A stretch of DNA of 64,000 nucleotides from a bacterium (GTDB lineage Bacteria > UBP14 > UBA6098 > B30-G16), in NCBI GenBank assembly GCA_021162205.1, contig JAGGZE010000100.1, forward strand, positions 587 to 64,586. The letters run 5' to 3'. The notes beneath the pieces are model-generated. The model ran no database searches, was not told where the DNA came from, and saw nothing but the letters and a program-made list of their open reading frames with translations. Shown piece after piece: positions 1 through 64,000 of this stretch. How positions within the stretch are numbered: the first letter of the stretch is position 1; each line of letters begins with the position of its first letter. The translations under genes were made by a program, and so were the position numbers.

Positions 1-3000
1 GTCTATTTTACAATCGTCGCCGATACGATTAGTGCCACAAGCACAACCGATAAAGATACACTTTGGCGAGCATCGCAGGGTGGTGTAAGTCCCAGCACAC
101 CGGGAACGGCATGTATGGATTTCTTTCTCCCATCGAACTCTGTCGGACTGACCGTAGTTGTTACCGTTGTTGGATACGATGAATACTCGAAATACAGAAC
201 ATTCACGGTGATAACAGGCACGGAATATAATATTTTACTAATGCAATTAGATTCCAATTCTGTAACTGTCGGCAGTGGACAGGTCGGTATTACTGTCTGG
301 GTGAAAGATGTTTTTGGACAACCCGTTCAAAATGAATTCGTATGTTTCACATCGTTGAATCCCACTCTTGGAGTAATGGCTGATTCCTGCCTTTTCAGCG
401 ATAATGCAGGGATGTGCACAACATCTTTTATCATCGGGACAAAATCTGGTATCGACACGATTTGTGCAACCGACCACGCAGGAATATCGGTGTGCGGGCA
501 TATTATCCTCAATCCCGCTGTGGCTAACACTGAAAGCTTATTTGCAGATGCTTATCACATCTATCGCTGCGGCTCGGGACTTTACGACCAAACCGATATT
601 ATCGCTCAAATATACGATAGATACTGGAATCCTGTCAGAAATGGAACATCCGTGATTTTTTCAATCGATACTTTTACTTTTATGGATTCATGTTCAAATA
701 ATCCATCGGATAGTTGTTATCCCTGTCCGGGTCTTGAACCCGAGCATCCCACTCTCGGAAGATTATATTCCGATACAGTCTATACGACGACAGATTCCAC
801 AGGTTCTTATGCAACCGTTAAACTTAAAGCTGGTTATCTTTCTGGTGTGGTTAGACTGCGCTGCGATGTTTTAGATGGTTCTGGAACTGTTGCATGGTCT
901 TCACTTTTAAATATTTCATCGGGACAACCGCATTATATATCGCTTTCAGCTCGTCCACCGGGGTCGTCTATTTGGGAAGCTGGCGACCCGATGCAAAATT
1001 ATTATTCCTCTCCAATCGACTATGCTATGTGGGGAGCTTGCACACAGGACAGTATGCCACTCGAAATTATGGCAGTAGTTTCAGATGAATTCAATAACCC
1101 GATACCGAGCACATCTGTTTGGTTCACTGCGACATCGGGAGTTGTCGGCGGCTGGCCTGGAAGTCCATCTATCGCTATCAACACGGATTCGACAGGCATC
1201 GGCACTACTTATTGGTTCTCATCGGATAGACGAGAACTCGATTCCTGTTTCGTTATGATTAAAGCTTATTCTGCGGAGACATCGGTGGCGGATAGTCTAT
1301 TTTTCTATCTTAGATATTTAGATGGCACACTTTGCTGCAATCCCTGCGATTTAGTGAACATAATTTCCGCTACCGCTATTCCCGATACTATCGAGGGCAG
1401 TGGCACCGATTCATCTACAATCGCTGTCCAACTTGTCTATAGTTCACTTCCACTGACAAATTATCAGGTTCAATTCAGAACGAGGCACGGATGGCTGTCG
1501 TCGAATATCGATACGACGAATGAAAGTGGTATTGCCACAGTCTATTATTCTGCGATAAATCCATCGCCGAGCACTTTTGCCGATACTATTACCGCTATCG
1601 CCGGCGACAGTTGCGCTATTGCTTATATACCCGTTTATGTGAGTCCTGCGGCAGTTGCATTGAATATAACTCTTATTGCAGACGATTACAATCCCACAGT
1701 AGGCGGGCAAGAGGTTGAACTCACGGGAATGATAAGAGATATTGGCGGTGTTCCTATTACTATTCCACTTCCGATAAGCTGGTCTATAATGACCGATACT
1801 CTTATTGCTCCTCCCGAAGTGGGTGATTTTGTAAGTTATTCTGTTTATTCGGATACACTCGGATTGTTCTCGGCAGTTTTCGAAACAGGCAATCTTGCGG
1901 GAGTGATTACGATAAATGCCATCGTTGCAGGTTCGGGAACAGCATCGGTGAATTTGAATATTTTACCCGCAACCGTTATATTAGCGGCAGATAATTACAA
2001 CCCAGAGGTCGGCGGAGTAGTTGTTCACTTAAATGGCTCGATAACAGATTATCTTGGCGACCCTGTGCGAACTCCCGCACCGGTGAACTGGAGTCTTATT
2101 TTACCCGATAGTTCCATAGCACCTATCGAAATGGGTCATCTCGACAGTTTATCGATGGCATCCGATACCAATGGAACATTTAAGGGTGTCTATATTTCTG
2201 GAACGACTAATGGCGAGGTTGGAGTTGTTGCCGAGGTCGCAGGAATCGGCTCTGATACAGTTTGGCTTAATGTGCAAAGCGGTCCACCGGCGGGAATTAC
2301 CCTGAATATTTCTCCCGATACCGATACTGTCGGCGGACTCGTGCCGGATACTATTTCAGGCTGCGTTGTCGATGGCTATGGTAATCCTGTCGAATTTTCT
2401 GGCGTAGTAAATTTATGGCTCGCATACGATGCAGCGGGTGATTCTGTTTGCTATCCATGTTCGTATGGCTCGATAGAACCGACAGGTGTTATTCCCGACA
2501 GCACAGGTTGTTTCACAGCATTATTCAGCCCGGGAGTGACATCGGGACTTATATGGATTCACGCTCTCGCCGATAGCGCTCATGGAGTTACATCTATAAC
2601 TCTTATTCCTCAATTGGCTCGAACTGAAAGTCTCGCGGTAAGTCTAAACCATATCCGCACTTGCGGAAACGCTCCATACCAAAGTGAAGTGACAACCTAT
2701 GTATTCGACCAGTTCGGCAATGCTGTTGCGGATTTGACACCGATTATATTCGCTATCGATACATTTTCATATATGGATGCCTGCACGACCTGGGATGATA
2801 GTTGTCTTTCGCCCTGTCCGAGATTGATACCATCGAGTTCTGTGCTGGGTCCGCTTTTCTCGGATACTATATATACAATCGATGGACTTGCACGAGCCAC
2901 ATTGAAAGCAGGTTCGGTTTCGGGTGTTGTGCGAGTTGCTGCCTATGTTATGGATGGTTCTGGCGAGGTTGCATATTCGCAGATGATAAATATCTCATCG

Positions 3001-6000
3001 GGAGATGTGCAGGAAATTTCTATCTCGGCTCGAAAAAGGTCGCCTATCGATACTTTAACTGGCCATTTATGCATAAGTGTTCCGCCATATACTTGCGAAT
3101 ATTGCAGTTGGACTTACGACTGGTGGTCTGGCGACCCCGACATCGATGGCTATGCTCCACAATTGAATATGCCAAGCGGATGGGTTCTCGATGGCGATAC
3201 TTGTAATTCCCTGTGGATTCAGGTGCGAATTTCGGTGTCCGATACATTCGGCAACCCGATACCGAGTGCGACTATTCATTTATCTTGCGATGAGGGAGTT
3301 ATCGGCGGTTATCCTTATGGCCCTGTCGATTCTGTGGCATTGACCGATACAAACGGTCTCGCATATACATACTGGTATGCCGCAGACCCGAGAGTCGATG
3401 GTCAAGTGTGGATTAAGGCACATTCATCGGATATAAGTGTGGGTGATAGTTTATGGTTCTATCTTTTGGATACTCTCGGTATTCCTCCGTATGATACTGT
3501 CGAGCAAGAGGTTATATATGTCGTTCCCGATACCGTTTTCGGCGATGGTCTTTCGACTGTCGATATTTTGTGCAGAGTGATGCGAAATGGCAATCCTCTG
3601 CCGAATTATCCCGTATATTTCTATGCGGATACAGGTATGATTGGCTCACCTGTTTTCAGCGATTCGATAGGTTATGCACGAACAACTTATTATTCGGGAT
3701 TGAATCATAATCCAGGAGTCATAACGACAGATAGCATAACTATGATTGCTGGAATAGATACAGCATATTTCCCGATATTTTTGTTGCCCATCGACCCTGT
3801 GCGACCCTATGTTGCATATATATTGTTCGATTTGCAACCCGATAATATTTCGGTCGGCGATTCGGCTGTGCTTTCGGGACTTATTCTCGATGGTCTCGGC
3901 TACCCTGTGCGGTTACCCGTGCCTGTCTATTTCGCACTTCATCAGGATAGTTTTCCAGCTCCGTTGAATATGGGTATAATTTCACCGGGATATACATATA
4001 CCAGTTCTGACGCTGCAACTTATGGACAGTTCAGCACGCTTTTCCGAAGCGGTTCACAGGCCGGAAATTTATGGCTACTTATGACCGCTATTCAGGGAGC
4101 CGATACTGTTATAGACTCGGTTATGATTCATATTACGGGGTCGTCGCCGCAAACTATTTCGGTTGTCCCTACATCGGCATATCTCGAAGCTGATGGCAGA
4201 AGCAATATGCAGGTTGTCGCTACTGTGCAGGATATGTATGGCAATCCTGTCGAGGGTGTTACTGTCGATTTCAGCACGACACTTGGACAGATGAATCCTG
4301 CGACTGCAATCACCAATGAAAATGGTCAAGCATCGACTATTTTGATAAGCGGCACAGAAACTGGAACCGCAGTAATCACTGCTACTTGCGAGGGCAGAGT
4401 TGGAACCGCCGAGGTCGAATTCGTTTCTGCTACAGTTCATTTTATAATTCTCGATGTCGAGCCATCGAGACTTCCAGCCGATGGAATAAGTTCAGCAGCA
4501 GTTACCGCCGATATTAGAGACCAGTATGGTCAGCCGATTTCCGATGGCACAATCGTATCGTATCGATGTTTGACACCCACTCATATACCGATTGGGAATA
4601 TCGATACGATAGGCGTAACATCCACTGGAATATCCACAGTTAATCTGACAGCACCGACTACCGCGACATCCGCATGGGTTTTTGCCACTGCGATGAGTCA
4701 TATCGAAAGCGTATATGTTGAATTCACCGCAGGCGATGTATATTCATTAGAGATTTCATCATTACCCGATACCATTCCCGCCGATGGTTTATCGCAATCG
4801 GATATATCGGTTCGAGCTTACGACCAGTATGGCAATCCTGTGGAAAGCGGAAATAGAATAGATTATGCTGCGACTTTGGGCGAATTGCTTTTCGACCACT
4901 CGTTCACAGATGATACTGGATTTACGCAAACGGTTCTCACGAGTGCAAGAACGACAGGTTCCTCTCAAATAACAGCATCATCGGGCGATGTCGAAGCAAT
5001 CACTGTTGTCTATTTTTCGCCGATAACCGCTCAATCGATTGTAGTGATGTCCGATTCGGTTCATCTTTGCGCCGATGGTATTTCATCGACAAATATACGA
5101 GCATTAGTTTTCGATTCACTCGGTGGTGCTGTCCCCGATGGCACACCCGTTAGTTTCTCCACCGACTTGGGAATTTTAATTCCAGGATACGCCTACACCG
5201 ATAGCGGCGAGGTGGTAGTATTACTGCGAGCTCCGACCACTCCGGGCATAGCGACTATTATTGCCGATGCCGGTGATGGAATTATCGGCACGACTTATGT
5301 CGAATTCATCGCAGGTTCACCGGCAAGTATTTCTATGTCTGTATCGCCGAATATTCTTCCAGCCGATGGCGATACGACCGCAATCATTTCTGGAACTGTA
5401 TATGATGAAAATGCCAATCCAATAGGTGCAGGTTTCGAGGTGCAATTCCAAACGACACTCGGCAGCGTGGATTTACTCACCTATACCGATTCTGTTGGAA
5501 GTTTTTCGATTATATATCATGCTGGCATCACTCCTGGAACCGCTATTATCGGTGCCACCTGTGAATCCGCTCACGGGCAGGCATATATAGATATTATCCC
5601 GACAGATGCCGAGGAATTGTATATCACAATCGACCCGAACGAACTGACTGCAGACAGCCGAAGCACCGCTGTGGTTTCTGGACGAGTTACAAATACGCTT
5701 GGAAATCCTGTCGCCGATGGCACACCTGTTAGATTGGAAATCCATTGTGCCGATACTCTCGGCTGCGATGCTTTCGGCGAGGTTATGCCTATTACTGTTC
5801 CCACCGACAGCGGAGATTTCAATGCTACATTTATCGCAGGCACAAGAGTCGGAAGAGTTTGGATTATCGCATCGGTCGGGACTGTTATCGATTCTGCATT
5901 TGTCAATCTGAAACCCGGCGAGGTAGATTCTATCGCTGTCGATGCGAACCCGAATATTATTTCTGCCGATAGTTTCAGTTATTCGCTAATCGCCGCTAAT

Positions 6001-9000
6001 CTTTTCGATGTATATGGAAATGCAGTGGGAAGCGGTGTCGATGTTAATTTCTCCACTACTAATGGAACGATTTTACCCGAACATACAACGACTAATTCAT
6101 CGGGATATGCCAGCGCACTTCTCATAAGTAGCAGAATGCCCGGTGTGGCGAGAGTTCAGGTTTCATCCGGAAGTGCAATCGGTGAAGATACTGTCGTTTT
6201 CTCTGAATCGGGTGCAGGACTCGTCATAGTAACAATTAGCCCATCGCAGATTATTGCCGATGGTGTATCCTTTGCTATTGTAACTGCGCAAATTACCGAT
6301 ACGCTCGGAAATCCGATATCCGATGGTATACCTGTTATGTTCTCGGAAATCGTCGATACGGCTACCGGTGCAGATACACTCGGTGTTCTCGTGCCATCGA
6401 TTGCCTATACTTCCGATGGCGAGGCGACCGTGCAGTTCAGAGCGAGAACACAAAAGGGTATCGCTACAGTTCGCGCCTGCATAGATTCACTTCACTGTGG
6501 CGAGGGTATAGTCGAATTTATTGCAGGTAATGGCGATTCAATCGAAATTTATTCTGCTGATTCGATGCTTCCCGCCGATGGTGTCAGTTTCACGGAAATC
6601 ACGGCGATAGTCTATGATAGATACGGCAATTTGGTCGAAGGTGGAAGAAGTGTTTTATTTGCAACGACTTCTGGCGGAGTTGCACCTGCAACCGCTCCAA
6701 CAAATTCCGCAGGTCAAGCTAAGGCGATTCTCACATCGTCGGACAATCCTGGAATCGCATGGGTTACCTCTCAATGCGAGGATGGATATGCTACGATTCC
6801 CGTCGAATTTGGACTGGCGGAACCTGTATTTCTTGCGGTCAATGCAAATCCACGCAGAATCGCTGCCGATGGCATTTCGACAAGCGCGATTACTGCCCGA
6901 TTGATAAATGCTGTGGGTGAGCCGGTAGTCGAAGGCACGATGATTATTTTCCACGCATTCGATTCGCTTGGAAATCCATTCGGCGATATAGATACACTCG
7001 CCACAACATCTGCTGGACAGGCTCAGGTAACTTTAACTGCTCCCACTCAGATTGGTGTGGCTTATGTTACTGCGGCATATTATGGCGATATCGACACCTT
7101 AATAGATACGACAACGGTTACATATACACCGGGTCCGCCTGCGGGTATCGATATATTTGTCGCTCCTGAAACACTTTATGCAAACGATACTGTTACAGCG
7201 GATATTAGAATTGTGGTTGTCGATTTATATGGCAATCCTGTCGAGCCGGGGCAAAATATCTCGATATCGAGCGACAATGGAACGATTTTTCCGACTACTG
7301 CATACACGGGCGATACTGTCGTCTGCACATATTATCCCGGTTCGGTTGCAGGCAGAGCGACAATAAATGTATCTTGTGGCTCGATTGTCAACAGCGCGGT
7401 TATCGAGCTTTTGACACCGTCAATCGCTTATCTCGTTGTGTTTGCGGATTCATCATCGCTTGTGGCTAATGGCTCGAGCGTTAGTGAAATTCATATCATC
7501 GCTCAGGATGCACTCGGTCATCCTGTCGCTGACAATACACCTGTTTATCTAACCACCACAGCGGGATTAGTGTTCCCCGGAATTGCATATACGAACGGTG
7601 GCGAGGCTGTCGTGAGTCTTCGCAGTGGCACGGTTGCACCGGATACCGCTGTAATAATAGTTTCCGCTGGAGTCGAGGCTGAAACGGTTTATGTGCCATT
7701 GATTCCTGGACCGCCTGCGATGATAGACATTATTCCAAATTCGACATCGCTTTTCGCAGATGGCGAAGACACTACTACGGTTCGAGCTTATGTTACCGAT
7801 GCTCACGGTAATTGGGTGAATGAAGGAACAAATGTTAGATTTTCGACGAGTCTCGGCACAATAGATTCGCTTACTTTAACCACTGCGGTCGCCGAGACAA
7901 CAGGTTTTGCATCGGCGAGATTCAGAGCCGGTATTATTCCGGGTTCAGCATTGATAACTGTTACATCGGGAACTGCTATTTCACAAACTATAATCGGTTT
8001 GATTCCAACCGATGTTGGCAATATATATCTGACAGTCGACCCGAACGAACTTATTGCAGATAGCCGAAGCACTGCTGTTGTTTCGGGACGAGTTACGAAT
8101 ACATTGGGCAATCCTATTACAGATGGAACACCTGTCGGTCTCGAGGTTCACTGCGCAGATACACTCGGCTGCAATGGTTTCGGTGAAATTGTTCCTATCA
8201 CAGTTCATACAGACAGCGGAAATTTCGATGCGGAATTTATTGCTGGCACGAGAGTCGGCAGAATTTGGGTAGTCGCCAGCGTCGATACTATCGCAGATTC
8301 GGCATTTGTCGATTTGATTCCAGGCGAACCGGATTCTGTTGCATTGACTATCGTTCCGAATACACTTCCTGCGGATAGTTTCAGCAATGCGACTGTTACA
8401 GCAAATCTTTATGATAGATTTGGAAATCCTGTTGAAAGTGGTGTTACTGTGAATTTCAGCACGAGTCTCGGTGAAATCGACCCGACTAATACCACTACAA
8501 ATTCATCGGGACGAGCTACTACTCATCTTACCAGCGGAAGAACACCGGGAATAGCTCTTGTTCGTGCTTCATCTGGTTCTGCTGCTGGCGAGGATACCGC
8601 TATATTCACTCAGACAGGTGCACAATTGGTTGTCGTTACAATCGACCCCGCTCAGATTGTCGCCGATGGTATAAATTCCGCGATAGTGTCGGCTCAAATA
8701 TCCGATTCTCTCGGGAATCCTGTATCCGATGGTATGCCTGTGATGTTTGTCCAGATAGTCGATACCGCCGCCGGTGAGGATACACTCGGTCTGCTTGTGC
8801 CATCGATTGGATTTACGGATAGCGGTGTCGCGACGATTCATTTCAGAGCTGGAACAGAAACTGGACGAGCGACTATTCAAGCCTGTGTGGATACTGCTCA
8901 CTGCGGTATCGGTTTCATCGATTTAATCGCAGGCACAGCAGATTCTATAATTCTTGTCTCCGCAGATACGGTTCTTCCCGCCGATGGTGTTAGTATGACT

Positions 9001-12000
9001 ACTATGTCCGCAGATATTTACGATAGATATGGCAATTCTGTCGAGGGCGGACGCTCGGTAGCGTTCAATACTACACTCGGGCAAATATATCCTTCGACTG
9101 CACCGACAAGTTCGGGCGGACAAGCGAATGCAATTCTAACATCGTCGGCTGACCCTGGCTTAGCTTGGATTACTGCACAGTGCGAGGATGCCTACGCATC
9201 GGTAATGGTGGATTTTGGAATGATGCCACCGGTTTTCCTTTCTATAAATGCTTCGCCGAGAAGAATAACCGCCGATGGTATCTCGACATCAACAATCACT
9301 GCTCATTTGATAAATTCTGTCGGAGCTCCTGTCCCCGATGGCACTATGATATTTTTCCACTCGGTCGATAGCACTGGTGCACCATTCGGCGATATCGATA
9401 CTATCGCAACCACTATAAATGGCGATGCCAGTGTTATATTAACAGCGGAAACGCAAATAGGTGTGGCTTATGTTTCAGCAATCTGGTATAATGCTACGGA
9501 TACACTGACAGATACGGTAACGGTAACATTTACTCCGGGTGCTGTCGCTATGGTTCAGGTTACCGCCGACAGAGAAACACTTTATGCCAACGACACATTA
9601 ACCGCAAGAGTCACGATTGTCGTAACCGATGTATTCGGCAATATGGTCGAACCCGGGCAAGCTGTTGCAATTTCTGTGGACAATGGCGATATTTTCCCGA
9701 CAACAGGATATACCGGCGATACGATTATATGCACATATTATCCAGGTTCTGTCGCTGGAAGAGCTGTTATCACTGCAGAATGCGGTGGATTTGTCGGAAG
9801 TGAGGTTATCGAATTATTGACTCAGATTATTGCAAATCTCGTTATATATTCGGATTCTGCATTTTTGATAGCAAATGGCACAAGCACAACGGGCATTCAT
9901 ATCGTAGCACAGGATTCACTGGGACATCCCGTAGCGGATAATACTCCTGTTTATGTTACAACGACTACTGGAATTACTTTTCCCGGTGTAACATATACAT
10001 CCGGTGGTGAAGCGGCAGTAACTTTGCGAAGTAGCACGCATTCGCCCGACACTGCGATAGTTATTGGAACTGCTGGCTCTGCTTCGGATACTATTTCTAT
10101 TGTGTTCATAGCGGGTCCACCTGCTCTTATAAATCTCGTTCCTGCGAGAAATGTTCTCTGGGCTGATGGCGAGGATACCACTATGGTTCGGGCATATATC
10201 ACCGATATTCATGGCAACTGGGTCGATGAGGGCGAAATTGTCGGTTTCAGCACGAATCTCGGAATAGTGGATAGTTTCGATGTAACTCACGCTGTTGTCG
10301 GGACGACCGGATATGCTCAAACTATGTTCAGGTCTGGAATCGAACCTGGAGCAGCACTCGTAACTGCTAATTGTGGTGATGCTACTGGAATAACTCGAAT
10401 CACACTCGACCCGACTAATGTCGGCGAAATCGGTATATTTGCAAGTCCAGATATAATAGTTGCCGATGGTCATCAAACATCCGATATCACGGGTTTTGTG
10501 CGAAATAGTTTGGGAAATCCAATCAGCGATGGCACTCAAGTCAGACTTAGAGTTTCACCTGATTCACTCGGTAATATATCCCCCGTATCTGTATATACCG
10601 ATAGCGGCAATTTTTCTGCAACATTTACCGCTGCAACAGTTGTCGGTTCGGTATGGGTTGTTATGAATGTCGGTGGAGATACCGATTCGGTCGCAATAGA
10701 ACTCGCACCGGGACAACCTCATATAATAACGATGAACCCTATTATCGGCACAATTTATGCTGATTCATCATCGGTAGATACTATCGCTGTCGTAGTGACA
10801 GATAGATATAGCAATCGTGTTCATGGTGGTGTTTCGATAAATTTCACCACTACACTCGGCGAGATATTCCCGGTGAGTAACGAAACGAATTCCGCTGGAA
10901 GCACCTATGTATTCATTCGCTCGGGATATAATGTCGGAGTTGCACGAGTTGTCGGCAGAATCGATTCTGCGAGAGGTGAATGCTCTGTGATTATTCAGAC
11001 TACGCAGCCGAATATTATCGCGCTATCTGTGGACCCGCATACGCTTATGGCTGATGGATTCTCCACTACATTGCTTACTGCAACCGTATTGGATACATTC
11101 GGACATCCTATATCCGATGGCACACCTGTAACTTTCTCGGTCGATGATAGCACTTATGGATTGATATTCCCCGGTATAGCTTACACAACGAGCGGACAGG
11201 CTACCAGCACATTTAGAGCTGCGGTTCAAAAAGGACATCCTGTATTGAAAGCTGAAACCAGTCCGACAAATTATGATAGTGTAGTTATAACTCTTACTGC
11301 TGGTAATCCCGCTTCGGTTGTAATGACCGCCATTCCAGGCACGCTTTCGGCGAATGGAATGGACCAGAGCGATATCGATGTTCAGGTATTCGATGAGTGG
11401 CTAAATCCTGTAGATGCTGGACAATCCGTTAGTTTCAATTCGACGCTTGGACAAATTTTATTCCCGACACTGCTAACCGATGACAGTGGTCATACCAACA
11501 CTGTTTTACAAGCGGGAAGTGTTCCTGGAAATTGTCAGGTTTCCGCGCAATGCAGTGGTGTTTATGATGTTATCAATGTTACATTTTCGCGAAGTGGTGT
11601 GAATACAATAATTCTAACTGCAAATCCACCCGAACTTGTTGTGGATGGGATTTCGAGTTCTGCTATTACGGCTCAGATTTTCGATGCTAATGGTTCACCC
11701 GTAACAGATAATACGAAAATTTATTTCTGGTCATCCGACCCATTAGCAGGAACAGTTATTTCACCGAGATTCACAAGCGGGGGACAGGTTGTAACCGAAT
11801 TTATTGCGGGAACTAGTATCGGAACAGGGCAGGTATGGATTTTCTCGAGTGATACGGATACGGTTGTTGCGGCTCATCCAATCGATTCTGTGAGAATCGG
11901 ACTTAAACCAGGACAACCTGCATATATAAATGTCTGGACCGATACGAGTCATACACCTCACGATACTCTCTATGCCGATGGCAACGATGGTATATGGGTT

Positions 12001-15000
12001 TTTGCACAAGTTTTCGATGCCTATGGAAATCATATCAATGGTGGGCAAAATGTCGGTTTCCAAACTACAATGGGAAGATTTAGCCCGATTTCTGCGATGA
12101 CCGATACCACTGGCACTGCGAGAGCATATATTCAATCGGGACTCGATATTGGAACAGCGACTATAACTATCACCTGCGGTTCGGCTATGGGATTTCTCGG
12201 TGTCGAGATGATACAGACAACGGTTGCAGGACTTCTTCTAACTCCAGATAAACTGGTTCTTGTCGCAGATGGCACCGATGTTGCGACTATTACTGCAACC
12301 GTATTTGCACCGGGCGGCACTCGTGTTTCCAATAATACTATCGTTCATTTTTATGCCGATACCGATTGGGTGCATCTACTTCCAGAGAATACATACACCG
12401 ACAGCGGTGAAGCCAGTATCACTGTTCGAGCCGATACGGTTGCCACGAGTTCGATTAGAATTCATGCCTATGCGACGACTACAGCGGGTGATACATCCGA
12501 TACCGCATCGCTGAATTTTAGAATCGACCCGGGTCCTGCGGCAAGAATGAATATTACCGTTTCAGATTCTGCTATTCCCGCCGATGGTGCGACAGGTTCG
12601 CTTATCGATGTCTTTGTTTATGATAGATATTCAAATCCGATTATCGCGGGTTCTACGGTTAGGTTTAATACGACACTGGGAGTTATAACCACGGTTAGTT
12701 TCACCGATACTCTCGGGCATTCATCCGCACTGCTGACATCGGGAACAGAAACCGGAAATGCCGTTGTTACTATAACAGCGGGAGATATAACAGGATTTAC
12801 TCAGGTTAGTTTTTATGAATTAACAACCGATGAACTTATAATGACAATTAATCCGATACAGTTGCCCGCCGATGGTGTCAGTTCTGCGACTATAACAGTT
12901 CACGCTTACGATTCGCTCGGTTTTCCATCGTCGGATGGCAGCAGAGTAGCATTCTACCAGCACGATACGACAAGCGGTTTCATTAAGGGAATTATTGCTC
13001 CGCATATCGCCTATACTGTCGATGGAATAGTTACAGTTACATTGACAGCTCCTGTCAAAAAGGGTTGGGGGAGAATCTACGCCTATGCGGATACTGTGGG
13101 TTCCGCTGTCGTCGATTCTTTCGATGTTCAATATCTCGCGGGAGAACCTGCGATAATACAATTCGATACCACTAATTTCAGTAATTTCGAGGCGAGTGGA
13201 ATGTATTTCGATGTGCCTGTTATTATTGAAGATGCTTATGGAAACCCAGTCGATGTTGGAACCGAGGTTACATTCACAACTACACGCGGGGATATTCAAA
13301 CACCAGCGGTTGTATCGAATGACACAGGTGGAACTGTAACATATATTTCCAGCCACGAGACAGGACCTGCTGTTATAACAGCTCATTCTGGAAGTGCTGT
13401 CGCTACGGCTCACTGCAATTTCAATGAAATCGAGGGCGATTGGATGATGATTATCGCCAATCCATATATTATCACAGCGGATGGCGCATCTCATTCGACT
13501 ATCACGGCAACTCTTATGGATACGAGTGGCGGAATATTTATTCCTGTATCCGATGGTGTTCCTGTTCAATTTATGGTTATTGGACCCGGTATTTTATCTT
13601 CTTCCATTGCATTCACATCTGGAGGACAGGCATCGGTTACATTAACCGCTGGAACGATTGCCGATACTACACAAATTTTCGCATTAGCAATATCGGCATC
13701 GGGAGATACACTTTCAGATACAGTGAATGTATTTTTACAGCCCGGTCCTGCATCGATTGTGGAATTTATAGATTCATTCTTTCATCCTCTTCCCGCAAAT
13801 GGTGCCGACACCGAACAGGTATGGATAAAAGTTATGGATGCTTTTGGAAATGGTGTGATTCGTGGGACACCTGTTTCATTCAGCACAAATCTCGGGGATA
13901 TTACACCCAATAGCGCCACCGACGACAGTGGTTTTGCTTGGGCGATATTGACTGCGAGTTCTACTCCCGGTGTTGCCACTATTTCAGCGAGTTGTGGGGG
14001 TGCAGCAGGTTATGCGACAATCGCTATGCAGGAATTGACCGCCGATTCGATTATTTTAGCTGTGTATCCTCGCGAAATAATCGCCGATGGCGTATCGACA
14101 AGTGAACTGACCTCGGTTGTATTTCATGGCGACTTGCCTGTTTCCGATGGCACAATCGTTAGATTTTCGGCATCGCGAGGAATTACTCGTCCAGCTATCG
14201 CTTACACATCGTCCGGTGTTGCCACCTCGCAACTCGTATCATCTGTTAGTCCGGATACTGTATTTATAGCTGCTATCAGTGGAACGGTTGCAGATACCGA
14301 TACTGTTTACTTAGTCCCTGGACCTCCTACAAGGATGACTATCGAATCCACACCCGATTCTGTTCTTGTCGCAAATGGAAACGATACACTTCGAGTAAAT
14401 GTGCAGGTTTTCGACGATTATAGTAACCCTGTGGGTTCGGGTCAATTAGTTACATTCGGTTCTACAATCGGGATAATTACGCCGAATGCTTATACCGATT
14501 CAGTCGGACAGGCATCGGTGATTCTTTCGAGCGAATATGAAGCTGGATGGGCACAGATAACGGGGACTTGCGGAAGTGCTACTGCAAGTATGCTAATTCA
14601 ATTTATTCCCGATTCGATTGGACAGGTTATTTTGGCTGTCAATCCAATCGAACTTACCGCCGATGGAGGTTCCACTGCCGATGTAACTGTAACTGTGCTC
14701 GATATAAACGACCATCCAATTGCGGATGGCACACCCGTTCTATTCAGTGGATTAAATCTCGGGCTTATAAGCCCACCTGTTGTAACGACAACCGATGGCT
14801 CGGCATCGGCTACTCTTACAAGTTTCACGCTTATCGGTATGGATACTATTATAGCGAGTTGTGGTTCGGTAGTGGACTCGGTGAATTTATCGTTTGTGGC
14901 TGGACCACCTGCGAATATTGTGTTAATTCCCAATAATAACTTTCTTATTTCCGATGGCACGGATACAACGACTGTTACCGCTACTGTTACCGATGCAGCG

Positions 15001-17877
15001 GGCAATCCTGTCGAGGATGGCACTGTGGTGCATTTCAGCGTCGACCCATCGGATATGGGAGTCGTTTGGTCGGTAGCTGTTACCGCCGATACAGGAAGAT
15101 GTAAAACGCTATTCCAGGCCGGAACACAACCTGGAATTGTAGCGATTCACGCGACCGCTGGCGGCGCCGATGGAACATGTGTTATCGAACTTGTGCCTCC
15201 AGATGTAGCTTCTATCGAACTTTCGGTTGCAGACCATTATCTTCCCGGCGATGGTATATCCAGCACACAAGTCACTGCGATTGTATTCGATACGCTCGGA
15301 CTTCCAGCACCGAATGGCACAGGGGTTCATTTCGCTGTTACGGATAGTTCTGTCCCTGCAAATCTATTCCCTGCCTGGGCACAGACAATCGATGGTATAG
15401 CCAATGTTCAGTTAATCGCTCCGACTGATATTGGAGTTTGCTCGGTATATGCTTATATCGATACAGGAGACACCCCTTGGGTTATGAGCGATACGGAATT
15501 AGTTTATTTCGAAGGCGGCGACCCACAAGCTATCGTATTCAATCCGCCGACATTTACACTTCCAGCCGATGGTGCCACCGATACAGTCGGCACACTCACT
15601 GTAATCGATAGATATGGCAACCCGATAGGTGCAAGACCTGTTAGTATGACATTGGATTTAGGCAGAATCAGCCCAGCAACAGTTGTTACCGATACATCGG
15701 GTCGTGGAGTATTTCAGATAACATCTTCGATACATATCGGCGATGGTATGATTCAAGCTACAGCGGACCCTGCCATAGGATATATGAATATTCATTATAC
15801 CGCTGTTCCAATCGATACGATACTCGTTTTCGCTACACCATCGAGATTGCCAGCCGATGGAACGAGCCAATCTACTGTTACAGCGATTGTGATGGATTCG
15901 CTGGGAAGATTGTGTTCGGATGGAATGAGTGTGTATTTCTATACCGATAACGGATTTATTACTCCGCACGATACGACTATGGGAGGGCAAGCTCACGCTA
16001 CACTGACGGCGGTGGATACTGTTTGCACTGCTACGGTTACAGTTGTATGCCAAACCGAAAGCGCCTATGTAAATGTGATTTTCACTGCGGGGGTGCCAGA
16101 TACGATTATAGTTACATTCTCACAAGATATGGATACTGTTGGAAGCGGAACGATGGATTCGATTTCTGGCTTGGTTCTCGATACGCTTGGAAATAATGTG
16201 GGTGCTGGTGCGCTCGTCGAACTATGGCTTTCCACAGATATAGCAGGTTCGGATACTTGCGGTAGTGGCGGCGAACCGTGTAGTCTCGGAACAATCGGCG
16301 ATATTACCATCCTGACAGATTCCAATGGTCAATTTAGCACACAGTTCACACCTGGAACAAAAGCTGGTATTGTTTGGATTCAGGCGAGGTCTGGTAGTGC
16401 GATAGGAAAAGATTATATGATTCTCGAACCCGAGATTGCGCATACTGAAAGTCTCGATGTCGATAGGAATCATATATATGTGCGTGGGTCGGGAAATATC
16501 GACCAGGCAATTTTGACCGCATATATATTGGATAGATATAGCAATCCTGTGAAAGACAGCACGAAAATTATTTTCTGGTGCACGAATTATCCGGGTGGAG
16601 CAGACCCGAATCGTCAGCCATCTATCGAACCGGAACATCCAACATCGGGGCAACTTTATTCCGATACGATTTACACTCTTAACGGGCGAGGCAATGTTAC
16701 GGTTCGTGCGGGGAAAGCATCCGGTGTTGTGGTTGTTCGAGCGGAATTATTCGATGGCTCGGGACTAATTTCCGAATCGCCGCGTATCTCTATTTCCAGC
16801 GGACTGCCATACAATATCTCGATGTCGGTAAGAGATTGTAATATTGCAGGATGGCTTGTCGATGGTCTTCAGGATACTGTAATGGCTATTGTTTCGGATT
16901 CTATGGATAATCCCTGTCCGAATACTGCTGTATATTTGACCTGCGACGAAGGTATTGTTACGGGTTCTGCTGTTACCGATAGCAATGGTATCGCTTATGG
17001 AATATGGTTCTCCGCCGACCCGAGAGATACGAACGGCTATCCGACAGCAGGGCGCATTATGGTCGAGGGAAGAACTCGCGGCGATTCATCGGCAACTTGC
17101 CATGGCGATTCCGGCTGGGTTTGCGACAGCACGATGTTCTATAATTCAGGACCCGCCGAATCGGTATATGTAACAGTTTCACCGAACTCTATCAATGCCG
17201 ATGGTGTCAGCACCGCCGATATTGTTGCGTTGGTATTCGACCACAATAGAAATCCTGTTGTCGATAGCTCGAATGTTCATCTTTTGACTAATCTCGGTTC
17301 GGTTACCGACCCGATTACAACTTATAACGAATGTTTCGGCAGTCGCGCCGATGGCGTATATACCAGCACCACTCTCGACCAGGATGATTACTGCGCAGAC
17401 CCGCGTGGTAGAACTGCAACAATAAGCGCTCTCGCCGGTTTCGCCGCAGGTTCCGATAATGTGGATTTGATGAATTCAGACCCGAGTCCAGAAAATTCCG
17501 GTGTAACTGCACCGGGTTCGGTTCCAGTAGGTGGTGATTTCAGCGCTGTGGTAACCGTAAAGGATATTTGGGGTAATCCACTTTGCGGCGAATCCGTAAC
17601 ATTAATTAGCGCAGTCGGTGCGACTGTTACTGGAAGTCCTGGAGTTACAAATAATTCGGGTATCGTTTCATTCAATGTAATAGCTGCTACCGATACTGTC
17701 GATATAAACGATGTGCTGACAGCAAGGTTCGGTTTGTGCGCCGTTTGGACAGAAGTTACATATGCCTCGGGCAAGGGAGTATTTACACCGGATACTTCGA
17801 GTTCCGCCGGAAGTGATAATCGAACACCGATGTATATCGAGTATCGGGATAGTTTGATAAATAAACCGAGTGAATAG
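1..17877 (+). CDS. Giant secreted adhesin-like protein made of tandem bacterial Ig-like (Big_1/invasin-type) domains. It is 5'-partial: frame 1 is open from nt 1 to the first ATG at 115.
   Basis: A 5,920-aa ORF with no stop in frame between nt 1 and 115. It contains dozens of ~95-aa repeats with the motif 'ADG.S...TA.V.D.(Y/F)GNPV..GT.V.F.T.LG'. Confidence 0.8.
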   Translation, partial: VYFTIVADTISATSTTDKDTLWRASQGGVSPSTPGTACMDFFLPSNSVGLTVVVTVVGYDEYSKYRTFTVITGTEYNILLMQLDSNSVTVGSGQVGITVWVKDVFGQPVQNEFVCFTSLNPTLGVMADSCLFSDNAGMCTTSFIIGTKSGIDTICATDHAGISVCGHIILNPAVANTESLFADAYHIYRCGSGLYDQTDIIAQIYDRYWNPVRNGTSVIFSIDTFTFMDSCSNNPSDSCYPCPGLEPEHPTLGRLYSDTVYTTTDSTGSYATVKLKAGYLSGVVRLRCDVLDGSGTVAWSSLLNISSGQPHYISLSARPPGSSIWEAGDPMQNYYSSPIDYAMWGACTQDSMPLEIMAVVSDEFNNPIPSTSVWFTATSGVVGGWPGSPSIAINTDSTGIGTTYWFSSDRRELDSCFVMIKAYSAETSVADSLFFYLRYLDGTLCCNPCDLVNIISATAIPDTIEGSGTDSSTIAVQLVYSSLPLTNYQVQFRTRHGWLSSNIDTTNESGIATVYYSAINPSPSTFADTITAIAGDSCAIAYIPVYVSPAAVALNITLIADDYNPTVGGQEVELTGMIRDIGGVPITIPLPISWSIMTDTLIAPPEVGDFVSYSVYSDTLGLFSAVFETGNLAGVITINAIVAGSGTASVNLNILPATVILAADNYNPEVGGVVVHLNGSITDYLGDPVRTPAPVNWSLILPDSSIAPIEMGHLDSLSMASDTNGTFKGVYISGTTNGEVGVVAEVAGIGSDTVWLNVQSGPPAGITLNISPDTDTVGGLVPDTISGCVVDGYGNPVEFSGVVNLWLAYDAAGDSVCYPCSYGSIEPTGVIPDSTGCFTALFSPGVTSGLIWIHALADSAHGVTSITLIPQLARTESLAVSLNHIRTCGNAPYQSEVTTYVFDQFGNAVADLTPIIFAIDTFSYMDACTTWDDSCLSPCPRLIPSSSVLGPLFSDTIYTIDGLARATLKAGSVSGVVRVAAYVMDGSGEVAYSQMINISSGDVQEISISARKRSPIDTLTGHLCISVPPYTCEYCSWTYDWWSGDPDIDGYAPQLNMPSGWVLDGDTCNSLWIQVRISVSDTFGNPIPSATIHLSCDEGVIGGYPYGPVDSVALTDTNGLAYTYWYAADPRVDGQVWIKAHSSDISVGDSLWFYLLDTLGIPPYDTVEQEVIYVVPDTVFGDGLSTVDILCRVMRNGNPLPNYPVYFYADTGMIGSPVFSDSIGYARTTYYSGLNHNPGVITTDSITMIAGIDTAYFPIFLLPIDPVRPYVAYILFDLQPDNISVGDSAVLSGLILDGLGYPVRLPVPVYFALHQDSFPAPLNMGIISPGYTYTSSDAATYGQFSTLFRSGSQAGNLWLLMTAIQGADTVIDSVMIHITGSSPQTISVVPTSAYLEADGRSNMQVVATVQDMYGNPVEGVTVDFSTTLGQMNPATAITNENGQASTILISGTETGTAVITATCEGRVGTAEVEFVSATVHFIILDVEPSRLPADGISSAAVTADIRDQYGQPISDGTIVSYRCLTPTHIPIGNIDTIGVTSTGISTVNLTAPTTATSAWVFATAMSHIESVYVEFTAGDVYSLEISSLPDTIPADGLSQSDISVRAYDQYGNPVESGNRIDYAATLGELLFDHSFTDDTGFTQTVLTSARTTGSSQITASSGDVEAITVVYFSPITAQSIVVMSDSVHLCADGISSTNIRALVFDSLGGAVPDGTPVSFSTDLGILIPGYAYTDSGEVVVLLRAPTTPGIATIIADAGDGIIGTTYVEFIAGSPASISMSVSPNILPADGDTTAIISGTVYDENANPIGAGFEVQFQTTLGSVDLLTYTDSVGSFSIIYHAGITPGTAIIGATCESAHGQAYIDIIPTDAEELYITIDPNELTADSRSTAVVSGRVTNTLGNPVADGTPVRLEIHCADTLGCDAFGEVMPITVPTDSGDFNATFIAGTRVGRVWIIASVGTVIDSAFVNLKPGEVDSIAVDANPNIISADSFSYSLIAANLFDVYGNAVGSGVDVNFSTTNGTILPEHTTTNSSGYASALLISSRMPGVARVQVSSGSAIGEDTVVFSESGAGLVIVTISPSQIIADGVSFAIVTAQITDTLGNPISDGIPVMFSEIVDTATGADTLGVLVPSIAYTSDGEATVQFRARTQKGIATVRACIDSLHCGEGIVEFIAGNGDSIEIYSADSMLPADGVSFTEITAIVYDRYGNLVEGGRSVLFATTSGGVAPATAPTNSAGQAKAILTSSDNPGIAWVTSQCEDGYATIPVEFGLAEPVFLAVNANPRRIAADGISTSAITARLINAVGEPVVEGTMIIFHAFDSLGNPFGDIDTLATTSAGQAQVTLTAPTQIGVAYVTAAYYGDIDTLIDTTTVTYTPGPPAGIDIFVAPETLYANDTVTADIRIVVVDLYGNPVEPGQNISISSDNGTIFPTTAYTGDTVVCTYYPGSVAGRATINVSCGSIVNSAVIELLTPSIAYLVVFADSSSLVANGSSVSEIHIIAQDALGHPVADNTPVYLTTTAGLVFPGIAYTNGGEAVVSLRSGTVAPDTAVIIVSAGVEAETVYVPLIPGPPAMIDIIPNSTSLFADGEDTTTVRAYVTDAHGNWVNEGTNVRFSTSLGTIDSLTLTTAVAETTGFASARFRAGIIPGSALITVTSGTAISQTIIGLIPTDVGNIYLTVDPNELIADSRSTAVVSGRVTNTLGNPITDGTPVGLEVHCADTLGCNGFGEIVPITVHTDSGNFDAEFIAGTRVGRIWVVASVDTIADSAFVDLIPGEPDSVALTIVPNTLPADSFSNATVTANLYDRFGNPVESGVTVNFSTSLGEIDPTNTTTNSSGRATTHLTSGRTPGIALVRASSGSAAGEDTAIFTQTGAQLVVVTIDPAQIVADGINSAIVSAQISDSLGNPVSDGMPVMFVQIVDTAAGEDTLGLLVPSIGFTDSGVATIHFRAGTETGRATIQACVDTAHCGIGFIDLIAGTADSIILVSADTVLPADGVSMTTMSADIYDRYGNSVEGGRSVAFNTTLGQIYPSTAPTSSGGQANAILTSSADPGLAWITAQCEDAYASVMVDFGMMPPVFLSINASPRRITADGISTSTITAHLINSVGAPVPDGTMIFFHSVDSTGAPFGDIDTIATTINGDASVILTAETQIGVAYVSAIWYNATDTLTDTVTVTFTPGAVAMVQVTADRETLYANDTLTARVTIVVTDVFGNMVEPGQAVAISVDNGDIFPTTGYTGDTIICTYYPGSVAGRAVITAECGGFVGSEVIELLTQIIANLVIYSDSAFLIANGTSTTGIHIVAQDSLGHPVADNTPVYVTTTTGITFPGVTYTSGGEAAVTLRSSTHSPDTAIVIGTAGSASDTISIVFIAGPPALINLVPARNVLWADGEDTTMVRAYITDIHGNWVDEGEIVGFSTNLGIVDSFDVTHAVVGTTGYAQTMFRSGIEPGAALVTANCGDATGITRITLDPTNVGEIGIFASPDIIVADGHQTSDITGFVRNSLGNPISDGTQVRLRVSPDSLGNISPVSVYTDSGNFSATFTAATVVGSVWVVMNVGGDTDSVAIELAPGQPHIITMNPIIGTIYADSSSVDTIAVVVTDRYSNRVHGGVSINFTTTLGEIFPVSNETNSAGSTYVFIRSGYNVGVARVVGRIDSARGECSVIIQTTQPNIIALSVDPHTLMADGFSTTLLTATVLDTFGHPISDGTPVTFSVDDSTYGLIFPGIAYTTSGQATSTFRAAVQKGHPVLKAETSPTNYDSVVITLTAGNPASVVMTAIPGTLSANGMDQSDIDVQVFDEWLNPVDAGQSVSFNSTLGQILFPTLLTDDSGHTNTVLQAGSVPGNCQVSAQCSGVYDVINVTFSRSGVNTIILTANPPELVVDGISSSAITAQIFDANGSPVTDNTKIYFWSSDPLAGTVISPRFTSGGQVVTEFIAGTSIGTGQVWIFSSDTDTVVAAHPIDSVRIGLKPGQPAYINVWTDTSHTPHDTLYADGNDGIWVFAQVFDAYGNHINGGQNVGFQTTMGRFSPISAMTDTTGTARAYIQSGLDIGTATITITCGSAMGFLGVEMIQTTVAGLLLTPDKLVLVADGTDVATITATVFAPGGTRVSNNTIVHFYADTDWVHLLPENTYTDSGEASITVRADTVATSSIRIHAYATTTAGDTSDTASLNFRIDPGPAARMNITVSDSAIPADGATGSLIDVFVYDRYSNPIIAGSTVRFNTTLGVITTVSFTDTLGHSSALLTSGTETGNAVVTITAGDITGFTQVSFYELTTDELIMTINPIQLPADGVSSATITVHAYDSLGFPSSDGSRVAFYQHDTTSGFIKGIIAPHIAYTVDGIVTVTLTAPVKKGWGRIYAYADTVGSAVVDSFDVQYLAGEPAIIQFDTTNFSNFEASGMYFDVPVIIEDAYGNPVDVGTEVTFTTTRGDIQTPAVVSNDTGGTVTYISSHETGPAVITAHSGSAVATAHCNFNEIEGDWMMIIANPYIITADGASHSTITATLMDTSGGIFIPVSDGVPVQFMVIGPGILSSSIAFTSGGQASVTLTAGTIADTTQIFALAISASGDTLSDTVNVFLQPGPASIVEFIDSFFHPLPANGADTEQVWIKVMDAFGNGVIRGTPVSFSTNLGDITPNSATDDSGFAWAILTASSTPGVATISASCGGAAGYATIAMQELTADSIILAVYPREIIADGVSTSELTSVVFHGDLPVSDGTIVRFSASRGITRPAIAYTSSGVATSQLVSSVSPDTVFIAAISGTVADTDTVYLVPGPPTRMTIESTPDSVLVANGNDTLRVNVQVFDDYSNPVGSGQLVTFGSTIGIITPNAYTDSVGQASVILSSEYEAGWAQITGTCGSATASMLIQFIPDSIGQVILAVNPIELTADGGSTADVTVTVLDINDHPIADGTPVLFSGLNLGLISPPVVTTTDGSASATLTSFTLIGMDTIIASCGSVVDSVNLSFVAGPPANIVLIPNNNFLISDGTDTTTVTATVTDAAGNPVEDGTVVHFSVDPSDMGVVWSVAVTADTGRCKTLFQAGTQPGIVAIHATAGGADGTCVIELVPPDVASIELSVADHYLPGDGISSTQVTAIVFDTLGLPAPNGTGVHFAVTDSSVPANLFPAWAQTIDGIANVQLIAPTDIGVCSVYAYIDTGDTPWVMSDTELVYFEGGDPQAIVFNPPTFTLPADGATDTVGTLTVIDRYGNPIGARPVSMTLDLGRISPATVVTDTSGRGVFQITSSIHIGDGMIQATADPAIGYMNIHYTAVPIDTILVFATPSRLPADGTSQSTVTAIVMDSLGRLCSDGMSVYFYTDNGFITPHDTTMGGQAHATLTAVDTVCTATVTVVCQTESAYVNVIFTAGVPDTIIVTFSQDMDTVGSGTMDSISGLVLDTLGNNVGAGALVELWLSTDIAGSDTCGSGGEPCSLGTIGDITILTDSNGQFSTQFTPGTKAGIVWIQARSGSAIGKDYMILEPEIAHTESLDVDRNHIYVRGSGNIDQAILTAYILDRYSNPVKDSTKIIFWCTNYPGGADPNRQPSIEPEHPTSGQLYSDTIYTLNGRGNVTVRAGKASGVVVVRAELFDGSGLISESPRISISSGLPYNISMSVRDCNIAGWLVDGLQDTVMAIVSDSMDNPCPNTAVYLTCDEGIVTGSAVTDSNGIAYGIWFSADPRDTNGYPTAGRIMVEGRTRGDSSATCHGDSGWVCDSTMFYNSGPAESVYVTVSPNSINADGVSTADIVALVFDHNRNPVVDSSNVHLLTNLGSVTDPITTYNECFGSRADGVYTSTTLDQDDYCADPRGRTATISALAGFAAGSDNVDLMNSDPSPENSGVTAPGSVPVGGDFSAVVTVKDIWGNPLCGESVTLISAVGATVTGSPGVTNNSGIVSFNVIAATDTVDINDVLTARFGLCAVWTEVTYASGKGVFTPDTSSSAGSDNRTPMYIEYRDSLINKPSE
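5611..10398 (+). repeat. Intragenic tandem segmental duplication in the giant gene: two ~2.4-kb units (about 800 aa, 8 Ig-like domains each), 5611-8016 and 8017-10398, then a diverged partial third copy from ~10399.
   Basis: Both units begin with '(T/V)DPNEL(T/I)ADSRSTAVVSGRVTNTLGNP' and stay colinear for about 800 aa. DNA identity is roughly 75-80% by eye. Confidence 0.85.
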
Positions 17878-17950
17878 TTGCATAAAAAATTTAAATGAGT
17901 AAATTATTCGAGTAATATCATTTGGGAAGTATAGTGAAAGGATGGTCTAA

Positions 17951-18754
17951 ATGAAAATCGCATCGTTTTTGATAGGGATATGTATTATATTTGCAGGGAC
18001 GATTTTTGCTGTGCCTTTTGGAAATCCCGCCGACCTTCCACCGAAAGGCAAAATCGAAATATCCGCGAATGTCTCGAAACAATTCCTTTTCACAAGAAAC
18101 GATGCATACTCGAATAAATATGTCGCACATCAACTATTTTTGAAATTGGGTTATACGCCATTTAAATGGATTATGTTGAGCGGTTATCTCGGTGGCTCCG
18201 ATGCCGACTGGCATTGGAAACCGAATCAGATTCCCGATGAAATATTTCTCGATGGAAGCTGGGAACTCACTCCCGGCGCTGAAATTAAAATTCTACCGCC
18301 TGTGAAATTCTCTGGTGGAGGATTTAAGTGGCATATATTTGCCGAAGCGAAATATCTATTTTTACGAAGTCGCTATCCTGAATATACTTTACCAAGCGGT
18401 CTATGGAGATTGAAAATGATATCGAAAATTAATCAATTCGAGATGGGTGGTTTTGTTGTAGGATATTATCGAAAATTCGACATATCCGTATATGGCGGGC
18501 TATGTGGAAGATATGTCTCGGCAGATGCGGTTTATACTGCTACTTCATTTCAAGGCTCTGTTTATAAGGATGTTATGATGATGGGAAGTTCGTTCGGCAA
18601 CCAGAGTATTTTGACTATGGCATTTTTCCCGATTATTGGATTGAATTGGCATTTATCGGATAATTTGGCATTGGATTTCGAGGCGAGTCTGCTGAATTTA
18701 GAAAAATCGGGACCTTTGGTCGGTTTGTCATTGGGAATTTCTAATTATAAATAA
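17951..18754 (+). CDS. Hypothetical secreted protein, possibly a small outer-membrane beta-barrel.
   Basis: N-terminal signal peptide MKIASFLIGICIIFAGTIFA, alternating hydrophobic/polar strands, and an RBS 'aaggatgg'. Confidence 0.4.
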   Translation: MKIASFLIGICIIFAGTIFAVPFGNPADLPPKGKIEISANVSKQFLFTRNDAYSNKYVAHQLFLKLGYTPFKWIMLSGYLGGSDADWHWKPNQIPDEIFLDGSWELTPGAEIKILPPVKFSGGGFKWHIFAEAKYLFLRSRYPEYTLPSGLWRLKMISKINQFEMGGFVVGYYRKFDISVYGGLCGRYVSADAVYTATSFQGSVYKDVMMMGSSFGNQSILTMAFFPIIGLNWHLSDNLALDFEASLLNLEKSGPLVGLSLGISNYK

Positions 18755-18986
18755 TATGGATTTGAAAAAATAATCGCATATTTTCGGTTTGATTCTATAT
18801 GGAATAAGGGAAAAGCACAGTGGAATTCGAGCATTCCTTATGGAATTGTAGCAACTCTTGTGTTTGTCCTTACGACACCCGCGCATATTTATCTAAACGC
18901 CCGATTTTAAAAATAGCAGATGGAAATCGCAAAACAATTCTCAATTTTTTGTTGAGTTATTCATTTTTTCTGCTTATATAAGCAAT

Positions 18987-21374
18987 ATGTTTAATTCCCG
19001 GAATAAATTCATAGTTTCGATTATTTTCATAATCGGTTTTTCGGTTCTCTGTGCGAAAAACTCGGATTATTCGCTCTGGCTCGAACTCACACCCGAAAAT
19101 TCTCGGCAGATGGCGCAATGGGCTGAATCTGAATATGATGGGAATAATCTCGACAATGCGATTCGTATTTATAAAACTTTACTCGATAATGAGAATGTCG
19201 ATGTGCGGAATTGGTCTGCACTTTGGCTTGGAATAATCGATTCATCCTTTGCGAAAGATATAGATTTTTTACCGAATTCAGATTGGGGAACTTTTTTCTG
19301 CGCGGTTAAAATTAAAAAAAATAATCCCGACAGTGCATTGACACTTCTGTCGCAAATTGTCGATTCATCGAAACAGGATATCGCAATTTTGCTCGCTAAA
19401 TATTGGATTGGAATAATATATCGGGAAAGTGAGATGGCTTTCCGAAAATGGACAGAAATTTTAGATGAATATCCCAAAAATTTTCTCGCTGGTGAATTGT
19501 ATTATCGGCTCGGTAAAATTCGATTCGATTCTGGAGATTATGTAGGAACATCAAATTTTCTTTCGCAGGCAATCGATTTTTATAATTCGAGTCTCTGGAA
19601 AGATAGGCAGTGGTGGTCCGATGAGGCATATTATCTGCTCGCAGTGTCGGAGATACGGCAGAATAATCTCGATTCTGCATCTGCGGTTTATAATAAATTC
19701 GATTCTGGATTTAATGAGAACAAATATCTGTCTCGCATCGGGATTTTGCTTTCGGCTTATGGTGACAATCCCGAATCGGCACTCGACCTCGACAGTCTTC
19801 CGCCATCGGTTAAAACCGACCTGCTTATGCGTGGTGCCTGGTCTGCGATGGATAGAAAAAAATACCGCAAAGCCATGCACAATTTTTTAGATGCTTATTC
19901 TATCGAGCAATCCGACGATGCGGTTATTTTTGCAGCGGAATGCGCATATAAATTGAAAGATTATGTGACCGCAGAGACATTGTATCAAAAAATTGCAGAT
20001 GCTCGATTGAAAAAATATGCACAATGGGGACTCGGATGGACAGAATCGAGATTGGAAAGTTATGCGCAGGCTCGGGAAATTTGGAGCGGTTTGCTCGATG
20101 ATAGCACATTCACCGACGATGCCGAATTTGCGATTGCGAAAAGTTATTATTATCAGCGTTCGCTCGATTCCGCTCAGATAAAATTTGTGGATTATATTCA
20201 AAATTTCACTATTCATTATAACGAGGCATTATTTTTGCTTTATTTTTCGCAGATGGAAAATGGCGATACTGCAAAGGCAATCGAGACAGCGATTTCATAT
20301 CTTCGGAAATATCCATCGGGCAAAAAAAGTGAGTTATTGGCATACAATGCCGCAACCGCTATGTTCGAGCGCGGCAGTTTCAGTGCTGTAGTAGATTGGG
20401 TGGACAGTTTTTCTATTTCGTTCGATAAAGAATTAGGCGATTCACTCGTTTTACTGGCGGAACGAGCCAGATATAAGCTCGGCGATTATAACGACCCGAT
20501 TCAGATACTCACAGGTTTTATCGAGCGTAGACCTAATAGTCCATTAGGACCGCAGCTTGCCGTTAATATGGGAATGCAATTCGAGCAAGTTCATAAATGG
20601 CAGGATGCTATCTATGTATATTCGAAGGCGAAAGAATCGACGCTTCCAGGGGATACTGTATGGTGTGAGGCAATGGTCGGTATTATTCATTCCGCACTCA
20701 ATATCGGCGATACAGCGGTTGCAGGCAGCGCACTCGTATCATTATCTGCCGATGGTGAAATGCCCTGGAAAGCACTCGGGAAAATCTATTATGCAAAATG
20801 GGTATGGAAAAATTTGGGAAACTCCGAGCAGGCGATTTCTCTCTACGACGATGTTATAAATTCGAAAGATGCTGGTGTTCTTGTGGATTCGGCGACACTC
20901 GACCTTGCCGGGATTTATATCTCGGCGCAAATGTTTCCCGAAGCTCGCAAAATTCTCGAAGATAGATGGAACTCGATTACTCACGACGATACTATGGCAA
21001 TGGTCTACATAAAAGTGATAAGCGCGGCTATATGGGAATCTGGCGAGCCCGATTCCGCTGTGGATTTTGCGATAAATTATGCCGACAGTGCGGTTCTACC
21101 TTGCGATGTTTTATATGGAATTGGTTCGCTTATCACAACGGATGGCAGGTCGGAACTTGCCGGCAAAATTATGGATAAAATGAATCTCTACGGTTGCTCA
21201 AATTTACCGGCGCCTTTTTTGCTGCAAATGGGTGAATATATGATTCAACTCGAAAGAATCCCGGATGCCTGCAGCTTATTCGCGATAGTTTTATCATCCC
21301 ATTCCGATGATTCGCTTGGTGAAGTTGCCCGTGAAAGACTCAAAGTTTTTTCCACGCAAAAGGATACACAATAG
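18987..21374 (+). CDS. Tetratricopeptide (TPR) repeat protein with signal peptide.
   Basis: 795 aa with a hydrophobic N-terminus and repeated TPR-like 34-aa helical units (W/Y...LG......A......A). Confidence 0.6.
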   Translation: MFNSRNKFIVSIIFIIGFSVLCAKNSDYSLWLELTPENSRQMAQWAESEYDGNNLDNAIRIYKTLLDNENVDVRNWSALWLGIIDSSFAKDIDFLPNSDWGTFFCAVKIKKNNPDSALTLLSQIVDSSKQDIAILLAKYWIGIIYRESEMAFRKWTEILDEYPKNFLAGELYYRLGKIRFDSGDYVGTSNFLSQAIDFYNSSLWKDRQWWSDEAYYLLAVSEIRQNNLDSASAVYNKFDSGFNENKYLSRIGILLSAYGDNPESALDLDSLPPSVKTDLLMRGAWSAMDRKKYRKAMHNFLDAYSIEQSDDAVIFAAECAYKLKDYVTAETLYQKIADARLKKYAQWGLGWTESRLESYAQAREIWSGLLDDSTFTDDAEFAIAKSYYYQRSLDSAQIKFVDYIQNFTIHYNEALFLLYFSQMENGDTAKAIETAISYLRKYPSGKKSELLAYNAATAMFERGSFSAVVDWVDSFSISFDKELGDSLVLLAERARYKLGDYNDPIQILTGFIERRPNSPLGPQLAVNMGMQFEQVHKWQDAIYVYSKAKESTLPGDTVWCEAMVGIIHSALNIGDTAVAGSALVSLSADGEMPWKALGKIYYAKWVWKNLGNSEQAISLYDDVINSKDAGVLVDSATLDLAGIYISAQMFPEARKILEDRWNSITHDDTMAMVYIKVISAAIWESGEPDSAVDFAINYADSAVLPCDVLYGIGSLITTDGRSELAGKIMDKMNLYGCSNLPAPFLLQMGEYMIQLERIPDACSLFAIVLSSHSDDSLGEVARERLKVFSTQKDTQ

Positions 21375-21573
21375 GGAATAATCGTCTATTTTTTTTCGTT
21401 TTTTCATCTGTGGAATAGTATAATCTGGTGTCGAAACTACCCGGCACAAAATATTTAAATTTATCTCGCTCGAAAAAAAAATAATAACTCGGGAAAAAAC
21501 GACTATCTTATTAGAAAAATATTGTCTTTATTATTCATCGGCTATATTATCAAAGAAATTTGGAGGATATTAT

Positions 21574-22203
21574 ATGGAAATCGACGATGTAAATATTTAT
21601 GTGATTTTAGATATTTCGCTAATCGAAAAATTCGACAAGAATCCTGTCGATGTTATGAAATCGGCGAACGATGGTGGTGCGAAAATATTTCAGTTGCGAT
21701 ACAAAGGCGCGACCGAGGGCGAGATATACCGAATCGGTGCGGAACTTGCACCTGTGGCAAAAGATTTGGGTGCGATATTTATAATAAACGATAGTCTATC
21801 TGTTGCTATGGCGCTTAGAAGCGATGGAGTTCATCTCGGCGAGGACGATTTGCCGATTTTCGCAGCGAGAAAAATTGCAGGGAATAATTTTATTATCGGG
21901 GCATCGGCGAGTTCTGTCGAGGTGGCAATGCAAGCAGAAAAAGAAGGTGCATCGTATATTGGCTATGGTGCGGTTTTCTCGACTACTACGAAAAAAAACA
22001 CTTGCCCGGGTTCTATCGATGGTTTGAAACAGGTTATGAAAGCTGTGAATATTCCAGTGTTTCCACTCGGTGGAATAAATGCGGATAATGCCGATAAAAT
22101 TGCTAAAATCGGCTGCCGAAAAGTCTGTATCGCATCGGGGATTATCGCACAACAAAATGTGAAAATCGAAACCGAAAAAATTATTGCAATTTTACAGGAC
22201 TGA
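21574..22203 (+). CDS. thiE: Thiamine-phosphate synthase.
   Basis: 209 aa with ThiE motifs 'GVHLGEDDLP', 'IIGASASSVEVAMQAEKEGASYIGYGAVFSTTTK' and 'PLGGIN'. Confidence 0.85.
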   Translation: MEIDDVNIYVILDISLIEKFDKNPVDVMKSANDGGAKIFQLRYKGATEGEIYRIGAELAPVAKDLGAIFIINDSLSVAMALRSDGVHLGEDDLPIFAARKIAGNNFIIGASASSVEVAMQAEKEGASYIGYGAVFSTTTKKNTCPGSIDGLKQVMKAVNIPVFPLGGINADNADKIAKIGCRKVCIASGIIAQQNVKIETEKIIAILQD

Positions 22204-22208
22204 CGATT

Positions 22209-25200
22209 ATGCGAAATTTATCGATAATCATAATATTTTTGATTTCTACAGGAATTCTGACGGCACAGGATACTATTCCGCCAAATGTCTATTTCTACTA
22301 TCCGGGCGACTATGCTTTTTTCTCTTGCGATTCGGGCGTAATCATTTTCAAAATTTTGGATGAAAGCCCAATCGACTGGATGACGAGCCATCTCGATATG
22401 TTTGTTAATGCAAGTCCACCTGTGGTTCTTGCGGAAAGTCTGGCATCGCCACTCGATTCATTTTACTATTTTTATCTTCCACATTCGTTTTCGGATGGCG
22501 ATTCGGTGCGGCTTTCTTATCTGCCGATATACGATATCTGGGGCAACTGGCGAAATGCTAATTTTTATTTCTATGTCGATTTGAGTCCACCCGAAATTTC
22601 ACTTATAACTCCTTCCGAAGGCACACTGCCGAATATGAATCTTTTTTTCAGAGCGCAAATAGCCGATGAAATGGCGAGAATAAATCTCGACTCGTCGAAT
22701 GTTTCAATCGATGTTTTCGGCAACAATAATTGGAGTAGCACTTTTCAATTTTCATCTGGTTATGTGATATATTTTGGCGATACGCTTTTAGTCGATGTCA
22801 ATTCGCTCGGTGACATAAGCGGTGGCGATACGATTCGAATATGTGTCGATGCCGGAGATAATGCAGTCGGCTGCGGAGCAAATAGAACCGATACCTGTTT
22901 CACATACGATTTACCATACACTCCGCCCGATATCGAACTTGTATATCCTTTCGATGGAGCGGTTTTGGCTCCACACTGTGCGGATTCTATAATTTTTATT
23001 GTGAACGATGTCGATTCTATCGCATATATTTGGATTACAGTAGGAGTGGATACATATACAATTACCGACCCCGAAATTTCAATTTCGGGAGATACGGTAT
23101 TATTCAATACTTCATCGGCATTCGACGACGATGAATACTATAATATCATAATCCACTGCACCGATATTTACGATATAAGCTCACAATATTCGTTCGGAAT
23201 TTGGTTCGACACATCGTCGCCGTTTATTGTAAGCATAACGCCTGCATCGGGTTCGCTAATCACCGATACGATAATTACAGTAGGTTTTCAGATGGTCGAT
23301 TACATTGCTGGAATCGACCCTGGTTCGATTGCACTCACTATCGATGGCGCTCCCTCGGTATTCGATTTCGATTCGACTACTGGATTTATGTCGTTCGACC
23401 TTATATTCGATGACGTTATCGATACTTTAGATGTTATTCTGAATATTTGCATAAATGGCTCTGATAATCCCGATTATTGCACAAATAATTTCGATTCCTG
23501 TTTTGCACTTCATTATTACATCGATATACGCAGTCCCGAATTTTTTCCGCCAAATGGTTCGGTAACCGCCTGCATAGACCAATCACTTGCAGCGGCACTT
23601 TATTCACTCGGTGGTATAGATTCCGAAACTGTGATTCTGACTTTAATTAATATGACCGATGGTGGAACGATAGCCGATATTCAACTGTCCGACCCGCGTT
23701 TCAGCCATACGAGAACACCTGTGCCGCCATTCGGAGTGATGGATAGTTTCTTTTTCGAGCCCACACCGGGTTTTTGGCCCGATGGCAAATATATCCAATG
23801 CAGTATTTACGGATATGTTCATCATTCCAGCCATCCTGGATATTATACATATCCATGGTTTTTCTATACCGATTTTTCGCCGCCATATCTCGAATCGATT
23901 TCGCCTGCGAATGGTTCTGTCGAATTTACACCGCCCGATACGATGTATTTCCGATTCGGTGATGAAACCGCAGGAGTTCTCGAAACAGCGATAGCTTGTT
24001 CGCTGCTATTCAATGGAGTTCCATTCAGCATACCATTCGGTGCACTCGGACGAATTTCAGGGGATACTGTAGCGCTATCACTTGCAAACTATGGTATAAA
24101 TCTTTCGGGATGCGATTCGATTCGATTTTGCGCATCCGCAATCGATGCTGTCTCGCCTGGTTTTTGTGGACCGAATTCTATGCACGATTGTATAGGTTTC
24201 TCATTGGATTGCACATATCCATCGGCGGAATTTATTTCACCAGAACCTAATATCGTTTTATCCTGTTCGTTGCAAACTATTGTGTTTGCTCTCGATGAAG
24301 ATGTAAATCTCGATTCGTCGAGTATCGTGATTGTGATAAATAATGACACGATTCCATTTTCCGATGACCGCTCGACGATTTCTCCAACTGGCACATTGAC
24401 ATTCTCACCGAATACTTTCTGGAACGATGGCGATACGATTAGCGGATATTTACTCGGTTTATGCGATTATGTCGGTAATTGCAGTGAAACTGTGCCGTTT
24501 CAATTCGTCTTCGATAACTCGCCACCGAACATCGAAACGATTTCACCTTTGCCGGGAGCGATTGTTATCGATTCGCTTGCACCTATCGTTTTGCAAATTT
24601 ACGATGATTTCACATCGCTTTCAAGTTATGGAATTTTAGGCGATTTTGGTGGTTCGTTCACCACTGTTGCTGGAAGCACTTATGTTTTCGACCCGAGTGG
24701 GATTACTGTGCTCGGTCCCGAGGATACAGTTTTCGTCGAGGTTTGGGCGGCGGACAGTGCCGAAAGCTGCGGTTTCAATGCCGATACATTCGAATATTGG
24801 TTCGTTGTCGATGCGGTCGGTCCGAGAATCGTTGCAATCGATTCTGTTATAGGAGAATTCACATCCTGCGACAATCGATGTATTTCATTTCTATTCGATG
24901 ATTTTCTCGGATTGGATACTTTCGCTGCCGAGGTGTATTCATCTAACGAGTCTGAAACATTGAATTTCGCATCGCCATCGTTGGAAATAACCGACAGTAG
25001 TATTGCATATTGTCCATCGGAACCGTATGCCGATGGTGAAACAGTTACTGTTGCACTAATTTCCGCACCGGATATCGCAGGAAATCCATTATTTGCGGAT
25101 AGTATAATAGAAAGATTTATAGTCGATTTATCACCGCCATATTTTGAAAGTATTTCACCGATGTCGGGCGATACACTTACCACAACTGTACCGAATGTGA

Positions 25201-27602
25201 TTTTTACCGTTCACGATTCGATTTCGGGAGTTAATTGGGAAAACTGCTCTCTCGAGGTGGATTGCTCGTTCGACGATACAATCTTGCATTCGAGCGACGA
25301 TGGTATTTTTATTTCTGGTGATACTATCGAAATTTCGTTCAGCGATATTGGAATATTTTTAACGGGTGGCGATTCGGCTCGAGTCTGCATTTGGTTGAGC
25401 GATGCGATATTCGATACGATTGCAGGATGTTTATCGCACAGTATCGATACTTGCACGATTTTCTATATCGATGCTAGCCCGCCGACAGTCGCTCCTGCTC
25501 GTCCAGGAAATGGTTCTATTACATCGTGTATCGACCAAAGCATAGATTTCGTTCTCGCGGACAGCGAAGGAGTAGATTGGGACACTGTGGTAATCACCGT
25601 TAATGAAGATACATTTAGCACAGACAGTATCGAACTAATGCATATAATTTCATCCGATACGATGCGCTTTATTCCATCCGCGCTTTACGATAACGATACT
25701 GTCGATGTTTGCGTGATTTATGCAAGAGATACACTTATGAATGAAATCGAATTCCCGGTATGCTGGACTTTTTTCATCGATACTATTTCGCCTGTGATTG
25801 TGGATGAATATCCCGCCGATGGTGCTATTATAAATAATCCATTGCCATCGATATGGGCAGATGTCGATGATACGATTACGGGATATGTTCATCTCGATTC
25901 GTTCTCGATAGATGGCGTATGGCATATCGAAACAGGTGAGTTAATCGATACTTTTAGTTATTCGGTTTTCGATTCGCTTGCGGATGGCGAACATACTGTT
26001 TGTATCTCGATTTACGACCAGCCGGATTTTTGCACTCCCAACGATACGATTTTATGCTGGAGTTTCGATGTGGATAACACATCGCCGACTGTTAGCGTAA
26101 TTCCCGAAAGTATTTTAGTCTCATCGTGCGATTCGATGGAATTTTCATTCACCGCAACCGATATAGACAGTGTTATACTGGAAAATATTTCGAGCGACTG
26201 CGATTTCACATATATAGTCGATTTCCACGATGACACGACATTAAATATCGATGGTTTTGTGTTCGCTCCCGCTGTCGATGGCACTGTTTGGGTCGAAATC
26301 ACTATAGCGGATAGTCTCGGCAATCGGTCTATCGATTCGATATTTTTTGCATTCGACCGAACACCGCCGGTTGTTTCATTTGTCTCGCCGACCGATGGCG
26401 AAACGATTTTTACGCAATCGCCGACAATAACAGTTTCGGCATCGGATGAAAACGGTATCATTCCCGACAGCGCATATTTTGTCATCGGAATCGATACTTT
26501 TTATTACGATTCGGGCGAAATCGATTTCAGCGCCGGCAATTTCGATATAGACCTTTCGGGAACGAGTTATGAATTGCCCGAAAGAGGATTCTCCACAATA
26601 ATTTTCGGCGGTGTTTTCGATACGATATCGGGAAATTTCGATTGCTCTATTTATTTTGCCGAACTCGAATCGATAACAGTTTTCATCGCAGATGACGATA
26701 CTATGCCACCGATTATTTCATCTCCCGAATATGATTCCGCATGGTGCGGCGGAACTGTTTTTCCGCAGTGGACAATCTATGACGAACAGTCTAATGTGGA
26801 TTCTGCATTCTTAATCGTCGGCGAATATAACGATTTTTCGATTGTGGAAACTCTTGCATTAAGTGAAATTTCCACTCGAATATATCGACCCGATACCGCA
26901 TTGTGGTTTCTGACAGATACACTTTGGTTCGTGGTCTGTGCAACAGATTCCGATAACGATTTCGGTATCGGCGACGATGAAACCACCGGCTGCGGCGATA
27001 CGATATTTATAGTCTGCCGAAAACCTTATATATCGATTATAAACGACACACTCGATTTCGGTGAGGTTTGTCTTCTCGACAGCGCGAGAATATTACAGTT
27101 CGGTATAGCGAACCCTACAGGAATCGGTGTAAATGTATTTTTTGAACAGTCCGGCGATTCCGTTTTCAGTCGAGTTCAAGATTCCGCAGAAATAGAATCT
27201 AACGATACGATATTGTTCTCGATTGTTTTCACACCATTCGAGGAGCAATTGTATTCGGGTGAAATAATCGTAAATCTCGATGAAAATGTAGATACAGTGT
27301 ATCTGTTTGGTATCGGAATTTTATGCCCACTCGGTTTTTCTGTCGAACCGCTCGTTATCACTCCAAATGGCGATGGTTTCTACGACTCGACTGTTTTTAC
27401 ATTTCCATTGCGAAGCGATAACAAGGTCGAAATTTTCGCTAAAAATTTATCGCTAACAAGAAAAATCGAATCGGGTGATATTAGAATAATTTGGTATGGC
27501 ACGGACACTAATGGCAACCCCTGTCCACCGGGACCATATATTTTTATTGCGAAGCAAAATAATAAAATACTCGGTAAGGGAATTATTGTGATTGTGAGAT
27601 AG
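22209..27602 (+). CDS. Large secreted repeat protein with a C-terminal T9SS type B (gliding-motility-associated, TIGR04131-like) sorting domain.
   Basis: Signal peptide, then about 12 tandem ~110-aa modules each starting 'D.SPP.I..ISP..GS'. The C-terminus 'ITPNGDGFYDSTVF...IIWYGTDTNGNPCPPGPYIFIA...GKGIIVIVR' matches the 'FTPNGDGxND...WdGt.nG...GtYfY...LlR' type B CTD pattern. Confidence 0.7.
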   Translation: MRNLSIIIIFLISTGILTAQDTIPPNVYFYYPGDYAFFSCDSGVIIFKILDESPIDWMTSHLDMFVNASPPVVLAESLASPLDSFYYFYLPHSFSDGDSVRLSYLPIYDIWGNWRNANFYFYVDLSPPEISLITPSEGTLPNMNLFFRAQIADEMARINLDSSNVSIDVFGNNNWSSTFQFSSGYVIYFGDTLLVDVNSLGDISGGDTIRICVDAGDNAVGCGANRTDTCFTYDLPYTPPDIELVYPFDGAVLAPHCADSIIFIVNDVDSIAYIWITVGVDTYTITDPEISISGDTVLFNTSSAFDDDEYYNIIIHCTDIYDISSQYSFGIWFDTSSPFIVSITPASGSLITDTIITVGFQMVDYIAGIDPGSIALTIDGAPSVFDFDSTTGFMSFDLIFDDVIDTLDVILNICINGSDNPDYCTNNFDSCFALHYYIDIRSPEFFPPNGSVTACIDQSLAAALYSLGGIDSETVILTLINMTDGGTIADIQLSDPRFSHTRTPVPPFGVMDSFFFEPTPGFWPDGKYIQCSIYGYVHHSSHPGYYTYPWFFYTDFSPPYLESISPANGSVEFTPPDTMYFRFGDETAGVLETAIACSLLFNGVPFSIPFGALGRISGDTVALSLANYGINLSGCDSIRFCASAIDAVSPGFCGPNSMHDCIGFSLDCTYPSAEFISPEPNIVLSCSLQTIVFALDEDVNLDSSSIVIVINNDTIPFSDDRSTISPTGTLTFSPNTFWNDGDTISGYLLGLCDYVGNCSETVPFQFVFDNSPPNIETISPLPGAIVIDSLAPIVLQIYDDFTSLSSYGILGDFGGSFTTVAGSTYVFDPSGITVLGPEDTVFVEVWAADSAESCGFNADTFEYWFVVDAVGPRIVAIDSVIGEFTSCDNRCISFLFDDFLGLDTFAAEVYSSNESETLNFASPSLEITDSSIAYCPSEPYADGETVTVALISAPDIAGNPLFADSIIERFIVDLSPPYFESISPMSGDTLTTTVPNVIFTVHDSISGVNWENCSLEVDCSFDDTILHSSDDGIFISGDTIEISFSDIGIFLTGGDSARVCIWLSDAIFDTIAGCLSHSIDTCTIFYIDASPPTVAPARPGNGSITSCIDQSIDFVLADSEGVDWDTVVITVNEDTFSTDSIELMHIISSDTMRFIPSALYDNDTVDVCVIYARDTLMNEIEFPVCWTFFIDTISPVIVDEYPADGAIINNPLPSIWADVDDTITGYVHLDSFSIDGVWHIETGELIDTFSYSVFDSLADGEHTVCISIYDQPDFCTPNDTILCWSFDVDNTSPTVSVIPESILVSSCDSMEFSFTATDIDSVILENISSDCDFTYIVDFHDDTTLNIDGFVFAPAVDGTVWVEITIADSLGNRSIDSIFFAFDRTPPVVSFVSPTDGETIFTQSPTITVSASDENGIIPDSAYFVIGIDTFYYDSGEIDFSAGNFDIDLSGTSYELPERGFSTIIFGGVFDTISGNFDCSIYFAELESITVFIADDDTMPPIISSPEYDSAWCGGTVFPQWTIYDEQSNVDSAFLIVGEYNDFSIVETLALSEISTRIYRPDTALWFLTDTLWFVVCATDSDNDFGIGDDETTGCGDTIFIVCRKPYISIINDTLDFGEVCLLDSARILQFGIANPTGIGVNVFFEQSGDSVFSRVQDSAEIESNDTILFSIVFTPFEEQLYSGEIIVNLDENVDTVYLFGIGILCPLGFSVEPLVITPNGDGFYDSTVFTFPLRSDNKVEIFAKNLSLTRKIESGDIRIIWYGTDTNGNPCPPGPYIFIAKQNNKILGKGIIVIVR

Positions 27603-27673
27603 AATTTATTCTTTATTTTAATATAATTCGATATTTTATAACTCGATTAAATTATAAACTCGGTTTTTTATTT

Positions 27674-30379
27674 ATGAAAAAATACTTGATTTACATCGTT
27701 GTTTCGACAGGACTTATATTGGCGGGCGAATTTCAATGGAATGCAAAAAATACAGCCATCGCAGATTGCGGATTTTCGATTCCACTCGATGCAGGCAGCA
27801 TATTTTACAATCCCGCTTTCGCTGGAGCATTCGGTAGTGGAGTTCTTTCTGCCGGTTATGGAATTCCATTCGCGGGTATCGAAAGTTCCGCAAAATCGGG
27901 TTATCTTGCATACACTCGACCATTGGGATGGAGTGCAGGACTCGCAGTCATCGGGAACTATGAGGATATATCGGCGTATAAAATGTTTAGAATCGGCGGC
28001 GATTTTGCATATCGAATCGCGTTGGCGGGAACATTATCGCTCGGTATGGGAATCGATTGGCTTCAGCGAAGTTATGATATTCCAGCCGATGACCCACTTC
28101 ACGGCAGAGGAAATCCCTCGGCGGTTTCTTTCGATGCTGGAGTGTTATGGCAAATGTTGGACAAATTTGCGTTCGGTCTATCCGCGATGGATATAAACGA
28201 GCCGAATCTCGCAATCGAGGAAAATGCACCCGCATCGAAATTGCCTAAAAGAATCGGCGCAGGAATTTCATATAAATTCACCAACTATTTCATTCCCGAA
28301 CTTGCGATAGTATATCGTTCTTTCACAATCGGCGAAAAATCCAATCCCGAATATATACTCGGTTTCTATGGTGGATTGAAATCCAATACATTGTTCTGGC
28401 GTGGCGGAATTTCTCCCGATATCGCCGATATCGGAGTTGGATGGCATTTGAATTCTGTATTCGGCGGACTCGATTTCGACTATGCTTTCGGATTGCCACT
28501 ACAAAGTTCTCTGCGTTCAGCAGGACAGACACAGCATTATTTCGGTGTAACATTTTACGGCAAACAGGTTCGTGTTCGTAAGGGCGACCTCGAAATTCGG
28601 GATTTGCAAATATCGGGGGAATTTAAGGCGAAAAAGCCGCTTAAAATTTCCGCGACAGTCATAAACGATAGTCGGATAAAAATCACATCGGTTCCGTGTG
28701 CACTCACTGTCTATGATGGCAAAAAATGGAAAATGATTTATCCTACAAAATATATCGATTCACTCGCTTCAAAACAGTCTGTCGAAATGGAGTGGAACTG
28801 GAAACCTAAAATCGAGGGTAAATATACGATTAGAATTACTGCAGATGACGATGGCAATGAAATTCCCGATATTTCGGGGCATATCGATGAAAAAAATGAA
28901 AAGAACAATCAGGTCTCCAAAAAGATAGTGATTTCTGCATCGGATACACTTGTAATCGAGCCTAAAATTTCGACATTATCGGCGACTCAATTGATAGTCA
29001 AGGTAGAGGAGGAACCCGTTGTTCCTGTTGTATTTTTCCCTGCTGGTTCGGCAATGTTCGACAAACGGGGCAGTCAATTTCTCGATGTCCTCGCCGATAG
29101 ACTTTCACAAAATCCCGATGCTATATTGACAGTTTATGGATATTACGATGTTTCAGATGGTGACAAAGACCCGCGTTCCCTTGCTGATGCCCGCGCCGAG
29201 ACTGTGAAAAATAATTTACTCGCTTATAATACAAAACTTGCAAATAGAATTTATACCGTTGATAATTATGATGTGCAAAAATCCCGTCTTACAAGCAGAT
29301 ATGTTAAAAACGACCCGAGAATTAATCAGGAAAACCGAAGAGTCGAATTTTCGGTTTCGGTGAGAAGTGATATTGCTAAATTTTCTGAAAATGATGCAAT
29401 TCGACTTTTACAAAATAACGACGATTTCCTTTTAGTGATAATCGGGAGGCGAACTAAATCGGAAAATGCCCGTGTAGGGTTTGCTCGAGCCGATTCTGTC
29501 AGAAAAAAAATATTGTCGAAAAATCCACATTTGCATAATAGAATTGTGGTAGAGGAAGAAATCGGCGAGGATAGGAATATTATTTTTGAAATCGACCCCG
29601 ATGGCGTAATAGTTCGTCCACGAGAGCGATATCCTGTTTCGGAACAATGGAAAGACCCAGAACCTGCTCGAAATGTAATCGAAATTCGACGCAAAGGGTT
29701 TGAAAATATTCATCGATGGAAAATTGTTGTGGAAAGTGAAGATAGAAATCTCGTTCATACAATAGCAAATGGCTCCGGGATACCGCCCGATTCTATTGTG
29801 TGGGATTGGTCTGTCGGTAAAGATAGATTTTTAGCTCCGAATAACGAGTATGGATTACATATAAAGCTCGAGACCGCCGAAGGAAATCGAGAATATTTTG
29901 CAAATGAGAAAATCCATTTAGTTCCAAGGCAGAAAATCGAGGCGATTGAAAATATGCTATTAGTCGAGTTTGTATTCGATGAAAGCGAACCGCTGTCGAA
30001 ATATCTCGAACGCAGACTTTTCAGTTTTGCAGAAAAATTCGTTGCGAGAGTCGATTCGGGTTATTCACAAAGTGCCGAAATACAGGGACATACCGACAAT
30101 ATCGGTTCCGAACGCAGAAATACCGAACTATCATCTCAACGAGCAAACCGCGAATATTTTATTATGCGGAAATTTATCGCATATTTTGCCGATGTCCCTG
30201 TCGATAAACTCGATAAATGGCTTACCGAACACGATTGTTCACTTTCATATAAAGGATATGCATCTGAAAAACCGTATACACTTCGAGGAAAAATCCTTGG
30301 CGATAATAGTTCTTCGTATGGACGAAATATAAACCGCCGGGTTACTCTCGAATATCATTACGAAAAAGATTTGAAATAA
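27674..30379 (+). CDS. Outer-membrane protein: N-terminal PorP/SprF-like beta-barrel (~290 aa) fused to two OmpA-like peptidoglycan-binding domains.
   Basis: Signal peptide; the N-terminal motif 'SIFYNPAFAGAF' resembles the conserved PorP/SprF 'NPAYAG' start. The C-terminal half has two OmpA-C-like domains ('QGHTDNIGSERRNTELSSQRANR...NRRVTLEY' and 'NRRVEFSV'). It lies immediately downstream of the type B CTD cargo gene. Confidence 0.55.
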   Translation: MKKYLIYIVVSTGLILAGEFQWNAKNTAIADCGFSIPLDAGSIFYNPAFAGAFGSGVLSAGYGIPFAGIESSAKSGYLAYTRPLGWSAGLAVIGNYEDISAYKMFRIGGDFAYRIALAGTLSLGMGIDWLQRSYDIPADDPLHGRGNPSAVSFDAGVLWQMLDKFAFGLSAMDINEPNLAIEENAPASKLPKRIGAGISYKFTNYFIPELAIVYRSFTIGEKSNPEYILGFYGGLKSNTLFWRGGISPDIADIGVGWHLNSVFGGLDFDYAFGLPLQSSLRSAGQTQHYFGVTFYGKQVRVRKGDLEIRDLQISGEFKAKKPLKISATVINDSRIKITSVPCALTVYDGKKWKMIYPTKYIDSLASKQSVEMEWNWKPKIEGKYTIRITADDDGNEIPDISGHIDEKNEKNNQVSKKIVISASDTLVIEPKISTLSATQLIVKVEEEPVVPVVFFPAGSAMFDKRGSQFLDVLADRLSQNPDAILTVYGYYDVSDGDKDPRSLADARAETVKNNLLAYNTKLANRIYTVDNYDVQKSRLTSRYVKNDPRINQENRRVEFSVSVRSDIAKFSENDAIRLLQNNDDFLLVIIGRRTKSENARVGFARADSVRKKILSKNPHLHNRIVVEEEIGEDRNIIFEIDPDGVIVRPRERYPVSEQWKDPEPARNVIEIRRKGFENIHRWKIVVESEDRNLVHTIANGSGIPPDSIVWDWSVGKDRFLAPNNEYGLHIKLETAEGNREYFANEKIHLVPRQKIEAIENMLLVEFVFDESEPLSKYLERRLFSFAEKFVARVDSGYSQSAEIQGHTDNIGSERRNTELSSQRANREYFIMRKFIAYFADVPVDKLDKWLTEHDCSLSYKGYASEKPYTLRGKILGDNSSSYGRNINRRVTLEYHYEKDLK

Positions 30380-30401
30380 TAACTGCTTGAGAGGATAAAA
30401 A

Positions 30402-31709
30402 ATGAAAACTATACCGATTATAATTATAATCGCATCGTTATTCGGTTCGATTTGGGGATTTGGACTATCATTTAAAGATGACGGCTCGGTCGATACCAAA
30501 ATTGTCGCTGTCGTCGGGAATAAACCGATACTTTCCAGTGAACTCGACCAGATGCTTTTGACATCGGCAGTGGAAATACCGAAAGATTCGAGCGATGTCT
30601 ATAAACTTTACGGGCAGATACTCGGCGAACTAATCGATGAGGAATTGGTCTATCAATCGGCACTTGCCGAGAGTATCGAGGTCGATGAGGATATGCTTAA
30701 ACAGGAATTTTCTGCGAGATGGGATTCATTCGTAGTTAGATTCGGCACAGAGAAAGCACTCGCCGAGACTCTCACACAGGAAGGTATGTCGATTGTATCT
30801 TTCAAGAAGAAAGTGAAAAATCAGGTTAAAATGGGACTTCTAAAACAGATGTATATCCAGAAACATATAACCGAGACAGAGGTTTCCGATGAGGAATTGA
30901 GAAAATTTTACGACGATTATAAGGACAGTCTCGGCGAATATCCCGAACAGATAGAATTGAGTGCGATACTAATATCTTTGCCATCGGATTCGATTATTTT
31001 TGAGCAAACTCGAAAAGTAGCGCAAAAAATCTATGATACACTTGTTAGTGGAATCGAATTTAATCGGGCGGTTCAGAATTTTTCGCAGGATGAAATCACA
31101 ATGAAGGATAATGGCGAACTCGGTGAATTTTCAATCGATGATTTACCGCAGAATTTTAAGAATGCCATCGATAAATTAAAAACCGGTGAATATTCGAAAC
31201 CTGTTAAAAGCGAAAAGGGTTATCATATCTTAAAACTTATATTCCGCAAGAACAACAAGGTGAAACTTGCGCATATATTTGTAGAATTACCTATTCGTAA
31301 TGATTTTGCCAAGCAAATTGCTAATGCAGTATATGATTCTGCCCGCAATGGAACGGATTTCCAGACATTGCTTATTCATCACACCGCAGATAGTTCACTT
31401 CTCGCTAATAATGGCAAACTCGGGACATTTCCAGCGACAGCACTTCCACCGGCGCTCGAAACGATTGCGGATTCACTCGGCGCAGGAACAGTGATTCCAC
31501 CACTTCAACAAAATGGGCAATGGGCTGTTTTCAGAATAGATAACATAATTCCCGAAGAACCGATGACATTGGATAAACACGCTAACTTCATCAGACAATT
31601 GGCACGCCGAAAAAAGTTTTCTGATAAATTAAGCCGCTTAATCGAGAAACTGCATCAGCAAATCTATGTCGAGGTGAAGGATAAAAAAATCGCACCGTAT
31701 GTGCGTTGA
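30402..31709 (+). CDS. surA: Periplasmic chaperone/peptidyl-prolyl cis-trans isomerase, SurA-like with two parvulin domains.
   Basis: Signal peptide, SurA-N-like helical region, and two PpiC-type segments ('GELGEFSIDDLPQNFKNAIDKLKTGEYSKPVKSEKGYHILKL' and 'NGKLGTFPATALPPALE...'). Confidence 0.65.
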   Translation: MKTIPIIIIIASLFGSIWGFGLSFKDDGSVDTKIVAVVGNKPILSSELDQMLLTSAVEIPKDSSDVYKLYGQILGELIDEELVYQSALAESIEVDEDMLKQEFSARWDSFVVRFGTEKALAETLTQEGMSIVSFKKKVKNQVKMGLLKQMYIQKHITETEVSDEELRKFYDDYKDSLGEYPEQIELSAILISLPSDSIIFEQTRKVAQKIYDTLVSGIEFNRAVQNFSQDEITMKDNGELGEFSIDDLPQNFKNAIDKLKTGEYSKPVKSEKGYHILKLIFRKNNKVKLAHIFVELPIRNDFAKQIANAVYDSARNGTDFQTLLIHHTADSSLLANNGKLGTFPATALPPALETIADSLGAGTVIPPLQQNGQWAVFRIDNIIPEEPMTLDKHANFIRQLARRKKFSDKLSRLIEKLHQQIYVEVKDKKIAPYVR

Positions 31710-31722
31710 AAAATATCGACAC

Positions 31723-31741
31723 ACACCCTTCGGGTGTTTTT
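31723..31741 (+). terminator. Intrinsic terminator-like hairpin (acaccc-ttcg-ggtgt followed by TTTTT) after surA. It also forms the first module of the mosaic repeat.
   Basis: Perfect 6-bp GC-rich stem followed by a T-run, 14 nt after the stop codon. Confidence 0.6.
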
Positions 31742-32066
31742 AGTGCGTTGCGTTTCTTCCGACAAAGTCGAAATTCATTGCAACGCCATCGTTATCAAAG
31801 TTTCCGAACCCATTAAAAAGAGCCGTAGGCTTCGCCTGTTTTTATTGCGTTGATTTTTTCTGAACAGGGGATATAGTTGCCCATTGCCCGATAACGAATT
31901 GTAGGGGCGAACGGCGTTCGCCCAATAGAATAAGGGCGTATTCGATATGCTCCTACACCGTGTTTTTAATTGGTTGAAATGTTATTTAATTGAGCTGGCA
32001 TTGCAGGGAATTGTTCCGCTTTTGTGGAACAAGGAAAGCAATGCGAAGAAAACAGGCGAACGCCTG
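31723..32066. repeat. Mosaic intergenic repeat locus A: one forward unit (31723-31851) and one inverted unit (about 31905-32066), tail-to-tail. The inverted unit abuts the tRNA-Ser 3' end.
   Basis: Shares with loci B-D the modules hairpin+T-run, outer stem gcgttgc/gcaacgc enclosing a short palindrome, and an AT-rich box '..attaaataacatttcaacc.attaaaaa' followed by a GC hairpin. In the inverted unit the hairpin caggcgttcgcctg+TTTT lies directly 3' of tRNA-Ser. Confidence 0.75.
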
Positions 32067-32075
32067 CGAAGGGAT

Positions 32076-32160
32076 GCGGAGGGTAAGGGATTCGAACCCC
32101 CATGGGCTTGCGCCCGGCGGATTTCAAGTCCGCTGCCTTACCAATTAGACTAACCCTCCG
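32076..32160 (-). tRNA. tRNA-Ser (anticodon UGA), no encoded CCA.
   Basis: Manual fold: 7-bp acceptor stem, 3-bp D stem, anticodon loop CUUGAAA, 15-nt variable arm (gggc-gcaa-gccc), and T-loop TTCGAAT. Confidence 0.85.
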
Positions 32161-32503
32161 ATATTTTTTCAGGCAATAATTTATGCGAATGTATAACTTT
32201 GTCAAATTCTTTTTAAGCAAAATTTGCTCTCTAATATTCAGGATATTATTTTCAAAATTCTCGAATTGCTCAAATTTATCTTGACTGAATGAGATACCGG
32301 AATATTGTAGTTATATCGGTTTCTGCATAGAAGGAGTATATAATCTTAAAAACACATAGTAAAAATAATAGATTTATTGTAACAATTTTCTTGACCACAT
32401 ATTATTTTAATTTATTATTTTGAATTATTTTAAATAACTATAAAATAGAAATAGAGAATAAAAATAGGATATATTAAAATGATTTTAAATAGAAAGGGAA
32501 ATT

Positions 32504-35500
32504 ATGAATAAAATAGGAAGAATACTGATTGTAGGTGGTGGAATAGGAGGAATTCAGTCCGCATTGGACCTTTCTTCATCGGGTTATAAAGTTTATCTGC
32601 TCGATAAAAAATTATCTATCGGTGGAGCTATGTCTCAATTGGACAAGACATTCCCTACGAACGATTGTTCTATGTGTATACTTTCTCCCAAAATGGTCGA
32701 TGCCGGCAGACAGTTGAATATAGAGCTTCTTACCAATTCCGAGGTATTATCTGTCGAGGGCGAGCCCGGGAATTTCAAGGTAAAAGTATTGAAGAAAGCT
32801 CGGTATGTATCGTTCGATAATTGTAAGGGTTGTGGAGACTGCACTGAAGCCTGCCCTGTTTCGCTTCCCAATCCTTATGAGGAAATGCTCGGGACGAGAA
32901 AGGCGATATGGCGACCATTGGAACAGGCAGTCCCATCGGCATTCGCTGTCGATAAATTGGGTATCCCTCCTTGCAGGGCGAGATGTCCTATTCACTTAAA
33001 TGCCTATGGGTATGTGATGGCAGCAAAAGTGAAAGAATGGGAAAGAGCACAGGAAATCGTAAGAAAGGATAGAGATTTTGTATTCGCTGCCACTGCTGCA
33101 AGGATATGCACTCATCCCTGCGAATCGGAATGCAAAAGATGCGAGGTAGATGAACCTGTATCTATAAGAGGTATTAAAAGATGGATTGTCGATTGGGAAT
33201 TTGAAAAATATGGCGGTCCAAATCTACCGATAGAGATAGCGGAAGAGAAAGATAAGCGTATTGGAATTATAGGTGCGGGACCTGCTGGACTCACAGCCGC
33301 TTTTCATCTTCGCAAAAAAGGTTATCGAGTCGAAGTATTCGAAAGTCTGCCAGCTGGTGGTGGTATGCTTCTTGCGGGTATTCCAGCATACAGACTTCCC
33401 AAAGATATTTTGAAAAAAGAAGTGGAAATAGTAGAAAAATCGGGTGTCGATATAAAGTATAATACCAGCATAGGAAAGGATATACAGTTCGACGAGTTAC
33501 TCGGGAATTTCGATTCGGTGTTTATCGCTACAGGAGCGCATAAATCGAGAGGTATGAAAATACAAGGTGAAGGACTAACAGGTGTTCATCATGCAGTGCA
33601 TATATTGAGAAAAATAAATTTAGGCGAGGAAGTAAAATTAGGGAAAAAAGTAGTTGTAGTAGGCGGAGGAAACTCTGCGATGGATGCAGCGAGAAGTGCA
33701 TTAAGGTTGGGTTCCGATGTAACGATATTGTATAGAAGGTCGAGACTCGAGATGCCGGCGATAGACGAGGAGATAGAGGCAGCGATTTCAGAAGGCATAA
33801 ATATCGAATTTTTAAGGAATCCTGTCGAATTTATAGGGGAGAATGGTAAATTAAGCAAAGTGAAAGTTATCGAGATGGAATTGGGTGAACCCGATGAATC
33901 TGGTAGAAGAAGACCTGTGCCTATATCGGGGAGTGAATATGAACTACCTGCCGATGATGTTATGCTCGCCATTGGTGAAAAACCCGAGCTTTCGTTCCTA
34001 AATAGTTCAAATATCGATATAACAGATTGGGGAACTATAAAAGCGGATGAGCTTACACTTCAGACATCGAATCCCAAAGTATTTGCAGGAGGCGACACTG
34101 TTACGGGACCCGCTTCATTCATAGATGCGGTTGCTCATGGTATGAGAGTAGCGGAATCCATCGATAGATATATATCAGGGAGAGATATTAGAGAAGGCAG
34201 AGAGGATGAACTGCCATTTAAGAGTGATTTAGTGGGCGATAAAGAAAGAGCATACCAAAAAGAGAGAATGCATCAGCCCATAGTTCCTGTCGCAGAAAGA
34301 ATAAAGGATTTCAGGGAGGTAGAATTAACTCCTAATGAAGATGATGTATCCGAGGAAGGGAAAAGGTGTATCGAATGTGCGCACTGTTCAGAATGTATGC
34401 TTTGTATGGAAGCTTGCGAGCCAGATGCAATTTTACATGATATGATATCGGAGGAAGTCGAACTGAATGTGGGCTCGATTATTCTTTCACCCGGTTACGA
34501 AGAATTCGCTGCCGAGAAAATTACTGAATTCGGTTATGGAAGATTCCCTAATGTTGTAACCTCGATACAGTTCGAGAGAATCCTATCTGCATCTGGACCT
34601 TATGGTGGAAATATAGTAAGGCCATCGGATAATGAACATCCCAAAAAGATTGCGTGGATTCAATGTGTCGGTTCGAGAGATAAACACAATGAATATTGTT
34701 CCTCTGTATGCTGTATGTATGCGGTTAAGGAAGCGGTAATTTCCCGAGAACATGCAAGCGATACCGATGCCACAATATTCTTTATGGATATAAGAGCTTA
34801 TGGAAAAGATTTCGATAAATATATCGATAGAGCAAGGGATGAATACGGTGTTAAGTTCGTAAGGTCGAGAATAGCAAAAATAGATGAAAATCCCGATACC
34901 AAAAATCTTATTATAAGATACGAGGCAAATGGCGAATTAAAGAAAGAAGAATTTGGACTTGTTGTGCTTTCTGTCGGACTTGCACAGCTTCCAGATAAGG
35001 ATGATATTAAGGAAAAATTTGGTATCGAACTAAACGAGTTCGGTTTCGCAAAAACAGATACATTCTGCCCTATATGCACCACCAGAGATGGCATATTTGT
35101 ATCTGGTGCATTTCAATCTCCAAAAGATATTCCAGAAACGGTAGCACAGGCATCGGGTGCAGCGGCAATGGCAGGAGGAGTATTATCCGATGTCAGATGG
35201 ACAGCAACCGAGAAAAAAGAGTATGTGGATGAAAAAATTGTTAAAAATGAAAGACCCAGAATCGGAGCATTTATATGTCGCTGTGGAATAAATATAGGTG
35301 CTTATGTAGATGTGCCAGCAGTTGTGGAATATGCAAAAACACTTCCCGGTGTTGTATATGCGGAAGAAAATCTATATACTTGTTCTCAGGATACACAGGA
35401 AAAAATAAAGGATATGATAAAAAAACATAATCTAAATAGAGTAGTTGTCGCATCCTGCACTCCGAGAACTCACGAACCGCTTTTCCAAGGGACTATAAGA

Positions 35501-36961
35501 GAAGCGGGCTTAAATAAGTATCTTTTCGAAATGGCTAATATAAGAGACCAGGATTCATGGGTGCATATGCACGAGAAGGACAAAGCGACAGAGAAGGCAA
35601 AAGAATTGGTGAAAATGGCGGTCTATAAGTCTGGGCTTCTCGAACCTCTCGAAACATCTATAATTCCTGTTACCAAAAGGGCGCTTATTATCGGTGGAGG
35701 GATAACAGGTATGAATGCTGCACTCGGGGTAGCGAATGAGGGATTCGAGGCGGTAATAATAGAAAAAGAGAGTGAATTAGGCGGTGTCGCTAAAAATATC
35801 CATTATACACTCGATAAAAGGGATGTGAATACTTATTTGAAAGAGTTGATAGAGAAGGTCGAGAATAATCCCAAGATAAAGGTCTATAAAAGTGCTGAAA
35901 TAGAAAATGTCGAGGGATATGTGGGGAATTTCAAAACAGTGATAGATAAAGATGGCGAATCTATCGAAATCGAGCATGGTGTTGCGATTATAACGGTTGG
36001 GGCGAATGAATATATCCCTACGGAATATCACTATGGCGAAGATGAAAAGATATTAACCCAGTTAGAATTCGAGAAAAATTTATTAGATGGATTATCTAAA
36101 TCTCCCAAAACTATCGCTATGATACAATGTGTCGGCTCGAGAAATGATGAACATCCTTGGTGCAGCAGAGTTTGCTGCGGCGAAGCTGTAAAAAACGCAA
36201 TATTGACGAAAGAAAAATATCCCGATGCAAATGTATTTGTTTTTTACAGGGACATAAGAACCTATGGATTTAAGGAAATCTATTATAAAAAAGCAAGAGA
36301 AATGGGTGTTATTTTTATAAGATTCGAGGAAGGTAAGGAACCCGATGTTCAGATAAAGAATGGGAATATCTCGGTAGAGGTTATAGACATAATCCTAAAT
36401 AGAAAATTGAGGGTCGAACCCGATTATTTAGTGCTTTCTAATGGAATTGTTCCCGATATCGAAAGCAATAAAAAGCTGTCGGAATTTTTCAAAGTGCCTA
36501 TCAATCAGGATGGTTTTTTCCTCGAAGCTCACGCCAAATTGAGACCTGTCGATTTTGCAACCGATGGCGTATTCCTTGCAGGGCTTGCTCATTCCCCCAA
36601 AGGTATAGACGAATCTATCGGTCAAGCTTATGCAGCTGTTTCGAGAGCGACAACAGTCCTTTCAAAAGATGGAATAGAAACATCGGGAATAACATCCAGC
36701 GTGAATGAAATGAAATGTGTAGGATGTGGATTATGCGAGGAAAGTTGTGCTTATGGTGCAATTTCTCTCGTAGATAAAAAAGTATTCGGCAAAATAAAAC
36801 ATATAGCGGAAGTAAATAAAGTATTATGCAAAGGTTGCGGTGCCTGTGCTGCCGCTTGCAGGTCGAATGCAATAGACCTGTTGGGATTTACCAATAATGA
36901 AATCGTCTCGGAAATTTTAGCTATGAGTGAGGAAAGGAGATATAATGGACAAAGAGTATGA
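32504..36961 (+). CDS. hdrL: HdrL-type giant heterodisulfide-reductase-A-like flavoprotein: HdrA N-terminus, an NfnB/GltD-like NAD(P)H:FAD insert, the HdrA remainder, a second HdrA-like unit and C-terminal 2x[4Fe-4S].
   Basis: 1,485 aa. Contains 'ILIVGGGIGGIQSALDL...DKTFPTNDCSMCILSPK' (HdrA start); a GltD-like segment 'RIGIIGAGPAGLTAAFHL...GGGNSAMDAARSALRLG'; two 'CVGSR(D/N)...C(S/C)RVCC' motifs; and terminal CxxCxxCxxxC pairs. Confidence 0.7.
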   Translation: MNKIGRILIVGGGIGGIQSALDLSSSGYKVYLLDKKLSIGGAMSQLDKTFPTNDCSMCILSPKMVDAGRQLNIELLTNSEVLSVEGEPGNFKVKVLKKARYVSFDNCKGCGDCTEACPVSLPNPYEEMLGTRKAIWRPLEQAVPSAFAVDKLGIPPCRARCPIHLNAYGYVMAAKVKEWERAQEIVRKDRDFVFAATAARICTHPCESECKRCEVDEPVSIRGIKRWIVDWEFEKYGGPNLPIEIAEEKDKRIGIIGAGPAGLTAAFHLRKKGYRVEVFESLPAGGGMLLAGIPAYRLPKDILKKEVEIVEKSGVDIKYNTSIGKDIQFDELLGNFDSVFIATGAHKSRGMKIQGEGLTGVHHAVHILRKINLGEEVKLGKKVVVVGGGNSAMDAARSALRLGSDVTILYRRSRLEMPAIDEEIEAAISEGINIEFLRNPVEFIGENGKLSKVKVIEMELGEPDESGRRRPVPISGSEYELPADDVMLAIGEKPELSFLNSSNIDITDWGTIKADELTLQTSNPKVFAGGDTVTGPASFIDAVAHGMRVAESIDRYISGRDIREGREDELPFKSDLVGDKERAYQKERMHQPIVPVAERIKDFREVELTPNEDDVSEEGKRCIECAHCSECMLCMEACEPDAILHDMISEEVELNVGSIILSPGYEEFAAEKITEFGYGRFPNVVTSIQFERILSASGPYGGNIVRPSDNEHPKKIAWIQCVGSRDKHNEYCSSVCCMYAVKEAVISREHASDTDATIFFMDIRAYGKDFDKYIDRARDEYGVKFVRSRIAKIDENPDTKNLIIRYEANGELKKEEFGLVVLSVGLAQLPDKDDIKEKFGIELNEFGFAKTDTFCPICTTRDGIFVSGAFQSPKDIPETVAQASGAAAMAGGVLSDVRWTATEKKEYVDEKIVKNERPRIGAFICRCGINIGAYVDVPAVVEYAKTLPGVVYAEENLYTCSQDTQEKIKDMIKKHNLNRVVVASCTPRTHEPLFQGTIREAGLNKYLFEMANIRDQDSWVHMHEKDKATEKAKELVKMAVYKSGLLEPLETSIIPVTKRALIIGGGITGMNAALGVANEGFEAVIIEKESELGGVAKNIHYTLDKRDVNTYLKELIEKVENNPKIKVYKSAEIENVEGYVGNFKTVIDKDGESIEIEHGVAIITVGANEYIPTEYHYGEDEKILTQLEFEKNLLDGLSKSPKTIAMIQCVGSRNDEHPWCSRVCCGEAVKNAILTKEKYPDANVFVFYRDIRTYGFKEIYYKKAREMGVIFIRFEEGKEPDVQIKNGNISVEVIDIILNRKLRVEPDYLVLSNGIVPDIESNKKLSEFFKVPINQDGFFLEAHAKLRPVDFATDGVFLAGLAHSPKGIDESIGQAYAAVSRATTVLSKDGIETSGITSSVNEMKCVGCGLCEESCAYGAISLVDKKVFGKIKHIAEVNKVLCKGCGACAAACRSNAIDLLGFTNNEIVSEILAMSEERRYNGQRV

Positions 36962-37373
36962 ACCTAATATAATCGCTTTTCTGTGCAATTGGTGCAGTTA
37001 TGCGGGAGCCGACCTTGCAGGCGTTTCGAGATTCCAGTATCCAGCAAATCCCAAGGTGGTAAGGGTCCCCTGTTCGGGCAGGATAAACCCTATGTTTATT
37101 GTGAAATCGCTTTACGAAGGATTAGATGGTGTTTGGGTATCGGGATGTCATCCGGGAGATTGCCATTATAATACAGGGAATTATTATGCAAGGAGAAGAT
37201 TTGCCCTGTTAAAGAATATGCTTTCACATATCGGATTCGAAGAGGATAGGACATTGTTCTCCTGGGTATCGGCATCCGAGGGAAATATATTCGCAGACAA
37301 AGCGAAAGAGGTTACAGCGAGAATAAAGAAACTCGGTCCGCGAAAAAAATTACTAAAAAACAGAGATATTTGA
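36945..37373 (+). CDS. mvhD: MvhD/FlxD-like [2Fe-2S] protein (methyl-viologen-reducing hydrogenase delta-subunit family).
   Basis: 'IIAFLCNWCSYAGADLAG...VRVPCSGRINP...GVWVSGCHPGDCHY' matches the MvhD signature. The ATG at 36945 is preceded by an AGGAGA RBS; the ORF track starts at an upstream GTG at 36927. Confidence 0.75.
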   Translation: MDKEYEPNIIAFLCNWCSYAGADLAGVSRFQYPANPKVVRVPCSGRINPMFIVKSLYEGLDGVWVSGCHPGDCHYNTGNYYARRRFALLKNMLSHIGFEEDRTLFSWVSASEGNIFADKAKEVTARIKKLGPRKKLLKNRDI

Positions 37374-37390
37374 ATAAATTGGAGGTTTAA

Positions 37391-38287
37391 ATGGCAGATA
37401 AAATTGTAGAAAATATTAGGAAAGAAGCGAAAAGGATTCTCGAAGAAAAAATAGTGGATATAGTAATCGGTTTTGAGAAAGGCACACTTCCCTATACTGC
37501 ATCTCCTGTATTTATCGAAAATCCCGACGATGTAGATAAACTTATTTGGAACAGATATTGTCATAATAATCTCGCTGTTTATCTAAGGAATTTCCCCGAT
37601 AAAAAAATCGGCATTATTGTTAAGGGTTGCGACAGTCGCTCGATTGTTGCATTGATGGCAGAAAAACAGCTTACACGGGAAAATATTTATATAATCGGTG
37701 TTCCCTGTGAAGGAATGCTCGATAAGAATAAATTACTCGAGGAGTTCGGTGATAATCCACCGATAGAAGTTAAGGAAGAATTTCTCTATCCATCCTGTCA
37801 GTATTGCGAACATAAAAATCCTGTGATATATGATTTTTTGACAGGTGAACCTGTTCAGGAAAAAGAAGAAGAGCCATACCCGGATGTAGTCGAATTTGAA
37901 AAGAAAACATTAGATGAGAGATGGAAATATTTTCAAGAAGAAGCATCGAAATGTATTAGGTGTTATGCTTGCCGTCAAGCTTGCCCTATGTGTTATTGCG
38001 AGGAATGTTTTGTCGATACAAATTCTCCGAAATGGCTCGACCCGGGAATTGACCTTCCAGATTTACAGGTATGGCATATTATTAGAGCATACCATCAAGC
38101 AGGCAGATGTGTCGATTGTGGCGCTTGCGAAAGAGCTTGCCCTATGGATATAAAAATTTTATGGTTGACCAGAAAATTGAATAAAGATGTAAGAGATTTG
38201 TTCGAGTTTGAAATAGGAATCGACCCCGAAAAAGTTCCTCCACTCGGAACATTCTCATTATACGATAAAGAGGAGTTTTTAATATGA
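37391..38287 (+). CDS. Iron-sulfur protein with 2x[4Fe-4S] motifs (FlxC/FrhB-like electron-transfer subunit).
   Basis: 'CIRCYACRQACPM' and 'CVDCGACERACPM' ferredoxin motifs. A GGAGG RBS precedes the start and the stop overlaps the next start (ATGA). Confidence 0.55.
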   Translation: MADKIVENIRKEAKRILEEKIVDIVIGFEKGTLPYTASPVFIENPDDVDKLIWNRYCHNNLAVYLRNFPDKKIGIIVKGCDSRSIVALMAEKQLTRENIYIIGVPCEGMLDKNKLLEEFGDNPPIEVKEEFLYPSCQYCEHKNPVIYDFLTGEPVQEKEEEPYPDVVEFEKKTLDERWKYFQEEASKCIRCYACRQACPMCYCEECFVDTNSPKWLDPGIDLPDLQVWHIIRAYHQAGRCVDCGACERACPMDIKILWLTRKLNKDVRDLFEFEIGIDPEKVPPLGTFSLYDKEEFLI

Positions 38288-39252
38288 AAAAAATAGATAA
38301 AAAAAGACTATTTGAAAGACTGAATAATCTTATTAAAGATTATGTCGTATATGCTCCCAAAGGGAAAGATTTTGGGAAAATCGAGGATACATCGGAGATT
38401 AAAAGGGAAAGTATAAATGTTAGACTTTCGCCTAAACAGGTATTTCTTCCTCAGGAAGAAGCTTTGTTCACTTTCAAACAAGGCGATATAAAGGTTCCCG
38501 AGAATAACGAGAAATATATTCTTTTCGGTATAAGACCCTGCGATGCAAAAGCGATAGCACTTTTAGATAAAAATTTCGATACGAAAGATTTCCCCGACCC
38601 GTATTATATCGATAGGAGAAAAAACTCTATCCTTATAGCTGAAGCCTGTATCGAACCCGAATCCACTTGCTTTTGCACAGCTTTTGGAAGCGGTCCATTC
38701 GAATCGAAAGATGCAGATGCCTTGATTATCGATAGGGGAGACTATTATTTGATAGATGGCAATGAGAAAGCTTTATCGCTTTTCGATGGTCTATTGGAAG
38801 ACGATGGTGGCGAGAAAATTCTCGAATTAAAGAAAAAGGCAGAGGATTCGATAAAATCTCCCGTTGTCGAGGGTATCGATAAAAAACTTTCGAGTATGAT
38901 AGACGACCCAATCTGGGATGAAGTTTCAAGGAAGTGTATAACCTGCGGTGCTTGCACATATCTTTGCCCGACTTGCTATTGTTTCGATATTCAAGATGTA
39001 GGGAAGGATGATAAATATATGCGGGAACGAGTATGGGATTCCTGTATGTTCACAGTATATACGCTCGAAGCATCCGGTCATAATCCCAGAAAGGAAAAGG
39101 AAAAAAGAATGAGGCAGAGGGTTATGCATAAATTCAATTATTATCCCTTCCTTTACGATGAATATGGATGTGTCGGATGTGGAAGGTGCATAAAATACTG
39201 TCCTGTAAATGTAGATATAAGAAAAATAATAACAAAGATAATGGAGGTATAA
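38284..39252 (+). CDS. HydB/AsrA/FlxB-like iron-sulfur subunit (sulfhydrogenase beta / anaerobic sulfite reductase A family).
   Basis: 'FGIRPCDAKAIALLD', 'CITCGACTYLCPTCYC', 'CVGCGRCIKYCP'. Stop at 39252 and the next ATG at 39253 indicate translational coupling. Confidence 0.6.
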   Translation: MKKIDKKRLFERLNNLIKDYVVYAPKGKDFGKIEDTSEIKRESINVRLSPKQVFLPQEEALFTFKQGDIKVPENNEKYILFGIRPCDAKAIALLDKNFDTKDFPDPYYIDRRKNSILIAEACIEPESTCFCTAFGSGPFESKDADALIIDRGDYYLIDGNEKALSLFDGLLEDDGGEKILELKKKAEDSIKSPVVEGIDKKLSSMIDDPIWDEVSRKCITCGACTYLCPTCYCFDIQDVGKDDKYMRERVWDSCMFTVYTLEASGHNPRKEKEKRMRQRVMHKFNYYPFLYDEYGCVGCGRCIKYCPVNVDIRKIITKIMEV

Positions 39253-40071
39253 ATGAATAATCCATATATACCTATGTCAGGGAAAATAAAGAAGGCATGG
39301 TTCGAATCCACCGACCGCAGTCTGAGAACATTGGATATCGTGTTAGATAATGGCAAGATGGATTTTATCCCGGGACAGTTCTGTGAAATATCCATTATGG
39401 GCAAAGGAGAATCGCCATTCGGTATAGCTTCTGCGCCATCGGAAGATTTTCTAAGATTCACTGTAAATAAAACTGGTTATGTAACGGCAGCCATACATTG
39501 GCTCGAAGAGGAAACCCCCGTATGGATTAGAGGTCCATTGGGTAATGGTTATCCTGTCGAAAAATTCGAAGGGAAAAATATTGTGATTGTAAGTGGAGGT
39601 TTTGCATTTACGACGCTTCGGTCTTTGCTGATATATCTATTAGACCACCGGGATAAATATAAAGACATAACGGTTGTATATGGTGCCAGAGAACCCGGGC
39701 TTTTACTTTATAGAGAAGAATTGCAAGAATGGGCGAAAAGAGACGATGTAAATATACACCTCGCTGTCGATGCAGAATTCGAGGGCTGGCAGGGTCATGT
39801 TGGATTTGTTCCTACCATACTTGAAAAGGTTAGTCCATCATCCGAGGATGCATATCTTGTGATGTGCGGTCCACCCGCTATGATAAAATTTACTTTACCT
39901 GTGATAAAAAAATTGAACTTCCCATCTGAAAAGGTTTATACATCTCTCGAAAGAAGAATGAAATGCGGAATTGGAAAATGTGGCAGATGTAATATCGGTC
40001 CATATTATGTATGCAAAGACGGTCCTGTATTCTCTTTGGATGTGCTTGAAAAACTGCCGAAAGAGTATTAA
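39253..40071 (+). CDS. HydG/AsrB/FlxA-like FAD/NAD(P)-binding oxidoreductase with C-terminal [2Fe-2S] (PyrK/FNR-like fold).
   Basis: 'RFTVNKTGYVT' (FAD-binding RxYS-like), the NAD-binding stretch 'GKNIVIVSGGFAFTTLRSL', and a C-terminal 'CGIGKCGRC...C' cluster. Confidence 0.65.
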   Translation: MNNPYIPMSGKIKKAWFESTDRSLRTLDIVLDNGKMDFIPGQFCEISIMGKGESPFGIASAPSEDFLRFTVNKTGYVTAAIHWLEEETPVWIRGPLGNGYPVEKFEGKNIVIVSGGFAFTTLRSLLIYLLDHRDKYKDITVVYGAREPGLLLYREELQEWAKRDDVNIHLAVDAEFEGWQGHVGFVPTILEKVSPSSEDAYLVMCGPPAMIKFTLPVIKKLNFPSEKVYTSLERRMKCGIGKCGRCNIGPYYVCKDGPVFSLDVLEKLPKEY

Positions 40072-40100
40072 AACCCGACCTGCAAAATACGAATTCGGAT

Positions 40101-40778
40101 TTATATTTGCGATTTCTTGAAATTCGTTACCGTATTATGAGCGATTTTCGTCGGTTCGGGAATCCGATATTTTATCGAGCATTTCAATGTCCAATTTAGT
40201 GCGGATTCAAAACCGATAAGATTTCCAGGGCTAATAAATAACGGCTTCACATTTTTCCTTGTTCGCACGACCATCCCGATTTTTTCACTTTTATGCGTAA
40301 GCCAACTCCAACTGCCCTTCTCGATTTTCGGCTCATCGTATTTACCGATAAGCCGGCTTTTTGCTACGCCTATAGTCGGTATTCCGAGAAAAAGACCGAT
40401 ATGTGCGCCGAGTCCCATCTTTCTCGGATGAGCGATTCCCTGACCATCGACCATCACGAGGTCTGGAACGATTTGAAGTTTCTCGAATAGCGAAAGCAAA
40501 AGCGGCGCCTCGCGAAATGTCAGATATCCAGGAATATATGGAAATCTAACCCGTTCCTTGCCAGTATGCAATTCGACTATTTCAAATTCGGGATATGTCA
40601 TAAGCACCACCGCTCCGAATGCTGTGCTATCTTTCGAGAAAGCGAGGTCTCCCGCTGCGATATAATTCACATTTTTGGAAACACCATCGACTATAATATC
40701 TCTCGCCAAATTGTTCTGAATCGATTTAGCATCGGCAAGCGTTAGGTTTTCCCAACTGTGAATTTTTCTAATTTCCAT
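40101..40778 (-). CDS. nfi: Endonuclease V (deoxyinosine 3' endonuclease).
   Basis: 'VDGQGIAHPRKMGLGAHIGLFLGIPTIGVAKS' is the canonical EndoV motif. An alternative upstream start lies at 40787. Confidence 0.8.
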   Translation of the reverse strand: MEIRKIHSWENLTLADAKSIQNNLARDIIVDGVSKNVNYIAAGDLAFSKDSTAFGAVVLMTYPEFEIVELHTGKERVRFPYIPGYLTFREAPLLLSLFEKLQIVPDLVMVDGQGIAHPRKMGLGAHIGLFLGIPTIGVAKSRLIGKYDEPKIEKGSWSWLTHKSEKIGMVVRTRKNVKPLFISPGNLIGFESALNWTLKCSIKYRIPEPTKIAHNTVTNFKKSQI

Positions 40779-41256
40779 CACTATCACCTTTCCTATCGAC
40801 TAAATATTTCGCTATATCTTTATCAGCTAAATTCAGATGGCTGCCATGCCAATAAATTTTTCCACAATTCCGACATTGCCAAAATTTGGTATGTGTCAAA
40901 TATGTATATTCGGGGACTTTATCAAAAACATTCGACTTTTCGACCTGGACAATATTGCCATTGCAGACAGGACATCGCACGAGAACAATTTTCGGTTCGA
41001 TAGCGAATTCCGATATAATTTCTCGCAATTGTTCCCAAAGACTATTTGCACGAACAAGATATGCTGCCGAACCTGCACACTGTGCAAGCTTTCTATCGCG
41101 TGTCAAAAGAATTTTACGCTGAATCAATGTTTGAAATAATAGCCCATCGTCATTCGTATCCGATTCATATACCGTATCGTATCCGAAAAGTCTGAGCCAC
41201 CGGGCGGTTCTGCCGAGCATCACATCGACGATGAATTTTATTTTTTGGTTGTGCAT
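40768..41256 (-). CDS. Mut7-C RNase-domain protein (DUF82, PIN-like plus zinc ribbon).
   Basis: 'FIVDVMLGRTARWLRLFGYDT' resembles the Mut7-C N-terminus. A C-terminal CPVC...CRNC zinc ribbon is present. Confidence 0.6.
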   Translation of the reverse strand: MHNQKIKFIVDVMLGRTARWLRLFGYDTVYESDTNDDGLLFQTLIQRKILLTRDRKLAQCAGSAAYLVRANSLWEQLREIISEFAIEPKIVLVRCPVCNGNIVQVEKSNVFDKVPEYTYLTHTKFWQCRNCGKIYWHGSHLNLADKDIAKYLVDRKGDSDGN

Positions 41257-41315
41257 AAAAAATTAAAAGATTTGCTGAAATATAACCGAATAAATCTGAT
41301 AAGCCATAGAAAAAA

Positions 41316-41390
41316 TGGCCCAGAGTGGAATTGAACCACTGACCTCGCGCTTATCAGGCGCGCGCTCTAACCATGCTGAGCTACTGGGCC
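41316..41390 (-). tRNA. tRNA-Ile (anticodon GAU).
   Basis: Manual fold: acceptor GGCCCAG/CTGGGCC, anticodon loop CUGAUAA, T-loop TTCAATT. Confidence 0.85.
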
Positions 41391-41461
41391 CCTCGAATAA
41401 ATTATCTTATTTAAGAACACATTGCCATTTCTCACACCGACTAATCCCGACTGAGCTAATC

Positions 41462-41534
41462 TGGAGGATACCGGACTCGAACCGGTGGCCCCAAGCTTGC
41501 AAAGCTTATGCTCTCCCAACTGAGCTAATCCCCC
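41462..41534 (-). tRNA. tRNA-Ala (anticodon UGC) with a G3:U70 pair.
   Basis: Manual fold: acceptor GGGGGAT/ATCCTCC with the G3-U70 wobble (Ala identity element), anticodon loop UUUGCAA, T-loop TTCGAGT. Confidence 0.85.
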
Positions 41535-41598
41535 ATTTAAGTTATAACGCTAAACAAGATTTTTGATTTGTCAAGAAAATTCTTACGGATGATTTCGG

Positions 41599-43158
41599 TT
41601 ATTTGTTATTCTGTGCAAATTCGGTCAATCGGCAGAAATCGTCGACATCTAATTGTTCGGCGCGGGTATTTTCATCTATACAGAGCGAAGCAAAGATTTT
41701 GTGCCAATCTATATCGTCGCGAAAATTGCGAAGATTCGATAAAAGTTTTTTTCTTCTATGCGCAAATGAAACTCTAACCAATCGAGAGAATATTTTGCCA
41801 TCGATATTCGGAAAAATAGGTTGTTTGCGGGTTGTAAGCCGAACCGCTGTCGATATTATTTTCGGTGCAGGATTAAAACTTTTAGGACTTATATCGAAAA
41901 GTTTTTCGATATCGAAATATCTGCTTAGTATCACCGATGGTATCCCGTAGGTTTTGTTGCCCGAACTTGCGCAAATCCGCTGTGCAACTTCCTTCTGCAT
42001 AATCAACAATGCACGATTTATCGCTCGATAATTTTGTGCAAACCAAAACAATATCGGTGTTGTTATCGAATATGGGATATTTCCGATAAGTGTGAGTGGT
42101 TCATCGTAATAATCTCGAATTCTGTCCAGTTCGAGAGCGAGTATATCCTGCTGGACGACAAATCCTTTATCGGATGAAATTTTTTCGCTTAGTGCCTTTG
42201 CAAAGAAATCATCGAGTTCTACCGCTATGGTTTTGTCGAAATGCTCGACCAATTTTTCTGTGATAATGCCTTTGCCGGGACCGATTTCGATTGCGATTTT
42301 GCCATCGCCGAAAAAGTTTGAAAGTTTTTGAACAATTCCTACATTGATTAAAAAATTCTGCCCCAGTGTTTTTTTTGTATGGTGAAGATATGGCGATGGA
42401 AATCGAAACAATTTCGCCGCATTTTTTGTGGTCTGAAAAGAAAGTCGCTCGAGTGGAATATTTTTAATTTCAGCGATTTTCTGTGCGATTAATGGAATAT
42501 TTGCCGGCTCGTTGCGTTTCCCGCGATATGGATGCGGTGCGAGATATGGACAATCGGTTTCGAGTAATATTCTATTGGGAGGCGTTTGCTCGATTAGATT
42601 TTGTCGTTTGAAATTTTTAAATGTAATCGGTCCACCGAACCCGATGTAAAAATTCTTTTCCAATGCCCAGTCTAAAAAAATTTCATCGCCAGAAAATGCG
42701 TGAAGCACTCCGCGAAAATACCCGCATTTTTCCAAAATCTCCCGCGCTTTTTCTTGAGCATCTCGAATGTGAATTATCATTGGAAGACCGAGTTGTTTCG
42801 CCAGTTCGATTTGCGCTTCAAAGAATTTAAATTGATTATTCGGCGATGAATGTTCACGATAAAAATCCAATCCGATTTCGCCGATTGCCACAACTTTGGG
42901 GTGCCTCGCGAGTTTGATAATCTCATCTAACCAATTATCATTGCAATTGTCGATTTCATTGGGATGAACACCGACCGCAGACCATATTTCTGGATAATGC
43001 TCGGCAATTTCGATTCCGCGTTTGGAACTCGCCAAATCGACACCGACATCTATAATTCTGCTGACATCGGAGTCGAATGCTCGATGAATAACTTTCTCCC
43101 TATCATCATCGAACTGCTTGAAATCGAGATGTGAATGTGTATCGCAAAATTTTTGCAT
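41599..43158 (-). CDS. Fusion protein: TatD-family metal-dependent hydrolase (N-terminal) plus 16S rRNA (adenine1518/1519-N6)-dimethyltransferase RsmA/KsgA (C-terminal).
   Basis: Single uninterrupted ORF. The TatD motifs 'DTHSHLD', 'AIGEIGLDFY', 'PMIIHIRDA', 'LETDCPYLAP' are followed directly by the RsmA motifs 'LGQNFLIN', 'AIEIGPGKGIITEKL', 'IGNIPYSITTPI'. The start is chosen at MQKF (43158); the ORF is open to 43260. Confidence 0.7.
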   Translation of the reverse strand: MQKFCDTHSHLDFKQFDDDREKVIHRAFDSDVSRIIDVGVDLASSKRGIEIAEHYPEIWSAVGVHPNEIDNCNDNWLDEIIKLARHPKVVAIGEIGLDFYREHSSPNNQFKFFEAQIELAKQLGLPMIIHIRDAQEKAREILEKCGYFRGVLHAFSGDEIFLDWALEKNFYIGFGGPITFKNFKRQNLIEQTPPNRILLETDCPYLAPHPYRGKRNEPANIPLIAQKIAEIKNIPLERLSFQTTKNAAKLFRFPSPYLHHTKKTLGQNFLINVGIVQKLSNFFGDGKIAIEIGPGKGIITEKLVEHFDKTIAVELDDFFAKALSEKISSDKGFVVQQDILALELDRIRDYYDEPLTLIGNIPYSITTPILFWFAQNYRAINRALLIMQKEVAQRICASSGNKTYGIPSVILSRYFDIEKLFDISPKSFNPAPKIISTAVRLTTRKQPIFPNIDGKIFSRLVRVSFAHRRKKLLSNLRNFRDDIDWHKIFASLCIDENTRAEQLDVDDFCRLTEFAQNNK

Positions 43159-43303
43159 ATTACTAAATTTTTTACAGGGAGAGAGGCATTGCCTCTTCTT
43201 ATTCCACAAATTTATTTTATAATCAATTTTCAAGTTATACTTGACTTTTTTTAATAGCAAATTATTTTATCAACTTAAATTTGAAAACAGGAGGAATTTT
43301 TTA

Positions 43304-43567
43304 ATGGAGAAGGAAAGAAAACAGGAACTTATCAAAAATTTTGCCCGCGGTGAAAACGATGCAGGTTCGTCGGAAGTGCAAATTGCTCTTCTGACCGAGA
43401 GAATCAAGGAATTGACGGCGCATTTTGCGAAACACCCGAAGGATACAAATTCTAAGCGAGGTTTTTTAATCCTTATCGGCAAGCGAAGAAGGTTACTCAG
43501 TTATCTTCGAAGAAAGAATTATAACCGCTATCGCGAAATCATTTCAGCGTTAGGATTGAGAAAATAA
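43304..43567 (+). CDS. rpsO: 30S ribosomal protein S15.
   Basis: 87 aa, '[35 protein letters not shown]...[10 protein letters not shown]', with an AGGAGG RBS. Confidence 0.9.
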
Positions 43568-43582
43568 CATTACACAAGAGAG

Positions 43583-45748
43583 ATGTTTATGAAACACACA
43601 AGAGTCGAGACTGAAATTGCAGGACAGAAATTAATTATCGAAACAGGCAAAATGGCTAAACAAGCCGATGGAGCGGTATGGGTTCAAATGGGGGAAACGG
43701 TCGTATTTGTTACGGCGGTGTCGGCGAAAGAACCGAAACAATACCAAGGTTTTTTTCCATTAACAGTAGATTATCGCGAACGGGCTTATGCCGCAGGTAA
43801 AATCCCCGGCGGATTTTTCAAACGCGAGGGAAAACCTTATGAACACGAGGTCCTTCGTGCAAGACTTATAGACCGTCCACTTAGACCTATGTTTCCAAAA
43901 GATTTTAACTACGAAACACAGGTTCTTATCTATGTTATTTCATACGATAAGATAAACGAACCCGATGTTTTGGCTATGATTGGAGCATCCGCTGCGGTTG
44001 CAATTTCAGATATTCCGATGAAAGAACCATTCGGTGGTGTCAGAGTCGCATATGTCGACGGCGAATATGTAGTAAATCCATCCGCTATCGATAAGGATGA
44101 TTCCAGTTTAGATATTATCATCGCTGGCACAGGCAAGGATGTTCTTATGGTCGAGGGTGAAGCATTCGAGTTGTCCGAGGATATATTGCTCGGTGCATTG
44201 AAAGTCGCTATGCCCGAACTCGCGAAAATTGTCGAACTGCAAAACGAACTTATCGCAAAAATCGGCAAACCCAAGCGTGAATACGAACCACTGAAATCTG
44301 CCGAGGGTCTTTACGACGATGTGGCTGAACTCGCAACCGAAAAATTGAACGAGATTATTCGCATTCCCGATAAACTCGAACGAATTCGCCAGCGAAGAAT
44401 ACTGAAAAAATCTATTATCGAGAAATTATCCGAGAAATATACCGAGGATGACGAGCCATTCATTCATATCGCCGCCGATGAAGTCGAGAAAAAATTGATG
44501 CGGAAGATGGTTTTGGATGAAGGCAGACGAATCGATGGCCGTCCTTCCGATGAAATCCGTCCGATTTCAATCGATGTTGGATTGCTGCCGAGAGTTCACG
44601 GTTCGGCACTTTTCACACGAGGTGAAACACAAGCGATTACTGCACTCACTCTTGGAACGAAACTCGACGAGCAGAAAATCGAGGAACTCGATGGCGAATC
44701 GTTTAAAAGTTTCATTCTACACTATAATTTTCCTCCATTTTCTGTCGGTGAGGTCGGAAGGCATTTCGGTCCTGGCAGAAGAGAAATCGGACACGGTCAT
44801 CTTGCAGAACGAGCGCTTACGCCGGTTATTCCTGTCGAAGATTCATTTCCATATACGATAAGAATTGTCTCGGACATACTCGAATCCAATGGTTCATCCT
44901 CGATGGCGACCGTGTGTGCGGGAACACTCGCTCTTATGGATGCAGGCGTCCCAATTAAAAATCCCGTTGCCGGTATCGCTATGGGACTTATAAGCGAGGG
45001 CGATAAATTCGTTGTTCTGACGGATATTCTCGGCGAGGAAGACCACCATGGCGATATGGATTTCAAAGTCGCCGGCACAAAAGATGGTATCACCGCATTT
45101 CAGATGGATGTTAAAGTCCCTGGAATTTCATTCGAGGTAATGGAAAACGCACTTGCACAGGCGAAAACAGGGCGGGAATTTATACTCGGGAAAATCGTCG
45201 AGACTATACCCGAACCGCGAACGGAATTATCGCCTCACGCTCCTCGAATAGCGACATTACACATCGATACGAGAAAAATCGGCGATGTAATCGGTAGCGG
45301 TGGGAAAGTTATCCGTGGAATTCAAGATGAAACCAATACCACAATCGCAATCGAGGAGGATGGCACGATATTTATCTCTGCTCATTCACCAGAGGATATG
45401 GACAAAGCGATTAAAATTGTCGAGGATATAACGAGAGTGCCGAAAGTAGATGAGGTCTATGATGGCACGGTTACTCGTATCACCAATTTCGGTGCGTTTG
45501 TTAGAATTACACCGTCTATCGAGGGACTGTTGCATATATCGGAGGTTGCTCACAAAAGAATCGATAATGTCGAGGATTATCTCAAAGTCGGCGATACGGT
45601 GAAAGTAAAAATACTCGATATCGACCAGCAGACGGGTAAAATCCGGCTTTCGAGAAAAGCGTTAATCGGCCGTTCTGATGAAGATAGCCCGAAAAGACAT
45701 TCGTCGGGACATTCATCGGGCTCATCTGGACGGCGAAATAGATATTGA
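43583..45748 (+). CDS. pnp: Polyribonucleotide nucleotidyltransferase (PNPase).
   Basis: 721 aa with two RNase PH domains, a KH domain and an S1 domain ('FFPLTVDYRERAYAAGKIPGGFFKREG...'), in the classic rpsO-pnp arrangement. Confidence 0.95.
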   Translation: MFMKHTRVETEIAGQKLIIETGKMAKQADGAVWVQMGETVVFVTAVSAKEPKQYQGFFPLTVDYRERAYAAGKIPGGFFKREGKPYEHEVLRARLIDRPLRPMFPKDFNYETQVLIYVISYDKINEPDVLAMIGASAAVAISDIPMKEPFGGVRVAYVDGEYVVNPSAIDKDDSSLDIIIAGTGKDVLMVEGEAFELSEDILLGALKVAMPELAKIVELQNELIAKIGKPKREYEPLKSAEGLYDDVAELATEKLNEIIRIPDKLERIRQRRILKKSIIEKLSEKYTEDDEPFIHIAADEVEKKLMRKMVLDEGRRIDGRPSDEIRPISIDVGLLPRVHGSALFTRGETQAITALTLGTKLDEQKIEELDGESFKSFILHYNFPPFSVGEVGRHFGPGRREIGHGHLAERALTPVIPVEDSFPYTIRIVSDILESNGSSSMATVCAGTLALMDAGVPIKNPVAGIAMGLISEGDKFVVLTDILGEEDHHGDMDFKVAGTKDGITAFQMDVKVPGISFEVMENALAQAKTGREFILGKIVETIPEPRTELSPHAPRIATLHIDTRKIGDVIGSGGKVIRGIQDETNTTIAIEEDGTIFISAHSPEDMDKAIKIVEDITRVPKVDEVYDGTVTRITNFGAFVRITPSIEGLLHISEVAHKRIDNVEDYLKVGDTVKVKILDIDQQTGKIRLSRKALIGRSDEDSPKRHSSGHSSGSSGRRNRY

Positions 45749-45820
45749 TAAAATACAAATGTCAAAACCAGACGGCGAATTTTAAATTTTGAACTTTGAA
45801 TTTTTATATGGAGGAATAAA

Positions 45821-46135
45821 ATGTATGCAATAGTCGAGATTGCAGGAATGCAATTAAAAGTGGAAAACGGGATGAAAATCTGGGTTCCATATATGGAAAA
45901 TCACGATGAGGGCGAAAAATTCACATTCGATAGGGTTTTGCTTATCGCCGATGATAGCGGAATCAAAGTTGGCAAACCTCTTGTCGATGGCGCATTCATC
46001 GAGACCACATTAGTTAATCATGCCAAGGGACCTAAACTGGTTGTATTTAAGAAAAGGCGACGAACAGGTTATAATAAAAAGCGCGGACACCGACAGCACT
46101 ATTCGGTTCTGAAAATCGATAATATCAAAATGTAA
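45821..46135 (+). CDS. rplU: 50S ribosomal protein L21.
   Basis: 'MYAIVEIAGMQLKV...' is a typical L21 start; 104 aa with a basic C-terminus. Confidence 0.85.
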   Translation: MYAIVEIAGMQLKVENGMKIWVPYMENHDEGEKFTFDRVLLIADDSGIKVGKPLVDGAFIETTLVNHAKGPKLVVFKKRRRTGYNKKRGHRQHYSVLKIDNIKM

Positions 46136-46243
46136 GGTAATTTATCACAAAACTCGATACCTGTTTTTGGAATTTTGACAAAATCCCTGATAATTTATTA
46201 TTCGGGATTGTAATGGTTTTAATAATTAAAATCTTTTGGTGTG

Positions 46244-48562
46244 ATGCGTTTAATAAAAATTACATTTCTATTATTGCTTGCGTTTTCTCTTCTATTCGGT
46301 GCTGAAACAATCCGAAGAATCACGGTTGTCGGCAGCGAAGCCACCAGCCCAGAACTTGTCCGTGTCAATAGCGGACTTAACGAGGGTGAACCATATTCTA
46401 CATCGAAAATCGAGGATGCAATCAAAAGCATTTATGCTCTCGGCAATTTCGCCGATGTCAGAATTCTTACCACAAAAGGTTCTTATGGTTACGATATTGA
46501 AATCCGCGTGGTGGAACTTCCACGAGTGGAATCCATCGAATTCGATGGTAATAAAAAAGTCGATGACGATGACCTTAAAAAGGAAATAAATCTTGTCGAT
46601 GGCAGTTTTATCTCCGATGCCGCAGTTTTCGATGCAATCAAAAAAATAGAGAAGAAATACAATAAAGAGGGCAGATACGATGTTTCGATAAAATACGAGT
46701 TGAAAGATGGCGAACAAAAGAGTTTCAAAAAACTCGTGTTTCATATAGATGAGGGAAAAGATTTAAGGATTAAACAGATAAAATTCGTGGGGAATAAGGA
46801 ATTTTCAGATAAAAAACTCCGCAAACAGATGGATACAAAGCAAAAAGGATTTTTGCGTTCTGGGAAATTCGACCCTGAAAAATACCAGCAAGATTTGCAG
46901 AATATCGAGGATTTTTATCACAGTAAGGGCTATATCACTACTCAAATCACCAAAGATACTCTCGATAAAAATGATAACGGGATTTTCATCACGATTTATC
47001 TCGATGAGGGTAAAAAATACTATCTCAAAGATATTGCGATTTCGGGGAATGAAATATTTAAATCCGAAAATCTAATGAAATTTTTCAAACTCGAATCAGG
47101 CGATATTTTCAATCAGAAGAAAATGGACCAGTCCATTCAGAATATATATTTGGCATATAGCGATGACGGTTACATTCACGCTCAGGTGAATCCCGAAAAA
47201 CAAATTGCTGACGACAGTGTCTCGGTTAATGTTTCCATTGTCGAGGGACCACAGGCTCATGTTCGATTGATTAACATTGCAAGTAATACGAGGACATTCG
47301 AGAAAATTATCAGGCGCGAACTCGTTCTGCATCCGGGGAATGTTTTCCGCCGAAACCTTTTAGTCATGAGCCAACGCAATGTATATTTTTTGAACTATTT
47401 CGAGGATGTCGTGCCTGAATTTAATATGCTGCCAAATGGCGATGTCGATATCACACTTAAAGTTACCGAGAAACCGATTGGCAAATTTCAAGTGGGTGCA
47501 GGATATAATGCTCAGGACAAATTAGTCGGCAATATTTCTATCGGTTGGCCCAATGTGCTTGGAAGGGGCTGGTCACTCGATTTGGGCTATGAGTTTGGAA
47601 AACTGAAAAACAATTTTTCAATATCGTTCACAGAACCGTGGCTTTTCGATACGCCGACATCGTTCGGTTTCGACATATATAATACTCGCTGGACATGGGA
47701 TGGATATTATACAGAATATCGCACTGGCGGTGCGATACGATTGGGTCGAAAATTGTGGAAGCCGCGCTATTTTACTGTTTCTGGACGATATAAACTCGAA
47801 TCGGTTAAATATGAAGATATCGAAAGCAACTATACGCCATCGCCGGCTTACGATATTACGACAATCGATTGGCCTCGAATAGAATCATCGGTATTGCTTA
47901 CTATTGAACGGGATAGTCGCAATTCACAGGTGTTTGCCTCGAAAGGTAGCAGGAATACAATCAGTTTCGAGAACTCCGGTGGAATAATTGGCGGACAAAT
48001 CGAGTTTCAGAAATTGTGGCTTAAATCCGACTGGTATTTTCCCGCACACAAATATTTGACACTTGTCGGCAAAGCTCATTTCGGGATGCTCGAAAATCTC
48101 TGGGGAAATAATGCCGATGCTGTGCCATTCGGTGAAAGATTTTTTCCAGGCGGTGTCAGTTTCGATGGTCAAATCCGTGGATATTCAGACCGTTCGGTCG
48201 GTCCTATGGCGTGGACAGAGGCGGGATACGATTCGACAGCAATTCCCGATGCTGATGGCAGAATTCCGCTGACGAGTCCATCGACTCCATATATGCCCGG
48301 CAGTAGAGCCGTATTGATTTTTACCACCGAACTTCGTTTCCCGATAATGAAAGACCAGCTTTATGTTGGGTTCTTCGCAGATGCTGGCGATGCATGGCTC
48401 GACCCGAAAAACATGAAATTGAAAGGATTGAAACGGTCGGTTGGTGTCGGTGCACGCTTTGTTGTGCCTATGATGGGAATTCTCGGTATCGATTTCGGCT
48501 ATGGTTTCGACAAATCTACACCAGGATGGGAAATGCACTTCCAGATTGGCCCCGAATTCTAA
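46244..48562 (+). CDS. bamA: Outer membrane protein assembly factor BamA (Omp85).
   Basis: Signal peptide, five POTRA-like repeats, and a C-terminal beta-barrel ending '...HFQIGPEF'. Confidence 0.8.
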   Translation: MRLIKITFLLLLAFSLLFGAETIRRITVVGSEATSPELVRVNSGLNEGEPYSTSKIEDAIKSIYALGNFADVRILTTKGSYGYDIEIRVVELPRVESIEFDGNKKVDDDDLKKEINLVDGSFISDAAVFDAIKKIEKKYNKEGRYDVSIKYELKDGEQKSFKKLVFHIDEGKDLRIKQIKFVGNKEFSDKKLRKQMDTKQKGFLRSGKFDPEKYQQDLQNIEDFYHSKGYITTQITKDTLDKNDNGIFITIYLDEGKKYYLKDIAISGNEIFKSENLMKFFKLESGDIFNQKKMDQSIQNIYLAYSDDGYIHAQVNPEKQIADDSVSVNVSIVEGPQAHVRLINIASNTRTFEKIIRRELVLHPGNVFRRNLLVMSQRNVYFLNYFEDVVPEFNMLPNGDVDITLKVTEKPIGKFQVGAGYNAQDKLVGNISIGWPNVLGRGWSLDLGYEFGKLKNNFSISFTEPWLFDTPTSFGFDIYNTRWTWDGYYTEYRTGGAIRLGRKLWKPRYFTVSGRYKLESVKYEDIESNYTPSPAYDITTIDWPRIESSVLLTIERDSRNSQVFASKGSRNTISFENSGGIIGGQIEFQKLWLKSDWYFPAHKYLTLVGKAHFGMLENLWGNNADAVPFGERFFPGGVSFDGQIRGYSDRSVGPMAWTEAGYDSTAIPDADGRIPLTSPSTPYMPGSRAVLIFTTELRFPIMKDQLYVGFFADAGDAWLDPKNMKLKGLKRSVGVGARFVVPMMGILGIDFGYGFDKSTPGWEMHFQIGPEF

Positions 48563-48987
48563 TTATATTTATCATTCACTCGTTATTTTTCTTTTTCATT
48601 GCAAGTTTATACCGATTTGTGAATTTTATCGCTCCGACGAATGCAAGATTTGGAATTATCCATGTAAAAAGAGTCTCTTGTCGAGGTTGAATGAGTGTGA
48701 TTGCCGATGATATTGCCATTATAGCAAAAGACACGAACCAAGTCCAGCTTAATAAATAGTTTGTTCTAATAAATTTAGGTGTATTCCAGAAATCGGGATG
48801 AACTTATTCTTTGGCATATTGCATCGTGAAAGTTTTTTTATAATAATAGAAATCAGAACTATTAAATTTCTCAAAAATTCGATTTGTATTATCGTAATAT
48901 TTTTCAAATAACCGATGGCATCTCGATTGTGAACTTGACATAATTAAAAACTCGCTTATTTTTTTCATCTGTTTTCCTGTAAATAAA

Positions 48988-49890
48988 ATGGATAATAAAA
49001 AAGCAAAAATATCTGGTGGTTATTTAATTTACAAACCTCGCGGTTTGACATCGCGACAGGTCGATAATCGAATCGGTAAATTGCTGCGAACTAAACGAGT
49101 CGGGCATCTCGGCACATTGGACCCTCTCGCCGAGGGACTTATGCCGGTGCTTGTCGGATTGGCAACGAGAATCGCACCGTTTATCGACAGCGGAATTAAA
49201 AGCTATCGAGCCGAAATCACACTCGGTATTGCTACCGACACCGACGATGCCGAAGGCAAAATAATCGAGCAAAATCCTGTCGATGTTTCCCCCGCAAAAG
49301 TATTCGATGAATTGAAAAAATTTTTAGGCGAAATCGAACAAGTTCCACCAAAATATTCGGCGAAAAAAATTAATGGCGTTCCGATGTATGTCAGCGCTCG
49401 CCGTGGCGAGGAAGTTATCGCACAACCGAAAAAAGTTACAATCTATTCTATCGAAAATGTGGAAATCGGACTACCGATAGTGAAATTCGATGTAGAATGT
49501 AGCACCGGGACATATCTTCGCTCGATAGCTCGTGACCTCGGCAATCGTCTCGGTTGCGCTGGACATTTAACAGGACTCGTGCGAACCCGTGTCGGTCCGC
49601 ATACTGTAAATAATTCTGTTAAGCTCGATGATGTTGTTGCATCTATAAAACAAGGGAATTCCGAAAAATATTTATCGACCGAAACCGAACTTCTTCCGCA
49701 TATACCGAAAATCCGAATCGATGGAATGAAAATTTGGCAGGTTAGTCATGGACAAATAGTCGAGCAACTCGGTTCGCAGTTCAAACCGGGACAGATATTC
49801 GGAATTGTCAATCCACAGAGCGAAATTCTTGCTATAGCGGAGAAAATTCCCGGCGGATATAAATATAAACGGGTTTTAATGGGGAAATGA
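48988..49890 (+). CDS. truB: tRNA pseudouridine(55) synthase.
   Basis: 'GHLGTLDPLAEGLMPV' catalytic motif and a PUA-like C-terminus. Confidence 0.9.
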   Translation: MDNKKAKISGGYLIYKPRGLTSRQVDNRIGKLLRTKRVGHLGTLDPLAEGLMPVLVGLATRIAPFIDSGIKSYRAEITLGIATDTDDAEGKIIEQNPVDVSPAKVFDELKKFLGEIEQVPPKYSAKKINGVPMYVSARRGEEVIAQPKKVTIYSIENVEIGLPIVKFDVECSTGTYLRSIARDLGNRLGCAGHLTGLVRTRVGPHTVNNSVKLDDVVASIKQGNSEKYLSTETELLPHIPKIRIDGMKIWQVSHGQIVEQLGSQFKPGQIFGIVNPQSEILAIAEKIPGGYKYKRVLMGK

Positions 49891-49918
49891 ATTTTAATAA
49901 TTAAAAAAATAAAAAATT

Positions 49919-50713
49919 ATGGATAAAAAATCTAATGAAAATGCAGGGGAATTGTTCGAACGGCTTGTCGAGGTTGTGGAAAAACTTCGTGCGCCCGGTG
50001 GATGTCCCTGGGATAGAGAACAAACTCACAAATCGCTGAGACCTTATTTAATCGAAGAAGTCTATGAAGTTGTCGATAGTATTGATAATAGCGATTATTT
50101 CTCTATGCGTGAGGAACTCGGCGATGTTTTGCTTCACATACTTTTTCACAGCGATATCGAGCGAGAATCAGATAGATTCGATATCTGCGATGTGATTCAA
50201 ACATTAACTGAAAAATTGATTCGTCGTCATCCTCATGTTTTCGGAGATGTGAAAGTCGCTAATTCCGACGAGGTTCTTCACAATTGGGAAAATATCAAAC
50301 TCCGTGAACGGCAGAAAAAATCAGGGAACGCTTCATTGCTCGATGGTATTCCGAAATCGATGTCGGCGCTATTGATTGCTCAAAGGATGCAGGAAAAAGC
50401 ATCACGAATCGGTTTCGACTGGGATAATATCGCAGATGTCTGGGGCAAAGTCGAGGAGGAAATCGGTGAATTAAAAGAATTACTCGATAGTGGTGATGAA
50501 AATAGAATCGAGGATGAATTGGGCGATGTTCTTTTCGCACTTTCCAATCTCGCTCGTTTCTTGAAAACAAATTCAGAGATGGCACTTCGCAGAACAAACG
50601 AGAAATTTTCCAGCCGATTTCGTTATATCGAACAAAAACTTCGCGAAAATAATATCGAAAACCCCACACTCGAAATTATGGATAAATTCTGGGATGAGGC
50701 AAAACAGGTTTAA
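49919..50713 (+). CDS. mazG: Nucleoside triphosphate pyrophosphohydrolase MazG.
   Basis: Tandem MazG domains ('LRAPGGCPWDREQTHKSLRPYLIEEVYE', 'ELGDVLF'). Confidence 0.8.
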   Translation: MDKKSNENAGELFERLVEVVEKLRAPGGCPWDREQTHKSLRPYLIEEVYEVVDSIDNSDYFSMREELGDVLLHILFHSDIERESDRFDICDVIQTLTEKLIRRHPHVFGDVKVANSDEVLHNWENIKLRERQKKSGNASLLDGIPKSMSALLIAQRMQEKASRIGFDWDNIADVWGKVEEEIGELKELLDSGDENRIEDELGDVLFALSNLARFLKTNSEMALRRTNEKFSSRFRYIEQKLRENNIENPTLEIMDKFWDEAKQV

Positions 50714-50827
50714 CCTGCTTCGGGTGTTTTTTGTGCGTTGCTTTCCTGCCCCGACAAGTCGGGACATTCCCTGCAACGCCTGATTAGTCAAATAACATTT
50801 AAACAATTAAAAAGAACCGAAGGTTCT
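50706..50827. repeat. Mosaic intergenic repeat locus B (single forward unit) immediately after the mazG stop.
   Basis: Hairpin+T-run 'gcagg-tttaa-cctgc ttcgggtgtttttt', outer stem gcgttgc...gcaacgc enclosing the palindrome cccgac-aa-gtcggg, the AT box 'ctgattagtcaaataacatttaaacaattaaaaag', and the hairpin agaacc-gaa-ggttct. Confidence 0.75.
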
Positions 50828-50858
50828 TCCCATATATCTTTAATTATTCATTATTTTC

Positions 50859-50887
50859 TTGACCTTGTCGATTTCGCAGCATAATTA
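50859..50887 (+). promoter_or_regulatory. Putative sigma70-like promoter for ftsE (TTGACC-N17-TAATTA).
   Basis: Sequence 'ttgaccttgtcgatttcgcagcataatta' ends 7 nt before the ftsE ATG, which would imply a near-leaderless transcript. Confidence 0.3.
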
Positions 50888-50893
50888 AGAACA

Positions 50894-51574
50894 ATGGCAA
50901 TTTTAACATTAAAAAATGTAGGTAAAGTATATAATAAGCGCTGGGTTGCGCTATCGGATTTGGATTTTTCAATTGCCGAGGGTGAATTCGTATTTTTAAT
51001 AGGTCCATCGGGGGCAGGAAAAACGACACTATTGAAACTGATTCTTGCACAGGAAACTCCAGATACTGGAATAATCGATGTCGCAGGATTTAGCTCATCG
51101 ACATTAAAACACGAGGAAATTCCGCTTTTGCGCAGGAAACTCGGCGTAATATTTCAGGATTTTAAACTTCTGCCCGATATGACAGCATGGAATAATGTAG
51201 CATTCGCACTGCGTGTATGCGGCTACCCCGGCAAAATGGTTAAAACACGCACCGATGAACTTTTAGCACAGGTCGGATTACTTCACAAGTCGAAATCGTA
51301 TCCGCAAGAACTTTCCGGAGGCGAGAGTCAAAGAATTGCGATTGCACGAGCATTGGTTCATTCACCGGTATTACTTCTCGCCGATGAACCGACCGGAAAT
51401 TTAGATACTCACGCAACAGATGAAATTCTGCAGCTTTTACTCGATATAAATCGTCAAGGGATGGCGGTTTTGATGGCAACTCACGATATCGAATTAGTCG
51501 AAAGATTCGGGTTCAGAGTTCTCGAACTGCAAGAGGGCTATCTAATCGGGGATAGAAAAGGGAATAGTGTATAA
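50894..51574 (+). CDS. ftsE: Cell-division ABC transporter ATP-binding protein FtsE. No ftsX follows it.
   Basis: Walker A 'GPSGAGKTTLLKL', signature 'LSGGESQRIAIARAL', Walker B 'LLLADEPTGNLD', with FtsE-like overall colinearity. Confidence 0.7.
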   Translation: MAILTLKNVGKVYNKRWVALSDLDFSIAEGEFVFLIGPSGAGKTTLLKLILAQETPDTGIIDVAGFSSSTLKHEEIPLLRRKLGVIFQDFKLLPDMTAWNNVAFALRVCGYPGKMVKTRTDELLAQVGLLHKSKSYPQELSGGESQRIAIARALVHSPVLLLADEPTGNLDTHATDEILQLLLDINRQGMAVLMATHDIELVERFGFRVLELQEGYLIGDRKGNSV

Positions 51575-51604
51575 TATCTAAATTATTTAATAATAGTTCG
51601 TATT

Positions 51605-51638
51605 AAAAAAGGGCGAGAAAACCTCGCCCTCATTTATT
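51605..51638. terminator. Bidirectional intrinsic terminator between the convergent ftsE and T9SS-cargo genes.
   Basis: Hairpin gggcgag-aaaacc-tcgccc flanked by AAAAAA on the 5' side (a T-run for the minus-strand gene) and TCATTTATT on the 3' side. Confidence 0.6.
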
Positions 51639-51727
51639 AACTGCCAATCCCTCATTTATTAGCAGCTATCCCCTCATAAACATTTAATCCCGATGCCGTC
51701 ATCTATTCACCATCGACAGACACACCA

Positions 51728-54169
51728 TTATTTCACAAGAATAGCCCGCTTTGTCGCTGTGAATTCCGGATGAATAATTCTGCAGAAATAAGTTCCAGCG
51801 GAAACGGTTTTACCGTATTTATCGGTGCCATCCCAAACGACTGTATGATAGCCAGCTGAAGCGCTTTCGTCCCATAAAGTTTTCACTTTATGCCCTGAAA
51901 TATCGACTATTTCGACAGTAACAAAATCGCCATGCCCCGATGGGATACCGAACTTGATTGTAGCGGTAGCATTGAATGGGTTCGGCACAACATTCGACAG
52001 GAAGAAATCACCGGGAGTAAGTCCATTATTCGATGTTACCTGTGAAGTTACAGGATAGACGAACAGTTCCATATCGATAGGTTTCTGAACATTTTGCAAA
52101 ATAACTTCATTCTGCGTTCGAAGATTTACTTCATCGTATCCAGTGATTTTCAGCAGAACGGCATATTCAGAAGGAATATTCTCGAGATTCCAGAACAGGC
52201 GAGCATCCTTACCGATTTTTCCGCCGGGGTCGAGCATTACCTGCCACATATAAACATCTCTTCTTTCATTCGTCATATATGTTTCATAGTTTTTCCCATC
52301 GTGAATATAATACAATCTGAAAGGATTCGGTACATCGGGTGGATTCATAATATCTGTCGGCTCGAGAATTTTCATTTCAGAATTGCTATAAAAACCTGCA
52401 TCGTTGAAATAGTCGCCTTCATCACCCATATCGCAGGAAAGCCGAACCGACCATCTTTCAGCAGCAGGAGCTCTCGCAAGCAAAGCAGGAGCAGCCCTAT
52501 CGGTGTACATAATTAAATGAAGCTCATCGGTGGTATATTGTATTATCCAAAACCCTTCCCATTCATAAATATACTTGTCGGCATCGAAAACATTCACGGC
52601 TAATGGAACATATTGCCAAGTCCCCGCTATTTTTCGATATACCTGAATTGCACCGCCTATCCAACCATGTGATACATCAGCAGCTTCACTTATTGGGATA
52701 CTTGGACCACCCAATGTAACATTTTTAATTCGCCATTCTGAAACATCGACCTTGATTGTATCACCTGGTTGAATAGGGTCATGGTCGGGTTTGAAAAATG
52801 GATTAGCCATCATATTGTATTGAGTGTAAGCATTTGTGCCGTCATACTGGTAAAGTGCGACCTCGAAACTATCGGTAGTATCAGCCATCACTCCATAGAC
52901 ATCGAAAGGAATCGAATCACAGTGAGTTTGATTGCCCCAGAAACCGAGACCGAGAGCAAATCTATCGGGATTATTGATATCACCAGGTCCCTGGTAACGC
53001 TTATATCCGCCGACACCGACATTAGGATAATATCTCATAACTCGATACCAGTTTTCCCAGGTTCCGCAATTAGAATCACTTCCAGCACAACTTGTCGGGA
53101 AATCATCGTATAGCACAATATCCTGCTCACCATAATCCACTATTCCATCGAAACCACCCGCCGCACAACAACCGTGTAGTTCAGCAAAGTTTTTATATGC
53201 GGTTGTATCCTCGCGAGGATATAGTGGAACGCCGAATAATGTGTATCTTCGCCAGAGAACTGTTTGAGCATAAGCGGCATTATATGGCTTTTGGTAGGTT
53301 ATAGTTTTGGTTATACTTTTGTCCAAGCCCCCACTTTCGCCGAAAACATGGTCATCGATAGTTATCCATCCAGCGGTAGTGGTATCTGAAAATTCCAATT
53401 TGCTGCCATATGAACCATTACCAGCATCGCACCAAGCATCATAATTATCATTGTGTTCATAAATATCATTATCGGTTTCTCCTGTCCCAAATTGACGATA
53501 GTTCACAAAATCCACTTTACCACCATCATAAGCACCTACAGAACCATCTGGTGGGTCGAATTCCACATATACCGAGCAACGATATTCCTCCCAGAATTTG
53601 ACCGTAACACTTTCAGGAACGGTTTGAGTTCCAGATATTACAATTCCTTCTGCTGTGTCGCCTCTTGCCCATCTATGGAAATTAGGGTCGCAAGTCTCTC
53701 TGGGACCACAGGGGGAAGCTGCGCTGGTAAAAGTTGCTATGGAATCATACCAATAATTTTTCTCACTTGCTTGCACCGTATCCACCCAAAGATAAATGGA
53801 CCAATCATCCGGACCGATAACTGTATCTTTCCATACACCTCTGTTCAAATAATGAAGCCCGATTTTCAATGAATCATCCCATAATTTAATAGAGTCAGCA
53901 TCATTATTCGCGGCTCGCTGGACATCTTTGGCGAAAAAACGCACATAGAACATTTTTTCACCGTGATAAAATCCCTGTTGGTCGGAGTAAGTTCCACCCG
54001 AAACTGTCGTAGCCGCAGTCTGTCCTGTTGCACTGCCCCATAATTCATAACCCCCGCCTGTTGCACCGACCGGACCACCACTGCCATAATAGGATTCTCT
54101 TAACTCGTATTGCCCCCAAATGGCAGTGATAAATAAAAGCGCTACGATAATTATACTCAATTTATTCAT
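51728..54169 (-). CDS. Secreted protein with a C-terminal T9SS type A sorting domain (Por_Secre_tail-like).
   Basis: Signal peptide MNKLSIIIVALLFITAIWGQ after a GGAGGA RBS. The C-terminus 'VVPNPFNATATIKFGIPSGHGDFVTVEIVDISGHKVKTLWDESASAGYHTVVWDGTDKYGKTVSAGTYFCRII...KRAILVK' matches the TIGR04183 pattern. Confidence 0.7.
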   Translation of the reverse strand: MNKLSIIIVALLFITAIWGQYELRESYYGSGGPVGATGGGYELWGSATGQTAATTVSGGTYSDQQGFYHGEKMFYVRFFAKDVQRAANNDADSIKLWDDSLKIGLHYLNRGVWKDTVIGPDDWSIYLWVDTVQASEKNYWYDSIATFTSAASPCGPRETCDPNFHRWARGDTAEGIVISGTQTVPESVTVKFWEEYRCSVYVEFDPPDGSVGAYDGGKVDFVNYRQFGTGETDNDIYEHNDNYDAWCDAGNGSYGSKLEFSDTTTAGWITIDDHVFGESGGLDKSITKTITYQKPYNAAYAQTVLWRRYTLFGVPLYPREDTTAYKNFAELHGCCAAGGFDGIVDYGEQDIVLYDDFPTSCAGSDSNCGTWENWYRVMRYYPNVGVGGYKRYQGPGDINNPDRFALGLGFWGNQTHCDSIPFDVYGVMADTTDSFEVALYQYDGTNAYTQYNMMANPFFKPDHDPIQPGDTIKVDVSEWRIKNVTLGGPSIPISEAADVSHGWIGGAIQVYRKIAGTWQYVPLAVNVFDADKYIYEWEGFWIIQYTTDELHLIMYTDRAAPALLARAPAAERWSVRLSCDMGDEGDYFNDAGFYSNSEMKILEPTDIMNPPDVPNPFRLYYIHDGKNYETYMTNERRDVYMWQVMLDPGGKIGKDARLFWNLENIPSEYAVLLKITGYDEVNLRTQNEVILQNVQKPIDMELFVYPVTSQVTSNNGLTPGDFFLSNVVPNPFNATATIKFGIPSGHGDFVTVEIVDISGHKVKTLWDESASAGYHTVVWDGTDKYGKTVSAGTYFCRIIHPEFTATKRAILVK

Positions 54170-54269
54170 TAGTTCCTCCTCGGATAATATTATCACCTAT
54201 ATTCATTATATAAATAAAATATGAAAAGTCAACAGCTAATAACAAATAAATTTAAAATAGTATTTATTT

Positions 54270-54821
54270 CTACTTTTCAGACTTTTCAAGCGATACGCCA
54301 ATGTTTGCAAGCCCATCTGCAATTTTGTTGTATTTCCTTAAAATATGAACAAATTTCACGGTTCGGAATATTTTAGGATGTGTGACATCTCCAAGATGTG
54401 TGATATCTCCAAGATGTGTGACATCTCCAAGATGTGCGACATCTCCAAATTGTAAAAGTTTATGTGCTTTTGCGGCAAGTTGAGCAAGAGTAGGATTTTT
54501 GAGCCGATATTCGCCTCGCATCTGTTTAACGAGCAATTCACTATCCGAACGGATTTCAATATTATGTTCTGTGGGATGTGTGAGAACTGGAAGATGTGTG
54601 ACATCTGCAAGATGTATAAGTTTATTCACCTGTTCGAGGGCGAGTATTAAAGCTTTGTATTCGGCGACATTGTTCGTTGCAATCCCTATCGATTTCGACA
54701 TTCTAATCAATTCATCACCAGATTCTGTCGTGATGAAAACACCGATACCAGCAGGACCTGGATTTCCTTTCGATGCACCATCTATATAACATATTAAATT
54801 CATATATATTTTTATTTTCAA
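54270..54821 (-). CDS. rnhA: Ribonuclease HI carrying two in-frame insertions of 6-aa (GDVTHL) tandem repeats.
   Basis: 'CYIDGASKGNPGPAGIGVFI', '...ATNNVAEYKALILAL', 'IEIRSDSELLVKQMRGEY', 'YNKIADGLAN' cover the RNase H catalytic residues. The true start is probably MNLICY at 54803. Confidence 0.7.
   Translation of the reverse strand: MKIKIYMNLICYIDGASKGNPGPAGIGVFITTESGDELIRMSKSIGIATNNVAEYKALILALEQVNKLIHLADVTHLPVLTHPTEHNIEIRSDSELLVKQMRGEYRLKNPTLAQLAAKAHKLLQFGDVAHLGDVTHLGDITHLGDVTHPKIFRTVKFVHILRKYNKIADGLANIGVSLEKSEK
54377..54448. repeat. 4 x 18-bp perfect or near-perfect tandem repeat (gatgtgtgacatctccaa), each unit containing the palindrome agatgt-gtg-acatct. It is in-frame inside rnhA and encodes (GDVTHL)4.
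   Basis: Direct reading of 54377-54448. A second degenerate array of the same unit lies at 54575-54616 (encoding ADVTHL/PVLTHP). Confidence 0.9.
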
Positions 54822-54905
54822 TTAAATTAAAATATCGAATCGCTAAATGTCAAAATACACCCGACAATGCTTTCTGAATTTTGGGTTTCGAACTCGATAA
54901 AATTA

Positions 54906-55643
54906 TCAATCATCGAGTGTTTCAAGCTCGACAATAATTCTTCCACAATTTTCGCAAATCGTAAGTTTCCCTGCTCGAATTTCCTGAATCCTCTGTGGTG
55001 GTAACGCCTGACGACAACCGCCACAAGCTCTATCGACTATCGAAACAACAGCAACACCCTGTTTCCCTCGCCGTATTTGACGATACTTATTCAAAAGGGG
55101 TTTAGAAATTTTCGATGCAATTTTATCTCTTTCAAGCTGAATTTTAACTATTATGTCATCGATTTCGACAGAATTTTTCTCTATCTCTTTGATTCGACTT
55201 TTGTTTTTAGCGACTGTATCTTTCAAATTGGTTTCGAGGTCGGATACTTCCTTTTCGAGACTACTTTGTTCATCCAAAAGAACAATAGATTTTTGTTCCG
55301 CATCGTCGATTTTTTCTTGATGAGTTTGTATCTCGAGTTGAACAGCATCGTATTCTTTATTCGTCGATACATTAGGTAATTTTTCATTAGAACCTTTTAA
55401 TTTTTCTTCCTCACTTTCTAATTCCAATTCGAGAAAATCGATTTCTTTTTTCACCTCGATAAGTCTATCGCTTTTTTCCTTATAATTTTTCTTGAGCTGT
55501 TCGATTCCCGTTTTCAACTGTTTGAGCAAATCGGGAAAAAAGGATTTACGCATATCGAGTTCGAGCAATTTGCTGTCATATTCCTGAACTCTAAGTAATA
55601 ATTTCAACTGCTCCTTCATAGTGAGTTTATTTGGTTGAACCAT
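54906..55643 (-). CDS. Zinc-ribbon domain protein (COG1579-like coiled coil plus C4 zinc ribbon), the usual neighbour of nif3.
   Basis: Long heptad-rich coiled coil followed by 'CGGCRQALPPQ...CENCGRI'. The start at 55643 follows a GGAGGA RBS. Confidence 0.65.
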   Translation of the reverse strand: MVQPNKLTMKEQLKLLLRVQEYDSKLLELDMRKSFFPDLLKQLKTGIEQLKKNYKEKSDRLIEVKKEIDFLELELESEEEKLKGSNEKLPNVSTNKEYDAVQLEIQTHQEKIDDAEQKSIVLLDEQSSLEKEVSDLETNLKDTVAKNKSRIKEIEKNSVEIDDIIVKIQLERDKIASKISKPLLNKYRQIRRGKQGVAVVSIVDRACGGCRQALPPQRIQEIRAGKLTICENCGRIIVELETLDD

Positions 55644-55692
55644 TAGGTCTCCTCTCTGTTTTTTAAATTTATAACAAATCGAACACAATCTT

Positions 55693-56811
55693 TTAATTAT
55701 CGACTGTCTTAAAAATCGGCTCCTCGACATCCGATATTTTAACCTCCCCGTGTTTTCCATATTTATCGAAAAATTTCAGTAAAATATCCCTAATAGTCGG
55801 AAGAATTATCCATTCGGTTCCAAAATGTCCTGCCACAACCGAGGCGATTTCAGCTTCTTTCAAAGCCAATGCGGAATGGTAATTAAGTTCCCCGACGATA
55901 AATAAATCGACCGCAGAATCGATTACATATCGCACAAATGAATCGCCACTGCCGCCGAGAACCGCGACTTTTCTAATAAATTTTTCACCATCGCCAGATA
56001 TACGGACAGCATCGGTGGGTAATTTATCCATACAAAGTCGAGCGACATCGGAGACACTCATCATTTTCGCCAATGTCCCGATTAAGCCGAATCCGCCATT
56101 ACTTTTAACATTTTCCAATGGATAAATATCATAAGCGGGTTCTTCATAAGGATGAAATGTTTTCATCGAGCGAATTGTTTCATTTAAAAGATGAGAGGGA
56201 ACAATTGTCTCGAATTTTATTTCATCGACCTTTTCGAGTTTCCCGATTTCGCCGATATATGGATTTGTTCCTTTACCCGGTTCAAATGTTCCCTCACCAG
56301 CACTGGAAAAACTGCATCGACTATATTTTCCAATCGAACCGATACCTAAATCGAGCATCTGCCGACGAAACCGCTCAAAATTTGTTTCAGGAACAAATAC
56401 CGCTATTTTATATAATTTTCCGGAATTTTTCGTGGATAACGGTCTATCTATTTTTATGCCGAGAATACCTGCTAATGCAACAGATACACCGAATGGAGCG
56501 AAATCGAGATTGGTGTGAGCAGAATAAATTGCGAGGTCGTTTTGTATCGCTCTATATATTTTCCCCGATAAACTGTCTGTTGCGATAATTCTTGCACCGT
56601 TCAAATTCCGAAGTGGATGATGTGTGAAAAGTAAATCGTATCTACCCTCGATAGCCTCGTTTATGACCTCATCGGATATATCGAGAGCGATAAGCACCTT
56701 ATCGACAGCTCGTTTAGGGTCGCCGCAAAAAAGCCCTACTTCATCGCCAGGATAGACCCAATCTTGCGGACAAATCGATTCGAATTCTTTTATCAATTCT
56801 TCAAGTCTCAT
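55693..56811 (-). CDS. Nif3-like dinuclear metal-centre protein (YqfO/YbgI family).
   Basis: 'LIALDISDEVINEAIEGRYDLLFTHHP' and 'AVLGGSGDSF...VGELNYHSALALKEAEIASVVAGHFGTE' are typical NIF3 N- and C-terminal halves flanking a PII-like insert. Confidence 0.75.
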   Translation of the reverse strand: MRLEELIKEFESICPQDWVYPGDEVGLFCGDPKRAVDKVLIALDISDEVINEAIEGRYDLLFTHHPLRNLNGARIIATDSLSGKIYRAIQNDLAIYSAHTNLDFAPFGVSVALAGILGIKIDRPLSTKNSGKLYKIAVFVPETNFERFRRQMLDLGIGSIGKYSRCSFSSAGEGTFEPGKGTNPYIGEIGKLEKVDEIKFETIVPSHLLNETIRSMKTFHPYEEPAYDIYPLENVKSNGGFGLIGTLAKMMSVSDVARLCMDKLPTDAVRISGDGEKFIRKVAVLGGSGDSFVRYVIDSAVDLFIVGELNYHSALALKEAEIASVVAGHFGTEWIILPTIRDILLKFFDKYGKHGEVKISDVEEPIFKTVDN

Positions 56812-56876
56812 AATAAAAAAAAGCACACTGCATTAGAACAGTGCACTCTAATATATAATAGCCCTTCTCGCCATAA

Positions 56877-56949
56877 TGGGCGATAGTGGACTTGAACCAC
56901 TGACCTCTTGCATGTGAGGCAAGCACTCTACCATCTGAGCTAATCGCCC
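56877..56949 (-). tRNA. tRNA-Val (anticodon CAC).
   Basis: Manual fold: acceptor GGGCGAT/ATCGCCC, anticodon loop CUCACAU, T-loop TTCAAGT. Confidence 0.8.
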
Positions 56950-56966
56950 TCCTTCTAAAAGTTAAA

Positions 56967-57039
56967 TGGACCCACCAGGACTTGAACCTGGGGCCAAAGG
57001 ATTATGAGTCCTTTGCTCTACCAACTGAGCTATAGGTCC
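56967..57039 (-). tRNA. Elongator tRNA-Met (anticodon CAU); a lysidine tRNA-Ile2 cannot be excluded.
   Basis: Manual fold: acceptor GGACCTA/TGGGTCC with G1:C72, so not an initiator; anticodon loop CUCAUAA; T-loop TTCAAGT. Confidence 0.75.
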
Positions 57040-57087
57040 ACATTCGATATATATAAAAACTTTATCCTATAAATGTCAAGATTTTTT

Positions 57088-57308
57088 TCCACCCGTTCGG
57101 GTGTTTTTATCGTGCAACTTTCCTTTCGCTTCGCTCAATTCCCTGTTGCACCCATTCGGGTGTTTTCTTCGCGTTGCGTTTCTGATTGCAAAGCAATCAT
57201 TCCTTACAACGCCTGCTCAATCAAAATAACTTTTCTCTAATTAAAAAGAACCGAATGGCTCAAAAGAACCGAGATGCTGGTTTGAACAAGGGAGCATGCT
57301 CCCTTGTT
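57088..57308. repeat. Mosaic intergenic repeat locus C: 1.5 units between tRNA-Met and the mutS2 stop.
   Basis: The hairpin cacccgttcgggtg+TTTTT; the stem pairs gtgcaac/gttgcac and gcgttgc/gcaacgc (the latter enclosing gattgc-aaa-gcaatc); the AT box 'tgctcaatcaaaataactttt...ttaaaaag'; and a terminal 9-bp palindrome caagggagc-atg-gctcccttg. Confidence 0.75.
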
Positions 57309-57337
57309 GATTTCAAGAAATATATACAAGGATGATG

Positions 57338-59755
57338 TTATTCGCTCTTAATGACCGCTATTGTTGCGCCATCGCCGCCATCTCGTTCATCTGGAAGCAT
57401 AAGTTGTGAAATTCGTTTATCTGAATGCAGTTTATCTCTAATAATTCTGCGTAGAGTTCCTTTGCCCTTGCCGTGGATTATGAATATTTTTTTCTCGTTC
57501 GAGGAAAAAGCATCATCGAGAATATGGTCGATTTTATCCCACGCATCGTCTGCAGAAAGTCCACGAACATCTATATTCGGTGGAGATTTACGCGGCTCGT
57601 AGTGGACACTGCCGCTTTTTCGATTTTTGTTTTTATTTCGCTTTTTTCGCTCATATTCTGTCTCGGTATCGACACCGCTCGAATGGATGCGCATCGGCAA
57701 ATTCCCGATAAGCACGCGAACATAACCGCTTTCATCGGTCGGGTCTAAAACATCGCCCCATTTGTGCAATCGATAGACGAAAATTCTATCGCCACTGTGA
57801 AGTTCTTTCGATTTACCTCGATTTCGCGCAAATTTTCGCTCGGATTCTTTTATTTGCTTTTTCAATCGTGAAATAAATTCATCGCCCTGCCGACGCTTTT
57901 TCGGCTCGGGCGATTTCTCTAAAATTATCGAATTCCACTCATCCTGAATTTTTCCCAATTTCCGTTCGAGAGCAGCGAATATGCGAGTATCCCGCTGTTC
58001 TTCGTATGATTTCCGAAGTCTTAATAATTCCTTTTCCTTGATTTGATTCGATGAAATCAATGCCTCGAGAAGTTCCCGTTTGTTTGCCAAATCGGTGCGC
58101 TCCTCGATTATTCTTTCGCGATTATCCTCGACATCCGCGAGTTTGCGTTGAAGCTGCGAAATTATCTCGTCGAGTGCATTTCCACCCTCGTATAGTTCGC
58201 CCGCACGATTTAATATCCTGTCGGGGAAACCGAGCATTTTAGCGATTTCCAACGCCCAACTTCGACCAGGAACACCAACCAATAATCTATATGTCGGCTC
58301 CATTCTATTTTGGTTGAACTCCATCGCCGAATTTTCGATATCGCCGCGAGTAGTAGCGAGACCGAGCAATCCGCCGAGATGAGTATTCGCGATAATCGTA
58401 GCATTCCTATCGAGAAGATGCTCCACCAATGCCCACGATATCGGCGTTCCCTCCTGTGGGTCTGTCGCACTGCCGAGTTCATCGAAAAGCACGAGACTAT
58501 GTTCATCGGCATTTTCCGCCGCAAGTTTGTAATGAAATATATGGCTCGCAAACGATGAAATACTCGCCTCGACCGATTGTTCATCGCCGATATCGGCAAA
58601 GAATTTCGAGAACAGTGGAATTTGCGTTCGCGAATCGGCTGGCACAGGAATTCCGCAGGCGGACATCGCACATATAAGCCCGATTGTTTTGAGTGCGACT
58701 GTTTTCCCGCCCATATTCGGTCCCGTAATAATTATTCCCTTGATTTGCAAATTCAGTTCGATATCGAGCGGGATGACATTTTCCCGTCCCTGTTCCAATA
58801 TCAAAATCGGATGTCTTGCACCGACGATTACGAGTGGATTATCCCGCGATACCGATGGGGAATTCGCACCGATTCCATCGGCAAAATGAGCGACTGCAAC
58901 AAGAAAATCGAGCTGGTGAAGTATCTGCAAATTGAATAAAAATTGCTCGGCATAAGCCGACACGATGCCCGATAAATTTCGCAAAATTCGCTGCTTTTCG
59001 GCTTTTTCTTCGAGTTCGAGTTCGCGAAGTTGATTATTCAGCGGAATCATCTCGATTGGCTCGACAAACAATGTCGCACCGGTCGCCGAACGGTCGTGAA
59101 TCACACTCGGAATGTGTTGCTTGTGTTCGGCTTTGAGCGGAATAACAAATCGCTCGTTGCGAAGCGTTATCAATGGCTCCTGCCAGTAATCCTTATACTT
59201 GTCATCCTCGAGCATATTTTGCAATTTATCCTGCAATTTATCGTGGATTTGCTTTTTTGCAATTCTGAGCTGAGTTAATCGCTCCGAGGCATTCTCCTTG
59301 AAAATCCCCGGCGGTTCGATAAATTTGATGATATTCGAATGCACCGATACCGTGTCCTCGAGACCATCTAAAAGTGAACGCAGACGAGGATATTTTTCGC
59401 TATCGTTCGCAATTTTTCGCAGCCGATGAACGATTATGCTCGTCTGTGCAATTTCCCATAGTTCATTCTCGGCGAGAACGCCCTCTTTGCTCGCTTTATC
59501 CACGAATGGTTCGGGGTCGGATAGTCCCGTGAGTTCTGGTTGACCAGAAATTGCGAGAAGCTGCCGTATCTCCTCGATAAGCTCCCCGCGAATTCCAATC
59601 GATTCCTCATCGGTCGAGGGTCTTAAACCGATAACAAATTTTTTCGCAACATCGGATAGACATTTACTTGCGATATGTTCCAAAATTTTGGGAAATTCGA
59701 GAACTTTTAACGCGTGTTCGAGCGGATTTATGTCTTTTTGCAATAAAAAATCCAT
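57338..59755 (-). CDS. mutS2: Endonuclease MutS2 (MutS-domain ATPase with C-terminal Smr domain).
   Basis: Walker A 'GPNMGGKTVALKTIGL' and the C-terminal Smr 'IDVRGLSADDAWDKIDHILDDA...IIHGKGKGTLRR'. Confidence 0.85.
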   Translation of the reverse strand: MDFLLQKDINPLEHALKVLEFPKILEHIASKCLSDVAKKFVIGLRPSTDEESIGIRGELIEEIRQLLAISGQPELTGLSDPEPFVDKASKEGVLAENELWEIAQTSIIVHRLRKIANDSEKYPRLRSLLDGLEDTVSVHSNIIKFIEPPGIFKENASERLTQLRIAKKQIHDKLQDKLQNMLEDDKYKDYWQEPLITLRNERFVIPLKAEHKQHIPSVIHDRSATGATLFVEPIEMIPLNNQLRELELEEKAEKQRILRNLSGIVSAYAEQFLFNLQILHQLDFLVAVAHFADGIGANSPSVSRDNPLVIVGARHPILILEQGRENVIPLDIELNLQIKGIIITGPNMGGKTVALKTIGLICAMSACGIPVPADSRTQIPLFSKFFADIGDEQSVEASISSFASHIFHYKLAAENADEHSLVLFDELGSATDPQEGTPISWALVEHLLDRNATIIANTHLGGLLGLATTRGDIENSAMEFNQNRMEPTYRLLVGVPGRSWALEIAKMLGFPDRILNRAGELYEGGNALDEIISQLQRKLADVEDNRERIIEERTDLANKRELLEALISSNQIKEKELLRLRKSYEEQRDTRIFAALERKLGKIQDEWNSIILEKSPEPKKRRQGDEFISRLKKQIKESERKFARNRGKSKELHSGDRIFVYRLHKWGDVLDPTDESGYVRVLIGNLPMRIHSSGVDTETEYERKKRNKNKNRKSGSVHYEPRKSPPNIDVRGLSADDAWDKIDHILDDAFSSNEKKIFIIHGKGKGTLRRIIRDKLHSDKRISQLMLPDERDGGDGATIAVIKSE

Positions 59756-59760
59756 AGAAT

Positions 59761-61218
59761 TTAAAGACCGACTTTTTTGTTGAATTCGATAGTCAATTCA
59801 TCGATTTGCGGAACAAGTTCGTGAATTTTTGCCCAGTAGTTTTTATAATCATACCATTGAGCATTAAGCTCGGACAATTCCTTATCCTGTTGCTCTATCC
59901 AGGTGTAATATTTGAGATTGTGAATTCTTCTGCGGTCATAGTAATTCAATTCGAGCGTATAATCGATAGATAAATTCTGCATTAGGTCGAAATCGCATCC
60001 TGCATCGAGTTCGCTGTATGCACCTTTTGCTTCGCGAAGTTCTCGCATACGGGAACCATACAGTTCCATCGAATCGGTGAAAACGGTCAAGATAATATCG
60101 TTCTCGCCGAGTTCGTAATATTTTGCAAACTTTATTGCAGAAAGAAGATTACCGACAGACGATATTCCCAGCAAATCGAGATTATCGACAATTTCATCGG
60201 CTATTCCCTGCGATTTTAGATATTTTCGCCCGACGGATTCATTGAAAAGCCGTATCAACCGCATTGTATATTCATCATCGACAGCGATTACCATATCGGT
60301 ATGGCGAATATTGTGAATCCAAGGAACATGTTTGTCGCCGATGCCCTCGATTCTATGTCCACCGTAGCCATTCATCAAAAGAGTCGGGCATTGAAGCGCC
60401 TCACTTACAGCAATTTTCGAGGTTGGATAAAATTCTTTGAGATAATCACCGCAGCCGAGTGTTCCAGATGAACCAGACGATAGAACGACTCCCATATAAT
60501 TGTCATCCTCGCCCATTTCTGCATCGAGAACCTCTTTCATCGCATTGCCGGTAACCTCATAGTGCCACAGATGATTGCCGAATTCATCGAACTGGTTGAA
60601 AATAACGATGTCGTCGCGGGTCTTTTTCAATTCCCAGCATTTGTCGAATATTTCCTTGACATTGCTTTCGCAGCCGGGCGTTGCGATAACCTCACCTGCA
60701 ACTTTTTTAAGCCATTCGAACCGTTCGCTCGACATTTCCTCGGGTAAAATCGCAATAGATTCGCAGGCAAGCAACGATGCAACATAAGCTCCACCGCGGC
60801 AGTAATTCCCTGTCGAGGGCCATACAGCTTTTTGTTTAGTTGGGTCGAACTGACCTGTAATCAATCTCGGAGCGAGACAGCCGAATGTCGCACCGACCTT
60901 GTGCGCACCGGTCGGAAACCATTTCCCGACGAGAGCGATTATTTTTGCTTTTACGCCTGTTAGCTCGGATGGCAAAACCATATAATTGACACCGCCATAT
61001 CCGCCACCTTGAACGACAGGCTCGTTTTTCCAGGTAATACGGAAAAGATTGCGAGGATGCACATCCCACAAACCGATATTTTTCAACTCATCCTTGATTC
61101 TTTGCGGAATTAATTCTGGATTTTTCATCTGTGCAAATGTTGGAAAGATTATTCCACGCTCATAACATCGTTTTACGGTGCGTTCGAGTTGCTCTTCATT
61201 AACCGTAAGGTCTATCAT
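59761..61218 (-). CDS. PLP-dependent fold-type II enzyme (TrpB/CysK/ThrC superfamily) with N- and C-terminal extensions.
   Basis: Lysine motif 'PTGAHKVGATFG' (compare TrpB 'HTGAHKINN') and a glycine-rich 'SSGSSGTLGCG' loop; 485 aa. Confidence 0.45.
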   Translation of the reverse strand: MIDLTVNEEQLERTVKRCYERGIIFPTFAQMKNPELIPQRIKDELKNIGLWDVHPRNLFRITWKNEPVVQGGGYGGVNYMVLPSELTGVKAKIIALVGKWFPTGAHKVGATFGCLAPRLITGQFDPTKQKAVWPSTGNYCRGGAYVASLLACESIAILPEEMSSERFEWLKKVAGEVIATPGCESNVKEIFDKCWELKKTRDDIVIFNQFDEFGNHLWHYEVTGNAMKEVLDAEMGEDDNYMGVVLSSGSSGTLGCGDYLKEFYPTSKIAVSEALQCPTLLMNGYGGHRIEGIGDKHVPWIHNIRHTDMVIAVDDEYTMRLIRLFNESVGRKYLKSQGIADEIVDNLDLLGISSVGNLLSAIKFAKYYELGENDIILTVFTDSMELYGSRMRELREAKGAYSELDAGCDFDLMQNLSIDYTLELNYYDRRRIHNLKYYTWIEQQDKELSELNAQWYDYKNYWAKIHELVPQIDELTIEFNKKVGL

Positions 61219-61280
61219 ATTTCCTCCAATTTTTTTGTTCGTTTAATATTTTTTCAATCTAATCAATAAAATCCAAATGT

Positions 61281-61730
61281 CAACACCCTTTGGGTGTTTT
61301 CTTCGCATTGCGTTCCTTGCCGATAAAATCGACAATTCCCTGCAATGCCTGATTAATAAATAACATTTCAACCATTAAAAAGAACCGCAGGCATTCGCCT
61401 GTTTTTATTGTGCAACTTTTCTTACCGATAGAATCGGTAATTCCTTGTTGCACCTGATTAATCAAAATTTCTCGGCGACAATGAATTTCACTCTTGTGAA
61501 AAAAAAGTCGCCCCTAAAAAGAGCCGAAGGGCTCTTGCAACGCCAGATTGATAAATAACCATATTAAAATGTCTGGGCGACAATGAATTGCTGATTCCAT
61601 CAGCAAGAAAAGTCGCCGTTAAAAAGAACGAAGGTTCTTTCTAACGACCTTTGGTCGTTAGAAATACTAAAGTTTTCTGGAAGGGGTTCGGGGGAACTTC
61701 TTTTGAAAAAGAAGTTCCCCCGAAAAAAAA
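61281..61730. repeat. Mosaic intergenic repeat locus D: about 3.5 tandem units filling the whole 550-bp spacer between two minus-strand genes.
   Basis: Units with outer stems gcattgc/gcaatgc and gtgcaac/gttgcac enclosing the palindromes cgat-aaa-atcg and accgat-aga-atcggt. Repeated AT boxes 'ctgattaataaataacatttcaaccattaaaaag'. Hairpins caggc-attc-gcctg+TTTTT, agagcc-gaa-gggctct, agaac-gaa-ggttct, ggcgac...gtcgcc. A terminal 14-bp-stem hairpin ggggaacttctttt-gaaa-aagaagttcccc. Confidence 0.8.
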
Positions 61731-61768
61731 TCGAGGGTTTTATAATAATACATGTTCGCTCGCTTTAA

Positions 61769-62440
61769 TTAGTCGGAAAGCTTGCCGATTATAACCGAAT
61801 AAATATGCTGTTGATTGAGTGTGGACGAGGAAATCGGCATAATATATTCGATATGATATTCGCGCTGGTCATCCTGAGAATCCCAGATATTATCGCCAGT
61901 ATTATATGGGTCCTCAGCCCAAAGACCTTCAAATTCATCTATAGAGCCGACGCTATCCTCGGGAAGAACAATCCAGCTCGGCGGTGCAGGTGTCAGTGAA
62001 TCGCCATCGGATAGCTCGAATGAATAAGCACCGGCAAATTTATTCTCCGCATTAACAGTAGGACAGGTGATATTCATAGCATCGTGAGACCAGTCGGGTC
62101 CCGTTCGACCATTATCGAGATAAGTATCGAAATCGAGCGTGATTCCGCCGGTGTTTTCGAGCCAAAAAACTCGATGAATAATATCGCAGGGATGGACGAT
62201 TGTATCCCCAGTTGCCGCGAATGTATCAGCAACTGTGGAAAATGAAAATATTGCCGCAGTAGTGTTTTCAGAACCGACTCCGCCCTCGTTGAATGTCCAC
62301 GATGCACCGACCATACTAACATGAATAGATATATGACCGGGTGTGCCTTCATCGAGGATTAATGGTTGAGCCTGCAATATTGTAAAACCCAATACAATAG
62401 AAATAATTATGAAGTATAAATGTTTTAGAAATAGTTTCAT
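61769..62440 (-). CDS. Hypothetical secreted protein.
   Basis: 223 aa with a signal peptide (MKLFLKHLYFIIISIVLGFTILQAQ); no recognisable motifs. Confidence 0.4.
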   Translation of the reverse strand: MKLFLKHLYFIIISIVLGFTILQAQPLILDEGTPGHISIHVSMVGASWTFNEGGVGSENTTAAIFSFSTVADTFAATGDTIVHPCDIIHRVFWLENTGGITLDFDTYLDNGRTGPDWSHDAMNITCPTVNAENKFAGAYSFELSDGDSLTPAPPSWIVLPEDSVGSIDEFEGLWAEDPYNTGDNIWDSQDDQREYHIEYIMPISSSTLNQQHIYSVIIGKLSD

Positions 62441-62527
62441 TATTTAAAAATAATTTCAATAAAATAAATTGCAAGGAAAAAAATAAAAAAACCCATAGCT
62501 CACCAAATTTAGAATTTATATCGAAAA

Positions 62528-63481
62528 TCATATAATTTTTCGCTGTAAAATATCGTGCATATGTAAGAATCCGACAACTTTGCCGTTGTCCATCACGACT
62601 ATCGATGTTATTTTATTTTGCTCGAAAATCTGCAATGCCTCTTCTGCGATAGCATCTGGTGGAATCGTTTTCGGCGCGAGTGTTGCGAAATTAACGACAT
62701 TTGTATCGAGTGGGTCGTCTATATCTTTACATTGGATAGCTCGTCTGACATCGCCATCTGTTAATATCCCGAGCAATTTTTCGTCATCCATTATCAATGT
62801 AGTGCCGAATTTTTTCTCGGTAATTTCGATAATAGCATCGCGTAAATTTGCATTTTTTGATACGAACGGAATTTCATCGTCGGTATGCATCAATTCGGAG
62901 ACTTTTGTTAGACGGCGCCCGAGTGAGCCACCAGGATGATTTGCACGAAACTGCTGTTTTGTGATACTCTTTATCTGCATTATCCCGCAAGCGATTGCAT
63001 CGCCGATAGCGATTGAACATACGACACTCGTAGTCGGTATGATTCCCAATGGGTCGCCCTCGGATTTTGTCGGTAGAATAATTATCACATCGGATTTTTT
63101 TTCGAGTGGGGAATTTTCATCGGCTGTTATCCCTATAATTGGCAGTCCCCATCGTTTGAACTCGCCGAGTAGAATATCGAGTTCCTCGGTCCTGCCGCTT
63201 TTGGAAATACATATAACGACATCGTTTGCGGAAAGGACTCCCAGTTCGCCGTGAAGTGCCTCGGTTGGATGAAGGAAAATTGCAGGCGAACCGATAGATG
63301 TTAGCGTTGCCGCTATTTTTCTTGCCGCTGCACCAGATTTGCCGAGTCCTGTTATAATTATTCTGCCATCGCATTCCGAGCAAATTCGAGCAGCATCGGT
63401 AATCGCATCTATTTGACCTGCAAGATTCGCTATGTTTTGGCTTTCGTGTGCCAAAAGTTTTTTTATAGTTTCTTTGAGCAT
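62528..63481 (-). CDS. kdsD: Arabinose-5-phosphate isomerase (KpsF/GutQ/KdsD family; SIS domain plus tandem CBS).
   Basis: 'IIITGLGKSGAAARKIAATL', 'VVICISKSGRTEE', and C-terminal CBS pair motifs. Confidence 0.75.
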   Translation of the reverse strand: MLKETIKKLLAHESQNIANLAGQIDAITDAARICSECDGRIIITGLGKSGAAARKIAATLTSIGSPAIFLHPTEALHGELGVLSANDVVICISKSGRTEELDILLGEFKRWGLPIIGITADENSPLEKKSDVIIILPTKSEGDPLGIIPTTSVVCSIAIGDAIACGIMQIKSITKQQFRANHPGGSLGRRLTKVSELMHTDDEIPFVSKNANLRDAIIEITEKKFGTTLIMDDEKLLGILTDGDVRRAIQCKDIDDPLDTNVVNFATLAPKTIPPDAIAEEALQIFEQNKITSIVVMDNGKVVGFLHMHDILQRKII

Positions 63482-63484
63482 AAT

Positions 63485-64000
63485 TCACCCTCGCTTTGTT
63501 ATTAAACTTGTTTTATTCAACAATTCGAGCATTTGAACTAACCATTTTTGTTTATGAGCGATGATTTTTTTCGATTTTTCTATCCAATCGGTCGTTTCGA
63601 GTAAATCCAATACACTGTCGGGTCTTGCGATAGTTTCAAGAAATGAACCAGAACCGCCGGTGCGGTCATCGTGAGCGATAAGTATGCCGGGAATTCCAAA
63701 CGATGCCGATGCTCCGATTCCGTGAAGTCTCGTGCCGATTACAATATCGAAATCGCGGTAGAATCGAACGAGTTGCTCGGTATCACTCGAATATATAATC
63801 GGAGCAGATTCGCCGAAATTTTCCATAGCTTCGATTACATCGGCAAAGTGATGGCAGATTATTTTTGCCCCGCGAGCGAGAAGTTCTCGATACACAGGTA
63901 TCAATGCCGAAAATACATTTTTTGAAATCGAGTTCGCCCAGACCTTTGTTCCCTGAAACACGATACCCATTTGTTTTACATCGGTTATCGGTTTCGCATC
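63485..64000 (-). CDS. Polysaccharide pyruvyl-transferase-like protein (C-terminal part). The N-terminus lies beyond the window end; the frame is open through nt 64000.
   Basis: 'VIGTRLHGIGASASFGIPGILIAHD' resembles the PS_pyruv_trans core motif. Confidence 0.4.
   Translation of the reverse strand, partial: DAKPITDVKQMGIVFQGTKVWANSISKNVFSALIPVYRELLARGAKIICHHFADVIEAMENFGESAPIIYSSDTEQLVRFYRDFDIVIGTRLHGIGASASFGIPGILIAHDDRTGGSGSFLETIARPDSVLDLLETTDWIEKSKKIIAHKQKWLVQMLELLNKTSLITKRG

What the first reader, a model, noticed from the sequence alone, without database searches (positions are those of the whole stretch)
1..17877. Giant Ig-like-domain protein of more than 5,900 aa with a 2.4-kb internal duplication and a thrice-repeated Cys-rich 'TESL' module
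The ORF is open to the window's first base, so the protein is larger than 5,920 aa. Besides about 45 Big_1-type Ig domains it contains two further kinds of repeat. First, a diverged tandem segmental duplication of an 8-domain (~800 aa) block at 5611-8016 and 8017-10398, with a decayed third copy, showing the gene grows by block duplication. Second, a distinct ~140-aa module begins with '(N/Q/E)..A.TESL', carries the motif C(Y/L)(P/S)PCP(G/R)L.P(E/S) and a conserved 'GxxSGVVxVRxxxxDGSG' stretch, and occurs at the N-terminal region (~523-960), internally (~2611-3050) and near the C-terminus (~16435-16860). These modules may demarcate super-repeats or act as disulfide-stabilised linkers. No T9SS CTD or other recognisable sorting signal is present at the C-terminus. 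The export and anchoring route is therefore unclear; the small secreted protein immediately downstream (17951-18754) is a candidate partner.
Basis: seen in the sequence. Interest (0 to 1): 0.6.

Follow-up and report, generated by a model that had tools for sequence, protein, structure and literature searches.

The report
Giant Ig-repeat lipoprotein with partner genes
This is the gene for a roughly 6,040-residue protein built from at least 56 immunoglobulin-like domains, probably a lipid-anchored cell-surface fibre of an uncultured sediment bacterium, always found with two small partner genes; it is an unusual variant of a familiar kind of protein rather than something new in kind.

Summary
Frame 1 is open from base 1 to the stop at 17875-17877 (5,958 codons). 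A 99.8%-identical contig and an orthologue both place the start 252 nt upstream, giving about 6,042 aa. The 2.4-kb duplication is real (63.6% aa, about 70-77% DNA identity). It is old: orthologues carry both blocks, and all 56 domains have one-to-one positional orthologues. It is therefore not an assembly artefact and not ongoing growth.

The 'TESL' modules are divergent Big_1/intimin-type Ig domains with a 20-28-residue insertion. A profile of the 40 canonical domains scores them at 24-35 bits. The AlphaFold model (pLDDT 87) matches intimin D00-D0 best. The Cys motif occurs in copies 1 and 2 only. Each TESL domain is the middle of a three-domain 'triad'. The C-terminal triad plus two further domains is the conserved core of a wider lipoprotein family (about 700 to 6,000 aa).

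Orthologue N-termini carry a signal peptide with a conserved 'FWGC' lipobox-like site and no intimin barrel. No T9SS C-terminal domain (CTD) is present, and a sister strain truncates the last 18 residues. The cassette of giant gene, 267-aa predicted outer-membrane β-barrel and ~800-aa TPR protein is conserved in four lineages with differing flanks. Verdict: new variant of a known kind, moderate interest.

The parts
1..17877 (+). Giant Ig-repeat protein gene. It lacks its first 252 nt (84 codons) in the window, which holds 5,958 codons; the full product is about 6,042 aa.
   Evidence: Open frame. Start position from L001 and L008. Big_1/Invasin_D3 matches. 56 Ig-like domains.
238..1425 (+). Triad 1 (X, TESL and Y Ig-like domains). 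TESL domain 1 is at about 496-915.
   Evidence: Alignment A1. Canonical-domain profile hit of 24.1 bits at aa 196-296.
2284..3600 (+). Triad 2. TESL domain 2 is at about 2596-3000 and carries 4 conserved Cys (RTCG plus the insertion DAC..DSCLSPCP).
   Evidence: AlphaFold model with pLDDT 87 and intimin D00-D0 as best PDB match.
4156..16083 (+). Array of 40 canonical Big_1 domains (aa 1386-5361), with alternating two-domain and eight-domain periodicity.
   Evidence: Identity at even lags is about 30% against about 25% at odd lags; lag 8 gives 40%. Nearest solved relative is Yersinia invasin 1CWV, E 1.6e-9.
5611..8016 (+). Duplicated 8-domain block A (aa 1871-2672).
   Evidence: 63.6% aa identity to block B over 788 aa. 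Orthologous block in L008 at 90% and L009 at 79%.
8017..10398 (+). Duplicated 8-domain block B (aa 2673-3466).
   Evidence: Orthologous block in L008 88%, L009 and L005 77%, L002 70%, L003 69%.
16084..17874 (+). Conserved C-terminal five-domain module. It comprises triad 3 (16096-17235; TESL domain 3 at about 16411-16800, no Cys motif), two further Ig-like domains, and a non-conserved tail.
   Evidence: Colinear with complete ~700-aa lipoproteins (alignment A5). The triad lies 170-260 aa from the C-terminus in many relatives. TESL3 and Y3 are the best-conserved C-terminal domains in the most distant orthologue (71-72%).
17821..17823 (+). Polymorphic codon: CGA here, TGA in the 99.8%-identical contig L001, where it removes the last 18 residues.
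17951..18754 (+). 267-aa partner protein with a signal peptide, predicted to be an outer-membrane β-barrel. It belongs to no described family.
   Evidence: Sequence. 8 homologue clusters only. Conserved synteny. AlphaFold all-β model, pLDDT 67.6. Foldseek hits are outer-membrane barrels only. No Pfam or NCBIfam match.
18987..21374 (+). 795-aa TPR protein with an N-terminal signal peptide; third member of the conserved cassette.
   Evidence: TPR families. Partial YbgF/BamD-type matches. Orthologues are 44-56% identical and always follow the barrel gene.

Best explanation
The gene encodes a lipoprotein of about 6,042 aa. It has a signal peptide ending in a conserved Cys, followed directly by at least 56 tandem Ig-like domains of the Big_1/invasin type.

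Architecture (shown):
- Two copies of a three-domain 'triad' lie near the N-terminus.
- A stalk of 40 canonical Big_1 domains follows.
- The C-terminus is a five-domain module (triad 3 plus two domains). This module is the invariant core of a wider lipoprotein family whose members range from about 700 to 6,000 aa.

Mechanism (inferred):
- The protein is exported by Sec and lipidated at the Cys.
- It forms a rod-like fibre anchored to the cell envelope, roughly 0.2 µm long. The length estimate uses about 3.6 nm per domain, recalled from the ~18-nm five-domain invasin rod; no paper was read for this.
- The conserved C-terminal module sits at the distal end as the interacting part.
- The stalk acts as a spacer of fixed length.
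- The two co-conserved downstream genes encode a 267-aa outer-membrane β-barrel and an ~800-aa periplasmic TPR protein. They most likely help move the fibre across the outer membrane or hold it there.

The TESL domains are Ig domains with an inserted loop. The four Cys in copies 1 and 2 probably tie that loop down by disulfides or a bound metal. The 8-domain duplication is an ancient, fixed event.
For: Shown:
- Big_1/Invasin_D3 matches far above the curated cut-offs, and 56 domains tiling the protein.
- TESL is an Ig fold.
- Orthologue N-termini read 'MNFKKIIGLGILFLLIAILTIFWGCQQGT' (L008), '..LAIFWGCQQGT' (P0001) and '..LSVFWGCQQGT' (L009), followed at once by Ig-like sequence. The gene start is at the same distance in the near-identical contig.
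- Short relatives have canonical lipoboxes: IWIGC, VVAGC, VMAGC, ILGGC. Among proteins that carry the complete triad, 16 of 37 pass a simple lipobox pattern, and many of the rest are 5'-truncated fragments.
- The C-terminal module is colinear with whole ~700-aa proteins and sits at a fixed distance from the C-terminus.
- The cassette of giant gene, barrel and TPR is conserved in L002, L003 and L005-L007, while the genes beyond it differ: thiE here, GATase/DnaA, LemA or a protein kinase elsewhere.
- Barrel and TPR genes overlap or lie 4 nt apart in relatives.
- No terminator-like site lies in the 73-nt gap between the giant gene and the barrel gene.
- One-to-one domain orthology and a length held at 5,967-6,081 aa.
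- Adjacent domains are only about 25% identical. From my own knowledge, low identity between neighbouring domains is thought to limit misfolding in tandem-repeat proteins.
Against: - The N-terminus of this exact gene is outside the window. The lipoprotein call rests on orthologues, and the site has Trp at -2, which is outside the usual lipobox consensus.
- Nothing here shows surface exposure, lipidation or adhesion.
- The barrel model has only moderate confidence (pLDDT 67.6, TM 0.35-0.41 to any solved barrel).
- Barrel and TPR have no family assignment, so their role is inferred from synteny alone.
- A related 3,919-aa family member (P0015) has neither partner downstream, so the partners are not needed by the whole family.
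- In the window a 232-nt spacer separates the barrel and TPR genes.
Confidence: 0.55

Rival explanations
1. The fibre crosses the outer membrane through a secretin (a T2SS or type IV pilus-like machine), as the lipoprotein pullulanase does. The adjacent barrel and TPR proteins would then have another role.
For: Short lipoprotein homologues of the C-terminal five-domain module lie directly next to or inside PilM/N/O-secretin or T2SSE/F-pseudopilin-secretin operons, in at least three differently organised loci.
Against: Those homologues are distant (26-33% identity). No secretin or pilus gene is seen next to the giant gene in the window or in L002-L008. Nothing links the giant form to such a machine.
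Confidence: 0.15
2. The protein stays inside the envelope, lipid-anchored and facing the periplasm, as a structural or spacing element. It would not be a surface fibre.
For: No known surface-export signal is found. The lipoprotein signal alone does not specify the outer leaflet.
Against: A rod of about 56 Ig domains is far longer than a periplasm is wide. Big_1 arrays characterised so far are surface adhesins (my own knowledge of intimin and invasin). The co-conserved partner is a predicted outer-membrane barrel.
Confidence: 0.12
3. It is a T9SS cargo with a cryptic C-terminal signal, and the downstream barrel is its PorP/SprF-like partner, as with SprB and SprF.
For: The genome has T9SS parts and CTD-bearing proteins: a PorP/SprF fusion at 27674-30379, a type A CTD protein at 51728-54196, and a weak type B CTD at 22209-27602. 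A giant protein followed by a small barrel gene resembles sprB-sprF.
Against: No CTD model matches the last 338 aa. The tail is not conserved, and a near-identical strain truncates it by 18 aa. The barrel profile against the window's own PorP domain gives an hhalign probability of 1.9%.
Confidence: 0.05
4. It is an inverse autotransporter of the intimin/invasin family (type Ve secretion).
For: It uses the same Ig domain family. The best PDB matches are invasin (sequence) and intimin D00-D0 (fold).
Against: Orthologue N-termini go from a signal peptide and Cys straight into Ig-like domains. There is no β-barrel translocator or LysM domain, and no C-terminal lectin-like domain.
Confidence: 0.03
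5. The 2.4-kb duplication, or the whole repeat array, is an assembly artefact.
For: Repeat arrays in metagenome assemblies are often mis-assembled.
Against: The two blocks share only 70-77% DNA identity in patches, too diverged to collapse or mis-join. Independent assemblies from other samples and lineages show both blocks in the same order.
Confidence: 0.01

Closest known systems
Intimin/invasin inverse autotransporters (type Ve secretion; Big_1 PF02369, Invasin_D3 PF09134)
   Same: Same Ig domain family in tandem. The canonical domains match Yersinia invasin 1CWV by sequence. The TESL model matches intimin D00-D0, InvD and InvE by fold.
   Different: There is no N-terminal β-barrel translocator, LysM or C-terminal lectin-like tip, and a lipobox-like signal stands in their place. 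The array has 56 domains rather than about 4-47. A separate small barrel gene lies downstream instead of a fused barrel.
Leptospira LigA/LigB (lipoproteins with tandem Big_2 domains)
   Same: From my own knowledge, the overall design is the same: an N-terminal lipoprotein signal followed directly by a long tandem array of bacterial Ig-like domains, forming a surface adhesin.
   Different: The Ig family differs (Big_1, not Big_2). This protein is 3-5 times longer. It has a conserved five-domain C-terminal module and dedicated barrel and TPR neighbours. No sequence relationship was found here.
Giant Ig-repeat adhesins secreted by T1SS (Salmonella SiiE, 53 BIg domains; LapA/RTX adhesins)
   Same: Similar size and number of Ig-like repeats. 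Presumed role as a long surface fibre.
   Different: No RTX repeats, no C-terminal T1SS signal, and no ABC/MFP/TolC genes nearby. An N-terminal Sec/lipoprotein signal is present instead.
SprB-SprF and other T9SS type B cargo with a PorP-like partner
   Same: A giant repetitive surface protein gene is followed by a small outer-membrane barrel gene, in a genome that has T9SS parts.
   Different: No CTD. The barrel is not detectably PorP/SprF. An extra TPR gene is present.
TPR-plus-barrel outer-membrane exporters (Slam for surface lipoproteins; BamA/BamD; AlgK-AlgE, PgaA, BcsC)
   Same: A periplasmic TPR scaffold is combined with an outer-membrane barrel next to the gene of an exported substrate. 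For Slam the substrate is a lipoprotein (my own knowledge).
   Different: Here the two functions are separate genes. The barrel has no DUF560 or other family match. The TPR protein matches only generic TPR, YbgF and BamD-type models below their cut-offs.
Omptin outer-membrane proteases (OmpT, Pla)
   Same: These are the top Foldseek hits of the barrel model. There is a weak Pfam Omptin match in the same register in 3 of 8 homologues. An invariant DxDW lies at a position colinear with OmpT Asp83/Asp85.
   Different: hhalign probability is 2.4%. The Asp210/His212 dyad is not aligned. TM-scores are only 0.35-0.41. This does not establish homology or protease activity.

Membership tests
Big_1 / invasin-type bacterial Ig-like repeat proteins | Repeated matches to PF02369/PF09134 above the curated cut-offs | tested here: met
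   Invasin_D3 441 and 555 bits, Big_1 430 and 505 bits, against cut-offs of 33 and 34.9; 39-40 stretches.
Big_1 / invasin-type bacterial Ig-like repeat proteins | The TESL modules have the same fold and are profile-detectable homologues | tested here: met
   The canonical-domain profile scores them at 24.1, 32.7 and 34.9 bits, with 0 hits in 200 shuffles. The model has pLDDT 87, and its best PDB matches are intimin D00-D0 and GH2 Ig domains. Pfam Big_1 itself does not reach them.
Inverse autotransporters (intimin/invasin, type Ve) | N-terminal β-barrel translocator domain before the Ig array | tested here: not met
   Orthologues P0001, L008 and L009 go from a signal peptide and Cys directly into Ig-like domains. 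The Pfam scan of P0001 shows no barrel or LysM domain. The window itself lacks the first 84 codons.
Inverse autotransporters (intimin/invasin, type Ve) | C-terminal C-type lectin-like tip domain | tested here: not met
   No Pfam or PDB sequence match other than Ig-type domains in the last 597 aa.
T9SS cargo | C-terminal sorting domain, type A (TIGR04183) or type B (TIGR04131) | tested here: not met
   No hit at E <= 0.1 in the last 338 aa, while other window proteins do hit. The tail is truncated in a sister strain.
T9SS cargo | Cognate PorP/SprF-family barrel encoded downstream (type B cargo) | tested here: not met
   The barrel profile against the window's own PorP domain gives hhalign probability 1.9%. 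No PorP_SprF Pfam hit.
Bacterial lipoproteins | Signal peptide ending in a lipobox with an invariant Cys | tested here: inconclusive
   A conserved '(I/V)FWGC' follows a K-rich n-region and a hydrophobic core in three orthologues. Short relatives have canonical lipoboxes. However, Trp at -2 is atypical, the window lacks this region, and no dedicated predictor was available.
Bacterial lipoproteins | Acylation of the Cys and cleavage by signal peptidase II | not testable with these tools
   Needs palmitate labelling, globomycin treatment or mass spectrometry.
T1SS giant adhesins (SiiE, LapA/RTX) | RTX or C-terminal T1SS signal, with an adjacent ABC/MFP/outer-membrane factor | tested here: not met
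   No RTX or T1SS families in the protein or its neighbours.
Omptins (for the 267-aa barrel) | Pfam Omptin match above cut-off, plus the catalytic Asp83/Asp85 and Asp210/His212 | tested here: not met
   Best score is 10.9 bits against a cut-off of 22.6. hhalign probability is 2.4%, with no Asp-His dyad at the aligned position. Only a DxDW motif is colinear.
Slam-type surface-lipoprotein translocators | DUF560 14-stranded barrel with an N-terminal TPR domain | tested here: not met
   No DUF560 or other Pfam match for any of 8 barrel homologues at E <= 10. TPR and barrel are separate genes.

The most novel reading that the evidence does not exclude
The conserved trio of giant Ig-repeat lipoprotein, orphan ~267-aa outer-membrane barrel and ~800-aa periplasmic TPR protein is an undescribed, dedicated system. 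It would carry a 0.2-µm lipoprotein fibre across the outer membrane or anchor it there. Functionally it would be a 'split' counterpart of inverse autotransporters or of Slam, found in uncultured T9SS-bearing bacteria from hydrothermal sediments. The C-terminal five-domain module, shared with secretin-operon lipoproteins, would be the recognised or adhesive end.
Probability: 0.25. Interest if true: 0.7.

Novelty: new variant of a known kind. Interest (0 to 1): 0.38.

Why it matters
Giant Ig-repeat adhesins are known. The known ones reach the surface through a fused barrel (intimin/invasin), a T1SS (SiiE, LapA) or a T9SS C-terminal domain (SprB). This one shows none of these. It combines a lipoprotein-type N-terminus with two private partner genes, an outer-membrane barrel and a TPR protein.

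If the partners prove to be its export or anchoring device, that would add a route for placing very long lipoproteins on diderm surfaces.

The strict one-to-one conservation of all 56 domains, and of total length, argues that the fibre's length is itself under selection. This runs against the usual picture of repeat arrays as fast-changing.

The link between short family members and secretin operons gives a testable lead on what the conserved C-terminal module does.

In practical terms, the finding shows that the 'TESL module' is not a new fold and that the duplication is not an assembly problem.

Tried and rejected
- Exact 42-nt match of the window start in GTDB genomes and in JGI metagenomes: 0 hits each. 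The window's own upstream DNA could not be read.
It was redone with a two-sequence alignment.
- Barrel as PorP/SprF: rejected.
- Barrel as omptin: built a real omptin alignment from plasmid records. hhalign probability 2.4%, catalytic dyad absent. Kept only as a weak lead.
- A hypervariable or diversity-generating (DGR-like) patch at 15021-15066, where 9 of the 23 SNPs against L001 cluster: rejected. All but one change is synonymous and no internal donor copy exists. It looks like a recombination tract between strains.
- Barrel relatives in JGI metagenomes: only 4 loci, 2 of them already known, so the synteny sample could not be enlarged.
- Literature searches for the MAG name and for giant Big_1 lipoproteins returned nothing. 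A search on the suspected sampling site returned 9 papers, none of which mentions this family or helped place the organism.
- Phylum not determined. NCBI names the sources only 'bacterium'. Distant relatives are labelled KSB1 and Neomarinimicrobiota.
Full report
**1. The open reading frame**

Frame 1 of the + strand has no stop codon from base 1 to the TAG at 17875-17877, which is 5,958 codons. The mechanical ORF list reports it from the first ATG at 115.

The gene continues upstream of the window, but only briefly.
- An ENA contig (L001) is 99.83% identical to the window over 13,835 nt.
- That contig calls a 6,024-aa product. This places the start 252 nt before window base 1.
- In the orthologue on a GTDB representative genome (L008, about 82% DNA identity), an ATG preceded by AGGAGG lies exactly 252 nt before the position that aligns with window base 1.

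The window allele therefore encodes about 6,042 aa.

In L001 a C-to-T change at window position 17821 turns CGA into TGA and removes the last 18 residues.

**2. Domain content**

Pfam finds Invasin_D3 and Big_1 far above their cut-offs, with 39-40 matched stretches. A profile built iteratively from the protein's own domains tiles the whole sequence with 56 Ig-like domains. The linkers are mostly 7 residues.
- Forty domains (aa 1386-5361) are canonical.
- Eleven N-terminal and five C-terminal domains are divergent.

The nearest solved relative of the canonical domains by sequence is Yersinia invasin 1CWV (E 1.6e-9).

**3. The duplication**

Block A (aa 1871-2672) and block B (aa 2673-3466) align colinearly at 63.6% identity over 788 aa. 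At the DNA level only patches of 70-77% identity remain. An assembler could not have collapsed or duplicated these blocks.

A lag analysis of the 40 canonical domains shows a hierarchy:
- neighbouring domains are about 25% identical;
- domains two apart are about 30% identical, an alternating two-domain unit;
- domains eight apart average 40%, and 56-75% within the A/B pair.

The proposed third copy is only marginal. It scores 47% and 38% for its first two domains and background after that.

The duplication is old.
- L008 and L009 each carry both blocks. Orthologous pairs are 77-90% identical; cross pairs are 61-65%.
- L002, L003 and L005 carry a block B orthologue at 69-77%.
- Every domain of the window protein has a positional orthologue at regular spacing in every locus that covers it.
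- Total length is held at 5,967-6,081 aa in all lineages seen.

The architecture is therefore fixed, not growing.

**4. The TESL modules**

The string TESL occurs three times, at aa 177, 875 and 5482. The modules are 41-45% identical to one another and 15-30% identical to the other domains. They are nevertheless Ig domains.
- A profile built only from the 40 canonical domains scores them at 24.1, 32.7 and 34.9 bits (iE 3e-9 to 1e-12). It gives no hit in 200 shuffled controls.
- The profile alignment places a 20-28-residue insertion after the 'V.F' strand. The rest follows the Big_1 consensus.
- An AlphaFold model of module 2 (49-row alignment, pLDDT 87, pTM 0.80) is an all-β sandwich.
- The best PDB matches of that model are intimin D00-D0, GH2 C-terminal Ig domains, InvD/InvE and intimin.

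Four Cys are conserved in modules 1 and 2 and in their orthologues. One lies in 'R(T)CG' and three in the insertion, including a CxxC or CxxxC. Module 3 and its orthologue P0002 lack them.

**5. The real repeated unit and the wider family**

Each TESL domain is the middle of a three-domain triad (X, TESL, Y; about 380 aa). The triad occurs three times and its copies are about 40% identical.

A profile search of 1.84 billion representative proteins found the complete triad, in one stretch, in 37 of the proteins examined. It typically sits 170-260 residues from the C-terminus. Host proteins range from 697 to 5,163 aa, and 16 of the 37 pass a simple N-terminal lipobox pattern.

The last 597 aa of the window protein align colinearly with entire ~700-aa lipoproteins that have canonical lipoboxes. 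The alignment covers triad 3 and two more domains.

The family is thus defined by three parts: a lipoprotein signal, a variable Big_1 stalk, and a conserved five-domain C-terminal module. The clade of the window adds two further triads near the N-terminus and a 40-domain stalk.

In the most distant orthologue, TESL3 and Y3 are the best-conserved C-terminal domains. They reach 71-72%, against 43-49% for their neighbours.

**6. Targeting signals**

The orthologue N-termini are as follows:
- L008: 'MNFKKIIGLGILFLLIAILTIFWGCQQGTSPTPP'
- P0001: '..LLLLAIFWGCQQGTEPTG'
- L009: '..LSVFWGCQQGTSPTPP'

Each has a basic n-region, a hydrophobic core and a conserved Cys. The signal runs straight into Ig-like sequence, with no β-barrel or LysM domain. 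The Trp at -2 is atypical for a lipobox, so I rate the lipoprotein call as likely rather than shown.

At the C-terminus:
- no T9SS CTD or other sorting model matches;
- the tail is not conserved;
- the tail is truncated in a sister strain;
- it contains no hydrophobic segment.

The genome does have T9SS parts and CTD-bearing proteins. The absence of a CTD here is therefore meaningful.

**7. The partner genes**

The 267-aa protein has a signal peptide (cleavage around 'FA-VPFGNPADLPP') and alternating β-strand patterns.
- Its AlphaFold model is an all-β barrel of about a dozen long strands (pLDDT 67.6).
- Foldseek returns only outer-membrane barrels: omptins, FapF, OmpA, autotransporter barrels and OMPLA. 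Probability is 1.0 but TM-scores are only 0.35-0.41.
- It matches no Pfam or NCBIfam family.
- It has only eight homologue clusters among 5.8 billion proteins.

It is not detectably PorP/SprF. The omptin lead comprised top fold hits, a weak Pfam match in a consistent register, and a colinear invariant DxDW. It failed a profile-profile test against real omptins: probability 2.4%, with no Asp-His dyad at the aligned position.

The next gene encodes a 795-aa TPR protein with a signal peptide.

The order giant gene, barrel, TPR is kept in four further lineages. Their barrel proteins are 62-85% identical to the window's and their TPR proteins 44-56%. The genes beyond the cassette differ in each lineage. 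In relatives the barrel and TPR genes overlap or lie 4 nt apart. In the window a 232-nt spacer separates them.

A 3,919-aa family member from a related organism has neither partner. The partners therefore belong to the ~6,000-aa clade, not to the whole family.

**8. Interpretation**

Best supported (confidence about 0.55): this is a Sec-exported, lipid-anchored, rod-like fibre of about 0.2 µm. The conserved five-domain module lies at its far end. The barrel and TPR proteins assist outer-membrane passage or anchoring.

The length estimate uses about 3.6 nm per domain, which I recall from the invasin rod; no paper was read for it.

What is shown:
- the architecture;
- the conserved domain content;
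- the absence of a C-terminal signal;
- the conserved synteny.

What is inferred:
- lipidation;
- surface exposure;
- adhesion;
- the role of the partners.

Rivals, in order of weight:
- export through a secretin machine, suggested by the genomic context of the short homologues;
- a periplasmic structural role;
- a cryptic T9SS cargo;
- an inverse autotransporter;
- an assembly artefact.

The last three are contradicted by tests run here.

**9. Comparison with known systems and verdict**

The protein works most like Leptospira Lig proteins (a lipoprotein with an Ig array) and like the passenger part of intimin/invasin. It fails the defining features of four families: inverse autotransporters (no fused barrel), T9SS cargo (no CTD), T1SS adhesins (no RTX or ABC system) and Slam (no DUF560).

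I file it as a new variant of a known kind. Interest is moderate. The modular 'TESL' claim falls, and the duplication is ordinary ancient history. Two results are worth follow-up: the conserved three-gene cassette with an orphan barrel, and the strict conservation of a 56-domain architecture.

Noticed in passing
window 22209-27602 (+) and 27674-30379 (+): A 1,797-aa Big_5 protein with a weak type B T9SS CTD (TIGR04131, E 0.024). It is followed directly by a 901-aa fusion of PorP/SprF, CARDB and two OmpA-like domains. This looks like a type B cargo with its PorP partner, here fused to peptidoglycan-binding domains.
   Followed up: partly
window 51728-54196 (-): An 822-aa protein with a type A T9SS sorting domain (TIGR04183, 24.2 bits against a cut-off of 23; FlgD_ig fold). 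It shows that the organism uses T9SS.
   Followed up: no
L010 6001-8109; L018 8001-10967; L011 6001-8892: Short lipoproteins of 700-990 aa are homologous to the giant protein's C-terminal five-domain module. They sit next to or inside PilM/N/O-secretin or T2SSE/F-pseudopilin-secretin operons, in at least three differently organised loci. This suggests that the module is linked to a secretin machine.
   Followed up: partly
window 15021-15066: Nine of the 23 differences from the 99.8%-identical contig L001 fall within 46 nt. All but one (D to E) are synonymous, and no donor copy exists elsewhere in the gene. This is probably a short recombination tract between strains.
   Followed up: yes
window 17821: A CGA/TGA polymorphism between near-identical strains shortens the giant protein by 18 residues.
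   Followed up: yes
window 41599-43260 (-): A single 553-aa ORF combines a TatD-type DNase domain (aa 39-286) with a KsgA/RsmA rRNA adenine dimethylase domain (aa 293-550). This appears to be a gene fusion.
   Followed up: no
window 32504-40071 (+): A 1,485-aa multi-flavin, multi-FeS oxidoreductase is followed by FrhB-like, Fer4_22 and DHODB-like subunits. This may be a large electron-transfer or electron-bifurcating complex.
   Followed up: no
window 18755-18986: A 232-nt spacer separates the barrel and TPR genes in this lineage. In the orthologous cassettes the two genes overlap or lie 4 nt apart.
   Followed up: partly
window 17951-18754 (alignment A4): The barrel family has invariant 'SDADW' and 'NWH' motifs. 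The DxDW is colinear with the OmpT Asp83/Asp85 site, but the omptin Asp-His dyad is not matched.
   Followed up: yes

Follow-up and report, generated by a model that had tools for sequence, protein, structure and literature searches.

[quoted passage not shown] Flavobacterium johnsoniae has five operons that each combine a PorE homologue, a type B substrate and an SprF-like carrier, for which static wall-anchored complexes have been proposed (PMC12618676). The giant repeat adhesin SprB, which also has a type B CTD, is served by a downstream-encoded PorP/SprF-family barrel, SprF, whose short C-terminal tail is periplasmic and carries a CxC motif that is disulfide-bonded to the moving GldK track, so that the adhesin is mobile (PMC12635249). 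How type B cargo is held, and whether wall binding of the PorE type generally belongs to this, are in part conjecture, with the PorP-PorE interaction and the F. johnsoniae 'static complex' resting on pull-downs and operon structure.

The locus described here comes from an uncultured sediment bacterium of a lineage described as Zixibacteria-like. Within the window, i.e. the whole stretch of 64,000 nucleotides that was analysed, four ORFs encoding ThiE, a giant secreted protein (the cargo), a barrel protein (the anchor) and a SurA-like protein were found at the coordinates given in the initial annotation, all on the plus strand. The features of the locus are as follows.

21574-22203, plus strand: thiE, thiamine-phosphate synthase (TIGR00693, 167.1 bits against a cut-off of 145.1; PF02581, E 2.9e-50).
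22209-27602, plus strand: cargo, 1,797-aa secreted repeat protein (ORF and translation; Big_5, 36.1 bits).
27324-27602, plus strand: cargo CTD (residues 1706-1797), a putative divergent type B (CHU_C/TIGR04131-like) T9SS sorting signal, from sub-threshold HMM matches.
27674-30379, plus strand: anchor, 901-aa barrel protein (PF11751 (PorP_SprF), OmpA and CARDB above Pfam gathering scores).
27758-28567, plus strand: anchor N-terminal segment with NPA motif, then 14-strand PorP/SprF-type barrel (residues 29-298; PF11751, AF2, Foldseek).
28577-28936, plus strand: CARDB beta-sandwich (residues 302-421), presumed periplasmic spacer (PF07705, 31.1 bits against 22.7).
29009-29362, plus strand: first OmpA-like domain (GYYD ... 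LADARA ... ENRRVEF; PF00691 stretch 454-529).
29387-29596, plus strand: short degenerate OmpA-like alpha/beta module (residues 572-641; AF2 secondary structure).
29627-29953, plus strand: second Ig-like beta-sandwich with WDW motif (residues 652-760; AF2 model).
29954-30376, plus strand: second canonical OmpA_C-like domain (GHTDNIG..RN.ELS..RA ... NRRV; residues 761-901; PDB and Foldseek matches).
30402-31709, plus strand: SurA-like periplasmic peptidyl-prolyl isomerase (Rotamase, 100.9 bits; SurA_N_3, 44.8 bits).
31723-31743, plus strand: terminator-like hairpin and T-run, just 3' of the surA stop codon.
51728-54196, minus strand: separate protein with type A T9SS CTD, 813-822 aa (TIGR04183, 24.2 bits against a cut-off of 23; FlgD_ig, 35.8 against 27).

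The thiE gene stops 5 bp before the cargo gene, with which it is probably co-transcribed, and the SurA-like gene begins 22 bp past the anchor gene. No terminator-like site was found on the plus strand in the intergenic gaps among thiE, cargo, anchor and surA, and the hairpin at 31723-31743 likely marks the end of this transcription unit; in this genome the four genes look like a single one. Two other ORFs of the window were considered and rejected: a 5,920-aa upstream ORF (115-17877) gave no CTD match in HMM scans that would make it a further CTD protein, and the 267-aa ORF that follows it matched no family and so could not count as a second PorP-like gene.

The cargo begins with a Sec signal peptide (residues 1-19), MRNLSIIIIFLISTGILTAQ, read directly from the sequence. 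Self-seeded jackhmmer revealed 12 repeats of 80-115 aa within residues 21-1481, which only the iterative profile brought out, a BLAST search of the protein against itself at E <= 0.01 having detected none. This region (nt 22269-26651) is composed of at least 12 Ig-like repeats. The protein, in which D makes up 10.5% and K 0.5% of the residues, is very acidic and contains 45 Cys, and its orthologues could be traced down to 26-28% identity across about 1,700 aa.

The tail of the cargo, which ends in KGIIVIVR, had been assigned to the type B class. Whole-protein HMM scans of the cargo gave no CTD; when the tail was scanned alone, TIGR04131 scored 20 bits (below the cut-off of 35) and CHU_C (PF13585) 20.9 bits (below 27), the alignment spanning positions 6-83 of the 85/86 in the models and ending at the last residues of the protein, and the type A model TIGR04183 did not match. 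The six orthologous tails all match TIGR04131 (best E 2.2e-6) and CHU_C (best E 1.1e-5), and none of the six matches TIGR04183 or PF18962 at E <= 1, partial FlgD_ig matches being the only ones seen. Comparison of the CTD with the CHU_C-annotated P0129 by hhalign gave a probability of 97.7%, and the motif skeleton of the CTD is common to cargo tails that have recorded CHU_C matches, among them the orthologues in loci L011, L014 and L015 (Pfam CHU_C, E <= 1e-5). A profile of the six tails returned just two matches from 5.8 billion proteins, in a search whose sensitivity is limited by the word filter and by database-size E-values. The class assignment survives in that the best family match is type B and never type A; for the window protein itself the scores are sub-threshold, and on these HMM comparisons a type B-like CTD at the end of the cargo is supported.

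The PorP/SprF-like barrel that had been proposed for the N-terminal part of the anchor is borne out by PF11751 (56.2 bits against a gathering score of 22.3, residues 43-292) and by structure prediction. The AF2 model, built on an alignment of 33 sequences (mean pLDDT 84.6; an earlier run on seven sequences was poor, with a mean of 62), has a barrel fold whose 14 strands lie within residues 55-298. The 'FYNPAFAGA' motif occupies residues 44-52, with N46 and P47 invariant among 33 family members. The narrower model TIGR03519 gave 59.6 bits, below its NCBIfam cut-off of 90.55, which none of the nine relatives scanned reached either. Foldseek matched the barrel to the 14-strand FadL and OmpG, with no solved PorP/SprF chain within the top 50 matches. 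Two relatives are named PorP/SprF by NCBI, and the wider barrel clade has comparable scores on the PorV/PorQ models; because some of its members score higher on these, 'PorP' would be the nearest-family label for the barrel and not proven orthology.

Beyond the barrel, the chain continues for about 600 aa. The initial annotation had placed two OmpA domains here, and OmpA-like domains are indeed fused to the barrel (PF00691, 57.9 bits against a gathering score of 27.2, in two stretches), but the extension is richer than described, comprising in order a CARDB domain, an OmpA-like domain and a short OmpA-like module, followed by an Ig-like domain and a second full OmpA-like domain, which makes three OmpA-like modules in all. 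The CARDB domain resembles 2kl6 and 3idu in Foldseek (target-normalised TM-score 0.73-0.81). The first OmpA-like domain matches 9uu2_A in sequence (E 8.2e-5), and R507 and E553-N554-R555-R556 within it do not vary among 33 sequences; an HMM of the segment 572-641 that follows it cross-matches the first OmpA-like domain of relatives. The second Ig-like domain is collinear in 24 long relatives, with W710 invariant and W712 nearly so. The final domain matches the C-domain of OprF (5u1h) in sequence (E 1.3e-5), in an alignment that pairs GHTD/RA and NRRV, and in fold, where Foldseek also returned 3td3, 3td4 and 3td5 (target-normalised TM-score 0.70-0.76). Its G805-H806-T807-D808, R823 and N887-R888-R889-V890 are invariant in the 33 sequences, the GHTD...R and NRRV motifs aligning to those of OprF and Omp38. 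The Asp and Arg of GHTD ... RA we take to be the residues that bind diaminopimelate, as in the structures 3TD3-3TD5. The sequence and fold matches include OmpA-like domains of OprF and A. baumannii that were solved with peptidoglycan fragments, and the OmpA-like domains of the anchor are predicted to bind peptidoglycan.

A survey of related genomes found the recurrence of fused barrels downstream of type B-like CTD genes that had been looked for: the pair occurs in ten distinct loci, the window and nine others (L008, L004, L001, L005, L003, L013, L011, L014 and L015), on the same strand, with the cargo gene directly upstream and the two genes spaced by -4 to 71 bp (255 bp in L008 as its ORF is called). 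The position of thiE directly upstream of the cargo gene is conserved in eight distinct loci, with thiE homologues immediately 5' of it in L001/2, L003/7, L005, L008, L013, L014 and L015, and the thiE-cargo-anchor arrangement is kept in distant relatives.

We consider it probable that cargo and anchor are a type B cargo and its cognate carrier barrel, tethered to peptidoglycan, with the roles of PorP and PorE united in one chain. The cargo would be exported by Sec and would then cross the outer membrane by means of its C-terminal type B-like sorting domain, after which the PorP/SprF-type barrel of the anchor, with its 14 strands, would hold it at the cell surface, as homology and conserved gene adjacency suggest. 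The C-terminus of the barrel is predicted to face the periplasm because the number of strands is even and because of the loop lengths of the model and the topology published for SprF. From there the chain would run through the CARDB and Ig-like spacers into the OmpA_C-like domains, with their presumed diaminopimelate-binding Asp/Arg and their NRRV motifs, and because the barrel continues into these domains, the cargo-carrier complex may form a static structure at the surface, fixed to the cell wall. A single polypeptide would in this way both carry and anchor type B cargo, as PorP does, and bind the wall, as PorE does; its carrier function, topology and peptidoglycan binding are what we infer from these comparisons.

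The anchor shares with the P. gingivalis complex the 14-strand barrel, the CTD-bearing partner and the OmpA_C-like periplasmic binder. In contrast to PorE, its OmpA-like domains lie within the barrel polypeptide, after CARDB and Ig-like spacers. It was rejected as a PorE itself: NF052230, the model for PorE, gives 16.5 bits where 600 are required, through the OmpA_C part alone, TPR and beta-propeller are absent, and the signal peptide has no lipobox Cys. Judged by its domains, the anchor would work like the OmpA_C end of PorE, yet it is not a PorE. In the F. johnsoniae operon Fjoh_3952/3951/3950 the carrier gene is likewise directly downstream of the cargo gene, with the wall binder encoded in the same operon and a static complex proposed (PMC12618676); there, however, three genes do what two would do here, the organism belongs to the Bacteroidota and not to an uncultured Zixibacteria-like lineage, and the static complex is itself a proposal. 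The resemblance to SprB and SprF extends to the giant repeat protein with its CTD, the downstream barrel and a C-terminal tail that is predicted to be periplasmic here, but in the anchor about 600 aa of presumed wall-binding domains replace the short SprF tail and the CxC motif is absent, and an immobile anchor is predicted in place of a mobile adhesin. The searched literature yielded no description of a PorP-OmpA fusion, in agreement with the earlier view of an undescribed variant, although in P. gingivalis (PMC9143113) and F. johnsoniae (PMC12618676) the three-part logic is already known, spread over separate genes. The novelty is the fusion of carrier barrel and wall binder, not the principle.

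A secretion system for such cargo is suggested by other proteins. The second CTD protein of the window, which had been placed at 51728-54169, reaches the TIGR04183 cut-off for a type A domain, its longest ORF being 51728-54196 on the minus strand. The claim that the organism uses both substrate classes is one that follows from the signal domains only. In relatives, type A-tailed proteins and a C25 gingipain-family peptidase are encoded near the module, which points to a working T9SS. Genes for SprA/Sov, PorV and GldK/L/M/N were seen neither in the 64-kb window nor in the about 20 loci examined, and no report linking Zixibacteria to type IX secretion was found in the searched literature. MAGs labelled Endomicrobiales and Candidatus Firestonebacteria also contain CHU_C-type neighbours of related barrels. 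Taxon labels of MAGs can mislead; L006 is labelled as a Thermoplasmata archaeon. These absences and the spread over phyla without a reported T9SS would be explained if the CTD-barrel pair were a self-contained surface-display module, independent of the canonical translocon, in which the barrel or some other route handles the CTD protein. We regard this as unlikely, given the type A domain at a curated cut-off in the window, the type A-tailed proteins and C25 peptidase of the relatives, the fallible labels, and an absence of core genes whose scope is the window and the loci. The lumen of a 14-strand barrel is, moreover, too narrow for export of a folded 1,800-aa Ig-repeat protein.

More improbable still is that the anchor is an OmpA/OprF-like tether serving the envelope in general, not specific to its giant neighbour, with the adjacency reflecting conserved gene order in a narrow lineage. 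A barrel followed by a C-terminal OmpA_C peptidoglycan-binding domain is the classic layout of OmpA and OprF, and fold and motifs match those of OprF and A. baumannii OmpA; the strongest NCBIfam matches of the extension are generic OmpA-family lipoprotein models, relatives are named 'OmpA family protein' in the source records, and in L016 the fused barrel has no upstream cargo gene. However, OmpA and OprF have an 8-strand barrel, whereas the anchor has a 14-strand T9SS carrier-type barrel, three OmpA-like modules, two beta-sandwich domains and a gene tightly linked to that of a CTD-bearing cargo. The pairing also persists although anchor identity across the paired loci falls to 28-29%, and it recurs with other extensions. 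Of the barrel relatives, the 150 closest include 25 with lengths of 790-1,000 aa, which carry OmpA (24/25), PorP_SprF (21/25) and CARDB (20/25), and the 61 mid-length relatives scanned (380-700 aa) carry LysM (13/61), TPR (about 12/61) or OmpA (8/61). CHU_C neighbours adjoin barrels with LysM (L017, L021), TPR (L018) or a single OmpA (L020); the cargo proteins beside barrels with other extensions differ, having the CTD alone in common, and in L021 the pairing is kept despite a reversed gene order.

That the predicted SurA-like parvulin chaperone at 30402-31709 (Rotamase and SurA_N_3 above Pfam gathering scores; SurA equivalog NF008038 at 86.6 bits, below its threshold of 394) serves the cargo and anchor as a dedicated chaperone is highly improbable, since, for all its close spacing to the anchor, the terminator-like site after it and not before it, and the same arrangement in L008, SurA is a general outer-membrane-protein chaperone, and its place in the module, which the initial annotation had assumed, is contradicted because it follows the anchor only in the window and in this closest relative (78% identical), being absent directly downstream of the anchor in L001, L003, L005 and L010-L016, with a different gene after the anchor in L001, L003, L005, L010, L011 and L013-L016.

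For the wall-tethered pair of cargo and carrier, a wider role is conceivable, if on balance doubtful: one-piece barrels of the PorP/PorV type that join carrier and wall anchor (OmpA, LysM or TPR) may be standard partners of type B-like CTD proteins in several uncultured phyla (Zixibacteria-like, and MAGs labelled Endomicrobiales and Firestonebacteria), as an old and widespread module that predates or is independent of the PorP and PorE of Bacteroidota, and the single-copy, co-inherited, acidic 1,800-aa cargo of the thiE operon might then be a core envelope structure, e.g. a surface coat. The natural fusion in one chain is an independent line of evidence, from evolution, that the carrier barrel works together with the wall binder, being conserved with the cargo over deep divergence and recurring with further modules that bind the wall, LysM for example. 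With its two genes it is also a simpler system for structural or heterologous work, and it extends the pairing of cargo and carrier to uncultured sediment lineages beyond the Bacteroidota.

The initial annotation had described a thiE-cargo-anchor-surA arrangement, and all four open reading frames are present, co-directional and exactly where it had placed them:

21574-22203, + strand: thiE, meeting the TIGR00693 cut-off
22209-27602, + strand: cargo, a repeat protein of 1,797 aa
27674-30379, + strand: anchor, a fused-barrel protein of 901 aa
30402-31709, + strand: SurA-like protein of 435 aa
31723-31737, + strand: hairpin and T-run, terminator-like, after the last gene

The intergenic gaps are 5, 71 and 22 bp in order, and none of the three contains a terminator-like site on the + strand. 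Because of these uninterrupted gaps and the hairpin and T-run beyond the SurA-like gene, the four genes look, from sequence, like an apparently single transcription unit in this genome.

The cargo has an N-terminal signal peptide and no fewer than 12 Ig-like repeats, each 80-115 aa long (residues 21-1481), found by self-seeded jackhmmer against a one-sequence database, for which only the bit scores (29-155) are meaningful; its composition is very acidic and rich in Cys. Whole-protein scans against Pfam and NCBIfam found no C-terminal signal. [quoted passage not shown] All six orthologous tails match both type B models (best E-values 2.2e-6 for TIGR04131 and 1.1e-5 for CHU_C) and none of the six matches the type A model. 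A profile of the tails retrieves a CHU_C-annotated 156-aa protein (E 3.4e-4 among 5.8 billion sequences; hhalign 97.7%) that also terminates in KGII-LVR, and distant orthologous cargoes, with 26-28% identity over ~1,700 aa, have recorded CHU_C matches at E <= 1e-5. The skeleton TPNGDG-ND ... IF/IY ... WDG-D--G ... G-Y-Y ... G-I---R-stop is common to all cargo tails. From the near full-length matches, the orthologous tails, the distant CHU_C records and this skeleton we conclude that the cargo C terminus is probably a divergent type B sorting domain; in the cargo itself the type B assignment made initially lies under both cut-offs.

The anchor contains the motif FYNPAFAGA, as had been annotated, at residues 44-52, of which N46 and P47 are invariant in 33 family members. 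In Pfam it matches PorP_SprF at residues 43-292 (56.2 bits; gathering score 22.3), CARDB at residues 305-415 (31.1 bits; gathering score 22.7) and OmpA in two stretches (57.9 bits; gathering score 27.2), the last as predicted for its extension. The assignment to PorP/SprF clears the Pfam threshold but not that of NCBIfam, where TIGR03519 gives 59.6 bits, under its cut-off of 90.55, with the PorV/PorQ model far behind at 18.2 bits. By these scores the anchor appears to be only a divergent member of PorP/SprF. Some members of the wider barrel clade do better with the PorV/PorQ model (for P0140 it gives 98.3 bits at a cut-off of 90), and for this reason the safest label is "T9SS carrier-type barrel, nearest to PorP/SprF". 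Automatic annotation has named two of the anchor relatives "PorP/SprF", and others "TraF", "OmpA family" or hypothetical.

With 7 sequences AlphaFold2 gave a weak model (mean pLDDT 62); a run with 33 sequences reached a mean pLDDT of 84.6 and is the source of the following layout, in anchor residues:

55-298: 14 beta-strands
302-421: beta-sandwich (CARDB)
446-563: first OmpA-like alpha/beta domain
572-641: short alpha/beta module
652-760: second beta-sandwich
761-901: second OmpA-like domain

The model thus places a barrel at the N terminus, where one had been proposed. Foldseek against the PDB, with TM-scores normalised to target length, matched the C-domain of OprF and the OmpA-like domain of A. 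baumannii (0.70-0.76; the latter including diaminopimelate and pentapeptide complexes), the 14-strand barrels FadL and OmpG (about 0.4-0.66) and CARDB domains (0.73-0.81). The first OmpA-like domain has R507 and ENRR-E (553-558) invariant across the anchor family, the second GHTD(808)...R823 and NRRV (887-890), and the C-terminal-domain motifs line up with those of OprF and Omp38. In the model, long loops alternate with turns of 3-6 residues, the pattern expected if both termini were periplasmic and one that agrees with the C-tail of SprF, published as periplasmic (PMC12635249). The extension of ~600 aa would lie in the periplasm.

In a word-indexed search the full-length family is rare, at 7 clusters, all from uncultured organisms. 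When 1.84 billion representatives were searched exhaustively with the barrel profile, 876 relatives came up at E <= 1e-3. Among the best 150 of these 876, 25 are 790-1,000 aa long and carry OmpA (24/25), PorP_SprF (21/25) and CARDB (20/25); 62 are of intermediate length, with LysM (13), TPR (about 12), OmpA (8) and CarboxypepD_reg (2) among the 61 scanned; and 63 are stand-alone barrels of ~300 aa. By local family HMMs, 24 of the hits longer than 780 aa have the same collinear six-module layout, two of them without CARDB. A large CTD protein is encoded directly upstream of the fused barrel in ten distinct loci (the window, L008, L004, L001/2, L005, L003/7, L013, L011/12, L014 and L015, slash pairs counting once), at a gap of -4 to 71 bp (by the L008 ORF call, 255 bp); the fusion does recur beside type B-like CTD genes. 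MAGs with loci of this kind include GCA_030613005.1, GCA_016935765.1, GCA_015657875.1 and the one that contains QNEG01000056.1. CHU_C proteins also lie directly upstream of barrels fused to LysM (L017, match marked "weak"), TPR (L018) and one OmpA domain (L020, "weak"), and in L021 the order is reversed, a barrel-LysM gene coming first and a 1,977-aa CHU_C protein (again "weak") directly downstream with a 4-nt overlap. The exception is L016, in which a small cold-shock gene precedes the fused barrel and cargo-like genes are downstream. In L003 (1-3276), two more genes of ~930 aa with CARDB/OmpA matches closely precede the thiE-cargo-anchor triad and may be paralogous anchors without an adjoining cargo gene. 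Some genomes may carry two paralogous fused anchors, since the clusters of the relatives P0142 (969 aa) and P0159 (914 aa) each report a longest contig of 443,113 bp.

In eight distinct loci (the window, L001, L003, L005, L008, L013, L014 and L015) thiE is directly upstream of the cargo, the spacing ranging from -4 to 32 bp and the identity of the thiE products going down to 37%; there is no obvious rationale for locking a cytoplasmic vitamin-synthesis gene to a giant surface-protein operon. Apart from the window, only L008, a 78%-identical relative, has a SurA gene after the anchor. Because the downstream gene differs in all other loci, SurA stands outside the module in which it had been included; the remainder of that interpretation is supported, with the caveats on the CTD and barrel families.

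No T9SS core genes lie within the 64-kb window. A second protein had been said to carry a type A CTD, and one that reaches the curated cut-off is encoded at 51728-54196 on the minus strand. Near the module in relatives are Peptidase_C25 or Por_Secre_tail/FlgD_ig-tailed proteins (L014 12774-16784; L015 14450-16564; L003 16100-21106), the Peptidase_C25 (gingipain-family) protein having 1,336 aa, and these lend indirect support to a functioning T9SS in the lineages concerned. Among named PNPase relatives the best, at 72% identity, is labelled Zixibacteria, and the next, at about 56%, are labelled Calditrichaeota and KSB1. The labels Zixibacteria or Zixiibacteriota are also borne by several anchor relatives. 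These relationships place the window in an uncultured lineage near Zixibacteria, within the FCB superphylum. The closest relatives are from MAGs of Guaymas-type hydrothermal sediment; we found no description of a T9SS in Zixibacteria in the literature searched. L020 and L021, with OmpA- or LysM-fused barrels beside CHU_C-type proteins, come from MAGs labelled Endomicrobiales and Candidatus Firestonebacteria, phyla for which, to our knowledge, no T9SS has been reported. The 2.8-kb contig L006 (QMSR01000199.1), which bears this bacterial pair of cargo tail and anchor, was submitted as "Thermoplasmata archaeon", most likely through a binning error.

Elsewhere in the window are:

115-17877: 5,920-aa ORF of Big_1/invasin-type Ig repeats, with no recognisable T9SS CTD
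17951-18754: beta-rich 267-aa ORF that has a signal peptide and matches no Pfam or NCBIfam family
18987-21374: 795-aa TPR-repeat protein with partial YbgF/BamD-like matches only, located after the giant adhesin locus and before the thiE-cargo-anchor operon
32504-40071: 1,485-aa protein in which HdrA-like and glutamate-synthase-small-subunit-like flavoprotein modules are fused; genes for FrhB-like, 4Fe-4S and NAD-binding subunits come next
41599-43260, - strand: one 553-aa ORF with TatD-type DNase and RsmA/KsgA rRNA adenine dimethylase domains

The first two may represent a further adhesin and a small partner in the outer membrane, and 32504-40071 resembles an oxidoreductase of the electron-bifurcation type, though of unusual length.

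In P. gingivalis, PorP is bound by the type B protein PG1035 and in turn binds PorE, whose OmpA_C domain binds peptidoglycan (PMC9143113, PMC7192894, PMC12773672). F. johnsoniae has five operons, each combining a type B substrate and its SprF-like carrier with a PorE homologue; their products are speculated by the authors to form static wall-anchored complexes, and mobile adhesins such as SprB are without a PorE-like partner (PMC12618676). The periplasmic tail of SprF is instead linked by a disulfide to the GldK track, which moves (PMC12635249). The anchor was also considered as a PorE and rejected, with 16.5 bits against 600 for the PorE model, no TPR and no propeller. The window pair fits the static class of F. 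johnsoniae, differing in that carrier and wall binder form one chain. No paper describing a PorP/SprF-OmpA fusion was found in the literature searched, in keeping with the suggestion of an undescribed variant. Domain content, folds, conserved binding motifs and conserved pairing are shown for the two proteins; on the proposed mechanism, the cargo would be exported via the T9SS, its CTD would bind the anchor barrel, and the OmpA-like domains of the extension would lie in the periplasm and bind peptidoglycan. As a natural fusion, the anchor supports the PorP-PorE static-anchor model and would be of interest to T9SS specialists, and it is a sign that the cargo-carrier pairing extends well beyond Bacteroidota.

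Follow-up and report, generated by a model that had tools for sequence, protein, structure and literature searches.

Four intergenic loci (A to D) in the 64-kb stretch of bacterial DNA analysed here, hereafter the window, share one composite repeat unit. Locus A adjoins a SurA-like gene and a tRNA-Ser gene, locus B lies between the genes for MazG and an ABC-ATPase, locus C borders the 3' end of the MutS2 gene and locus D is flanked by genes for a 223-aa protein and a PLP-enzyme. A covariance model of the two core modules of the unit, termed T and M, yielded nine full matches in the window (E 4e-15 to 3e-3) and further matched one truncated unit (31817-31888), while a search of the whole window with filters off recovered no other T+M unit above noise outside the four loci. 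Two independent IUPAC patterns gave four and five matches in the window, against none in 100 dinucleotide shuffles. The repeats fill ~1.06 kb of the ~4.1 kb of intergenic DNA (about a quarter), are absent from the coding part (~94% of the window) and occur in either orientation relative to the neighbouring genes. An extra covariance-model match at 61690-61749 (E 0.08) corresponds to an unrelated long hairpin of locus D.

Ten units were counted in the window, one lies just past its end (L045:108-178), and ~24 more are found on other contigs. The latter were retrieved with a strict pattern from 13 further metagenome contigs, mostly from one JGI sample, a count that leaves out the window's own orthologue (L029). 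Housekeeping genes (IF3, RF, Pta, DivIVA and PorV) are encoded on the repeat-bearing contigs, whose GC content is 38-43%, and independent short-read contigs of the same strain break off inside the repeats (L001 at window position 32049 and L002 at 31720). A pattern combining the M 3' arm and the AT box gave nine matches in 185,579 species-representative genomes, all due to chance and in coding or unrelated DNA, and the species, or the exact pattern, is thus absent from that collection. A blastn search of a plasmid collection with D1-D2 returned no match. Searching the whole window against Rfam at gathering thresholds identified tRNAs only, while at E<=10 loci A and D gave chance-level matches far under threshold. 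Named homologues of the MutS2 and MazG proteins of the window are only 43-57% identical.

The polar core of the unit, T-M, is ~70 nt long, with its polarity fixed across units. T is a GC hairpin of 5-7 bp with a T-run that is always 3' of the hairpin, and its stems covary (CACCC/GGGTG, CAGGC/GCCTG, GAGCC/GGCTC, GAACC/GGTTC, GTGGC/GCCAC). M is an imperfect palindrome of 39-49 nt, with an outer stem of 6-7 bp, a variable inner stem of 4-9 bp and a purine-rich loop of 2-5 nt. The asymmetric internal loop between the two stems is conserved in 31/31 M copies; its pyrimidine strands are conserved in sequence (KTTYC and TTCMYT), with the 3'-loop columns T-T-C invariant in 30 sequences. The M copies are otherwise diverse, 28 of the 31 sequences being distinct, with a median identity of ~54% over a 75-nt model that takes in 9 nt of non-homologous flank. 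Many copies extend past T-M into an AT-rich box followed by an inverted T, giving a full element of ~125 bp. The ends of this element are two inward-stopping terminators, alike as terminal inverted repeats (~21-bp ends, consensus SAMCCTTCGGKTSTTTTTART), although the right end is absent in many copies. The 'second GC hairpin' described in the earlier, sequence-only reading of the window is really the T of the next unit or an inverted T, whose T-run forms the end of the 'AT box' (…ATTAAAAAG), and the terminator nature of the right-hand end had been overlooked. Coordinates are summarised in Table 1.

Table 1. Repeat units, modules and associated hairpins at loci A to D of the window.
Feature	Position	Strand	Structure
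A1, T module	31723..31743	+	ACACCC-ttc-GGGTGT + T-run; terminator scan
A1, M module	31745..31786	+	GCGTTGC / gtttctt / CCGAC-aaa-GTCG / aaattcatt / GCAACGC
A1, AT box, then inverted T	31787..31832	+	- strand: AGCCTACGGCTC + TTTTTAAT
Truncated unit	31817..31888	+	T (GTAGGCttcGCCTGT + TTTTATT), then 5' arm alone (GCGTTGa); weak match, 17.9 bits
Inverted doublet	31901..31958		Two different GC hairpins, GTAG-GGGCGAAC…GTTCGCCC … GGGCGTAT…ATATGCTC-CTAC; REP-like
A2, unit	31963..32067	-	M 31998-32044; AT box 31963-31997; covariance-model match
A2, T module	32049-32067	-	GCAGGCgttcGCCTGt + TTTC; 9 nt past 3' end of tRNA-Ser
B, T module	50705..50732	+	CAGGT-tta-ACCTG, then cttcgggtg, T-run
B, M module	50735..50779	+	GCGTTGC / tttcctg / CCCCGAC-aa-GTCGGG / acattccct / GCAACGC
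B, AT box + inverted T	50780..50832	+	- strand: TGGGAAGAACCttcGGTTCTTTTTA
C1, unit	57088..57151	+	T CACCCgttcGGGTG + TTTTT; M outer stem GTGCAAC/GTTGCAC, degenerate 2-bp inner stem
C2, unit	57148..57261	+	T; M 57171-57212, GCGTTG/CAACGC, inner GATTGC-aaa-GCAATC; AT box; inverted T 57248-57261
D1, unit	61281..61385	+	T; M 61305-61348; AT box
D2, unit	61386..61473	+	T CAGGCattcGCCTG + TTTTT; M 61410-61453, outer GTGCAAC/GTTGCAC, inner ACCGAT-aga-ATCGGT; short AT box
D3, unit	61473..61542	-	T AGAGCCCttcGGCTCT + TTTTAGG; M 61474-61512, outer GGCGAC/GTCGCC; 46 bits; inverted vs D1/D2
Partial outer arm + AT box	61536-61575	+	
D4, unit	61575..61648	-	T AGAACCttcGTTCT + TTTTAAC; M 61576-61617, outer GGCGAC/GTCGCC, inner GCTGAT-gga-ATCAGC; 53 bits; inverted

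Units are arranged in several ways. A1, which gave a covariance-model match of 78 bits (31715-31787), and A2 face each other, in agreement with the earlier observation that both orientations occur. D2 and D3 are placed head-to-head across a shared AT box, and D1-D2, C1-C2 and L026a-b form direct tandems. The earlier description of locus D as tandemised applies to its forward units but missed the two inverted ones, which bring a fourth outer-stem type, GGCGAC/GTCGCC. Directly 5' of M the sequence is T-rich and differs between copies (cttc, tagt, tatt, ttgt, taac), and no GTAG tetranucleotide is conserved 5' of the M foot among the copies compared. GTAG is found only beside another hairpin type, in the inverted doublet of locus A, where it precedes each hairpin on its own strand, and on contig L020; only two further instances of the doublet-hairpin motif were identified, namely its own partner arm and the one in L020.

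A terminator consensus scan recovered T and inverted T at 4/4 loci (2-7 found versus 0.3-0.9 expected). At A1, A2, B, L016 and L025, T follows a stop codon or the 3' end of a tRNA at a distance of 0-14 nt; for the SurA-like gene (30402-31709) the distance from its stop codon to the T of A1 is 14 nt, while the MazG stop codon (50711-50713) sits in the loop and 3' arm of the B hairpin. By our own reading of the ORF and tRNA maps, 16 array starts could be classified, and 11 of them come directly after the stop codon of a co-directional gene or the 3' end of a co-directional tRNA (four tRNAs). As judged from these sequence features, T is most likely an intrinsic terminator of adjacent genes and tRNAs. 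The earlier suggestion that the first hairpin doubles as a terminator applies to A1, A2 and B. It does not extend to C1, C2, D1 and D2, which point against the flanking genes, so that their first hairpin cannot terminate those genes. At C and D the gene ends are instead faced by inverted T modules from the opposite end of the array, that of C2 facing the MutS2 3' end on the - strand, and D3 and D4 are co-directional with the upstream gene for the 223-aa protein. The units also approach promoters, with the foot of the D1 T hairpin overlapping the TTGACA -35 box of the PLP-enzyme gene (- strand) and the right end of B lying directly upstream of the ABC-ATPase promoter (TTGACC…TAATTA). No sigma-70-like promoter site was found inside the units at the four loci, and as such an invertible promoter between inverted repeats was rejected.

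The terminators could also be the reason for the element's existence. The units would then represent a host-selected bidirectional terminator/insulator cassette that spreads by recombination and is kept to separate transcription units. T and inverted T would be its functional parts, with M and the AT box serving as a spacer or a nucleoid-protein binding site. A central IHF site is present in BIME-1 and in Correia elements. The BIME linker has been described (PMC3333891). Terminator-like sites bound the units on both strands (seven at locus D versus 0.6 expected), T adjoins stop codons and tRNA 3' ends, and T, AT box and inverted T outlast a decayed M in a relative. However, the two-tier fold of M, its compensatory changes and conserved loop bases are left unexplained, as is the presence of T-M-T-M tandems; other genes of the window end in ordinary terminators unrelated to the element (e.g. 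51610-51640), and in five cases, read from the ORF maps, the leading T faces a promoter and not a gene end. We therefore regard the cassette as a rather unlikely explanation in itself, but it overlaps with the explanation preferred below, in which T is exapted, and does not exclude it.

Comparison of orthologous intergenic regions, proposed with the original description, revealed a presence/absence polymorphism in the spacer between the MazG and ABC-ATPase genes. This site is filled by an intact element in the window and is also filled in L036 and L041 (MazG 83-84% identical), while in L042, a 72% relative with conserved gene order, the spacer comprises 55 nt without the element. This shows insertion of the element at a minimum of one site left unoccupied in a relative. 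In L036 and L041, T, AT box and inverted T are kept, but M has decayed, with non-complementary arms (GTGCAAC…GCGACGC) and the inner palindrome gone. A covariance-model search of ~28 kb from 83-89% relatives found no unit besides this decayed copy; the element decays in a relative without other copies. Relatives at 66-74% gave no unit with the same model. The MazG protein ends in …EAKQV* or …EAKQA*/…EAKKA* at filled sites and in …EAKE-x-E(x)* where the element is absent, indicating that the element supplied the last codons and the stop. A target-site duplication was not observed, no direct repeat bounding unit B, its orthologue or A1, with the empty site too diverged for base-level mapping, and no excision product was seen. 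For locus D, synteny differs in the 85-89% relative and no clean empty site is available. Contigs L021 and L023 were dropped as orthologues, 135 nt of repeat being all they share. In two species whose flanking gene is ~80% identical, a T-M is found after tRNA-Leu(GAG), with stems that differ between them, which could represent locus-level conservation.

In the alignment of M copies the outer stem is 98% paired, with 5/7 pairs altered on both sides, and the inner stem is 87% paired, while sliding the 3' partner by 1-3 columns reduces pairing to 33-42%. The structure-preserving covariation originally described is thus real, and the outer stems (gcgttgc/gcaacgc, gtgcaac/gttgcac, gcattgc/gcaatgc) and inner palindromes listed with it were read correctly. 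The inner palindrome, claimed to remain always paired, is reduced to a 2-bp stem in C1. The further step from covariation to selection on RNA structure is insecure, as REPIN DNA hairpins show the same signature, compensatory changes being common in them (PMC3116915). It is insecure, furthermore, because G·U pairs are rare and strand-symmetric (13/406 on one strand versus 9/411 on the other), because M lies behind a terminator without a promoter, and because the stems are gone from the orthologous copy of a close relative.

A structured RNA would comprise M, with or without the AT box, either as a cis element in a 3' trailer reached by read-through of T or as small RNAs, with a protein binding the conserved internal loops and selection on RNA folding keeping the stems. 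This is supported by strong covariation in both stems, sequence conservation of the unpaired loops, the pairing of otherwise diverse units, the fixed T-M polarity and the occurrence of T-M after tRNA-Leu in two species with different stems. Whole units also fold somewhat better on the strand opposite T, and single-transition mismatches favour that strand by ~9 to 3, a bias that is non-significant (binomial p ~0.15, two-sided). Against an RNA, M is preceded by a hairpin and T-run and its far end is shut by an inverted terminator; the units have no internal sigma-70-like promoter, though the organism has clear TTGACA promoters, and lie in both orientations relative to neighbouring genes. G·U makes up 2-3% of pairs, equally on both strands, neither stem survives in the orthologous copy of the 83-84% relative, and no Rfam family matches even at E<=10. 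The low number of G·U pairs and the lack of an internal promoter-like site favour DNA-like M palindromes, and the evidence as a whole favours selfish BIME/REPIN-like DNA over a structured RNA, which we consider unlikely. A CsrA/Rsm-type GGA decoy RNA was rejected, as GGA (in the reverse-strand internal or forward apical loop) occurs in some copies only, about half of the copies having AATGAA/AGAAAC loops and AAA/AGA apical loops. A micro-ORF of 31 codons through D1 on the reverse strand was likewise discarded, as it is interrupted in unit B.

The correction of quasi-palindromes is a well-established source of mutations, and template switching of this kind during replication or repair could perfect inverted repeats and leave covariation as a by-product, without selection on structure. 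The inner stems are indeed nearly always perfectly Watson-Crick on both strands. Template switching should, however, erase the asymmetric 5x6-nt internal loops, yet these are the most conserved part of M, and their asymmetry persists in the sample alongside a one-sided stem intermediate (GCGTTGC/GCAATGC in L026). It furthermore leaves unexplained the three or four discrete outer-stem types and the decay of M in a relative, and we regard it as highly improbable. In its geometry M also matches integron attC recombination sites, in which an unpaired spacer at the centre separates the 7-bp R stem from the L stem and the terminal loop is short. The attC outer-stem consensus is R''=RYYYAAC and R'=GTTRRRY, and GTGCAAC/GTTGCAC fits it at 6/7 positions per arm. 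By contrast, the AAC/GTT triplets are swapped between the arms of the commonest stem, GCRTTGC/GCAAYGC, and missing from GGCGAC/GTCGCC; the units are 60-105 nt apart without cassette ORFs, scattered by housekeeping genes in both orientations, and no integrase is encoded among the ORFs of the window and 13 other loci. The stem types, missing cassettes and missing integrase effectively refute attC sites.

We suggest, with a probability of roughly 0.55, that the units form a lineage-specific family of intergenic repeats, modular and non-autonomous, which belongs to the same class as REP/BIME/REPIN elements and small MITEs, with M propagated by an enzyme and T exapted as a terminator. The family itself is previously uncatalogued, while the kind of element is already known, and the original designation as a BIME/MITE-like, non-autonomous mosaic repeat with no transposase nearby is upheld. 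A trans-acting enzyme, for which the Y1/HUH transposases reading REPs provide a model, would recognise the folded M hairpin and its unpaired loop bases in single-stranded DNA and thereby make or maintain copies. Only fold-keeping copies would propagate, which would give rise to the compensatory changes. The T modules may in turn insulate the element and act as intrinsic terminators for the gene or tRNA beside it, and this may account for the tolerance or retention of insertions. In the case of TnpA-REP, a stem mismatch is required for binding and cleavage (PMC3333891), and REPIN populations decay once the RAYT is lost (10.1101/2022.05.22.493013). No transposase or other candidate enzyme is encoded in the 64-kb window or at the 13 other loci, whose ORFs are housekeeping genes or have no recognised function; the 223-aa ORF beside locus D, considered as a transposase, encodes a signal-peptide protein without a Pfam match. 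Several features argue against this explanation, namely that M lacks the 5' GTAG of REPs, that tandems are mostly direct and not alternately inverted, and that the copies are diverse yet almost perfectly paired, a combination that recent copying explains no better than selection on structure in place. A more doubtful possibility is that T-M is the substrate of a non-RAYT mobilisation system, whose enzyme would recognise the two-tier hairpin with its conserved pyrimidine loops whatever the stem sequence, spreading 'mobile terminators' to gene and tRNA 3' ends and so distributing ready-made intrinsic terminators genome-wide in a deep-branching, uncultured FCB-type lineage, or else that the host maintains M, locus by locus, as an RNA or DNA element to which a protein binds.

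The repeats described here add a well-delimited modular family from a poorly known uncultured lineage. They break short-read assemblies and rewrite gene 3' ends, as seen in the replaced C-terminus and stop codon of MazG, and terminators for tRNAs and housekeeping genes probably derive from them. They further provide a clean case in which compensatory stem changes alone are no proof of a functional RNA. Should the mobilising enzyme be found, a fold independent of stem sequence would offer a useful comparison for hairpin recognition by REP/RAYT and IS200/IS605 systems.

At the left end of IS200, impinging transcription is blocked by a terminator hairpin, behind which lies a second structured hairpin. 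The T-M order resembles this end and that of IS200/IS605-derived PATEs. Further points of resemblance are the recognition of subterminal imperfect hairpins as ssDNA, as proposed here for M, and the lack of a target duplication. In contrast to IS200 and these PATEs, no left-end/right-end hairpin pair and no tnpA or tnpB was found, and no conserved cleavage tetranucleotides were identified. As in Correia elements (CREE) of Neisseria and small MITEs (RUP, ERIC, BOX), the units are ~100-150 bp long with an AT-rich centre and inverted ends (T and inverted T of full units), lie between genes, supply terminators and one partial promoter, and can overlap gene ends. They differ in that no TA or other target duplication is seen, in ends made of hairpins and T-runs, in a T-M core that also occurs without the right half, and in a two-tier internal palindrome without counterpart. 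REPs are defined as imperfect palindromes of 30-40 nt with an essential stem mismatch (PMC3333891), and M, at 39-49 nt with an internal loop conserved in 31/31 copies, is comparable. As with REP/BIME sequences of Enterobacteria and Pseudomonas (RAYT/TnpA-REP), the palindromes are imperfect, intergenic and short (30-50 nt), contain a conserved unpaired feature in the stem, and are found at high local density and at gene 3' ends, with compensatory variants, mosaic clusters of few palindrome types and linker motifs, and tandem amplification. Unlike REPs, M has no adjoining conserved GTAG, is always coupled to a terminator hairpin, and has a large internal loop in a two-tier fold where the REP mismatch is 1-2 nt; stem diversity is far greater, most tandem units are direct, and no RAYT, a Y1/HUH enzyme whose gene REPs typically flank, is found in the window or at 13 loci. 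REPINs differ in size, M being half as large and not made of two REPs, and in the master sequence that dominates their populations, whereas 28/31 M copies are distinct. With REPINs (PMC3116915) the family nevertheless shares a hairpin unit with conserved arms and a variable middle subject to compensatory changes, restriction to a single lineage, and decay of the population where the system has apparently been lost.

The four intergenic repeat loci of the window (A to D) were proposed, from sequence alone, to carry one composite unit, and direct reading of all four bears this out. Two independent degenerate patterns gave four and five matches in the window against none in 100 dinucleotide shuffles, and the copies were clustered by the repeat finder into families D9 and D17 and inverted pairs I1, I2, I5, I9, I12 and I13. 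A covariance model (CM) trained on 30 copies of the hairpin-plus-palindrome core recovered nine full units and one truncated unit when the window was scanned with filters off, all within the four loci, beyond which no score rose above noise; an extra match at 61690-61749 (E 0.08) falls on an unrelated long hairpin of locus D. No unit lies in coding sequence of the window (CM scan and ORF map), and the repeats make up ~1.06 kb of its ~4.1 kb of intergenic DNA. Two opposite-orientation units of locus D had been overlooked by the sequence-only reading. The feature is real and well delimited. An eleventh unit, just past the right end of the window and upstream of a formyltransferase gene, brings the total to five loci in ~68 kb. 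A perfect 14-bp hairpin (GGGGGAACTTCTTT…AAAGAAGTTCCCCC), unrelated to the family, follows a 223-aa secreted-protein gene, its T-run standing before, not after, it on the strand of that gene.

In the orientation previously termed forward, the unit opens with T, in which a GC hairpin of 5-7 bp (CACCCnTTCGGGTG, CAGGCnTTCGCCTG or a version with compensating changes) precedes a T-run, and continues 3-4 bases later with M, an imperfect palindrome. The outer stem of M is 6-7 bp long; the internal loop after its 5′ arm reads KTTYC(TT), and that before its 3′ arm (AA)TTCMYT. Between the two loops stands a variable inner hairpin, 4-9 bp (just 2 bp in unit C1) with a purine-rich loop of 2-5 nt, and M finishes with the closing arm and a C that hardly ever varies. 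Outer stems are of four types, GCGTTGC/GCAACGC, GCATTGC/GCAATGC, GTGCAAC/GTTGCAC and GGCGAC/GTCGCC. Many units continue after M into an AT box (cTGATTAATnAAATAACATTTcAACcATTAAAAAG), the end of which is the A-run of an inverted T (opposite strand AGAACCTTCGGTTCTTTTTAAT), and the full element is therefore T-M-box-T(inverted), ~125 bp, shut at either end by inward-stopping terminator-like sites. The second GC hairpin described earlier is present, not as a separate module but as either the T of the following unit or an inverted T. A longer M variant holds two inner hairpins inside one GTGCAAC/GTTGCAC outer stem (…CCCGATgaaATCGGG…GTCGACaaaGTCtGA…).

Positions of repeat units, T modules and neighbouring features (window coordinates unless another contig, L0xx, is named)
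Feature	Position	Strand	Remark
CM unit-bearing interval, locus A	31715-32074		
CM unit-bearing interval, locus B	50705-50780		
CM unit-bearing interval, locus C	57082-57213		
CM unit-bearing interval, locus D	61275-61646		
Overlooked units, locus D	61473-61542; 61575-61648		GGCGAC type
Eleventh unit	L045:108-178	- (of locus)	Full T-M, 55 bits
Longer M variant	L016 1620-1707; L019 ~330-440	L019 copy: -	Weak CM score, 22.6 bits
MazG stop in T hairpin	50703-50717; L036 9869-9881; L041		
T of unit A1	14 nt past SurA-like stop		
T of unit B	Overlaps MazG stop		
T of unit A2	9 nt past tRNA-Ser		
T in L016 (tRNA-Ala), L025 (tRNA-Leu)	Touching or overlapping tRNA end		
T after IF3, Pta and two other genes	Directly 3′		
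GTAG doublet	31901-31958		Between A1 and A2
GTAG hairpin	L020 ~190-230		
tRNA-Leu(GAG) duplicate	L031 1385-1500		
PLP-enzyme promoter-like site	61256-61300	-	
5,920-aa ORF	115-17877	+	
tRNA-Ile(GAT), tRNA-Ala(TGC)	41316-41535	-	Adjacent
18-nt tandem repeats	54358-54633		In 183-aa ORF 54270-54821 (-)
14-bp hairpin	61687-61724		

Across 35 units aligned by fitting to the model, pairing reaches 98% in the outer stem, with both-side changes in 5/7 pairs, and 87% in the inner stem, with both-side changes in 5/5, counts that overstate the independent events because the alignment is fitted to the structure and discrete outer-stem types are few. When the 3′ partner was slid by 1-3 columns as a control, pairing fell to 33-42%. 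The M modules of L025a and L027 differ solely by a compensated pair (A-T to G-C), and L026 carries a G·T intermediate outer stem, GCGTTGC/GCAATGC; with the slide control, these cases show the structure-preserving variation noted earlier to be real. Distinct sequences are found in 28 of the 31 parsed M modules, and median identity is ~54% over the 75-nt model, including 9 nt of non-homologous flank. The T and M of A1 recur in L019 with 100% identity over 62 nt and different flanks.

Orthologous sites in relatives reveal a presence/absence difference at the MazG to ABC-ATPase spacer, which in the window holds an intact T-M-box-T(inverted). In L036 and L041 (MazG 83-84% identical), T, box and inverted T occupy the equivalent position, and the arms of M are mismatched (GTGCAAC…GCGACGC) with no inner palindrome. 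The element is absent from the 55-nt spacer of a 72% relative with shared gene order (L042), and none follows MazG in three 66-74% relatives with a different downstream gene (L037, L039, L043). MazG ends in EAKQV*, EAKQA* or EAKKA* at filled sites, where its last two codons and stop lie within the T hairpin (CAGGT-tta-ACCTG or CAGGC-tta-GCCTG), and in EAKE-x-E(x)* in relatives without the element. It follows that the element was inserted at the 3′ end of this ORF, whose stop it now provides. Between two species a compensated T-A to C-G change in this hairpin alters the last MazG residue from Val to Ala. Besides the decayed MazG-site copy, no unit was found in ~28 kb from 83-89% relatives, and none in ~80 kb from 66-74% relatives. 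Against simple decay stand two contigs with ~80% identity over an NYN gene and tRNA-Leu(GAG), both with T-M directly after the tRNA 3′ end and with different T and M stems. L031 has a second copy of the 3′-terminal 23 nt of tRNA-Leu(GAG), 92 nt downstream of the tRNA gene; this duplicate resembles an att remnant of a small integrated element and is followed by T-M.

This tRNA-Leu pair, together with copies that are diverse yet perfectly paired, would suit a repeat acting as RNA or in another host function, a reading we consider unlikely. Only 13/406 pairs on the forward strand and 9/411 on the reverse are G·U, and the palindromes are near-perfectly Watson-Crick on either strand; of single-transition defects, ~9 would wobble on the reverse strand vs three on the forward, a difference that is not significant. 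M furthermore sits behind a hairpin and T-run, with its far side shut by an inverted one, and the units contain no sigma-70-like promoter; the clear promoters of the host (TTGACA-N16-17-TAnnnT) belong to tRNA-Ser, tRNA-Met, an ABC gene and the PLP-enzyme gene. Some units run in the direction of their neighbours (A1, A2, B, D3 and D4) and others against it (C1, C2, D1 and D2), and Rfam holds no matching family, which likewise argues against an RNA.

Of the 16 cases in which this could be determined, we read the ORF maps as placing the start of the array right behind the end of a co-directional gene or tRNA in 11; in the others the array meets a convergent gene with its opposite end, an inverted T, as at MutS2 in locus C. 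Four of ~20 loci are tRNA-adjacent, many more than the proportion of tRNA genes would predict. The stems of T covary and the T-run stays 3′, so that T looks like a terminator under selection, presumably active, which probably travelled with the repeat and was exapted by its host. At its foot the D1 T hairpin overlaps the -35 box (TTGACA) of a promoter-like site serving the PLP-enzyme gene, and the repeat may therefore contribute half of a promoter.

When genomes representing the GTDB species, one for each, were scanned with a pattern, chance matches alone appeared, and searches of Rfam, the plasmid collection and the species-representative genomes did not turn up the repeat. Scanning JGI metagenomes with an M-only pattern yielded 24 loci, of which 14 genuinely belong to the family; sample Ga0164318 supplied nearly all of these 14 and Ga0190303 one. 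Window 29629-32755 has its orthologue in L029 (98.9% identity), while the remaining true members align to the window in the repeat alone. These other loci have a GC content of 38-43% and genes including IF3, release factor, Pta, DivIVA, PorV, SpoU and cyclophilin; no transposase was found among the genes of the metagenome loci. Several units lie at contig ends. For the strain of the window itself, contigs from ENA and Logan break off within A2 and where A1 begins, as dispersed repeats would lead one to expect.

Type IX secretion components (PorP/SprF in the genome, Por_Secre_tail cargo in related contigs) and distant nearest named homologues (MazG 57%, Melioribacter; MutS2 43%, Zixibacteria) together indicate a deep, uncultured FCB-type lineage. 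The single 5,920-aa ORF of the window, with ~600-nt periodic repeats (direct-repeat families D1-D20, spacing 579-609 nt), presumably encodes a giant Ig-like-repeat surface protein, and PorP/SprF-OmpA and Big_5 proteins are encoded downstream. The tRNA-Ile/tRNA-Ala pair is arranged in rRNA-spacer style, with protein-coding ORFs on either side and no rRNA gene beside it. Two blocks of 18-nt tandem repeats (AGATGTGTGACATCTCCA…; family D6) lie in an ORF whose predicted product is a hexapeptide-repeat protein.

Between A1 and A2 stands an inverted doublet (GTAG…CTAC) of two GC hairpins that differ from each other, each with GTAG ahead of it on its strand, and one L020 unit carries a similar hairpin with GTAG in place of its inverted T; only three instances of this motif were found. 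In its resemblance to a classical REP/REPIN the doublet hints at a possible gene for a RAYT, the Y1/HUH transposase of such repeats, in the genome. The family itself behaves like REP/BIME/REPIN-type repeats, with short imperfect palindromes bearing an essential unpaired feature, linker motifs joining them into mosaic and tandem clusters, restriction to one lineage, insertion polymorphism, and decay where the population has been lost. REPINs commonly show compensatory changes across their hairpin (PMC3116915), TnpA-REP, whose substrate is single-stranded DNA, requires a mismatch in the stem (PMC3333891), and REPIN populations decay following RAYT loss (10.1101/2022.05.22.493013). From this behaviour and these precedents we infer an enzyme, a strand and a mechanism: M would most likely be a fold read in single-stranded DNA by a trans-acting enzyme. 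Membership of REP/BIME proper is not established, as no GTAG adjoins M, tandem units are mostly direct and no RAYT was found within the window, and the coupling of a terminator to a two-tier palindrome, the switching of stem types and the inverted terminator ends are unusual traits of this repeat.
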